Shown: positions 1 through 32,219 of the stretch, one piece after another
How positions within the stretch are numbered: position 1 is the first letter of the stretch
Layout: every line of letters begins with the position of its first letter
Source: a virus
Lineage: Duplodnaviria; Caudoviricetes
Length of the DNA: 32,219 nt
Strand: one strand, 5' to 3'
IMG/VR virus record: IMGVR_UViG_3300037195_001448
Span: 1-32,219 of that record
The notes under the pieces: generated by a model
Database searches by the model: none
Told to the model about the DNA's origin: nothing
Seen by the model: only the letters and a program-made list of their open reading frames with translations
Translations under genes and position numbers: made by a program

Positions 1-330
1 GGCCTCGGCCTGGAAGCGGGCGGCTTCCTTGTCGATGATGGCCTGCAGGTATTTCCGGCGGCCATCCGGGTCGCTCATCATGCGCTCGATGTAGCCGGTC
101 ATCGCTCCCAGGAATTCGGGACAGAGACTCTTGAAGGTATCCCATTCATCCGGCCCGATGCGCAGGAGGGTTACCCGCTCTTCCGAGATAGTCATATTGC
201 CGGCGTCGTCGTGCAGCATGACCGGGACAGTGCAGGGCTCGCCGAATGTCACGGCCACGGATTGCTGGCCCTGCTCGTTTCGGCTGTAGCGGAGGTCGGT
301 AACGTGATCGGTGTATTCGTGTCTGGGCAT
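1..330 (-). CDS. Hypothetical tail-region protein, truncated at window edge (MPRHEYTDHVTDLRYSRNEQ...)
   Basis: Read manually: ATG at 330, open to position 1; preceded by a heptamer array like other real genes here. Confidence 0.7.
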   Translation of the reverse strand, partial: MPRHEYTDHVTDLRYSRNEQGQQSVAVTFGEPCTVPVMLHDDAGNMTISEERVTLLRIGPDEWDTFKSLCPEFLGAMTGYIERMMSDPDGRRKYLQAIIDKEAARFQAEA

Positions 331-422
331 GGGTATTCGGGTGTCTGGTGTCAGGTGTCGGGATCAATCAAAACAGTGACGGGCAATTCGGGACATGGGT
401 TCAGGTGTCGGGATCAATCACA

Positions 423-1769
423 TCAGTCGAAACAATAAGTGACTGTCAAAACTCGTGTAGCCCCCAGGCGGTTTTTCAGGGTGAGGACTCCGGTGTCGTA
501 GTAGAGATCGACGTTGCCATCCATGTCTGCGTTCATGATCGCCATGCCGGTGGTGTAGTCCTGGGTCATGGACGTTCCGACACCGAAAAATCCGCCGGCC
601 TCGGCGTCGCCGGCGCTTACCAGCAGGTATCCGGTGGTCGTCGGGGATGGCAGAGTCAGGGTCTCGTCGTCGGTGAAACTCTTGGTAAATTTGAGGGTGT
701 GCTGTGTTCCCTCTTTGCCGGCGAAGATTAGGGTAGCGCCCTGCTCGGTCATCAGGTGCATGGCCGCGGTCCCTGCGCCGTCGTAATCATCTACCCATTC
801 CTGGACAATGTCTGCGGGCTGAGTGGTTGGGGCAGTGCCGGCCTTGATGCCCAGGACGCCGGCGGCGTTGGTGCCAAAGGTGTCCGCTCCATTCAAGCCT
901 ATATTGCCATCTTCCTGGACTCGATACAGTTCCGTGCCTGCCTCCAGGGTGGAGCTGTTGGAGTAAATGCCAAATTTTGCATCCGACTGATTGTTATTCG
1001 CATCAAGCTGGATGGAATAGTGCCCCGTGGAGACAGAGCCATATCTTTCGTGCCAATTGCTTCCGCCAAATTTCACCTTGGCGTCGGTGCTAAACTCCAG
1101 CTCGTTAGTGGTTTTGTCCCAGGTGAAATCCGCATCCCCTCCAAATGATCCGCTGTCGTTGAATTGAACCTGAGTATCCGCCCCGCCAGGCGTGCCGCCG
1201 CCCCCGCCCTGGGTGGTCTCTGTCCAGACGGCGGCGGTGGCCGTGGCATCGAGACACACGTATTCCTTGTCTGCCGTGGTATCAAACCACCGGGAGCCGA
1301 CCGCATACCCTGAGCCGCTGTCGTCGGTGGCCACCGGTGCCACGGATGCCGACCGGTTGCTTTTCGGCTCGGTGATCTCCGTCCAGTCCAGGTCGGTGGT
1401 GTCCAGGGTGTAGCTGGCCGCATAGTCCAGACCATACATTTTGCCCGCATTGGCCGTGCCCTGCATGACGAAGACGATAATCCCGGCCCGGATCTCGTTG
1501 GTGTTGTCCAGGTCGTGCCGGCGTGTCCAGACCCCATCCGCCCCGGTCCCCAGCGTTGTAACCTCGTAGATCCCATTCTCGCTGGCATCGGTCTGGCTTT
1601 TCACTAGGACCCAGTCGTATTGTGCCACCGGATTAATACCGTCCACGTTGTCCGGGGCTCCCGCAGCCAGGTCGGCGATGTCCGCCGTCGTGGCTACCCG
1701 GCAGGCCATGCGCAGCGGGGGGAGGAGGAGTTCGGGGCGGACAAGTTGGAGATCTGCGTAGAGAGCCAT
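423..1769 (-). CDS. Tail fibre / virion appendage protein (448 aa)
   Basis: Gly/Thr/Asp-rich mosaic with modules typical of phage fibres (VLVKSQTDASENGIY..WTR; GYAVGSRWFDTT; PGGADTQVQFNDSGSFGG); follows tape measure. Confidence 0.7.
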   Translation of the reverse strand: MALYADLQLVRPELLLPPLRMACRVATTADIADLAAGAPDNVDGINPVAQYDWVLVKSQTDASENGIYEVTTLGTGADGVWTRRHDLDNTNEIRAGIIVFVMQGTANAGKMYGLDYAASYTLDTTDLDWTEITEPKSNRSASVAPVATDDSGSGYAVGSRWFDTTADKEYVCLDATATAAVWTETTQGGGGGTPGGADTQVQFNDSGSFGGDADFTWDKTTNELEFSTDAKVKFGGSNWHERYGSVSTGHYSIQLDANNNQSDAKFGIYSNSSTLEAGTELYRVQEDGNIGLNGADTFGTNAAGVLGIKAGTAPTTQPADIVQEWVDDYDGAGTAAMHLMTEQGATLIFAGKEGTQHTLKFTKSFTDDETLTLPSPTTTGYLLVSAGDAEAGGFFGVGTSMTQDYTTGMAIMNADMDGNVDLYYDTGVLTLKNRLGATRVLTVTYCFD

Positions 1770-1832
1770 GGGGGGCAGGTGTCGGGTGTCAGGTGTCTGG
1801 TCAGAGAGAGATTATCTCTCGAATCTGCGGAT

Positions 1833-4295
1833 CTAGTTGTTGGCGGACTGGATTGCGGATTGGAGTTGCGGGTTGCCGTTGCCGATGGCGGAGACCACCG
1901 AATTTGTGATGGCGGTCTGGGCATGGTCAGAGGACAAGAATCGCTCAACGTCCTGGGAGTCGGCGGCGCTGATGTTGAATTGCGGGGCCACGGTTATCTG
2001 CACGGGCTGGCCCCCGCCCCGCTTGGCGTGTGGGCCGGAGAGCGGGATCATGGCTTCACGGATAGGGCCGACCTTTACCAGGCCAGGGCCCTGGACGATG
2101 CCGCCCGAATCCAGGAAGGGGAGGTTGAGCTTGCCGAGAAAACCGCCGACTATGCCGGAGGTGGCGAAGCCCTCGCCGAATAAGGAATTCATGATCGGAC
2201 GCAGGACGAGCATTCGCACGATTATCTTGTTGATCTCATTCAGGATTCCCAGGCCCATGTCTTTGAAGCTCTGGGTCACCTTGCGAGAATCGCCCACCAG
2301 GCCGGTAAGGGCCGCGCTCAAATCGTTGGTCAGGCTGTTGGTGAGGCCGGCGGCGAATTGCATGCCCTGGGCGAAAGAGTTGTTCAGGTCGTCCATGGTC
2401 TCCATGATGCCGGCCCGCACTCCCCCGCCGAATCCCTGGGATTCGATCTGAAACTTCCGGAGCTCCTGCCGGGCTTCAGCCATGGCGATGTTGTAGGTCT
2501 TCTGGAACTGGGGACCGAGAATCTGGAGTAATCGGTTCAGCTCCTCCTGCCGCCTGATGAAGCGCTCGGCAGGGTCCAGATACTCGGTGGTGATCGTGCC
2601 CGCTTCCTTTAATGCCTGGTTGTATTCCTTCAATGCTTCAGCCTGCTCCAGGGTCTTGCTGGCATCGAAGGCAATGCCCGCCTGCATGCCCAGGCGCTGC
2701 AGGTTTATAATCAGGCCAGCAAACTCGGCAGCCCTGCGGTAGTTAGCCTCCAGGTTGGCCGCATGCTGCCGCTGATTCTCGAAGTCGGGGGGATGGATAT
2801 CCGGCGCTCCCTCTCGTGGCTTGGCCGCTTTGCGAGCCTTTGTCTTCTTCTCGATCTCTTCGAGCTGGCCGTTGATGAGGGACCACATGTGGCGGAGAGG
2901 CCCCAGGATGGTGGTCTCCGTGGAGGCGGCGGCGTTGTTTATCCGGTTCTCGACGTTTTTCATTATGTCGTCGAACAGTTTTGTATTCTCGTCCGTCTCC
3001 GCCTTGACCGCGGCGGCCAGTTTCTTGCGGGCCTTGAGCGCAGCTGGCATAGCCTCTTCCCTCAGAGCCTTAATCCGCTTTACATCCTTCTCCAGCTTGC
3101 GCATAAGATCGCTCGCTATCCTCAACTGGTTATCCAGGTCGTCACCGTGTCCGGATGGGATATCGAACCGTGACGCCTCCAGCTCGGCGACGAGCGTTTT
3201 TGTGTCCCGCAGCCTTACCTGCACGATCCGGAGCTCGTCGGTCAGCGTTCGCACCTTCTCGGAGCTGGCGAGCAGCAGGGCCTCGCCGATCTTTTCCGGG
3301 ATGAACTTGGCGAACTCTATCAGGCCATAGAAAAACGGTTTCCAGAAGTCCTTGGCGTGGTCCTTTGCGATGACCGCTGCCGTCGCAATGCCGCCTCCTA
3401 TCATCCTGGGAATGGCCGCCCGCATCTCCGCCAGGAAGCCGGCCATGGCTGCCCGCTTCTCGTCCGCATCCAGGAACTCCATGGCCTCGTTTATGCGCCG
3501 GCCAACGTTGAAGATCTCGGTCATCGTGTCCAATACAAATTTGAGCGTGGGCAAGGCCTTTTTGCCCATGCTGCCCGAAAACTCCATGAACGCAGATTGC
3601 ATGACCTTCATCCTCGCCGAAAATCTCGATGTCGCTTTATCGATGGCCTGGCCGAACTTTTCATCCCAGATTTCCAGCAGCGCGGCCCGGATCTCTTTGG
3701 CGTCGTTGCGCACGTGTTTGACCAGGTCGCCGCTCTGGATGATGGCCTTGTCTTTTGTCCGCCTGGCCTCGATGCCCAGCCGGCGAAGACTCTCGGTCTC
3801 AAACGAGACGTAAGCGCCTATAACGTCACGCAGATCCCTATTGAACGCCAGGGCCACCCCGGCGAGGGCTTCGGTGACCCGCTGGGTCTCCTTCTCGCCC
3901 ACCGCACCCAGGCGGATAAACGACTGAACCACCTCTTCCGTGGAAAGAGGCGAAGCGATGGCGAACTCTCGGATCGCATCAAAGGCTTTGTTCGCTTCGT
4001 CCAGATCGTCAATAAGAATCTGGATCTGGCTGTGATAGGTCTCCAGCCGGCCCGCGTCCTCGATGAACCTCCGCCCTAGCTCGATGGCCTTGTAGATGCC
4101 CAGTGCGCTCGCGGCCCCCAGGATGGCACCTTTCAGGCTGAGAAACCCAGCGGTCATGCTGGCCGTGCCGGTGAGGGTGGCCTTGCTGGCTGCTTTGCTC
4201 TCCCCCTTCAGGTTCCGCATAGCGTTCCGGAATTCCGGGGACATCTGGTCCTGCAGGCGGAGGAAGATCTGGAGGGTGTTGCGTTTGGAGGGCAC
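1833..4295 (-). CDS. Tail tape measure protein (820 aa, GTG start)
   Basis: Long Ala/Leu/Glu-rich helical protein with an N-terminal tape-measure-type region (FAIASPLSTEEVVQSF) and C-terminal GGIV..P...GP..EAMIPL; follows chaperone pair. Confidence 0.9.
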   Translation of the reverse strand: MPSKRNTLQIFLRLQDQMSPEFRNAMRNLKGESKAASKATLTGTASMTAGFLSLKGAILGAASALGIYKAIELGRRFIEDAGRLETYHSQIQILIDDLDEANKAFDAIREFAIASPLSTEEVVQSFIRLGAVGEKETQRVTEALAGVALAFNRDLRDVIGAYVSFETESLRRLGIEARRTKDKAIIQSGDLVKHVRNDAKEIRAALLEIWDEKFGQAIDKATSRFSARMKVMQSAFMEFSGSMGKKALPTLKFVLDTMTEIFNVGRRINEAMEFLDADEKRAAMAGFLAEMRAAIPRMIGGGIATAAVIAKDHAKDFWKPFFYGLIEFAKFIPEKIGEALLLASSEKVRTLTDELRIVQVRLRDTKTLVAELEASRFDIPSGHGDDLDNQLRIASDLMRKLEKDVKRIKALREEAMPAALKARKKLAAAVKAETDENTKLFDDIMKNVENRINNAAASTETTILGPLRHMWSLINGQLEEIEKKTKARKAAKPREGAPDIHPPDFENQRQHAANLEANYRRAAEFAGLIINLQRLGMQAGIAFDASKTLEQAEALKEYNQALKEAGTITTEYLDPAERFIRRQEELNRLLQILGPQFQKTYNIAMAEARQELRKFQIESQGFGGGVRAGIMETMDDLNNSFAQGMQFAAGLTNSLTNDLSAALTGLVGDSRKVTQSFKDMGLGILNEINKIIVRMLVLRPIMNSLFGEGFATSGIVGGFLGKLNLPFLDSGGIVQGPGLVKVGPIREAMIPLSGPHAKRGGGQPVQITVAPQFNISAADSQDVERFLSSDHAQTAITNSVVSAIGNGNPQLQSAIQSANN

Positions 4296-4550
4296 GGAGA
4301 GACGGGTGGGGAGACGGGTGGGGAGACGGGTGTCTGGTGTCGGGTGTCAGGTCAGAGAGATTATCTCTCGAATCTGCGGAACCGTTGGGGAGAATGATAT
4401 GGTTGTAGGTCGAACTAAGAGTGTCCTTGTCCCTCCCTGACACCCGACACCTGACACCCGACCCTTGTCCCACCCTGACACCTGACACCCGACACCTGAC
4501 ACCCGACCCTTGTCCCACCCTGACACCCGACACCCGACACCACCTACCAC

Positions 4551-4940
4551 CTACTTCTTCCTCTCCTTCGCATCCAGCACCTCGTCGATCTTGACCTTCA
4601 GATACTGGCTGGCCTCGACGAATATGTTGGCCTGCTGGTTCAGGCCGCCGGGGACGGGGGGGAGATCGGGCCAGGCACGGTAGGCGGTGAGGAAGGGATC
4701 GCCGAGCTGGCGGGCGCAACGGTTGGGGCAATCCCGTATGTCCTCTCTCCCAGTTCCGGAGCAGACGGAGCAATCGGGATCACCCATGCCGTTGCAAGAC
4801 GTGCAGTCTATTTCCATGAAAGGCGCTGCCGCCGGGCCATCGCAGCCCCAGTCTGCCCGGTATTTCGGGTCATTCCAGCAGAGCCGGCAGGTAACGTTTA
4901 AGTCGCCACAGCTTGCCACTGCGGCGAGTGTCAGTTTTTT
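4551..4940 (-). CDS. Tail assembly chaperone gpT-equivalent, expressed by -1 frameshift from the upstream gene
   Basis: No good start of its own; in the -1 frame after slippery A AAA AAC (4934-4940); ends just before tape measure. Confidence 0.75.
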   Translation of the reverse strand, partial: KKLTLAAVASCGDLNVTCRLCWNDPKYRADWGCDGPAAAPFMEIDCTSCNGMGDPDCSVCSGTGREDIRDCPNRCARQLGDPFLTAYRAWPDLPPVPGGLNQQANIFVEASQYLKVKIDEVLDAKERKK

Positions 4941-5422
4941 CGGTCTTCTCCAGTGAGGGTATTCGCCTCGATGATTTTCTTCCCCAGGTCCGCCCGCTGG
5001 CGCACGGAGAGTAAGGAGAGCCGTTCTGCTGTGGTGCCGGTCATAAAGGGAATATCCTGGCCGTCCGGCGCTTTGAAGTTCTCCCACCCCATCAGATATT
5101 TCTCTATTAAACTGGTGTAAAACGGGGTGAAGACCTCGGTAGCGCTTACGCTCCCGGCCTGGCTCATCAGCTCCTCGGACTTCTCCTCGAAATCCGGGTC
5201 ATCTTCATCCATCTCCTCCAATTGCTGCCGGAGCCTCATAGCCTCTCTAAATGGCTTCTGAAAATCCTCGGCGGCTTTCTGCTGGGCGGGTATCAGCTCC
5301 CCGTTTACCTTCTCTACGCTCAAGACCCGGACCTTAAAGATGGTCTGGTCCTCAGCTTCCAGCTCTTTGTCTTCTTCGAGAATGACGTCGGTCGTCTTGT
5401 CGGGCGTGGTGGCAATAGCCAT
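4931..5422 (-). CDS. Tail assembly chaperone gpG-equivalent (163 aa)
   Basis: Between tail tube and tape measure; GWENF motif; GGAGG RBS; ends CGA AAA AAC TGA. Confidence 0.8.
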   Translation of the reverse strand: MAIATTPDKTTDVILEEDKELEAEDQTIFKVRVLSVEKVNGELIPAQQKAAEDFQKPFREAMRLRQQLEEMDEDDPDFEEKSEELMSQAGSVSATEVFTPFYTSLIEKYLMGWENFKAPDGQDIPFMTGTTAERLSLLSVRQRADLGKKIIEANTLTGEDRKN

Positions 5423-5477
5423 GGGCGTTGTCCTCCGGGTTGAAGAAAGTGGTCAGGTGTCTGGTGTCAGGTGTCGG

Positions 5478-5750
5478 TCAGGGATTCCTCCGCAGGTCGT
5501 CCACTTCTTTCCTGAGCCGCTCCAGTTGGATGGAAAGGGTGTGATGAATGGCAGGGTCGGCGAGGTGAGAAGTCAGCTCTCCCCTTACATCCTCGCTAAC
5601 GTCCAGCTTGGCTTGAATGCGTGCCAGGGTCATAGAGACCCAGCACGCCCAGGGGATTACGAGCATGAGAACAAAGGCCGCCGCTGCGATAAACCAGTTG
5701 GGGATCTTGTAGTAGATGGTGCTTGATGCGGATTCAGAGACTTCAGACAT
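5478..5750 (-). CDS. Small membrane protein with coiled-coil tail (possible holin-like/lysis accessory)
   Basis: One hydrophobic segment (WFIAAAAFVLMLVIPWACWV) followed by a heptad-like C-terminus. Confidence 0.45.
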   Translation of the reverse strand: MSEVSESASSTIYYKIPNWFIAAAAFVLMLVIPWACWVSMTLARIQAKLDVSEDVRGELTSHLADPAIHHTLSIQLERLRKEVDDLRRNP

Positions 5751-5773
5751 CAGGTGTTGCGTGCAAATCGGGG

Positions 5774-5834
5774 CGTTTCATGCTGCAGGGTACCAGCGAC
5801 CCTCACCCCGGCCCTCTCCCAGAGGGAGAGGGGG
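5774..5834 (+). repeat. REP-like element CGTTTCATGCTGCAGGGT..ACCCTCACCCCGGCCCTCTCCCAGAGGGAGAGGG
   Basis: Other copies at 10330-10388 (-), 7265-7300 (-, partial) and 10460-10483 + 11173-11210 (+, split by the cassette). Confidence 0.85.
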
Positions 5835-5839
5835 ATTTG

Positions 5840-7237
5840 TTAGAACAGATAGAAACAGAGCTCCAAGTCATCCTCTCTGGAATGCGTTTTTGTGAAGCGG
5901 CAGGCGTGCTCGCCGGTGGCGATGTTCTCCCGGTTGCCTTCGGTGATGCCCTCGATCTGCATGCCCTTCGCATAGACTCCGAACTGGTTGCCGGCCACCG
6001 ATCCCCAGGTGCAGTCGAGCTCGATGGTGGTCTCGTTTTCTGCCGAGCCCTGGAAATCGAATGTCCCCTTGTGAACCGAGTCGAGATTCATCGTTCCCCG
6101 CCAGTTGCGGGCGCCGATCTCGTATCCCAAAATGCCGGAGGCGGCCTGGGAGTCCTCGATGGCGGCCAGGGCGTTCTCCAGGCTGAAGGACATAGCGCCG
6201 ATGCGCAGGCCGGTGGTGCTGTCCAGGGCGAAGCTGATACCCTTGAACCGCGGGCCGGCGACTCGCTCCTCGCTGGTGCCGCTGAAAGCGGCGACATCGC
6301 TATCGCCGCCGTTCGCTCCCATGGCGGAAAAGTTGAGCCGCCCCTCTCTGCCGGAGCGTAGCTCGATGTTCGGGCTCACCCGGCAGCCGATGGCCGTGTG
6401 ACGGTGACCGTGGCGGTTGCGGTAGATCGTCAGGCTGGGGATCTCGCTCTGGGATGGGTCGGTCGAGCTGGTAGCCGATGCGCTCGAATCCGCCCCGGTC
6501 AGGGTCTCGGCGTTCTGGAATGTGCCATCCACGTGCATCAGGAAGATTTTGGCGTCCCCGTCTGCCGTGGCCTGGTAGGCGTAGCCGATGGCGGCGCTCG
6601 TGCCGCCGGTGACCTTCTCGCCCGCCGTGTAGGGGCCGCCTGCTACCGCTCCGATGGAAAGCTCGATAAGCGGGTCAGTGTGGGGCATCAGCACCCGGCC
6701 ATAGTTGCTGTCTGTGGTCGAAGGGGTGGCCGTGGCAGCGCTGTCCGCACCGGTCCAGACATTCGAGTTGTCGGTCGAGCCTGTCACGTCATAGACCAGC
6801 AGGGTGGTTGTGCCGTTGGCGGTGTCCTTGAACACCTTTGCCGTGGCTCCGGTGACGGCCTGAGAGATCGATTCCCCGTGCAGGTAGGGGCCGCCGGTGA
6901 CCGCCCCGATGGTGATCTGTTTGAGCGCCTTTACCCTCCATCCGCCGGCCCTCATCAGCAGGTACCAGTTCGGGTCAGAGGTGATGAGCCCATCGGCAGG
7001 GCCGGCCAGGTAGGAGCCGAAGTTGATGCCCCGGCTCAGCGCCCCGGAGTTGGCCCCGGTATCGCTGAGGGTGAGGGACTGCTCTTCGTCGTCCTCCATG
7101 TCCATCTCTTCCTCTTTGCCGATGCCGAAGCAGCGCAGGCCCACATCGGCGGCGTCGAGTGTCTCTTCCGTGCCGAATACTGCCTCCTGAGCGAAAGCGA
7201 TTTGCTGTAGCTGGTCGAGTTGTGAGCCGAATGCCAT
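5840..7237 (-). CDS. Major tail tube protein (465 aa) with two inserted beta-rich repeat domains
   Basis: N-terminal IAFAQEAVFGT typical of tube proteins; position upstream of chaperones; internal repeats IGAVTGGPY..GE / IGAVAGGPY..GE. Confidence 0.75.
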   Translation of the reverse strand: MAFGSQLDQLQQIAFAQEAVFGTEETLDAADVGLRCFGIGKEEEMDMEDDEEQSLTLSDTGANSGALSRGINFGSYLAGPADGLITSDPNWYLLMRAGGWRVKALKQITIGAVTGGPYLHGESISQAVTGATAKVFKDTANGTTTLLVYDVTGSTDNSNVWTGADSAATATPSTTDSNYGRVLMPHTDPLIELSIGAVAGGPYTAGEKVTGGTSAAIGYAYQATADGDAKIFLMHVDGTFQNAETLTGADSSASATSSTDPSQSEIPSLTIYRNRHGHRHTAIGCRVSPNIELRSGREGRLNFSAMGANGGDSDVAAFSGTSEERVAGPRFKGISFALDSTTGLRIGAMSFSLENALAAIEDSQAASGILGYEIGARNWRGTMNLDSVHKGTFDFQGSAENETTIELDCTWGSVAGNQFGVYAKGMQIEGITEGNRENIATGEHACRFTKTHSREDDLELCFYLF

Positions 7238-7422
7238 AGGTAGAATCCTTTAAAAAGTTTTTCTGGGTGAGGGTCGCCTGGAACCCTGCAGCATTTAACG
7301 CTAATTATCTTCGGATCTGCGGATGTGCTAGGTCGGGGGAGGGGTGTCAGGTGTCGGGTGTCGGGTGTCTGGCTCGGAAGGGCTGGCGATGGCTCTCGAC
7401 ACTGACACCCGACACCCGACAC

Positions 7423-7761
7423 CTAGATGACTTCCTCGATCACCACCGAAATATCGACGGCCGTAGCGGTCTTGTGGGCGAGCCGCACGGGGGCGGCGAA
7501 GCGGTAGTTGCCGCTGCTCTCGCCGGGTCCTGGGGGTGTCCAGGTGAAGGTCGCCGATCCGCCGAGCTGGTCGTGATAAAGATCTTCTACGGCCTTGGCG
7601 TGAAACCGCGATCGATTCGGCCAGGTGATGCTCCACCTACGGCCCTTCAGGGGAGAAACCCTGGTCGCAATCGCTACCCCGCTCTCCGGATCGGACCGGC
7701 GCTGGCGGTAGGTGTGGCGGACCGTGTAGCGGAGTGGGTTTGCGATGGGGAACGAAGCCAT
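7423..7761 (-). CDS. Minor tail protein, lambda gpM/distal-tail-like (112 aa)
   Basis: Size, R.WSITW, F.WTPP motif and C-terminal IEEV resemble gpM-type proteins. Confidence 0.55.
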   Translation of the reverse strand: MASFPIANPLRYTVRHTYRQRRSDPESGVAIATRVSPLKGRRWSITWPNRSRFHAKAVEDLYHDQLGGSATFTWTPPGPGESSGNYRFAAPVRLAHKTATAVDISVVIEEVI

Positions 7762-7790
7762 GGCGTCAGGTGTCAGGTGTCAGGGTTGAA

Positions 7791-8303
7791 CTACGTGTAT
7801 GGATCGTCATACACGTAGTTGTATTGCATCCGGATCGAGATGGGGACGATGCACCAGGGCTCGCCTTCATCATCCTCGGCCTCCATGACCATCCAGTCTC
7901 TTACCTGGGTCCAGACTACTGCCCCGCCCAGGGGGGGGTCGGCCATGATGGCTTTCTCGATGTCGCTCACAAAATCATCGGCCAGGTCGTCGGTCTCGGT
8001 GTCTGAATCGTCCTCCTGGTCGTGAACGAAATAGAGGATGGCCAGCACGTCTAGAAACCTTTCGGTTTCGTTGGCGATGCTTTCCTCTCCCTCGACTTCG
8101 ACCATGGCGTTGCCCTCGGTGGTGAGTATTACCAGCGGGAGGGTGTTGAAGTCGTTTACCTGGAATTCCGTATCGCCGGTAACCTTGCGCTTCCGGTATT
8201 TCTGCACGCTGTTAATGTCCCGCTGGTACCCGTTGGCGACGGTGACGGTGGCGATGCGGGTCTGAAGGGCGTCTGTGGCGAGGCGGCGTTTTGAGGAGGC
8301 CAT
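7791..8303 (-). CDS. Tail terminator / tail-completion protein (170 aa)
   Basis: TVTVANGY..DI motif; acidic; upstream of tail tube. Confidence 0.65.
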   Translation of the reverse strand: MASSKRRLATDALQTRIATVTVANGYQRDINSVQKYRKRKVTGDTEFQVNDFNTLPLVILTTEGNAMVEVEGEESIANETERFLDVLAILYFVHDQEDDSDTETDDLADDFVSDIEKAIMADPPLGGAVVWTQVRDWMVMEAEDDEGEPWCIVPISIRMQYNYVYDDPYT

Positions 8304-8339
8304 GGGGTGTCAGGTGTCAGGTGTCGGGGAGACCAGCTT

Positions 8340-8537
8340 TCAGAGCTTTTTAATCAGCGGGGCGAGGTAGTAGGAGAGGATCAATCCTTCGAGAGACTCG
8401 GGTAGGCCGGGCACATCTACCATTCGGTTCAGGGCTTTCTGAACTCGCTGCTTCCTTAAAAAGCGTTTGAGCTGTTTACGGGTGACTTGTCCCAGTTTTT
8501 CGATCTCTTCCAGCAGGATGTCTTCGGGGTCTTTCAT
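8340..8537 (-). CDS. Small hypothetical protein (65 aa)
   Basis: Fills the gap between two structural genes, closely spaced, same strand. Confidence 0.55.
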   Translation of the reverse strand: MKDPEDILLEEIEKLGQVTRKQLKRFLRKQRVQKALNRMVDVPGLPESLEGLILSYYLAPLIKKL

Positions 8538-8538
8538 A

Positions 8539-9255
8539 TTACGCTCTCTTTCTTAGTCCTTGATTCCAGATCCGGATGGCCTTTTGGGCGGCTTGCTGGA
8601 TCCGCTGGTTCGGAAATTGCCCCAGGGCTCGCCAGGTCTTGTAGAAGTTCAAACCGGGGTTGCGAAGGGTGACCTTTTTCCTCAGCACAAAGATCGGCAC
8701 TATCTCAGTGCCACGGATGCGGGGCTTATAGAAGACCACCCCGTCACGGATGAAGGATTTTCGCTTATCGAGGTCGCTCCATTCGGCATAGGGCTTTTTG
8801 AACTTCTTACGGGTCTTCCCCCGCATGGTCTGCACGATCGGCCCTGGGATGGGCACTCGGAGGTATCTGGCCTCCTGCGGGTATATTGTCCCACCGAATT
8901 CCTGATATTCCGCCACGTTGCTGCGGGAAAGGATGTTCAGGGACATGTCCAGGGCGTTGGCCTGGGTGAGGGCCAGCCGCTCGACCAGGCCCTTGCGCTC
9001 GTCCGATTGCTTTCCCACCCCTACCCCACGGTTGCCCACGTTCACGTATCCCCGGAATTTCCCGTAAAGGGATTTCCGGAACGGCCGGGCCAGATTCAGA
9101 TCCAGATTGGAAAGCCAGCTTTTGAAAAACTTGCGCTTGATGTGCAGCAGCCCGTCGCCGAACTGGTAGGCGAATTGATTGGGGGCGGTCTGCATGGCGT
9201 GCAGGACCTCCGCCATCTGAATCTTGATTACTGGGCGGAATTGTTTTTTAGCCAT
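8539..9255 (-). CDS. Neck / tail-completion (virion morphogenesis-like) protein (238 aa)
   Basis: Basic protein with AEYQEFGGTI.P...YL.VPI motif; head-tail connector position. Confidence 0.6.
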   Translation of the reverse strand: MAKKQFRPVIKIQMAEVLHAMQTAPNQFAYQFGDGLLHIKRKFFKSWLSNLDLNLARPFRKSLYGKFRGYVNVGNRGVGVGKQSDERKGLVERLALTQANALDMSLNILSRSNVAEYQEFGGTIYPQEARYLRVPIPGPIVQTMRGKTRKKFKKPYAEWSDLDKRKSFIRDGVVFYKPRIRGTEIVPIFVLRKKVTLRNPGLNFYKTWRALGQFPNQRIQQAAQKAIRIWNQGLRKRA

Positions 9256-9321
9256 GGGGGAGGGTGGGTGAGGTCAAAACAACACACTGGTTTTTAGCCA
9301 TTGGGGAGGGTGGGTGTCAGG

Positions 9322-9969
9322 TCAAAACAACACCCCCTGTGCAAGTCTGTTCGCAGCAATCTCACAATACTTTTCCTCGATTTCGATCCCGATTGCCTTA
9401 CGGCCAAGATCCTTTGCAGCGCGAAGAGTTGTTCCTGAGCCCATGAAAGGATCGAGAATTGTTTCGCTTGGCACCTTTTGGATCAAGTAAAGAATCAAAT
9501 CTAATGGCTTCTCACAAAAATGAGACCTACTCTTAGCGCCACGAAATTGTAAAAGTGCCGAATCTCGATTTCCGTTCAATGGCGGATTATTCCTCACTCC
9601 AATACACTCTATATCTCGCTTCCAACATGTAGCCCTATCGCCACCAATCCCGAAATCTTTGCCTTTGTGCCAAACTAAAACGGAGCGCCACTCAATAGGG
9701 ATCGGGTTATAAGGAGAGAAAAACACAACCTGGGGAAAATCTTGTAATTGAATTAAAACTCCCATCGTTACACCCAGTGTCGCATCATTTCTACACGGAA
9801 TTGCACTACGAAACAATTGCCCATGTGATGTGTGATTAATACCGTAGGGCGGATCTGTTAGAACCAAAAAATCAATTTCCAGTTCCAGTAAATCTGGCAC
9901 AATTTCCTGGCAATCCCCATGATAAATCACAATCCCATCGTCTTCGTAGTAGGGCGTCATTCCATCCAT
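9322..9969 (-). CDS. DNA N6-adenine/N4-cytosine methyltransferase, beta class
   Basis: IYHGDC, TDPPY, H..EKP, DPFMGSGTT, GIEIEEKYC motifs; visibly AT-richer than its flanks. Confidence 0.92.
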   Translation of the reverse strand: MDGMTPYYEDDGIVIYHGDCQEIVPDLLELEIDFLVLTDPPYGINHTSHGQLFRSAIPCRNDATLGVTMGVLIQLQDFPQVVFFSPYNPIPIEWRSVLVWHKGKDFGIGGDRATCWKRDIECIGVRNNPPLNGNRDSALLQFRGAKSRSHFCEKPLDLILYLIQKVPSETILDPFMGSGTTLRAAKDLGRKAIGIEIEEKYCEIAANRLAQGVLF

Positions 9970-9983
9970 TCGAATTACTTTCC

Positions 9984-10319
9984 CTACCTCATGACTTTGA
10001 GGTACCATATCCCATCCATCCGGCTCAGGATTTCCATGACGGGCCAGTCTCGCTCCGTATCCCCGCCGTGCTCGGCGAATGTAAACTTGTCTTTAACGAG
10101 CTTGATATCGTCCCGCCCATCGGTGGCGTCATCGGCGATCCATACCACGGCCCATGTCTTCCCCTTGTGCTTCCCTTCCAGGGGCTTGGCCTGCACCTCC
10201 ACTCGTGCCCAGGGGATGGTGACCTCCGCGGCCCCGTCCGGGGTGAATTTTACGTTCTGGCGGACGAAGGGATCGAGGGTGTCCTTCAGGATGATCTCGG
10301 CGTGGTCTGTCATTGCCAT
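9984..10319 (-). CDS. Head-tail adaptor / head closure protein (111 aa)
   Basis: Size, beta-rich composition and position between capsid and neck genes. Confidence 0.55.
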   Translation of the reverse strand: MAMTDHAEIILKDTLDPFVRQNVKFTPDGAAEVTIPWARVEVQAKPLEGKHKGKTWAVVWIADDATDGRDDIKLVKDKFTFAEHGGDTERDWPVMEILSRMDGIWYLKVMR

Positions 10320-10413
10320 AATCTAACCTCCCTCTCCCTCTGGGAGATGGCCGGGGTGAGGGTCGTGGGAACCTTGCAGCATGAAACGTCTATTCTAAAT
10401 CGCCTCTGCGGAT

Positions 10414-10463
10414 GCGTTGGGAGGCGAGGCGTTGGGAGGCGAGGCGTTGGGAGGCGAGGCGTT
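10414..10463. repeat. Tandem 15-mer GCGTTGGGAGGCGAG x3
   Basis: Directly visible. Confidence 0.9.
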
Positions 10464-11169
10464 AAATGCCGCAGGGTTCCCTGTTCTCCTGAAATAAATC
10501 CATCTGCCGCGTCTCGTTCTCGATTCGCTCGCAGGCGGCTTTAAAATAGTCCTCGTCGATCTCCGTGGCAGTCAGATACGCGCCGAAGTAGTGGCAGGCG
10601 ATGGCGATTGATCCGCTTCCCATGTGAGTATCCAAGATTCGGTCGCCGGGGCTGGCGTAGTTCGCCAGAATCCAGTCGTAGAGCTTCACTGGCTTCTGTG
10701 TGGGGTGGATGCGATTTCCTTGGTCTGGCCTTTTTGTGTAATCCTTCAAAATCGCGTCAAAAGAAGTCCACGCTAATTCCCCATCAGAATAAGTCCCGCC
10801 CATCTGCTTCTGCCAGTAAAGCCAACATCTTGACGGCGGCAGCAGGTCGGCAAAATAGTTCCCCCCCCAAATCACTTGATTCTCAGAAACCCTTTGAAGT
10901 TCAATGAAGTATGATTCATCGGGTCTGTCCGCATCCCATTCCTTGGGAATATACAAATCCGCTTTTTTCTTCCCGTTGCCCCGCGTTTCACCCGCTCCTT
11001 TCGCCATATTTATGCCGTAGGGCGGGTCCACAATAGCTAGGTTCCAATAATTGTCGGGAGCGTCCCGCATCAATTCCATGCAATCGCCCAGCCTCAAATC
11101 AAGAAAGGGAGAACAAGGTGCAGCAGGTAATCCCTGCCTCGCTTCGCTCGTTGTGATACCTGTGCTCAT
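10462..11169 (-). CDS. DNA N6-adenine/N4-cytosine methyltransferase, beta class, carried on an attC cassette
   Basis: GDCME, VDPPY, IWGGNYF, HPTQKP, DTHMGSGS motifs; N-terminus encoded by the attC bottom strand. Confidence 0.92.
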   Translation of the reverse strand: MSTGITTSEARQGLPAAPCSPFLDLRLGDCMELMRDAPDNYWNLAIVDPPYGINMAKGAGETRGNGKKKADLYIPKEWDADRPDESYFIELQRVSENQVIWGGNYFADLLPPSRCWLYWQKQMGGTYSDGELAWTSFDAILKDYTKRPDQGNRIHPTQKPVKLYDWILANYASPGDRILDTHMGSGSIAIACHYFGAYLTATEIDEDYFKAACERIENETRQMDLFQENREPCGI

Positions 11170-11172
11170 GCG
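10484..11172 (+). mobile_element. Integron-type gene cassette (G|TTCTCC ... attC)
   Basis: Core GTTCTCC at 10483-10489 is the exact reverse complement of GGAGAAC at 11108-11114; removing 10484-11172 restores an intact REP-like element. Confidence 0.75.
11108..11172 (+). other. attC recombination site
   Basis: GGAGAAC, 5-nt spacer, arm GCA(G)CAGGTA(A)TC pairing with GATACCTGTGC (two extrahelical bases), 6-nt spacer, G. Confidence 0.75.
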
Positions 11173-11218
11173 CTACCCTCACCCCTGCCCCTCTCCCAGA
11201 GGGAGAGGGGATTTGGGA

Positions 11219-11252
11219 AAAAACGGCGGCGACGGTATCACCGTCGCCGCCG
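11219..11252 (-). terminator. Rho-independent terminator after the capsid gene
   Basis: 13-bp stem CGGCGGCGACGGT/ACCGTCGCCGCCG followed by TTTTT on the minus strand. Confidence 0.75.
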
Positions 11253-11293
11253 CCCGGAAAACAACGTCCCAGACGGAACGTGGTTTATTTCTC

Positions 11294-12313
11294 TTATGCC
11301 GTGTCGATGTCCACGAGGACGGCCTTTCGGAAGTCGCCGAACTGGACCACCCGGTCGGACTCGATGCTGACCCGGATGCCACCGGTATTGAAGTGGTGAT
11401 CGCTGTCCGTGCCCAGGACCTTGACGGCGAAGGACTGGATCTCGCTGAGGGTCTCCGGCCGCTCGCTCTCGTTTGCCTGGGGCGGCTGAGCGCCACGGAT
11501 GAAAGCGGGCAGTCCCTGGGCTGTGTCGTCGTTACGCACGACCACCAGCTTGTCCGTCCATGTCAGAGCGACGTTGATGCTCATGCTCATAGAGAGCTGC
11601 TGGCCGGCGATGCCGCTGTTCAGGGCGACAAGGGTATTGTCCCTGGCAGCACCTCCGGAGGTGGCGAGAAGGGCCGCGCTGAATGCCTTCAGGGCGATAT
11701 CCCAATACTCGATTGGAAGCATCACATGCACGCTTTTCATGCCACGGTTCACCTTGCGGCCCTGGCTGTCTTTCTGCTGGTAGAGCTGCTTTATGCCGGC
11801 GAGGATGGCCTTTTCCATCTCGTCCGGAGTCGGGGCAGTGGCGTCCACCGCATCGTAGGTGATGGAGTTGGAGAAATTGCCCGATGCGCCGAATGAGTGG
11901 GTCGTCGAGAAATAGGTCTGCGCATCGAAACTATTGGTGCTCGTGCCGAGCTCCATCTTGGTGGTCAGCAGATCTTCCCAGTGGCGGACCGGCTCATCGG
12001 CGAAGTCGGAGATGAGGGCTTCGTTGACCCGGCCCTTGCCGAGTCTCCACTGCTTTCGGGCGAAATCCAGGGTCCCCTCATAGGGCGAAACCTCGAATGA
12101 GGTCTCGATCTCGCCAAGGGTTACCGGCTGTTTCTCGCCGTCCCATGCCCGCATCTTCGGGGTTGCGGCTGGCCAGGCGATCTCTTCGAGATCCTGGTTG
12201 CTACCCCAAATGGGGCCGGTGAAGGGCAGAATGAAGGATGATAGCTCCGCATGCTCGATTTTCTCGATCATGCGCCCGATGACGTATCGGTCGGTGAGTC
12301 GTTCGAATGGCAT
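11294..12313 (-). CDS. Major capsid protein, Mu gpT-like (339 aa)
   Basis: P.MR.W.GEK, YEGTL, FDAQTYFSTTH and D..GR.VN motifs; follows protease and decoration genes. Confidence 0.8.
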   Translation of the reverse strand: MPFERLTDRYVIGRMIEKIEHAELSSFILPFTGPIWGSNQDLEEIAWPAATPKMRAWDGEKQPVTLGEIETSFEVSPYEGTLDFARKQWRLGKGRVNEALISDFADEPVRHWEDLLTTKMELGTSTNSFDAQTYFSTTHSFGASGNFSNSITYDAVDATAPTPDEMEKAILAGIKQLYQQKDSQGRKVNRGMKSVHVMLPIEYWDIALKAFSAALLATSGGAARDNTLVALNSGIAGQQLSMSMSINVALTWTDKLVVVRNDDTAQGLPAFIRGAQPPQANESERPETLSEIQSFAVKVLGTDSDHHFNTGGIRVSIESDRVVQFGDFRKAVLVDIDTA

Positions 12314-12452
12314 CTGATTGCCTCCGGTTCATGGTTAAGCGGATGAAAAATTCGTCCGTGTCCCGTGTCCGGAGACGTTGTTTTCCGGTCTCACCCGCAG
12401 GCGGTGGCCTGCGGGTGAGGGTTTCAGGTGTCTGGTGTCGGGTGTCTGTCTG

Positions 12453-13283
12453 TTACGTTGCGATGAGTCCTTTCTCTCTGAGGGTGTCGCTCACGTCGTT
12501 GACCTTGTCGGTGATCTGGGCGATGGCTGCCCCTATATCGAGACGCAGTTGGGTTACCTCGTCCTCCAGGGTATCCAGGGCAGCGGCAGCGGTATCCAGA
12601 TCCGTCGCCGCATTGGAGGTAACGGCCACCGCACCCGATGCGTGGGCGTCGTAGTTGGTGATCGTGCCCAGGGCTGCGATGATGTCGTCGCCGGGGTCCA
12701 CTCCGCCGCTGGAATCGGTGATGGTCTCGATTGCCGCATGCTGATCCACGGCGGCCGCCCCATGGAAGCCGACCAGGTCGGCGGCTGCATCGCCGATATC
12801 GACGCCGCCGTCCAGGGATGCTGCGCCGGTGACGGTCAATCCTTCGACGGTCAGATCGTCCGTGTCTTCCGAGGTGTATTTGGCCTCAAAGTAAACGACG
12901 CACTCAGTGCCGCTCTGCCACCGGTGAATGTGGCCGACTCGTGAGTTGGTGCTCTTCGTGAGGGTGAGCGTGTCGCCGTCGCTGGCGTAGACGGGTTTCA
13001 GAACGTCCGTTGCAGCGGAAGCGCCTACCACGTCATCGACGACCAGTCCCCGTTCGGAGACGAGACAGTTGGTGTCCGTCCCCGTGCCGGAGACGTTGGA
13101 GCGCTTGGCGGTGGCAAGGCCGAGGAAGGCATCGCCGGCGTTCAGTTGGCGAGCGCCGGAATTCTCACCGACGTATGCGCCGGCGAAAATTGTGGTCGAA
13201 GTTTTGAGGGGGAGCTCGTTCAGGTGCTCCGCTCCATCGAAAATTTCCCTGTTGGGGTGTTGGTCAGCAGTCGGCTGTGCCAT
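12453..13283 (-). CDS. Head decoration / capsid cement protein with fibre-like extension (276 aa)
   Basis: TIFAGAYVG...F.G.A...VYASDG.TLT..VG pattern; sits between protease and MCP. Confidence 0.65.
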   Translation of the reverse strand: MAQPTADQHPNREIFDGAEHLNELPLKTSTTIFAGAYVGENSGARQLNAGDAFLGLATAKRSNVSGTGTDTNCLVSERGLVVDDVVGASAATDVLKPVYASDGDTLTLTKSTNSRVGHIHRWQSGTECVVYFEAKYTSEDTDDLTVEGLTVTGAASLDGGVDIGDAAADLVGFHGAAAVDQHAAIETITDSSGGVDPGDDIIAALGTITNYDAHASGAVAVTSNAATDLDTAAAALDTLEDEVTQLRLDIGAAIAQITDKVNDVSDTLREKGLIAT

Positions 13284-13348
13284 GATATGGGACCTCTATT
13301 TATGAGTGAAGGGATCGTAATTCGTGTGATTCGTAATTCAGAAGAGAG

Positions 13349-14956
13349 CTAGTCGTCCTTTTTGCCTCGGAAGTTCTGGATCATGCCGTCCTTATCGGCC
13401 TTGATGTAGGCTGCCCAGACGCTGGCCTCGCTGAACTCTGCCCGGACATCGTCCGGCTGGGCGTCGAATGCTTTCTGGACCGCTTGCTCGTCTTCCCAGT
13501 CCAGCTCCTCGATGCTCGGTTGCTGCTGCTGGCCGTGGGTCTCGTCGCCGGTGGGGGCGGGAAGGTCCGGAGCGCCGCCGAGTGCGGTGCGCTTCTCCCG
13601 GTCAGCCTCCAGGGCCGCGGTGGTGTCCGTAATATCTTCACCGTCGGCGATGCAATCGATGCCGACCTGGTGGCAGGACATGTCATTGGCGAGGGTGGCG
13701 ATATGGCGGCAGCGCTTGCGCTCGTTCTGCTGCCCGTTGGAGTATCCGATCTGCAGGCCCCGGTCGTAACCGTTCTGCTCGGCCTCGGCCTCGGCTTCGC
13801 CAATGGCGGCGTCTATTGCCTCTTCGGAGGTCTTCTCGCCTTCGGTTCGCCCCTCGGCGAGCCCTTCCTCGTGTCCCTGGACGTAACCTTCCGTCTTTGC
13901 CTCTTCGTAAACTTCGGGGAGTTCCGCTTTGAGGGTTTCAAGATCCATAATCGATGTCTCCTTTGGGTCTGGTTGGAGTTGTTGTTCGGTGATGCCGGAT
14001 ATTGACGCACCGATCTGAGGATGTGCAAGATCGTAATCGGGGCTGAGGTGTCGGGTGTCGGGTGTCGGGTGTCGGGCCGAAGACGAAGCCTGGTTTTTCC
14101 TGCGGGGGGTTCTGCCGTTCTGGAGACCTCGCAGGGTGGCCTCGAATGTTCCGATGCGGTCGGCCAGGCCCGCCCTTACTGCCCGCTTGCCTACCAGCAT
14201 GTCTCCCTGGCCAAACTTGCTGAGCACGGTTTCCTTGTCTACGCCCCTGTATTTGGTTACGGCAGAGATGAAAACATCGGCCAGGTCGTCCACCTGCTGT
14301 TGAATGATTGCCCTGCCCTCGTCGCTGGTAGGTGTGGCCCGTTTTTTCGGGGACTGGGAGCTGACGATCTCTATCTCCTCAACGCCAAGTTTTTCGTCGA
14401 ACTTCGTATAGTCCGTATAGGTGCTCACCACTCCGATACTGCCGAGCATTGCGGATGGGGCGATGACGATCTCGCCGGTGGCGGAGGGTATCCAGTAGGC
14501 GGCGCTTGCCCCCAGGAAGCTGACGTAAGAAGCGACGGGCTTTTTCCTCTGGGCTTCGTGGATGCTCTGGGCGAATTCGCCGATGCCGTCCACCTCGCCG
14601 CCTGGAGAATCGATATCCATCAGGATGGCCGTCACGTCTGAAGCCTCGACCGCCGTATTGAAATCCTCGAACATCCGATTGAGATCGGTCGCCCCGCTCA
14701 TTGCCGAGAAACCGGAAGCCCGGCGAAAGATAGGGCCTGCAATGGTCTGGATGGCGACACCTTTTCGGACGCTAACCCCCCGTGTCCCTTTCAGGCGCTC
14801 GCCCCGTTGGGCCTGCATGGCTTCCATGGGCGGCAGCTCCAGGGCCTCCCTGTAGTTGATGGGGGTGGCGTCTCTGTTAGCAATGGCAAGGATGGTGCGC
14901 AGAGCTTCCGGGTGAATGGCCCAGGGAATGGAACAAGCTAGTTCGATGGCTTTCAT
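13349..14956 (-). CDS. S49 (SppA-like) prohead protease fused to a C-terminal scaffold
   Basis: DIDSPGGEV, ASAAYWI, GSIGV, GLADRIG motifs; acidic C-terminal scaffold region. Confidence 0.92.
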   Translation of the reverse strand: MKAIELACSIPWAIHPEALRTILAIANRDATPINYREALELPPMEAMQAQRGERLKGTRGVSVRKGVAIQTIAGPIFRRASGFSAMSGATDLNRMFEDFNTAVEASDVTAILMDIDSPGGEVDGIGEFAQSIHEAQRKKPVASYVSFLGASAAYWIPSATGEIVIAPSAMLGSIGVVSTYTDYTKFDEKLGVEEIEIVSSQSPKKRATPTSDEGRAIIQQQVDDLADVFISAVTKYRGVDKETVLSKFGQGDMLVGKRAVRAGLADRIGTFEATLRGLQNGRTPRRKNQASSSARHPTPDTRHLSPDYDLAHPQIGASISGITEQQLQPDPKETSIMDLETLKAELPEVYEEAKTEGYVQGHEEGLAEGRTEGEKTSEEAIDAAIGEAEAEAEQNGYDRGLQIGYSNGQQNERKRCRHIATLANDMSCHQVGIDCIADGEDITDTTAALEADREKRTALGGAPDLPAPTGDETHGQQQQPSIEELDWEDEQAVQKAFDAQPDDVRAEFSEASVWAAYIKADKDGMIQNFRGKKDD

Positions 14957-15174
14957 GATTCGTGATCTGGAGTTGGAGTAATCGAAGGGGTGGGCCGGGG
15001 CTTCATAATCAGAGCAACGGGCAGCCCAAGGCTGGCGGCAGTCTCAGCGTTCAGCCGCTCGATGAAGTCCTTAAACTCTTGCTCGGACTCTAAGGCCGGC
15101 GGCAGAAATTCATCCATCATCGGGTCTATCTGCCGCATCTCGACTGGCCGCTGTTTGTTTAGATTTAAATGCAT
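14953..15174 (-). CDS. Small hypothetical protein between portal and protease (73 aa)
   Basis: GGAG RBS; ATGA overlap with the protease gene. Confidence 0.55.
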   Translation of the reverse strand: MHLNLNKQRPVEMRQIDPMMDEFLPPALESEQEFKDFIERLNAETAASLGLPVALIMKPRPTPSITPTPDHES

Positions 15175-15182
15175 GGGGTCTC

Positions 15183-16856
15183 CTAATTACGCACATGAAT
15201 CCCATTACCAGACGTGAGATTCCCGCCCTGCACGAGGATCATGGCTGCCATCTGGTTAACCATTTCGTTCAGGGTGGCTCCCTTGGCTTCCTCGTCTGTG
15301 GCCTCCTCGCCGACCAGTGGGCGGATTTCCTCCCGCTCTTTTTTCCACTTACGAATTGTCTCCTTGCTGCGGAGACCGAGCTGGCGATGCACCCGCTCAT
15401 AAGTAAGAAAACCATTGTTGACCATGGTCTCGTAGGCGCTGGCCTCCTTATCCGGGTCGAGAAGATCGTAGGGAGGATGGGGTGTGGCGATGCGGCCCCA
15501 GGCGATTGGGTTCTCAAAATACATGGCCGAGGTGAACCAGGCCGGGAGCTGGGGCATGCCTCGCACCGTGCGAGCGCGGACCATCTCCTCAATCGCCCAG
15601 TCCCAATGCACCTGGTCATACCGCTGCATGTAGCCCAGGTAGACAATGAATTGTTTTATCGCTTTCAACGTCATGGCTCGTGCGGTGCTGAAATTTGCAT
15701 CATTAAATAAATGCGGCCAGACCACCCCGCCAGCCATCCCGATAGTGCCCGTAACGGCATTCAGACACTCGCCCAGGAATACCCGATAGTCGTCGCTGTC
15801 CTGGCCTGGGAGGAACGGCTTCACGGTTTCGCCCGGAGCCGTCCCCATGAACGTCCCCGGCTCGAATTTGTAGTCGTAGAATCCGGGGTCTGTGGCGACC
15901 TTTGCCGGGTTCTGCAGGTCGTCCTGCGATTTCCGTTTCAGGGCCTTTATCAGCCGGTTCGGTGTGGTCGGGGATTCAAAGAAGACCATCAGACAAGCCA
16001 TAAACCACTTGCGGATCTCGTAGGCTTTCCGGGTGTTGCCGATGACCTTCAAGTCATCCAGGGCCGCGGAGAGCTCCGGGATGCCCCTGTCCTGTCCCAG
16101 CTCCTTCAACTTGGCCAGGTGGATGAACTGCACCCGGTCGAATTCGTCCCGGATGTCGATGGTCTTGAAGTTGCCGGATATGGCCGCCCTGTTCGGATCG
16201 ATGCGGTAGTAGGCTTTAATGGCCGTCCCGTCGATATCCCGCTCGAAACCGTCCTGGATGCGCTTTTCGCTGAGCTTGTCCGTGGGGGTGAGGATGTTTA
16301 TGGGTTCCAGGAGTTTGCTCCGGAACATGAACGGCTGGGTTTTCCTGCGCTCCCGCTGCACCACCTCGGCGGCGATCTCGCCACGATTGAACAGGGAACG
16401 AAAGGCGAGCTGGCGCTCCACGGTGTATGTGATGTCCCGCTTTGCCGGCCCGTTGGCGGCCCATACCTCGAATCCGTTGCTGGCCGCCTCGCACCAGTCC
16501 TCGGCCTGCTCCTCGCTGATACCCAATTGGTCAGGGTCTATATCCGCATAGGGATAGAACTCGTGGCCGGCGATTGATGCGACCAGTGACTCCACCAGGC
16601 CGGAGGCGTAGCCATTTGTCCGTGCGAGCTCTGCCATCTTGAGCTGCATCTCTTCCCGGTTCTCGCTGATGTCTTCAGCGGGAGATGCGGCCATGGATTG
16701 CCAGGTATTGGCGATCATCCGGGAGAAGGCATCGTTTCCGGCCTTCCGATTGCCTCCGGTAATGGCCTCGATGGTGGTCCGGCGGGCCCGATACTGGGCG
16801 GCCTGGTAGCGCTTGCGCTCGAAGTAGGCGGCGATTGGGGAGAAGGGGTTGAACAT
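15183..16856 (-). CDS. Portal protein, lambda family (start taken as MFNPF at 16856)
   Basis: L.R.NGYA.G, Q.RGIP.L and NFSTAR motifs, DP.KEA; the in-frame upstream extension is only repeat sequence. Confidence 0.92.
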   Translation of the reverse strand: MFNPFSPIAAYFERKRYQAAQYRARRTTIEAITGGNRKAGNDAFSRMIANTWQSMAASPAEDISENREEMQLKMAELARTNGYASGLVESLVASIAGHEFYPYADIDPDQLGISEEQAEDWCEAASNGFEVWAANGPAKRDITYTVERQLAFRSLFNRGEIAAEVVQRERRKTQPFMFRSKLLEPINILTPTDKLSEKRIQDGFERDIDGTAIKAYYRIDPNRAAISGNFKTIDIRDEFDRVQFIHLAKLKELGQDRGIPELSAALDDLKVIGNTRKAYEIRKWFMACLMVFFESPTTPNRLIKALKRKSQDDLQNPAKVATDPGFYDYKFEPGTFMGTAPGETVKPFLPGQDSDDYRVFLGECLNAVTGTIGMAGGVVWPHLFNDANFSTARAMTLKAIKQFIVYLGYMQRYDQVHWDWAIEEMVRARTVRGMPQLPAWFTSAMYFENPIAWGRIATPHPPYDLLDPDKEASAYETMVNNGFLTYERVHRQLGLRSKETIRKWKKEREEIRPLVGEEATDEEAKGATLNEMVNQMAAMILVQGGNLTSGNGIHVRN

Positions 16857-17111
16857 CCGGGGCAGGTGTCGGGTGTCAGGTGTCAGGGTAAGAAAAACCA
16901 GACCAGACCAGACCAGACCAGCGCCAGCGCAGGCGGGGAGCTTCGCAATCCCCGCCTGTTCGGCGCTGGGGAATCTGGCCAAGTGTTCAGATTATCTGAT
17001 GGATCTGCGGATATGCCCGGACGGGGCTGGGTGTCAGGTGTCGGGTGTCGGGTGTCGGGCTGAAAGATCGGCGGCCTGGAGACCACCGTGCGCAGCATGC
17101 CGTTGGCACTA

Positions 17112-17198
17112 CTAAGATTTGAAAAGGCGGCGGAAACCCCTGTAAAAGGTCACCGCAATGGCGATGAGGATATCGATAAATGCGTCAATCAGAATCAT
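17112..17198 (-). CDS. 28-aa hydrophobic peptide MILIDAFIDILIAIAVTFYRGFRRLFKS
   Basis: Read manually; ATGA-coupled to the upstream ORF; TM-like segment plus basic tail. Confidence 0.45.
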   Translation of the reverse strand: MILIDAFIDILIAIAVTFYRGFRRLFKS

Positions 17199-17506
17199 GT
17201 AAACTGTACCTTCGACACCTGCCAAACGCCACACCTGGGGCACGCCATCGTCTTGCGCACGGGCTGGTCACACCTACGGCAATAATAAACCTCGACGCCT
17301 TCTTCAGCCTCTTCCATATCCACATACATATAGCCCTGATTCCCTTCAGGATAGGGATACTTGCTCGCAATCGCTGGCAGATGGGGGGTAGCTAGAATAA
17401 TCCGGCTCAAAACACCGGGATCGTCAGGAGACCCAGGGCCAACCGCAAACCCATTTGGGAAACGCTCCATCAACTCGCTCACAGTAGTATCAGATTCAAC
17501 AATCAT
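17195..17506 (-). CDS. Accessory zinc-ribbon protein (CRRC...CPRC)
   Basis: Lower GC; between 46/47-bp direct repeats. Confidence 0.6.
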   Translation of the reverse strand: MIVESDTTVSELMERFPNGFAVGPGSPDDPGVLSRIILATPHLPAIASKYPYPEGNQGYMYVDMEEAEEGVEVYYCRRCDQPVRKTMACPRCGVWQVSKVQFT

Positions 17507-17629
17507 CGTTGTTTTCCGGTTAGGCGAGACGGCCCCTCGGCCTTTCCTGACACCTGACACCTGACACCCGACCCCAGCCCCAGAACGGCGGCCTGGAGAC
17601 CACCCGTGCGCAGCATGCCGTTGGCACTA

Positions 17630-17851
17630 CTACCCAATCGCCACCCCGATCTCCGCTGTGCCGGAGGCATCGGAATTGATTATGTTCGTAAGTTCTCGCT
17701 GGCGCTCGTAAAGGGTTGGTAAGTCGAGCATCAGGTACCGGTTGCGGTGACCCGGCCCGCCAGTCTCCTTATCTTGCACCTTCCCGGTGAGAATGCTATC
17801 GATGGCGGCCTCTACGAGGGCGAGTTCTGTTGTGGCTCGTGCGGTGGTCAT
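17630..17851 (-). CDS. Head-to-tail joining protein, gpW-like (73 aa)
   Basis: L..VEAAI..IL.G...Y...DL..L...R.EL pattern; upstream of a lambda-type portal. Confidence 0.75.
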   Translation of the reverse strand: MTTARATTELALVEAAIDSILTGKVQDKETGGPGHRNRYLMLDLPTLYERQRELTNIINSDASGTAEIGVAIG

Positions 17852-18024
17852 GGTGGTATTCGGGTGTCTGGTGTCGGGTGTCAGGAAGATCGGGACGTAG
17901 GAATAATTATAGCGTCAACTTGCGTTTGTGGTTTGCGATGGCTTCCAGTTCGTTGGGCATGGTTTTCTCCTATTTTTTCTCCCGGAGGAAAAGTTCTTCG
18001 CGGGCCGGTTTTCAGAAACAAACG

Positions 18025-19683
18025 CTATTCCAGCTCCTTGCCGACAGGGATGAAGGGAAGCTGCTGCTCCTCGATGTGCAGGACGATGGAGTCCGCCGCT
18101 TCGGTGACTCCGAGCAGGGGGTTACCTTCCCGGTCTCCTACAGCGGTCTCCGGTGGGCATCCGGACTCTTCGATTTCGTGGCAGGCGGCGTGAAGGTTGT
18201 CGAGCGTCCACGGCTTGGGCCGCGCCGGGCTTTCCTCCGGAGGCGTGACTCCAACTTCGGGGGCTTCAGCTTCGCCCGACACCTGACCACTGACACCCGA
18301 CACCTCTTTCCCCTTCTTCCCCTTCTTCTTCTCCCGGAGAAAGGATTCTTTGCGACCGATTTTCCAGACCCAGACCTCCTCGCCGAGGTCCGGGCCGTGG
18401 ACCACCAGGGCCGGATTGGCGTCGCGGTCCCCGTCTTCGGTCGAATACTCGGAGTCGTCGCAGATCTCGTATTCCCAGGTGTTCAGGGCGGCGCTGGCCT
18501 TGTAGGCTTCCGGGGGTATCTCGCCGGGGGCGCTGTTTACGAAGAGCAGCTCGAGCCGGCGGTCGTCCAGCCCGCTCTTGCCCCGCTCTATTCTCTCCTC
18601 CTCGATGGCCTTCCGAATCTCGGTCTCCCGCTGTTTCAGGACTCGGCGTTCCTTCTCGCCCCAGCATTGCGGGTTGGTGCAGCGGGCCTTCGATTCGGGC
18701 ACCTCGCCGAAGAGATCCATCTGGCTGCCGGTGTTTCGGGGGCAATCGGTGCAGGCTCCCGCTTTGGGATAGAGGGCGTCATCGCTCAGATCCCATTTGG
18801 CCTGGGTAAGTTTGCGGGTGTGCTTGTCGATCGATTCCTGCAGCTCGAGGACCGCCATGGTCTCGATGTAGCCCGGATCGTCGGCGTGCCACTGTTTGAT
18901 CTCGCTCAGGACCGCGGGCTGGGTCTCGAGGTGCAGGGCCGCGATGCGCTCGTAATGGCTGGGGGTCCACCGGCTGAACGGGCCGGCCCCATCGAGCCAC
19001 TCTGCCCGCCATTCCTTTCCCAGCCGGTTCAGCCCGATCTTGCGATAGTAGCTGGTCTCGGAGAGGTGCAGGCGGGCACATACCTCTTTGACTGTCCAGT
19101 GATGGGTCCGGCACTCTTCCAAAGTCTCGGCCTCTTCCAGGGGGTGCAGCTCCTGGCGGTGCATGTTCTCGACGACCAGCACCTCGAAGGCTTCCGCATC
19201 GGTGAGGTTGCGGACCGTGGCCGGGATCTCGGCCAGGCCGGCGACTTTCGAAGCCCGCCACCGGCGCTCCCCACACACGATCTCGTAATCAGTAGTCTTT
19301 TCGAGGGTGACGTTTTTATTCTCTCTGACGACGATGGGCTGGATGATGCCATAGGTCTTGATGGATGCGACCAGCTCGATGAACTTCGGATCGGTCTCGT
19401 CGATGTATCGGTGGTTGGATTTGTTGCTGCGGATGTTTGAGAGGGGGAGGAGCATGGTGCCGGGATGAAGAGGGGTGTCGGGTGTCGGGTGTCGGGTGTC
19501 GGGAAGGACGGGGGTGTCGGATGCGAAACGGGGAAGCCATTGTTTGAGCCATGGGATGTTCGGGGGGCCGAGATGCCCCTCCATACGGTAGGCGGCGGCG
19601 GCCTGGCCGGGGGTGATTGTGCGGCCTTCGTATTCGGCGTTCTGGCCGGAGTGGAGGGATTTGGCGGCGGAGGTGAGGGTCAT
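18025..19683 (-). CDS. parB: ParB/RepB/Spo0J-family protein (ParB domain starts at Met 19455; extra N-terminal segment in frame)
   Basis: LVASIK.YGIIQPIVVR, YEIVCGERRWRA, EN..R.EL.PLEEA; GACTDCP..TG Cys cluster. Confidence 0.88.
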   Translation of the reverse strand: MTLTSAAKSLHSGQNAEYEGRTITPGQAAAAYRMEGHLGPPNIPWLKQWLPRFASDTPVLPDTRHPTPDTPLHPGTMLLPLSNIRSNKSNHRYIDETDPKFIELVASIKTYGIIQPIVVRENKNVTLEKTTDYEIVCGERRWRASKVAGLAEIPATVRNLTDAEAFEVLVVENMHRQELHPLEEAETLEECRTHHWTVKEVCARLHLSETSYYRKIGLNRLGKEWRAEWLDGAGPFSRWTPSHYERIAALHLETQPAVLSEIKQWHADDPGYIETMAVLELQESIDKHTRKLTQAKWDLSDDALYPKAGACTDCPRNTGSQMDLFGEVPESKARCTNPQCWGEKERRVLKQRETEIRKAIEEERIERGKSGLDDRRLELLFVNSAPGEIPPEAYKASAALNTWEYEICDDSEYSTEDGDRDANPALVVHGPDLGEEVWVWKIGRKESFLREKKKGKKGKEVSGVSGQVSGEAEAPEVGVTPPEESPARPKPWTLDNLHAACHEIEESGCPPETAVGDREGNPLLGVTEAADSIVLHIEEQQLPFIPVGKELE

Positions 19684-19692
19684 GGTTTCGGG

Positions 19693-19765
19693 TTCGTAGC
19701 GGTGGTCTCCAGGCCGCCGTCCGGGCTGGCCGAAAGATCGGCGGCCTGGAGACCACCGCTACGAA
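19693..19765. repeat. GTAG-type REP doublet (27-bp perfect inverted repeat)
   Basis: TTCGTAGCGGTGGTCTCCAGGCCGCCG and its reverse complement; related copies at 17069 and 17586. Confidence 0.85.
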
Positions 19766-19769
19766 AAAA

Positions 19770-20198
19770 TCAATTATTCATCGGGTCGAAGGGTTCGGGC
19801 CGCGGGCCAGTGTCATCGAGATCCAGGACAATGTCGTCGCCTGGTATCAACGGCTCGCCATCGATGATGGCGGGCGGGATTGGGACTATTGGGATCAGGG
19901 CTATGGCGATGGCAGCGCCGATGGCCCTGCGCATGATCTCCTCTGGTTCGGCTTTGTTATCGTATCCGATCTGGAGTATGGCCAGGGGCTCTATCATGTT
20001 CTCGTCGCTCTTCAGGTGCTCCTTGAGCAAGGTATTTACCCAGGTGCATATCGCATGGCGGGCAGCCTCGATCCATGCGTCCTGGAGGCTTGGGCATAGG
20101 TCGCCGAACTCCTTGATCGGGAGGTCGTCGTCCGGTTTCAGTGACCGGAAGAACTCTGTGTATGCTCTGGCAGCGATTGGGGCGAGGATGGTGTTCAT
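19770..20198 (-). CDS. Hypothetical protein (142 aa)
   Basis: ORF with a heptamer array directly before the ATG. Confidence 0.65.
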   Translation of the reverse strand: MNTILAPIAARAYTEFFRSLKPDDDLPIKEFGDLCPSLQDAWIEAARHAICTWVNTLLKEHLKSDENMIEPLAILQIGYDNKAEPEEIMRRAIGAAIAIALIPIVPIPPAIIDGEPLIPGDDIVLDLDDTGPRPEPFDPMNN

Positions 20199-20455
20199 GG
20201 TGTCGGGTGTCGGGTGTCAGGTGTCAGGGTTGGGACAACGTCGTCGTCGTCTTCGGGGTTACATTCATCGCAGCCGGGGCACTCGACCTCTTCGTGATTG
20301 TGGCAGACGCACAGATCTCCTCCGCATTCGCAGTGGATTATCCCCAGGCCGCCGCATGGGCCTGGCGGGAAATCGTCTGCGAACAATTCCTCGTAGGTGC
20401 CTGTCGTTCCGCACCAGCAGGTAATCAGATCGTCTTCTATCTTCGGGGCGTCCAT
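20195..20455 (-). CDS. Cys-rich small accessory protein
   Basis: CWC, C.CGGDLCVC, CPGC motifs; C-terminus runs through a heptamer array. Confidence 0.6.
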   Translation of the reverse strand: MDAPKIEDDLITCWCGTTGTYEELFADDFPPGPCGGLGIIHCECGGDLCVCHNHEEVECPGCDECNPEDDDDVVPTLTPDTRHPTP

Positions 20456-20661
20456 GCTGTTTTCCGGTGGTTTTACGCAGGTTTTCAGATTCCACACATC
20501 CCCGAGCACTCGAATCGAAAGTTCATCTGGCCAGATTTCTCGTCAATAGTGGCGATGAGAATTTGAGTTGTCTGGCCTGTTCGATGTTGTTCATTTTCAG
20601 ATTACGAATTACGGACAAGGATTCGATCACACCTGACACCTGACACCCGACACCTCATGAC

Positions 20662-22770
20662 CTACTCTTCCATCTTCCATCCCCCGCCTCCGCCTCCCCA
20701 GTCGCTGGTATCGACCATGCCGCCCCAGTCGCTGTAGTCTTCCCTCCTGGCGCTCTCCACGGCTCGCATACTGCGGGCGGTCTCTACTTCGAGCTCCTGC
20801 TGGGTGGGCTCTGGCATCTCATACTCGCAATCCAGATAGGTGCCGGCGCAGAGGTTGTAACAGAGGGTGAAAAGGGAGTGGTCGGCGATGCCGGCCTTTT
20901 TGGGCTCGTATTGCTGGATCACTATGGACGATTTGGCGCTCTGCTGGCGGCGGGTGAAGTGCCACGCCGTCAGCTCGTCCAGGTAGTCCTCCTCGATGTC
21001 CTGGTAGACTTGGAGCCGGGCGTGGCCGGCGTTCTCCGGGGTGAGCAATCCCAGGGCCTGGCCGATGTATTTGAACTTACCCCAGACCCATTTTTGACGC
21101 CCGCCGATGATGTTCTGCCCCTGCTGGTCCCGCTCCGCATTGCGGGGGAAAAGATCGCTGCCGCCGCTCTGCTGGGCCGCATCCCGCTTGCCGTAGATGT
21201 TGCCCGCCTGCTCCGGGAACGTGTCTGTAAACTCAAATACGGCGTTCGGATCGTAGGCGCAGTCGATGAACGTATAGGTGATGACGTAGTTTGCCGTCCC
21301 ATCCACACTGTGGTAGCGCTTCACGAATAGGCGCTGCTCCAGCTCTTCCCAGGTCTCCACCCGGTCGATCCCCACAATCCAGATCCGTCCCTCGTAGCCC
21401 CAGGCCACGACCATCAGGCGCAGGTAGCCTTTCTGCACGTCCACCCCGCCGGTGAGGCCCAACGCCTCGTCCGGCACCTGCCACTTCTCGTGTGTTCCCT
21501 GGCAGCGCTCGCGTACGTCCTTTGATTCGGCGGAGCGGATGGCCGGGGAGAATGGCTCGCCTTCCCAGGAGTTTTTAAAGTGCTTTCGCTGGTCCTGCTT
21601 GTTGCGGCTCTGGCGATACTTCACCGCAAACCTGCCCAGGGGGACGATGGTGCTGTATTGGGTGCCGATCTGGTAGGAGATATTCATCTGCGGCGGGCAT
21701 TCGCCACGGTTCAGATTCTCGACCGCGTACTGGCGTAGCCGGGTCATGTCCCCTTCGAGCAGAGCATCCCCATCCGTGCCCACGATCTCCCGGTCGATCT
21801 CTGCCAGGCGGTTCCGGGTTGCGGGCAAGTGGTCTGCGATGTGCTCCTCCACGTCCCGAAAATCGACGTGCTGGTTGCGCAGATCGTGGGCCTGGGGGAT
21901 CCAGATCCCGAACTCCAGCATTCGCCGGCGCTCCCTCTCGTTCATGGGGTGGGCGCATTGCTCATCGGCGCAGACGTGCCGGGCGAGGTTGTTCTCGATA
22001 ATCGCCTGGTGGCTGGCATCCTTGGGGGCGATCACCCGCTGCCGTTCGATGAGCTGTAGGAGCCCGCATTGGGGACAGGGAACATGGTACCGGCGCTGGT
22101 CACCGCCCACATACTCGATGTGTATTCGCCCGTCCTCCGTGGTCGGGGTGCAGACCAGTATCACCAGCGAGGTGTGCGGGAAGTTCTTGACTCTCTCGTC
22201 CGCAAGGTCTACCGGGTGAGCCTCCTCGCTGTTTGGATTCCATCGGATTTTATCGACCTCGTCGATGACCAGTAACTCGATGGGGCGCTCGGAAAGTTTG
22301 CCGGGTGTGGCCCAGACGTAGCCCAGGCCGTTGCGCTCGTCGTTGGCGAGCCGGATGGAGCATCCCTGGTGGTCTCTCACCGCTCCGGTGGCGTGCCGGC
22401 GCAGCCTGGCGATGCGGAAGAGTGGTTTAACTCTCCGGTCGAAGAAATCCTTACAGTGGTCCTCTGAATCGATAACGTGGAGCTGGGGGCCGGGCGCTAC
22501 GTCTGACTTCCATCCCTGGACTCCTATGTAAATGGCGGTCTTCCCCACCTGCGCTGCCCATTGGAGCACCATGCGCCGGACCCGCCGCTCCGCTGCCATG
22601 TCCATGGGCTCCCGGGAGTAGGGGGTGAGGGTGGTAGAGTATTGCTCCCGGAGAACCGATTCGCCGAGCTGCCGCCAGAACCGATCGCACCATTCGGATG
22701 GCAGGATATCCTGCGGGGCAGCCCAGGCGGCTTTGTCTGCGGGAGACCAGATGGGGGTGGCGAGAGCCAT
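20662..22770 (-). CDS. terL: Terminase large subunit, lambda GpA family (702 aa)
   Basis: Walker A AQVGKT, Walker B LVIDEVD, CTPT coupling motif, VPCPQCG, nuclease GVDVQ. Confidence 0.96.
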   Translation of the reverse strand: MALATPIWSPADKAAWAAPQDILPSEWCDRFWRQLGESVLREQYSTTLTPYSREPMDMAAERRVRRMVLQWAAQVGKTAIYIGVQGWKSDVAPGPQLHVIDSEDHCKDFFDRRVKPLFRIARLRRHATGAVRDHQGCSIRLANDERNGLGYVWATPGKLSERPIELLVIDEVDKIRWNPNSEEAHPVDLADERVKNFPHTSLVILVCTPTTEDGRIHIEYVGGDQRRYHVPCPQCGLLQLIERQRVIAPKDASHQAIIENNLARHVCADEQCAHPMNERERRRMLEFGIWIPQAHDLRNQHVDFRDVEEHIADHLPATRNRLAEIDREIVGTDGDALLEGDMTRLRQYAVENLNRGECPPQMNISYQIGTQYSTIVPLGRFAVKYRQSRNKQDQRKHFKNSWEGEPFSPAIRSAESKDVRERCQGTHEKWQVPDEALGLTGGVDVQKGYLRLMVVAWGYEGRIWIVGIDRVETWEELEQRLFVKRYHSVDGTANYVITYTFIDCAYDPNAVFEFTDTFPEQAGNIYGKRDAAQQSGGSDLFPRNAERDQQGQNIIGGRQKWVWGKFKYIGQALGLLTPENAGHARLQVYQDIEEDYLDELTAWHFTRRQQSAKSSIVIQQYEPKKAGIADHSLFTLCYNLCAGTYLDCEYEMPEPTQQELEVETARSMRAVESARREDYSDWGGMVDTSDWGGGGGGWKMEE

Positions 22771-22858
22771 TAGTAGAGGGGTGTCGGGTGTCGGGTGTCG
22801 GGTGTCAGGGGTCGGGTGTCAGGTGTCGGTTCAGCCTCCCGTAAGCAGTTCCTTGCAT

Positions 22859-23218
22859 TCACATACCTGCATTCTGTTGTCCTCCTTCCTTGTAGAAATC
22901 GTTGATGGTCTGGTTTACTGCGGGCGCAAATTCCTCTAGCACTTCATCAAGTGCTGCCTCCATGTAGTCTGTAATTTTTTTGCGCAGCTTGTCCGGGTGC
23001 AAGACGGGCAGAAATGCGGCTTCTTCATCGAGGCTCATTTCTGGAAGGTCATGGCATCCCCAGGTTTTCATTTCCTCCGGGCCGAATTTATAGAGGATGA
23101 CACCCGCCGGTGAGTTGCATAACTCACAAGACGGATAGAACTGGACCACATACCATCTGTCCTCCGGGCCACAAAATCGAAAATCACCTGCAAAATCTCC
23201 ACATCCACACTGTCCCAT
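22859..23218 (-). CDS. Accessory hypothetical protein (119 aa, CGCG/C..C)
   Basis: GGAGG RBS; lower GC; flanked by 16-bp direct repeats. Confidence 0.65.
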   Translation of the reverse strand: MGQCGCGDFAGDFRFCGPEDRWYVVQFYPSCELCNSPAGVILYKFGPEEMKTWGCHDLPEMSLDEEAAFLPVLHPDKLRKKITDYMEAALDEVLEEFAPAVNQTINDFYKEGGQQNAGM

Positions 23219-23247
23219 TCTGTTGTCCTCCGGGTTAGGGTTACGGA

Positions 23248-23538
23248 TTACTCATCACGACTCATCACCTCGATGGTTCGGTCCGCGAGGCGGGTGCATA
23301 GCCTGACTGCGTTATCGAGGACATCTACGTCGGTCGGCAGGGCAGAGAAGTGGATGGAGAGGAAGACTCCGGTCAGGTATTCACGTGGGGAGAGGGGGAT
23401 TTCTGAATTCTGCCACTCCTTGAACGCCGCCCTCTGTGTAGCCGGGCGCATCTCGACAACATTGTCACCCGCCGGGGCTGGTATCCCCTCTTCGGGCTTA
23501 ATCGGTCCGCTGGTCGTCTTTTTCTTCTTCTTCGACAT
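23248..23538 (-). CDS. Hypothetical protein (96 aa)
   Basis: GGAGG RBS; LSPREY...A.RL..RLAD-type small phage protein pattern. Confidence 0.65.
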   Translation of the reverse strand: MSKKKKKTTSGPIKPEEGIPAPAGDNVVEMRPATQRAAFKEWQNSEIPLSPREYLTGVFLSIHFSALPTDVDVLDNAVRLCTRLADRTIEVMSRDE

Positions 23539-23586
23539 CGTTGTCCTCCGGTTTGGTAAGGGGTAATTCGTAAGAAGTAATCAGAA

Positions 23587-23832
23587 TCAGGGAGATGAGA
23601 CTCCGGGGCCGTCGGGTTTAACTTCTACAAAGCGACCGCCGCCCTGGGGTTGTTGCTCTATGACTCTCGCTACCTGTGCAAGTGTCTGGTTGGTTTTGGA
23701 AAGTGCCTCGATGGCGTCTACTACGCTTCGGCAGAGAGACGTTCCGAGTTTTCCGTTGTAAAGCTCGACCAGGTGGCCGATGTTTTTGTTTACCTCCTCC
23801 ATGACAAGGTGAACGTGATCTGCTGGTTTCAT
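23587..23832 (-). CDS. Hypothetical protein (81 aa)
   Basis: GGAG RBS; bracketed by inverted TTACGAA-type arrays. Confidence 0.6.
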   Translation of the reverse strand: MKPADHVHLVMEEVNKNIGHLVELYNGKLGTSLCRSVVDAIEALSKTNQTLAQVARVIEQQPQGGGRFVEVKPDGPGVSSP

Positions 23833-23875
23833 GGCTTCTTCTCCGAGTTACGAGTTACGAATTACGAATCACGAA

Positions 23876-24691
23876 TCACGTGTCCCAATTGGAATTGGGA
23901 CCTACCTCTGCTACCGCTTCCTCCAGCCCATCCCAGGCGTCCTGGGTGATCTCTCCTTGGTCGTGCCTCGAATCGATGAGGGCACGGGCGGCCTCGGCCA
24001 GGGACTCCAGGCGGCGCATGTGCTCGTATGCCTGATTGGCGTGATCGTCGTCTATCACCTGGCGGAATACGTTGGCGCTCCACTGGTGCAATGCCTGGCG
24101 AAGCTCGAACTCCTCCATGCCCGCCCATGTGGTGGCGTTGGTGTCCAGACGCAACAGGGGCGAGCGCATGGCCAGGATGCGGGCACCGTTGAGCCGGTCC
24201 ACGGCGTCCCGCTCCATCAGCCTGCCGTTTCTCTCCCCGGCGTCGGCCTGTTTGATCTCCATCTCGGCTTTGAGCTTTTCAAGCTCCAACTCTTCCTTTT
24301 CGGGAGCTTTGGTGTGAAAGCGCTTCTGCTGGATGGTCTCGGCGACGAAGATCGTGAAGCTGATCCAGGGCAGCCCATGATCGGACTCCCAGTCGATGTC
24401 GTTTTTCCGGCAGTGTGCCCGCCAGGAAGCCACCCATTGCCGGATCGTGCGCTCGTCCCGCTTCTCGATCTGAGCGGTCCAGATATCCGCATAGAGGCGC
24501 TGGGTGGGGCAGTGGCCTGGCCGGACATCTCCGGCGATGAACGCCTCCAGCTCCTGCAGCTCGGCGACCTCCCCCTTGGTGAACCGGTGACCCTCGTGCG
24601 CCCGCCGGACCAGCTCCGCATGGCGGGAAGCACGGGCCGCGTCGATGGGCGACTGGGTGGTCTGTTCGTCGGTGGGGAAGAGGGTGTCCAT
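23876..24691 (-). CDS. terS: Terminase small subunit, Nu1-like (271 aa)
   Basis: HTH-like ERTIRQW, coiled coil LEKLKAEMEIKQ...GRLM; upstream of GpA-type TerL. Confidence 0.7.
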   Translation of the reverse strand: MDTLFPTDEQTTQSPIDAARASRHAELVRRAHEGHRFTKGEVAELQELEAFIAGDVRPGHCPTQRLYADIWTAQIEKRDERTIRQWVASWRAHCRKNDIDWESDHGLPWISFTIFVAETIQQKRFHTKAPEKEELELEKLKAEMEIKQADAGERNGRLMERDAVDRLNGARILAMRSPLLRLDTNATTWAGMEEFELRQALHQWSANVFRQVIDDDHANQAYEHMRRLESLAEAARALIDSRHDQGEITQDAWDGLEEAVAEVGPNSNWDT

Positions 24692-24712
24692 GGGGTCGCC
24701 GGGTGTCAGGTG

Positions 24713-24970
24713 TCAGGTGTCGAGGTGGGGGTTGCGTATGTTTTCCAGGACATCGAATTCGGCGGGGCGGAGGCCGAGGGGTTCTCCGTTGGTGGCCGTT
24801 ACCGATACGGCCCCCCACTGATTGGATTCGCATTCATAGTCGCCTGGTTCAGCCCGGACATGACCAAACGGCGGATCGCCTGTGACGGTATGGAGAAGGC
24901 GGACACGGCTGGGAACAAATTGGGGGCGAGGCGGTAGCTGAGGGTCTTCGGGTTTTTTCTGATTACTCAT
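24713..24970 (-). CDS. Hypothetical protein (85 aa)
   Basis: ORF coupled (TAATG) to the upstream peptide. Confidence 0.6.
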   Translation of the reverse strand: MSNQKKPEDPQLPPRPQFVPSRVRLLHTVTGDPPFGHVRAEPGDYECESNQWGAVSVTATNGEPLGLRPAEFDVLENIRNPHLDT

Positions 24971-25083
24971 TACGCATTACGGATTAGGTTCCACACCAGC
25001 CAGCAGATAGCGCCGGCGGCCAGGAGGTAGTAGAGGATCTCGATGGGACGGAATTTTTCATCGGGTGGCTGGGGCAGGTTCAT
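24970..25083 (-). CDS. 37-aa membrane peptide (MNLPQPPDEKFRPIEILYYLLAAGAICWLVWNLIRNA)
   Basis: Read manually; fills the gap, one TM segment. Confidence 0.45.
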   Translation of the reverse strand: MNLPQPPDEKFRPIEILYYLLAAGAICWLVWNLIRNA

Positions 25084-25774
25084 TGCTTGGGGTCAGGTGG
25101 ACGTAAGGAGCGCCGGTAAGGGCGCTTTTCTCTTTCCCGCTCGGCTTGAATTCCCAGATGTTCCGCTCGCCGGTGGCCGGGACGTAGACCGGGTTCTCCC
25201 TTACAGCGCTGAAGTGCCAGGCGAATCCGCTCGGCGAAGGAAGGTAGTGCAGCTCCTTCTTGCCGAATTTCGTCTCGTTGCAGCGGCTGGTTCTGTCCAG
25301 CCAGCCCACTCCGAGGATCTGCCCCCTCGGCAGCTCCTCGCCGTCCCGCTCCCATCTGTTCTCAGAATTCAGGCTCAGCCCGTATCGGGCGAAGTCGGCC
25401 TGCACCTGCTCGTCCGCCGCCAGGGCGACACTCTCCTGGCAGGTGTATCGGCTGGCGTGCAGCCCCATGGTGCCCCGGTAGGTCTTCTCGAACCATTTGG
25501 TAATGAAGTGTTTTGTAGCGTGCCAGACCAGCAGGCTGGCCCAGGGCTGCGGGATGCTGATGCACTTCAACGGCCGGGCCAGGATCTGCTCATCGACGAC
25601 CAGCCAGGTGCCCTCGCAATCGATTTCGCAGCGGTTCATGTGCAGGAGATCCCAGCGAGGCGGATCGTAGGGCGAGTAGCCGGAATACTTGCGCATCTCG
25701 GCCTGGGAGATGTGATCGTTGTCACCGCGGGGCTTAGTCCGGAGCTTTGGATTTCGTGGGTCTCGGCGGGGCAT
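25058..25774 (-). CDS. ASCH-domain protein
   Basis: SI.QPWASL, YRG...LHAS, LPRGQILG, FAW, G...IW motifs. Confidence 0.8.
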   Translation of the reverse strand: MPRRDPRNPKLRTKPRGDNDHISQAEMRKYSGYSPYDPPRWDLLHMNRCEIDCEGTWLVVDEQILARPLKCISIPQPWASLLVWHATKHFITKWFEKTYRGTMGLHASRYTCQESVALAADEQVQADFARYGLSLNSENRWERDGEELPRGQILGVGWLDRTSRCNETKFGKKELHYLPSPSGFAWHFSAVRENPVYVPATGERNIWEFKPSGKEKSALTGAPYVHLTPSNEPAPATR

Positions 25775-25829
25775 GGTTTGTTCAGGTGTCGGGTGTCGGG
25801 TGTCGGGTGTCGGGTGTCGGGTGTCGGGG

Positions 25830-26417
25830 TCAGAGGAGGAGGAGGAGTTGGCCGGGGATGTCTTCTGTATCGGCGGAGACGTTGCGGGATTCGAGCTCGC
25901 TGCGGATGATGCTCTTCTCGTGTGGGAGATTTCTCATTTTGCTGAGGAAGTAGACCAGGTCCTCGTTGGAGCGCTCACGAATGACTGAGGCGAGGTCATC
26001 GCCTTTGTCTTTGGAGTCGGTACCGTCCGACCATCTCAAGGGGAACATGGGAACGTCAGGCGGCTTGAAGTTGTCCCGGCACAATTGGATCTCTGCGTGG
26101 TAGGGCTTGGCCGCCGTGCGGATTAGCATGAACAGGGCGGCCTCATCGTGCGAGACATCGCCATATACCCAGGCACGAAGATGGTGGCCTGATTTGACGT
26201 GCAGGCGCTCTCCGCTCGATACCAGGAATGAGGGCTTGAATGGGAGCGGCTGGGTCACGATCCGGATCGGCCTCTCTCCCCAGCGGCCCTCCCAGGTGAT
26301 GCGATCTGCCGGAAACGTGTTCGCACCCCCGCCGACCTCCCGATGGTCTACCCGCGTGAAGTATCTAAAAAATTCCCGCTCAGCAGCGGTGTCAGGCTCA
26401 TATTTGTATGCCATCAC
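25830..26417 (-). CDS. Hypothetical protein (195 aa)
   Basis: GGAGG RBS; coupled to the upstream gene. Confidence 0.65.
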   Translation of the reverse strand: MMAYKYEPDTAAEREFFRYFTRVDHREVGGGANTFPADRITWEGRWGERPIRIVTQPLPFKPSFLVSSGERLHVKSGHHLRAWVYGDVSHDEAALFMLIRTAAKPYHAEIQLCRDNFKPPDVPMFPLRWSDGTDSKDKGDDLASVIRERSNEDLVYFLSKMRNLPHEKSIIRSELESRNVSADTEDIPGQLLLLL

Positions 26418-26599
26418 TGCACCTCCTTCGCTCTCTTCCCGCCGGTCGGGAGGAGTTTTTTGTTGATTTCATACGTGCATTTCGGGCAACGGTGATTGCC
26501 GAGGGACTGGCTCCGAAACTGGCCGTTGCAGCGGTTGCAGCTCCGCATCGTCCTCTGGCTGTTGCGCCGTATCTGTTCGGTCCGGTCGTCGTCGTTCAT
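26414..26599 (-). CDS. Small zinc-finger protein (CNRC...CPKC)
   Basis: GGAGG RBS, ATGA coupling. Confidence 0.6.
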   Translation of the reverse strand: MNDDDRTEQIRRNSQRTMRSCNRCNGQFRSQSLGNHRCPKCTYEINKKLLPTGGKRAKEVQ

Positions 26600-27483
26600 G
26601 TCAGGATCCTCCATGCTGTCGCCGCCACAATTGGAACTTGTCCATTTCCAAGGGCTCGCAGTCTGTCCAACCGAGAGGCCACCTCATTAGCCACTCGACC
26701 CACGTCGGGTTCAACTTCCCACCATCCACCATGTCGTTGAGCTGGCAGCCGTAACCGTTGGGGGTCATCTTCTTCTGCTTGTCTGTGCCCTTGTGTCCCG
26801 TCTTCCAGTCCCTTGCGGTCGGAGTCGGCCACAGTCTGACCATGTCTGCTAACGTTGTTGTAACAGGTTTCCCCGTTCGTCTGTCGTGAGGCTTCTGTCC
26901 CGCCTGCAATGGGCCGCCCCTGCTGTTCACAATGTCGGTCGGGTCGGCTGTGTTCGGTGTGTTCTTGTTTGCTGTTGGCGTCGGCAGCAACGATCCACAA
27001 TCGCTTTCGGAGATGGGGCGCTCCCAGTTCGGCTGCCGAAAGCACTCGCCATCGTGCATCGAACCCGCTTTCGGCCAGGTCCCGGTATATCGTTCGTGCG
27101 TATTCGTGAGCAAGGAGAGCTGGCACGTTCTCCAGCAATGCGAATTCGGGTCTAACGATGCGAAGGGCATCGATTGTTGCTGGCCACATGTTCCGCTCGT
27201 CTGCCTCGCCGAGCCCTTTGCCGGCGGTGCTGAATGGCTGGCAGGGGAATCCTGCGGTAATGACATCAACCATTCCCTGATACTGGGGAGCGACTCGCTG
27301 GTTAAACTCTCGGATGTCCATATTCCAGATGGGGAATTCATCCAGGTGCCCTTCGGTCTGCCGCTGCGCTAAAACCTGGCAGCAATAGGAATCGATCTCG
27401 ACAGCGCCAACGCAGCGCCATCCCAACAGGATTGAGGCCAGCAATCCGCCCCCCGCTCCAGTAAAAAGACTCAGCTCTCGCAA
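26596..27483 (-). CDS. dcm: C5-cytosine DNA methyltransferase (alpha-type polypeptide)
   Basis: Motif I LFTGAGG, IV GFPCQPFS, VI ENV, VIII H.RKR, X LGNGQVP. Confidence 0.93.
   Translation of the reverse strand: MRELSLFTGAGGGLLASILLGWRCVGAVEIDSYCCQVLAQRQTEGHLDEFPIWNMDIREFNQRVAPQYQGMVDVITAGFPCQPFSTAGKGLGEADERNMWPATIDALRIVRPEFALLENVPALLAHEYARTIYRDLAESGFDARWRVLSAAELGAPHLRKRLWIVAADANSKQEHTEHSRPDRHCEQQGRPIAGGTEASRQTNGETCYNNVSRHGQTVADSDRKGLEDGTQGHRQAEEDDPQRLRLPAQRHGGWWEVEPDVGRVANEVASRLDRLRALGNGQVPIVAATAWRILT
26601..27341 (-). CDS. Nested alternative-frame ORF, putative beta subunit of the C5 MTase
   Basis: 246 codons open inside dcm; ends with motif-IX-like LNPTWVEWLMRWPLGWTD. Confidence 0.65.
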   Translation of the reverse strand: MNSPSGIWTSESLTSESLPSIREWLMSLPQDSPASHSAPPAKGSARQTSGTCGQQQSMPFASLDPNSHCWRTCQLSLLTNTHERYTGTWPKAGSMHDGECFRQPNWERPISESDCGSLLPTPTANKNTPNTADPTDIVNSRGGPLQAGQKPHDRRTGKPVTTTLADMVRLWPTPTARDWKTGHKGTDKQKKMTPNGYGCQLNDMVDGGKLNPTWVEWLMRWPLGWTDCEPLEMDKFQLWRRQHGGS

Positions 27484-27528
27484 TGGTTTTCTCCGGGTAA
27501 AAGGCGTGGCGGGCGGGTGACTGCGGGA

Positions 27529-27744
27529 TCAATCTTGAACCTCTCGCCCCTCAAATACTTCCCTTCGATTCATAGTGACGGCCACAACATATTCCAATTC
27601 GGCCAGCAGCCGCTTTCCATGACAACACCGGCATTCATTAAGAGGCGTGATTTCGCCTCCTGAACCACAAATCTTGCACACTCCACAACGAAAAATGGTT
27701 CTCGCTTTCTTCCCCGATTTTGGCTTGAGCTTATACGATTTCAT
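27529..27744 (-). CDS. Small Cys-rich accessory protein (71 aa)
   Basis: Lower GC; GAGGT RBS; between 48-bp direct repeats. Confidence 0.55.
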   Translation of the reverse strand: MKSYKLKPKSGKKARTIFRCGVCKICGSGGEITPLNECRCCHGKRLLAELEYVVAVTMNRREVFEGREVQD

Positions 27745-27889
27745 TCTTGAACCTCATTCACCAACCACGCCGCATACTCGAAAAGATTGATCGACCCGGT
27801 TTTCTCCGGGTAAAAGGCGTGGCGGGCGGGTGACTGCGGGATCAAGCACAGTGGATGGCTCACCCGCCCGCCAGAGGGCGAGTCAGCCG

Positions 27890-28189
27890 TTAGGGGGCTG
27901 AATCGGCAGGCTCTTCTATCTCGGTCGCCGGATAGGCAATTAGCCGATTGCCCGGCGGCTCTTCTGTTTCGGGGGTTACGCCCTGCTCGGCGGGGATCAG
28001 GCGATCCAGACGGGTGAGTTCCGGCTCTCCAACCAGCCAGATCACGGCACCTCTGCGGTGATGAAGGAACGCCTCCGAAAGGGTCACCCCGGCGCATTCC
28101 TTACCGGCATCGTCCTCATAGACGACCTCTGTCCCGGGCTTCCAAACCTCGTTGAAGTTTCTGATATGGAAATCGACCGACATAGGCAT
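27890..28189 (-). CDS. Hypothetical phage protein (99 aa)
   Basis: AAGGAG RBS; FN....PGT.V.Y pattern. Confidence 0.65.
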   Translation of the reverse strand: MPMSVDFHIRNFNEVWKPGTEVVYEDDAGKECAGVTLSEAFLHHRRGAVIWLVGEPELTRLDRLIPAEQGVTPETEEPPGNRLIAYPATEIEEPADSAP

Positions 28190-28199
28190 GATGTGCTCC

Positions 28200-28481
28200 T
28201 TATGCGTGTGAGTTGCGGCGAACTTGTCCGTTGCCCATGGAGGCACCGGTCACCTTGTTCTCGGTGAGACGAAAAGATTTGTGGCGGCTGCACTGCTCGC
28301 AGTAGCGCTGGCCTCTGGTGGAACTGACCATGTCCTGGCAGCCGGGGCAGGGCCTGAGCTTTGGCTCTTCCTTCGGGAACAGGGCGAGGATGTGGGGCGG
28401 CAGATCGTTGGTGTAACTCTTGGGCCGCCTGTTCCTGAGCGAGCGGTAACGGTTCTTCTGTGGGTTTCTGGCTCTGGGCAT
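28200..28481 (-). CDS. Small zinc-finger protein (CPGC...CEQC)
   Basis: AGGAG RBS, TGATG coupling. Confidence 0.6.
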   Translation of the reverse strand: MPRARNPQKNRYRSLRNRRPKSYTNDLPPHILALFPKEEPKLRPCPGCQDMVSSTRGQRYCEQCSRHKSFRLTENKVTGASMGNGQVRRNSHA

Positions 28482-28963
28482 CAGGCGCTCCTCGCTTCGA
28501 ACTTCTGGGCATCCGTGTCGAACCAGCCCACAACCGAGCCCGCACGGCGGCGGTCAGTTGGGTGATTTCTTGGGTAAAAATTCGCAATCTCTGTCATCCA
28601 GGCTTCCCAGTTGGCCTCGATGGGAAACAGCCCGACGTTTACGGCCTGCATCAACTGAGCAGCCTGATCGCTCCACTCGACTCCAAATTTGCCCGAAAAG
28701 TCGGAACCATCCCGCAGGGTGCAAAGGTAGCAATACCAGCCACCGTAAATCACGGTGTCGTTGTAGAACGTCCAGATGTAGCATGGGATCACTTTCGGCG
28801 GCTCTGGCTGCCGGATTCGCCTGATCGTTTCCGCCTGCCTCTGGCGCCGCTTGTCGTGGACTTCCTGCCAGGTGACAAATTTTCCATTCACCTTCACTGC
28901 GACATCAGATGGCCACTTATGGCCCCAATGAATGGCTGCCGAGCGAGGCATCATAATCATCAT
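28481..28963 (-). CDS. Hypothetical Trp-rich protein (160 aa)
   Basis: AGGAG RBS; coupled at both ends. Confidence 0.65.
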   Translation of the reverse strand: MMIMMPRSAAIHWGHKWPSDVAVKVNGKFVTWQEVHDKRRQRQAETIRRIRQPEPPKVIPCYIWTFYNDTVIYGGWYCYLCTLRDGSDFSGKFGVEWSDQAAQLMQAVNVGLFPIEANWEAWMTEIANFYPRNHPTDRRRAGSVVGWFDTDAQKFEARSA

Positions 28964-29184
28964 CAGGCGCTCCTTTCCTCCTGGCGTTTCTGCTCGGTCA
29001 GAACCCGCAGGCTGGGGCAGCCCCGCTTTATCCAGTCCTCAATCTCACCCCAATACCACCGCCGCATACGACCGATGTGGAAGCCCTGCGGCACCTTCCC
29101 CTCGTCGATCCAGACGTAGAGCTGCTGGCGGGAGATGTGAAGCTGTTGGGCCAGCGTTTCGGGTGTCAGGGTAAGGGTGTCCAT
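28963..29184 (-). CDS. AlpA/excisionase-type HTH protein (73 aa)
   Basis: LA..L.ISR.QLY.WI.EG..P....IGR..RW...EI..WI signature; GGAGG RBS. Confidence 0.85.
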   Translation of the reverse strand: MDTLTLTPETLAQQLHISRQQLYVWIDEGKVPQGFHIGRMRRWYWGEIEDWIKRGCPSLRVLTEQKRQEERSA

Positions 29185-29510
29185 TACAGAGAGCCTCCCA
29201 GGCGGACTACGGTCTCCGGCCTGCATCCGGGCAGAATGGAACGCACCAGCCGATAAAGGTTGCTCAACGTGGCCTGGCTTAACCTCGTGCCCATGGAGGA
29301 GGAGCGCTTGCGTCTGATCACCGAATCCAGGTAAGTGAAACGCCGGTGAACCTTGCGAATGTTCCGGGGCGAAACGTCCGCCACGGCGGCGCAGAGCCCA
29401 CATGCGAGCTTGAAGCGGTTGCGGTGCCGGTTGACGCCCAGCCGTGCCCCGCATCGGGGACAGTGAAGCGAAACATCAGTAAGCATCTGGCGGGCAGTCT
29501 TCAGTTTCAT
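29184..29510 (-). CDS. Zinc-ribbon protein (CPRC...CGLC)
   Basis: ORF coupled to the AlpA gene. Confidence 0.6.
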   Translation of the reverse strand: MKLKTARQMLTDVSLHCPRCGARLGVNRHRNRFKLACGLCAAVADVSPRNIRKVHRRFTYLDSVIRRKRSSSMGTRLSQATLSNLYRLVRSILPGCRPETVVRLGGSL

Positions 29511-29512
29511 GA

Positions 29513-29715
29513 TTACGAATCATCAAGGGGTAATTTTGCTGTGAGGATGTAGACAACGACCATGGCGATTGCGCCGGCGATGAAGCCGAATGTGAACGTT
29601 CCTATTTCCATCTCATTCCCTCCAGACGGTCCCACCAGTAGGCCAGCCCGCCATAGACCAGTGCGCCGAAACAGGCGAGGACGATCCCATCAATGGCGGC
29701 CTGCAAAAAGCTCAT
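29513..29715 (-). CDS. Two tandem small membrane peptides (29602-29715 and 29513-29611)
   Basis: Read manually: MSFLQAAIDGIVLACFGALVYGGLAYWW... and MEIGTFTFGFIAGAIAMVVVYIL...; each has a purine-rich RBS. Confidence 0.5.
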
Positions 29716-30608
29716 GCTTCCCCTTCCTCGGACTCCACGGGGCGGCGGGCGGGGCCGAGGAGACCCGTCGCTCCCGTTTTGTCCGAAGGTGTCGAGTGGT
29801 TTCCATTTCCGGGCGGAGATTGCAGGCGCTGGTATATGGCCTGAGATATCGCAGTGATCCATTCGTCCCGTGGCAGGTCCCCCACCTCGGCGAGGGCATC
29901 ATCCAGCACGTCGCCGACGCTTGGCATTTTTTTAAGGGCGGCGATGCATTCGGCTCGACCAGATGGCGTCCGCTTGTAGAAGAACTTGGCCGGGGCGGCG
30001 ATCTCTTCCGGGGATGTGTAGTGATCCGGGTCCGCGGTGGCCGGGGTGAGGCGGAATTCCGCCTGCTTCATCGGTTTCGGGGGCGGGGGCGGATCGGGAA
30101 GCTGGTATTTGGGGTCGGTATAAACAGAGATGAAATATGCGAGGAAGTCCTCGCCGGCCTGGGCGGCCTGCCATGCCTGCCGGACGCGGTCCGCATCGTA
30201 ACCAAACCCGACCAGGTGGGTGACCACTGTCTCCCGCTGCTCGTAGCGCCCGCTAATCGCCTCCATCCGGTGTCCGAGTATGGACCGGCTGATTTTGAGC
30301 TGCTGCTCGGAGATGACCTGGACATCCACCTGGCACGGCCACTGAGCGACTTCGAGGGATAGCGTGTAAGCGCCTCGTGCCTCCCCGAATGGCCGCTCGA
30401 TCACTCCCAGGGCCAGCAGACCCGCCAGAGCCCTGGAAAGAGCGCCGGGGTGGCTTATGCCGGTGGCCTGTTGGATGGATCGAGTGCTCATTTGTGTTTT
30501 GTTTTCGTATTCGTAGGCGTTAATAATGGCTGTCAGAACTCGGCTCTGGTTAGTGGAGAGCGTCATTCCGGCCTGGCGCTGGCGCATGAACTGGGGTAAA
30601 GACATCAT
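29712..30608 (-). CDS. Winged-helix protein, putative replication initiator (298 aa)
   Basis: N-terminal wHTH (STRSIQQATGISH...SRAL..L...GVI); early-operon position. Confidence 0.5.
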   Translation of the reverse strand: MMSLPQFMRQRQAGMTLSTNQSRVLTAIINAYEYENKTQMSTRSIQQATGISHPGALSRALAGLLALGVIERPFGEARGAYTLSLEVAQWPCQVDVQVISEQQLKISRSILGHRMEAISGRYEQRETVVTHLVGFGYDADRVRQAWQAAQAGEDFLAYFISVYTDPKYQLPDPPPPPKPMKQAEFRLTPATADPDHYTSPEEIAAPAKFFYKRTPSGRAECIAALKKMPSVGDVLDDALAEVGDLPRDEWITAISQAIYQRLQSPPGNGNHSTPSDKTGATGLLGPARRPVESEEGEA

Positions 30609-30829
30609 TCATCATGGTTAGATCCGCTGTATAACCGTTCTGCCCTCTCGGCGAGGCCAGATAAGAGCATTTCCTTCTTTACTCGGAATTTCGACTTTCC
30701 TATCCTGCGAACGCCCTGGATCTGTCCGCTGTTGTAGAGGCGGACGAAGACTTGGGCCGCGAATCCGGCCATTTCAGCCAGTTCGGCCAAATTCATCGTT
30801 ACCTCTTCTTCTGTGGCGATTTCGCTCAT
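30605..30829 (-). CDS. Cro/Xis-like HTH protein, first gene of the early operon (74 aa)
   Basis: LAELAEMAG...G.I.GV.RIG...RV pattern; divergent from the repressor. Confidence 0.65.
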   Translation of the reverse strand: MSEIATEEEVTMNLAELAEMAGFAAQVFVRLYNSGQIQGVRRIGKSKFRVKKEMLLSGLAERAERLYSGSNHDE

Positions 30830-30870
30830 CTGCAGATGTCCTTTAATCGATATCCGAGTAAGTAAGCGAA

Positions 30871-30898
30871 AGTCTAGTAAGTTCTGAAAGCGTGTCAA
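30871..30898 (-). promoter_or_regulatory. Sigma70-type early promoter TTGACA-N16-TAGACT
   Basis: Near-consensus boxes about 40 nt upstream of the 30829 start; overlapped or flanked by AAGCGAAA(A/G) repeats at 30864, 30897 and 30915 (candidate operators). Confidence 0.7.
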
Positions 30899-31068
30899 GC
30901 GAAAATTCCGCAATAAGCGAAAATTCAACACAAATCGCTAAATAATTGCGATTTTGGTGGATTTTGGTGTAATCTCCCAGAGGATAACGTCCATAATCTG
31001 AGGTAGGAGTCTGGTTATTGAGCGATTTTTCCACACAGAGGTTGGTCACGTTTCCAAGAGGTCAGCGC

Positions 31069-31305
31069 ATGGCCGATTCTTTTTACGAGCGGTTCAGAGA
31101 CTGCGTCTCTGACGCCGAAAAGGGGGACGAGACGCTGGGAAGCCTGGCAAGCGCTATGGGTTTGTCACGGGACCAGCTCTACCGCATCCGCTACGAGAAT
31201 GCGAAGGTTGATCCGGATAAATTGCCGCTCTATGCCCAGGTCCTGGGCACTACTGTCGGATGGCTGCTGGAGGGATTGGATACTTATGCAAAAGACGGTC
31301 TCTAG
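31069..31305 (+). CDS. XRE-family HTH repressor (78 aa)
   Basis: LASAMGLSRDQLYRI...L..YA.VLGTTVGWLL.G signature; GAGGT RBS. Confidence 0.8.
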   Translation: MADSFYERFRDCVSDAEKGDETLGSLASAMGLSRDQLYRIRYENAKVDPDKLPLYAQVLGTTVGWLLEGLDTYAKDGL

Positions 31306-31426
31306 TTATTAATATCAGGATCAGGTTAAAAGAACCAACCAAGAACCATAGGTCCTGGACCGGTTATATTAGCAAAAACGCATCCAAACAGTTATGTGTT
31401 TGGGTTTGAAAGGTTTACGTCAAAAC

Positions 31427-31551
31427 CGCTTCGCGCAGTAGCGCGCGAAGTTTCGCGCAGTAGAGCGCGAAGATGCCATTTTTTACGCGCAGTAGAGCGC
31501 GAACGATCGCGCTCTACTGCGCGAACGCTTCGCGCGCTACTGCGCGAAGCG
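31427..31551. repeat. Five copies of the hairpin unit CGCGCAGTAG(A/C)GCGCGA arranged as an inverted repeat
   Basis: Three forward and two reverse copies; the outer 24 bp are perfectly inverted. Confidence 0.85.
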
Positions 31552-31597
31552 TCAGGGGGAGAAATGCTCAAAATCCTAGTCATTTTGGCGTTCGAGC

Positions 31598-31888
31598 GTC
31601 TGGCCTAGCAGTTGGCCGGGGCGGTCCGCCGATATGGTGCGGCGGGATCTCGAAGCAGCGCAGATCCCCCAGCTCGACGAATTCGATCGGCCCTGGCTCT
31701 TCCACGAGCTCCGACATCAGTTTGCAACCAGGCTGGCCGGGGCGGGGATTCATCCTCAGATTGCGCAGCAACTACTCGATCACTCCTCGGTCGATCTGAC
31801 GATGAATGTCTACACTCACACCGGCCTGGCTGAGCGAGCCCTCGCCGTCAATACGATGCCCTCGTTCGCTAGACCTGACCTTCGGTGA
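31598..31888 (+). pseudogene. int: Tyrosine integrase C-terminal remnant
   Basis: FHELRH, LLDHSS, LTMNVYTH motifs; in-frame stop at 31577-31579; no N-terminal or box I region. Confidence 0.85.
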
Positions 31889-32156
31889 GGGATTTGGTGA
31901 GGGATTGAAGGCTCCTTACCCCGACAAAGGCCGACAAAAGCCGACTCGCAATCCCCAGACACGGATGCGCACAAACTAAAAGAGACCCGCCAAGGATGCA
32001 GTATTTTACACTCTCAGAGGGTCTCCGTTAATGGGCGGGGGCAGAATCGAACTGCCGACACACGGATTTTCAGTCCGGATGCTACCTTTCATAAGTTGTT
32101 TTCCTGCATATTTTTGGTGGTCTGGCTTGCGGGGGTGGTGAGGGATTCGGTGAGGG
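31884..32156. other. attP-like site: tRNA-Phe core with arm-type repeats
   Basis: GGTGAGGGATT at 31884, 31896 and 32137, GGTGAGGG at 32149; 10-bp-period CCGAC repeats at 31921-31945. Confidence 0.75.
32032..32077 (-). tRNA. 3' half of tRNA-Phe(GAA), att core (not a complete tRNA)
   Basis: CGGACTGAAAATCCGTGTGTCGGCAGTTCGATTCTGCCCCCGCCCA: anticodon arm, T-arm and acceptor 3' strand; 5' acceptor strand and D arm absent. Confidence 0.85.
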
Positions 32157-32219
32157 CTGGAATTAGGAAACTTGAAATCAGAAGTTGAGATCGGTTTTTG
32201 TAAAGCCCCTTTTGACACC

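Follow-up and report, generated by a model that had tools for sequence, protein, structure and literature searches.

The window, meaning the whole 32,219-nt stretch of virus DNA analysed here, is a fragment, approximately 45% complete, of a lambda-like temperate phage. Its genes are transcribed leftward and include those for the terminase (20662-22770), portal (15183-16856), S49 protease, major capsid (11294-12313), tail tube, and tape measure, as well as three DNA methyltransferases and a ParB-like gene; the assignment to a temperate phage rests on a C-terminal integrase remnant and an att-like 3′ half of tRNA-Phe at about 32033-32077, and tRNA gene calling over the window called none. The phage sequence occurs in marine or seawater metagenome runs, and a portal search of metagenome contigs recovered identical copies only. 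No close relatives were found among viral contigs by terminase and capsid; the best non-identical protein matches were 39% for the terminase, 30% for the capsid (in a Phycisphaerae MAG), and 35% for the portal, and GenBank phages showed identities of at most 28% among the 10 matches listed of 352. Cluster look-ups for the phage named no host. The tRNA-Phe att half matched, with 3 mismatches, in one of 301 Planctomycetota genomes (G233), with no further match in the rest of the order (2 genomes) or class (25 genomes) of G233, where a portal search gave one 25% match. G233 is not taken as the host, since the second heptamer of the phage (TCGTAAT/ATTACGA) is absent from 392 kb of that genome.

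In total, 24 heptamer arrays were found in the window, 22 of them with at least three exact cores; 200 order-4 Markov simulations gave a mean and a maximum of zero arrays with at least three cores. The observed number agrees with the original prediction, made from the sequence alone, of about 22 arrays of 3 to 7 or more units. The single mRNA sense that it assigned to them applies to 17 arrays, which read GGTGTC on the plus strand and YGACACC on the leftward mRNA (outward arrays or arms), and fails for seven of opposite sense, which read GACACC on the plus strand and GGTGTCR on the mRNA (inward), and are not start-associated. The inward arrays lie at or near the stops at 4551, 7423, 17630, and 20662, with one within a ParB-like ORF. 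The units comprise 42 GGTGTCG, 32 GGTGTCA, and 8 GGTGTCT, and the outward unit, with 1-2 G per heptamer, is self-unpaired. The individual arrays and two further features are as follows.

340..359, minus strand: outward arm of 3 units, 9 nt before ATG 330, its spacer to the ATG common with the 17851 array
1778..1797, minus strand: outward arm of 3 units, 8 nt before ATG 1769 (tail-fibre/decoration-like)
4329..4541, minus strand: paired hairpin before the tape-measure gene, with three inward arrays and one outward array (inward arrays at 4439-4541, a 45-nt tandem duplication; outward array at 4329-4348)
5456..5475, minus strand: outward arm 33 nt before ATG 5422, followed by the SD module CCGGAGGAC
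7343..7423, minus strand: empty cassette hairpin (−52.8 kcal/mol, z = −7.9), with an inward array at the stop (7404-7423), a 34-nt spacer, and an outward array (7343-7369)
7762..7781, minus strand: outward arm abutting ATG 7761
8306..8325, minus strand: outward arm 2 nt before ATG 8303 (tail terminator)
12420..12446, minus strand: outward arm 106 nt before the SD-led major capsid ATG
14047..14073, minus strand: outward array in frame within the S49 protease ORF, read as ARHPTPDTRHL
16865..16884, minus strand: outward arm 8 nt before the portal ATG 16856
17030..17575, minus strand: 103-aa ORF (17195-17506), not encoding a four-helix-bundle protein, enclosed by an inward arm at 17549-17575 and an outward arm at 17030-17056
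17863..17882, minus strand: outward arm 11 nt before ATG 17851
18278..18304, minus strand: degenerate inward array within the ParB-like ORF
19474..19500, minus strand: outward arm 18 nt before the ParB-like ATG 19455
20199..20654, minus strand: inward arm (20628-20654) directly past the terminase stop and outward arm (20199-20225) abutting ATG 20198; an 86-aa ORF reads through the outward arm, and its stop overlaps ATG 20198
22780..22827, minus strand: outward arm of 7 units, 9 nt before ATG 22770 of the terminase large subunit; in run X6, 7 nt are missing here from one contig (depth 4.6, possibly an error)
23844..23880, no strand assigned: longest array of the second heptamer
24702..24721, minus strand: outward arm 10 nt before ATG 24691
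25785..25825, minus strand: outward arm of 6 units, 10 nt before ATG 25774
31583..32077, no strand assigned: integrase remnant (PF00589) and att-like tRNA-Phe half at the right end

Long hairpins were formed by two array pairs, those at 4329-4541 and 7343-7423, and no inward partner exists for 12 of the 17 outward arrays. Wider pairing of arms around cargo ORFs gave p of about 0.08 for intergenic positions, and a cargo-cassette reading of the two small ORFs enclosed by inverted arms was rejected as not significant. For one of those two ORFs, Atlas matches fell below 0.9 and offer a lead only. REP/REPIN-RAYT elements consist of a short palindrome with a linked Y1 transposase; none of the 44 window ORFs matched the RAYT-type family.

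Eleven of the 17 outward arrays end 0-18 nt upstream of a start; at the starts 330, 1769, 7761, 8303, 16856, 17851, 19455, 20198, 22770, 24691, and 25774, the gaps are 9, 8, 0, 2, 8, 11, 18, 0, 9, 10, and 10 nt, respectively. Compared with the 15% of intergenic positions that lie within 20 nt of a start, the arrays are enriched there (binomial p = 4.7e-6), the outcome of a comparison that the original prediction had proposed. A Shine-Dalgarno (SD) core, defined as GGAG, GAGG, or AGGA 4-18 nt upstream of the start, was present at 0/11 array-adjacent starts versus 18/29 other starts (p = 3.2e-4) in a set of 40 hand-picked starts from which the doubtful ORFs 4551-4796 and 24713-24970 were left out; left of 25.8 kb, the figures were 0/11 versus 10/18 (p = 0.0035). 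The claim that at least 10 arrays end 0-20 nt from starts without an SD site is thus borne out for all 11 of the starts it named. Among the same 40 hand-picked starts, the region from −30 to +20 folds more weakly at the array-adjacent ones (p = 0.0015); weak folding marks non-SD genes widely (PMC5397173).

The late-gene setting proposed for the arrays needs correction: the array-bearing arm of the genome also contains ParB-like and unassigned genes, and SD cores precede a number of late genes, among them those for the major capsid and decoration proteins. The 26-32 kb region is free of arrays, as had been claimed, but its GGAGG-type ribosome-binding sites are not universal, an SD core being present at 8 of the 11 starts right of 25.8 kb. 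Gaps of at least 25 nt between leftward genes hold an array in 17/25 cases left of 25.8 kb versus 0/3 right of it (p about 0.05, worked by hand), and since only three such gaps exist at 26-32 kb, the absence there is weak evidence.

The GGTGTC arrays share the gaps with other repeats. Of the gaps of at least 25 nt left of 25.8 kb, 23/25 are occupied by one or more of five repeat families, including the second heptamer, of which degenerate copies were found near 13314-13330, 14959, 20601, 23241, 24970, and 29512. The sequence around the arrays also recurs: a flank extending up to the ATG is common to the 330 and 17851 junctions, the array and spacer up to the ATG are likewise common to 1769 and 16856, and further flanks are common to 1769, 4329, and 16856 and, in another set, to 7343, 14047, and 17030. 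Array-plus-flank sequence common to several junctions suggests that modules were copied inside the phage genome, and local copying of junction modules is accordingly a supported, though sequence-based, reading.

To place the unit in a wider context, the GGTGTC pattern was used to recruit matches from viral and bacterial sequences, yielding 83 viral stretches and about 6,600 GTDB stretches (a tool estimate from 2 of 64 parts); the 121 GTDB loci returned span Planctomycetota, Desulfobacterota, Acidobacteriota, Gemmatimonadota, Chloroflexota, cyanobacteria, and others, and among 201 sampled Planctomycetota only seven held a three-unit array. Polarity was scored as an ATG opening at least 100 codons within 25 nt of C-sense versus G-sense arrays, against a background of 3-4.5%. 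The phage window gave 10/25 versus 0/25, 80 GTDB loci gave 20/93 versus 1/90, and 80 viral loci gave 19/87 versus 2/89; the 392 kb of G233 gave 2/14 versus 0/14, which is not significant, and the second heptamer showed no polarity at 76 viral loci (19/88 versus 15/90). The arrays are neither phage-specific nor late-specific. Three-unit matches number 993 per Mb in the window and 5-31 per Mb in G001-G005, 25 in G309, 37 in G233, and 80 in G308; the phage density is 12-180 times that of these eight array-rich chromosomes, which were picked for their arrays and include no host of the phage. Arrays abutting a start make up 40% in the phage versus 22% in chromosomes, and the phage has 17 search-pattern matches versus at most five for any other locus among the matches listed; it is the densest carrier of the GGTGTC unit among the loci found.

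In bacterial genomes of several phyla, the same unit makes up the inverted arms on either side of a PF05635 (four-helix-bundle) gene. The PF05635 gene of G005 has a GGTGTCA-type arm on one side and a GACACC arm on the other, and an intact PF05635 gene in G233 has 21 cores upstream and 4 downstream. The GGTGTC-linked subfamily is present in 5/50 array-bearing genomes, and all seven near-full-length copies (in G499, G485, and G512) have GGTGTC upstream and GACACC downstream, several of these cassettes beginning right past the upstream stop. At least 12 decayed copies in G003, with GACACC downstream in 12/12 fetched, constitute one non-independent family, and in G308 and G004 the units beside the subfamily copies are related to this one without being identical. 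The association is sparse when viewed from either side: the GGTGTC unit is used at only 1/30 and 1/26 PF05635 loci of array-rich genomes, most of the 30 having other short-period arms that often terminate at the next ATG, and a PF05635 gene stands beside the array in only 3/204 GGTGTC-array loci. An initial Pfam search covering 95 of the 99 ORFs next to arrays gave one PF05635 match. The GGTGTC-linked protein had matches in 1/151 Desulfobacterota-centred and 5/301 Planctomycetota-centred genomes, and no relative among viral contigs. The window itself, from a record approximately 45% complete, contains no PF05635 match, and its arrays are therefore classed as arms rather than complete cassettes.

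Comparison with other phage sequences indicates that phages take up four-helix-bundle cassettes. Intact PF05635 genes with second-heptamer arms occur in the complete 119-kb phage G521 and in G520; the latter carries three PF05635 genes, two of which bracket an NlpC/P60-like gene downstream of the baseplate-hub gene, and an outward arm in G520 stops a few nucleotides before an ATG. In G523, a 9.9-kb stretch with middle, lysis, and terminase genes carries 12 listed second-heptamer arrays, so dense punctuation is unique neither to this window nor to late genes. At the terminase-portal junction of G515 and G516, two proviruses that are 70-80% identical, a stop is followed in both by a G-rich arm, a spacer, a C-rich arm, and then a start, but the unit reads GGTGTCR in one and GGATGCR in the other. 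A second junction has a full GGTGTC hairpin in one provirus versus an outward arm behind a different inward unit in the other, and the outward array before the terminase gene is retained in both; in all, an array is kept at two of three aligned junctions and replaced at one. In this pair, the arm architecture appears to persist while the sequence turns over.

Intergenic heptamer arrays are a long-unexplained class of bacterial repeats, and the phage arrays are an unusually dense, phage-borne variant of this known class, real and non-random. The closest counterpart is the TAACTGA repeats of marine Beggiatoaceae, cyanobacteria, and Bacteroidetes, which are intergenic direct heptamer repeats of 2-6 tandem units in one orientation, a few nucleotides before starts of which approximately 10% have an SD site, and for which a role in translation was proposed and the mechanism of spread given as unknown (PMC4679880). 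The phage arrays are likewise oriented, end near starts, and rarely coincide with SD sites, but differ in their unit (GGTGTC[G/A/T]), in residing in a phage rather than a chromosome, and in being far denser; the paper does not use the word phage, and its passages on the repeats draw no link to four-helix-bundle genes (PMC4679880). Start-abutting arrays without SD sites are thus known for a chromosome (PMC4679880); on heptamer arrays at phage gene starts, the setting for which the original prediction named no precedent, the open-access literature yielded nothing. The phage setting, the intact cassettes in a tail operon, and the heptamer replacement at an orthologous junction are what is new here.

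Three other systems resemble the arrays in part. The S23p intervening sequence of 23S rRNA combines a PF05635-type ORF, complementary ends, and variable 5′ tandem heptamers, and lies in rRNA, from which it is cut out by RNase III (PMC4990558), whereas the phage arrays lie next to or within protein-coding genes, for the most part singly, and have no PF05635 ORF between them; outside rRNA, nothing was found in the open-access literature tying heptamer arrays to four-helix-bundle genes. The heptameric (STRR-type) simple sequence repeats of Xanthomonas and Nostoc are intergenic, of about four units, sometimes in inverted pairs, and variable between relatives, but have GGG-run units, are discussed in terms of G-quadruplexes, and are reported to be absent from Nostoc plasmids, and the phage unit and hosts differ (PMC4692102). 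The Start Associated Sequences of Cluster K mycobacteriophages are also oriented repeats directly upstream of many starts, each a single 13-bp SD-like motif that is nearly absent from the host and conserved across phages (PMC3203893); the phage arrays, by contrast, are tandem, SD-free, widespread in bacteria, and labile, and the two are alike in position only.

The reading that best accommodates these observations, to which we assign a probability of roughly two in three, is that the arrays are gene-less arms of a PF05635 cassette that were copied between junctions, the G-poor arm being retained as an unstructured, SD-free start region. The cassette would consist of a G-rich heptamer arm, the PF05635 gene, and a mirror-image C-rich arm, and would settle in the interval from one stop codon to the following start. 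Cassettes may have entered the junctions during the prophage state in a repeat-rich host; the gene and the inward arm would then mostly have been lost by decay, and the outward arm kept and copied from junction to junction. Retention of that arm would be expected if a G-poor, unpaired run leaves the start open for SD-independent initiation by host ribosomes, and a passive translation benefit of this kind is plausible. We propose that the SD-less position reflects insertion geometry and filtering rather than a phage late-control factor. What can be observed directly is the identity of the unit with that of the cassette arms, the polarity, the shared flanks, the lack of SD cores, and the weak folding. 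Among the origins offered by the original prediction, scars of a host repeat-adding process fit best, with four-helix-bundle cassette arms as the candidate source. Passive scarring offers no explanation for the density of 993 matches per Mb or for the 40% versus 22% start-abutting share.

Alternatively, the array could be bound sequence-specifically by an RNA-binding protein, of phage or host origin, that brings ribosomes to late genes lacking SD sites, an idea also put forward for the TAACTGA repeats (PMC4679880). The lack of SD cores at all 11 starts, the clustering of 7/11 gaps at 8-11 nt, the copying of array plus spacer up to the ATG (330/17851 and 1769/16856), the extreme density, and the outward array preceding the terminase gene in both G515 and G516 are all consistent with such a role. 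However, equal polarity is found in chromosomes of many phyla, some arrays lie within ORFs or stand 33-106 nt away from a start, genes whose products are in high demand, such as that for the capsid, rely on SD cores, similar arrays fill the middle and lysis region of G523, and the units differ at orthologous junctions of G515 and G516. We therefore regard this explanation as improbable, and a late-specific translation element, as originally suggested, is not supported, given the chromosomal polarity, the second heptamer in other gaps, and the provirus junctions. Slightly less likely still is an origin by slippage, in which the arrays would be 7-nt simple repeats not descended from cassettes, eliminated within genes and subject to strand filtering: an excess of heptamer repeats has been published together with a slippage hypothesis (PMC4692102), a one-unit length variant may exist before the terminase gene (in a low-depth contig), and most arrays anywhere lack a PF05635 gene, but slippage accounts neither for one unit at 24 sites, nor for mirror-image pairs, nor for the tie of the unit to one protein subfamily across phyla, and we consider it a poor candidate.

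Selected recombination linkers, that is, arrays kept as short homologies for the swapping of genes or morons, would fit the flanks shared by distant junctions and the two small ORFs between inverted arms, and Cluster O mycobacteriophages do recombine between dispersed repeats (PMC4351075). Direct repeats on both sides of essential head and tail genes would, however, be expected to produce deletions that are mostly lethal, the arm pairing around cargo does not exceed chance, and none of the joints listed from runs X4-X6 and X8 (low depth) joins two same-sense GGTGTC arrays, making this a very improbable account. An assembly artefact might be suspected in a metagenomic contig of repetitive DNA, but L249-L251, which may share a source sample, match at 99.9-100% without gaps across many arrays, and contigs from other runs cross arrays unchanged; we give this almost no credence.

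If the arrays are indeed retained cassette arms, a more far-reaching and rather unlikely extension is that the phage domesticated the outward arm as a portable, SD-free start module spread by gene conversion, providing a second initiation route for a third of the genes that depends on architecture rather than on the unit and is maybe gated by a host four-helix-bundle protein. The genome offers 11 SD-less and 18 SD-led natural starts for comparing initiation. The unit swap between G515 and G516 and the cassettes of G520 show that phage operons take up the element and that its turnover is rapid, making both its source and its mobility testable.

Besides the GGTGTC arrays, the window has another reusable module for gene starts, upstream of six genes and reading ACC(C)GGAGGACAAC or CCGGAAAACA, as well as REP-like palindromes and a further repeated element, located as follows.

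Window 5422, 17506, 20455, 23218, 23538 and 27483: ACC(C)GGAGGACAAC / CCGGAAAACA start module
Window 5774-5837, 10325-10388 and 11176-11209: REP-like CCCTCACCC/CCCTCTCCC palindromes
Window 17058-17114, 17575-17632 and 19701-19758: GGCGGCCTGGAGACCACC element, with a 29-nt tail common to the copies

In two cases the gene that follows a REP-like palindrome seems to draw its SD-like G-run from that palindrome, and near these palindromes the head-tail operon is interrupted by two N6/N4 methyltransferase genes. Tandem duplications of ∼50 bp were found at 346-427 and 9255-9320, and an exact 48-bp duplication has its copies at 27485 and 27798; at 27928, contigs from four metagenome runs, one per run, share a 24-nt deletion.

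At the right end of the window, five to six CGCAGTAGAGCGCG-type repeats of 22/23 bp, both direct and inverted, lie at 31430-31548 between a repressor-like gene and an integrase remnant, and may serve as operator, arm-type or iteron sites. The tyrosine integrase is represented by its C-terminal part only (31583-31888), next to an att-like tRNA-Phe half (32033-32077); the prophage may be defective.

In other genomes, the tail region of phage G520 (L402, G520:C1:4194-7283) contains three intact genes of the four-helix-bundle family PF05635. The GGTGTC-armed cassette of the bacterial genome G003 (L235-L248) is nested within a larger element with GGTGTAAATCAAGAC-type terminal inverted repeats. This element, of which G003 has at least 12 copies, all decayed, may be a vehicle for spread of the cassette. 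All three four-helix-bundle matches in the array-bearing bacterial genome G512 contain in-frame TGA codons (two each in L326 and L330, one in L332), which may reflect TGA recoding or decay.

Follow-up and report, generated by a model that had tools for sequence, protein, structure and literature searches.

The cassette gene and its phage setting

The stretch of DNA analysed here (the window) is the whole of a linear virus record of 32,219 bases, judged about 45% complete by CheckV, and its sequence is present in marine metagenome runs, with no RNA run among those listed for it. The minus strand carries the structural genes of the phage, namely those for the terminase, a lambda-type portal, an S49 protease, the major head protein and the tail. 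Within this late operon, the major head protein gene (11294..12313, minus strand) is the upstream neighbour of a 689-bp gene cassette (10484..11172, top strand plus), which runs from a TTCTCC core to the final G of a single attC site and carries a DNA methyltransferase gene. Two terminator-like sites (11227..11281, minus strand) lie between the two, a number near chance level (2 against 1.2 +/- 1.0 in shuffles); because they separate the capsid gene from the cassette, expression of the methyltransferase may need read-through. Apart from the protein of the window itself, the sole capsid homologue found comes from a Phycisphaerae MAG and is 30% identical, which gives a weak pointer to Planctomycetota as the host group.

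The cassette gene (10462..11169, minus strand) encodes an N6/N4 DNA methyltransferase of 235 residues (PF01555, phrog_67), with a PF01555 match of 52.8 bits against a cut-off of 26.7. DPPY precedes the HMGSG SAM-binding motif, which is the beta-class order and marks the enzyme as a beta-class N6/N4 methyltransferase; CcrM, M.MboIIA and M.RsrI are among its nearest solved relatives. Its GC3 is 0.61, compared with 0.73-0.82 in six resident genes.

The ATG of the gene sits in the 6-nt spacer of the attC site, 3 nt inside the crossover, and the gene runs antisense to attC and co-oriented with the phage genes, such that attC encodes the N-terminal 21 residues. At the other end no stop is encoded by the cassette, and the last six codons and the stop TAA are supplied by the target DNA. 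The antisense orientation, the start inside attC, the borrowed last codons and stop, and the co-orientation with phage transcription had been described in an earlier note on this DNA and are seen in the open reading frame at 10462-11169. On the minus strand of the target repeat, a GGTGAGG motif lies 7 nt upstream of the ATG; it resembles a ribosome-binding site and may serve as one. In a related contig (L096), the preceding gene ends with a TAA 4 nt upstream of this ATG. The proteins of many close homologues finish with QEN and a variable tail, and since this read-through is common to so many of them, an end borrowed from the neighbour is a trait of the family. A recent TAG-to-CAG change as the cause of the read-through is excluded by the same family-wide pattern. 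An internal ATG (residue 31) is unlikely to be the start, as a conserved LDLRLGDC stretch would be lost.

Anatomy of the attC site

The attC site (11108..11172, plus strand) comprises an R'' box GGAGAAC (11108-11114) followed by a 5-nt spacer, an L'' arm (11120-11130) with two unpaired bases, G11123 and A11130, six bases apart, an L' arm (11157-11165) in which 9/9 bases pair, and a 6-nt spacer (11166-11171) ending at G11172. This architecture, with its spacers, extrahelical bases and terminal G, is as the earlier note had set it out. So is the matching core GTTCTCC at 10483-10489, where the left junction G|TTCTCC joins the G of the target to the cassette's R' core and forms a 7/7 complement of R''. 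At the right junction, G|CTACCC (11172..11178), the recombined R' box lacks GTT, the integrated state having G|CT at 11172-11174 instead. A near-identical attC site is found in L096, and a related one in the viral record G004.

A pattern scan found no other site of the attC type on the plus strand of the window; on the minus strand its one match was the hairpin of the target repeat, which is without GTT. We also trained a covariance model on 24 attC sites that have no relation to the locus, 21 of them beside bacterial intI and 3 from phage TJE1. Its top match in the window was 11108-11178 (plus strand), at 16.7 bits with a roughly calibrated E of 0.042, ahead of a runner-up at 12.3 bits; this was the check that the earlier note had proposed for the site. 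That the score is modest is due to the window's R' box, which reads GCT: the near-twin attC of L096, with GTT intact, reached 33.9 bits with our model. In ten other loci the model reported 22 sites at E<=1.

In the circular form of the cassette the cores GGAGAAC and G+TTCTCC are complementary at 7/7 positions, with a predicted R-box pairing of 0.95. The first unpaired base is a top-strand G, as it is in 8/19 sense attC sites beside bacterial intI. The predicted L-box pairing is low in both states, at 0.04 for the integrated site and 0.23 for the circular form, whereas 19 bacterial sense sites average 0.83. The value for the circular form is that of the bottom strand (0.28 for the top), and a competing inner hairpin dominates. 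Overall, the bottom strand of the site is predicted to be no more stable than the top, the canonical stem being a minor fold. A site without GTT that is also predicted to fold poorly implies that the cassette is probably stuck where it is.

Several other assignments were considered. Taking the minus strand as the top strand of attC, which would render the gene sense, is excluded by the asymmetry of spacers and bulges, and also by the same orientation rule calling bacterial arrays sense. A second methyltransferase gene (9322-10008) is not itself a cassette, no attC being found for it by pattern scan or covariance model. Nor is the target repeat an attC site, for it has AAC at one end and no matching GTT.

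The interrupted repeat and its junctions

The cassette divides a repeat of about 61 bp into a 5' part (10460..10483, plus strand), which is the source of the gene's C-terminal codons and stop, and a 3' part (11173..11209, plus strand), which contains a widespread palindromic hairpin. Uninterrupted copies occur in the window at 5774..5834 (plus strand), at 7265..7300 (minus strand, truncated) and at 10325..10388 (minus strand); the last of these, inverted relative to the interrupted copy, is absent from the earlier note. Deletion of 10484-11172 restores the repeat, which matches the copy at 7265-7300 without a gap at 32/36 positions. To align the rejoined target with the copies at 5774-5834 and 10325-10388, one or two 1-nt gaps are needed. 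The colinearity described in the earlier note is thus close in both of its comparisons and gap-free only in that with 7265-7300, its exactness against 5774-5834 being broken by 1-nt gaps.

The description of the target as a REP-like element is borne out by its four copies in the window and by the presence of its hairpin in bacterial genomes: the hairpin part is matched in 3863/5426 E. coli genomes and in 3/101 Verrucomicrobiota genomes, one of which has 32 copies. We take this hairpin to resemble the boxC repeat of E. coli. The crossover falls 3 nt short of this widespread hairpin part, outside the hairpin itself.

The repeat alone fixes the length of the deletion at 689 bp and permits four registers. 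The register is settled at 10483/11173 because relatives share both ends of the cassette to the base. In L096 the same attC (with 2 spacer bases differing) continues up to the base equivalent to G11172 and is followed by TTAGGC, a canonical core, inside an array, and in G004 a related attC body (87.5% identity over 64 nt) is followed by G|ATTGTT. At the other end, unrelated upstream sequence meets the same G|TTCTCCTG in five other flanks (L003, L004/L082, L009, L063 and L081). A search with the cassette-end pattern returned 5 viral stretches and 18 metagenome stretches, the latter consisting of 10 chance matches and 8 true relatives, among which L108 is the window's own locus and so not independent and three repeat or overlap viral records. 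Judged from these alignments, both junctions of the window coincide with the points at which the cassette itself crosses over, and no base has been lost or duplicated.

In the target, the triplet at the crossover reads G|CT, neither GTT nor GAT. Genome insertions by IntI1-3 have a measured consensus of GWT (bioRxiv 10.1101/2022.09.11.507474), while for IntI1 identity is reported to be required at the first base alone, with changes of the second base tolerated (PMC2811028), and GNT is cited as the minimal secondary-site motif (PMC10127599). Hence G|CT is off the GWT consensus and compatible with the looser GNT motif and the IntI1 data. The ancestral base of the target at this position was probably C, as all three uninterrupted copies carry C there (CG before ACCCTCACC).

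Two further features of the region may be recorded. Together with the copy at 10325-10388, the interrupted repeat makes up an inverted pair that flanks a 15-nt triple tandem repeat (10411-10463). In addition, the left arm of the target (10471-10483) is a short palindrome resembling the inner stem of attC (11123-11137); it lies off the crossover, and the resemblance may be due to chance.

Searches for a phage with the empty site gave no example in the collections covered. Queries with the capsid and the terminase retrieved no relatives from viral contigs, and hence no empty-site phage there; a pattern of the uninterrupted repeat matched 0 viral stretches; and contigs from 8/11 metagenome runs contained no joint skipping the cassette, contigs being assemblies that drop rare variants. 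The paralogous copies of the repeat in the window stand in for the empty site.

Reversed cassettes are common among phage relatives

We fetched 182 methyltransferase loci, of which 134 were distinct and motif-bearing. In these 134 loci a strict scan found 29 attC sites, 26 of them on the strand opposite the gene, and every attC site adjacent to the gene was antisense (11/11, in 10 loci); two passes over shuffled controls gave 5 sites in all. An adjacent strict attC site was present in only 10/134 homologue loci, so that most relatives are not detectable as cassettes by the strict scan. When one orientation rule was applied throughout, the sites in viral and metagenome methyltransferase loci were 23 antisense, 3 sense and 7 unclear, and those in bacterial intI loci (54, partly overlapping) were 5 antisense, 19 sense and 7 unclear, in sets chosen by homology that include related contigs. 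The strand call is sound, since the same rule yields mostly sense sites at bacterial intI.

Of ten viral records subjected to an integrase test, two encode IntI (G011, comprising L221-L222, and G012, comprising L223-L225), at 354 bits against the TIGR02249 cut-off of 265. Both belong to one phage, which encodes a DnaB helicase and virion proteins; outside the array they are 99-100% identical to each other, and they contain a complete phage integron with intI at L223:1514-2518. Just upstream of intI the two share an attI-like junction, at which their first methyltransferase cassettes differ. These cassettes borrow their last codons from the attI-like junction, and their genes point toward intI. 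A second reversed array is present in the opposite operon of the same phage.

Among the 80 viral loci that best match the IntI of G011/G012, which were picked by similarity and not by a cut-off and include near-duplicates and perhaps some host flanks, 43 have strict attC sites; of the distinct sites, 50 are antisense, 12 sense and 12 unclear. In 46 of the 50 antisense cases the site is located upstream of intI and has the usual attC polarity. The reversed cassette design is common in uncultured phages, some of which have an IntI of their own. As read from these loci, a reversed gene that starts in attC and borrows its stop is what cassettes of this family normally carry in phage and metagenome contigs. 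Arrays of other phage-like contigs show the ends of the window's cassette too, which answers the proposal of the earlier note that the cassette be sought in integron arrays. At best, the methyltransferases of the IntI-bearing phages are 56-58% identical to the window's protein, and the direct donor array was not found among the IntI-bearing phage loci.

Viral antisense attC sites differ in other respects. Their bottom strand is the more stable in 8/23 cases, compared with 16/19 bacterial sense sites, and they are longer (median 89 against 66 nt). The viral sites lack this folding advantage of the bottom strand, although their junctions place the crossover at the usual R' side.

Further individual cases were encountered. 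A reversed cassette in G004 (L092; 10271-10627, minus strand) is likewise solitary and has an attC body related to that of the window; it lies at G|AT in a tail operon and reads into the target. In L084/L112/L110 the methyltransferase cassette abuts an octamer tandem repeat with its attC truncated, and an internally deleted form of it occurs in L082/L110. A Pseudomonadota MAG contig (L119:8981-11016) has a reversed methyltransferase cassette together with IntI, in the geometry seen in G012.

A probable solitary insertion by an integron integrase

Taken together, our findings favor a reading in which a lone reversed methyltransferase cassette was inserted from its circular form by IntI, at G|CT in the repeat, with the phage pool as donor; we put the probability of this whole reading at roughly 0.72. 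That the insertion was of the IntI type is very probable, and that a phage-type pool of reversed cassettes was the source is likely. The event was most likely a solitary off-site insertion of the SALIN type from that pool. The earlier note had proposed secondary-site insertion by IntI acting in trans, for which both junctions now speak by falling on G|TT crossover points known from relatives, the target being compatible with GNT. Its capture scenario requires amendment, for the reversed layout and its companion features are not quirks of the insertion, and the donor was probably a phage array.

The absence of intI from the window, also stated in that note, is confirmed: no IntI is encoded in the contig, which being about 45% complete could hold intI in its missing part. 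The sole match to a tyrosine recombinase, at 31634-31888, scores 27.7 bits against the TIGR02249 cut-off of 265. Neither this 84-residue remnant nor the integrase of the viral record G001 (44.8 bits) can be taken for IntI.

In the proposed course of events, IntI supplied by the host or by a co-resident phage would first excise the cassette from a phage-type array with its genes toward intI. The folded bottom strand of the cassette would then recombine with the double-stranded target at G|CT. The insertion could be kept, as the gene lies in the direction of late transcription and in intergenic DNA, and as the target would provide a ribosome-binding site and a stop to a cassette that has its ATG 3 nt inside the crossover and no stop of its own. 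The broken GTT and the poorly folding attC would make re-excision rare. Finally, methylation by the enzyme probably protects progeny DNA from host restriction; such an anti-restriction role, suggested by the enzyme class and by the discussion in PMC9892861, we hold to be slightly favored.

The main alternative concerning the donor retains the same chemistry and draws the cassette from a chromosomal integron of the host, the reversed gene being an occasional oddity that selection for co-orientation preserved. A plausible host group often encodes IntI (49/201 Verrucomicrobiota genomes searched), Verrucomicrobiota attC sites have the same unpaired G, and two bacterial MAG contigs (L113 and L119) carry a reversed homologue beside attC, in L119 with IntI. 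However, bacterial intI loci are mostly sense, the cassette DNA found only short partial matches in 4/401 Verrucomicrobiota genomes, every locus with the same cassette ends is viral or a short metagenome contig, and the methyltransferase is of a phage-typical family; L113 and L119 may themselves be prophage pieces. A host donor is accordingly quite unlikely, and since the reversed design is normal in phages, some of them with IntI, the donor was probably the array of another phage. It is also unlikely that the target originally read G|TT and that its crossover-adjacent T later mutated to C, locking the cassette, a variant that changes the target only. A single transition would indeed turn G|CTACCC into a canonical R' box and agree with the measured GWT consensus (bioRxiv 10.1101/2022.09.11.507474), but the C at the matching position in all three uninterrupted copies looks ancestral.

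Two further explanations concern the insertion itself. The repeat might be actively targeted, its hairpin or the short palindrome beside the crossover forming a preferred or structure-guided integration site; the strong hairpin abuts the crossover and the left arm of the target resembles the inner stem of attC. Yet the window has an insertion in only one of its four repeat copies, the other insertions seen, solitary or at an array end (in the tail operon and at an octamer repeat of G004, and after a peptidase gene in G001), lie in unrelated sequence, and the intergenic position with its ready ribosome-binding motif and stop explains survival in any case, which leaves targeting very unlikely. 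The most improbable proposition, to which we give little credence, is that the segment reached this place without any site-specific event, through illegitimate or homologous recombination, or is what remains of a longer array. Phage genomes are mosaic, the integrase is absent and the empty site was not observed. Against this, the junctions equal the crossover points of relatives to the base, and the flanks are halves of one repeat without duplication or loss relative to the copy at 7265-7300.

Relation to known integron systems

Like a SALIN or off-site insertion, the locus has one gene and one attC, no intI or second attC nearby (in a contig about 45% complete) and G|TT crossover junctions at a non-att site. 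It differs in that the cassette lies in a phage late region where SALINs are chromosomal, in that the target is G|CT and not GWT, and in that the gene is reversed, starts in attC and lacks its own stop. Off-site insertion has previously rested on laboratory demonstration and on inference from lone chromosomal attC sites; here a natural event in a phage can be read to the base.

Phage attC clusters (CALINs) and integrons with methyltransferase cargo have been described, with an anti-restriction function proposed and with sites that are IntI1 substrates (Qi et al. 2023, PMC9892861). The window shares with the CALINs reported there a phage-borne attC and a methyltransferase cargo; those clusters have at least two attC sites, in contrast to its single site. 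Phage TJE1 has a 50%-identical methyltransferase between two attC sites, in an array that is sense by our pattern scan. The words 'antisense', 'reverse', 'opposite' and 'SALIN' do not occur in the text of PMC9892861. We found no description of reversed phage cassettes in the literature searched, which comprised titles and opening abstracts, most subscription papers lying outside it. Thus phage attC sites with methyltransferases and off-site insertion are both known, and the reversed layout was found in no paper searched.

With the classical cassettes of class 1 and sedentary chromosomal integrons, the site shares the order R''-5-L''...L'-6-R', two unpaired bases six apart and a crossover after G, and the G011/G012 integron has the usual polarity of intI, attI and attC. 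Classical cassette genes, however, end at R'' and read away from intI, whereas the window's gene begins at attC and the genes of the phage integrons point toward intI inside a phage operon. A complete integron is also wanting here, intI and attI being absent beside the window's cassette and present in G011/G012. As an orphan beta-class phage methyltransferase (PF01555, phrog_67), the enzyme is typical in its motif order, its intact catalytic motifs and the lack of a restriction partner beside it, and atypical in taking its N-terminal 21 residues from attC and its C-terminal 6 from the target.

It is tempting to speculate that phages run an integron class of their own, in which a phage IntI keeps stop-less cassettes whose reversed genes start inside attC within a few bases of the crossover and which also spread off-site to unrelated phages without IntI, and we regard the chances of this as evenly balanced. 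If true, each reversed cassette would wire itself into whatever operon receives it, phages would have in integron recombination a means of exchanging DNA-modification genes with one another, and the odd N-terminal peptides of many phage proteins would be explained as attC sequence. The present locus would then illustrate cleanly how, in nature, a gene is delivered from one phage lineage to another. The reconstituted attC, the G|CT target, and the phage IntI with its attI provide substrates on which these ideas can be tested.

Other features of the window

The remaining observations concern the rest of the record. The tyrosine-integrase match at 31634-31888 (plus strand) is a C-terminal remnant of 84 residues of a phage-type enzyme, just before which direct and inverted repeats cluster (31430-31525). 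After it, at about 32009-32076 (minus strand), the sequence resembles by eye the 3' part of a tRNA gene and is possibly a prophage end; ARAGORN found no whole tRNA in the window, and an Rfam search gave no match. Two other methyltransferase genes are present. The second N6/N4 gene (9322-10008, minus strand), which is without attC, is low in GC (0.44; GC3 0.39), and a tandem duplication of about 45 nt (9250-9330) lies at its end. A C5 methyltransferase gene (26596-27483, minus strand) has PHROG matches split between the overlapping frames 26596-27483 and 26601-27341, suggesting a frameshift, and a perfect 48-nt direct repeat occurs near it, at 27485 and 27798. Finally, heptamer tandem repeats are found in about 17 intergenic places of the window (for example 12412-12452 and 25770-25831), mostly in one orientation.
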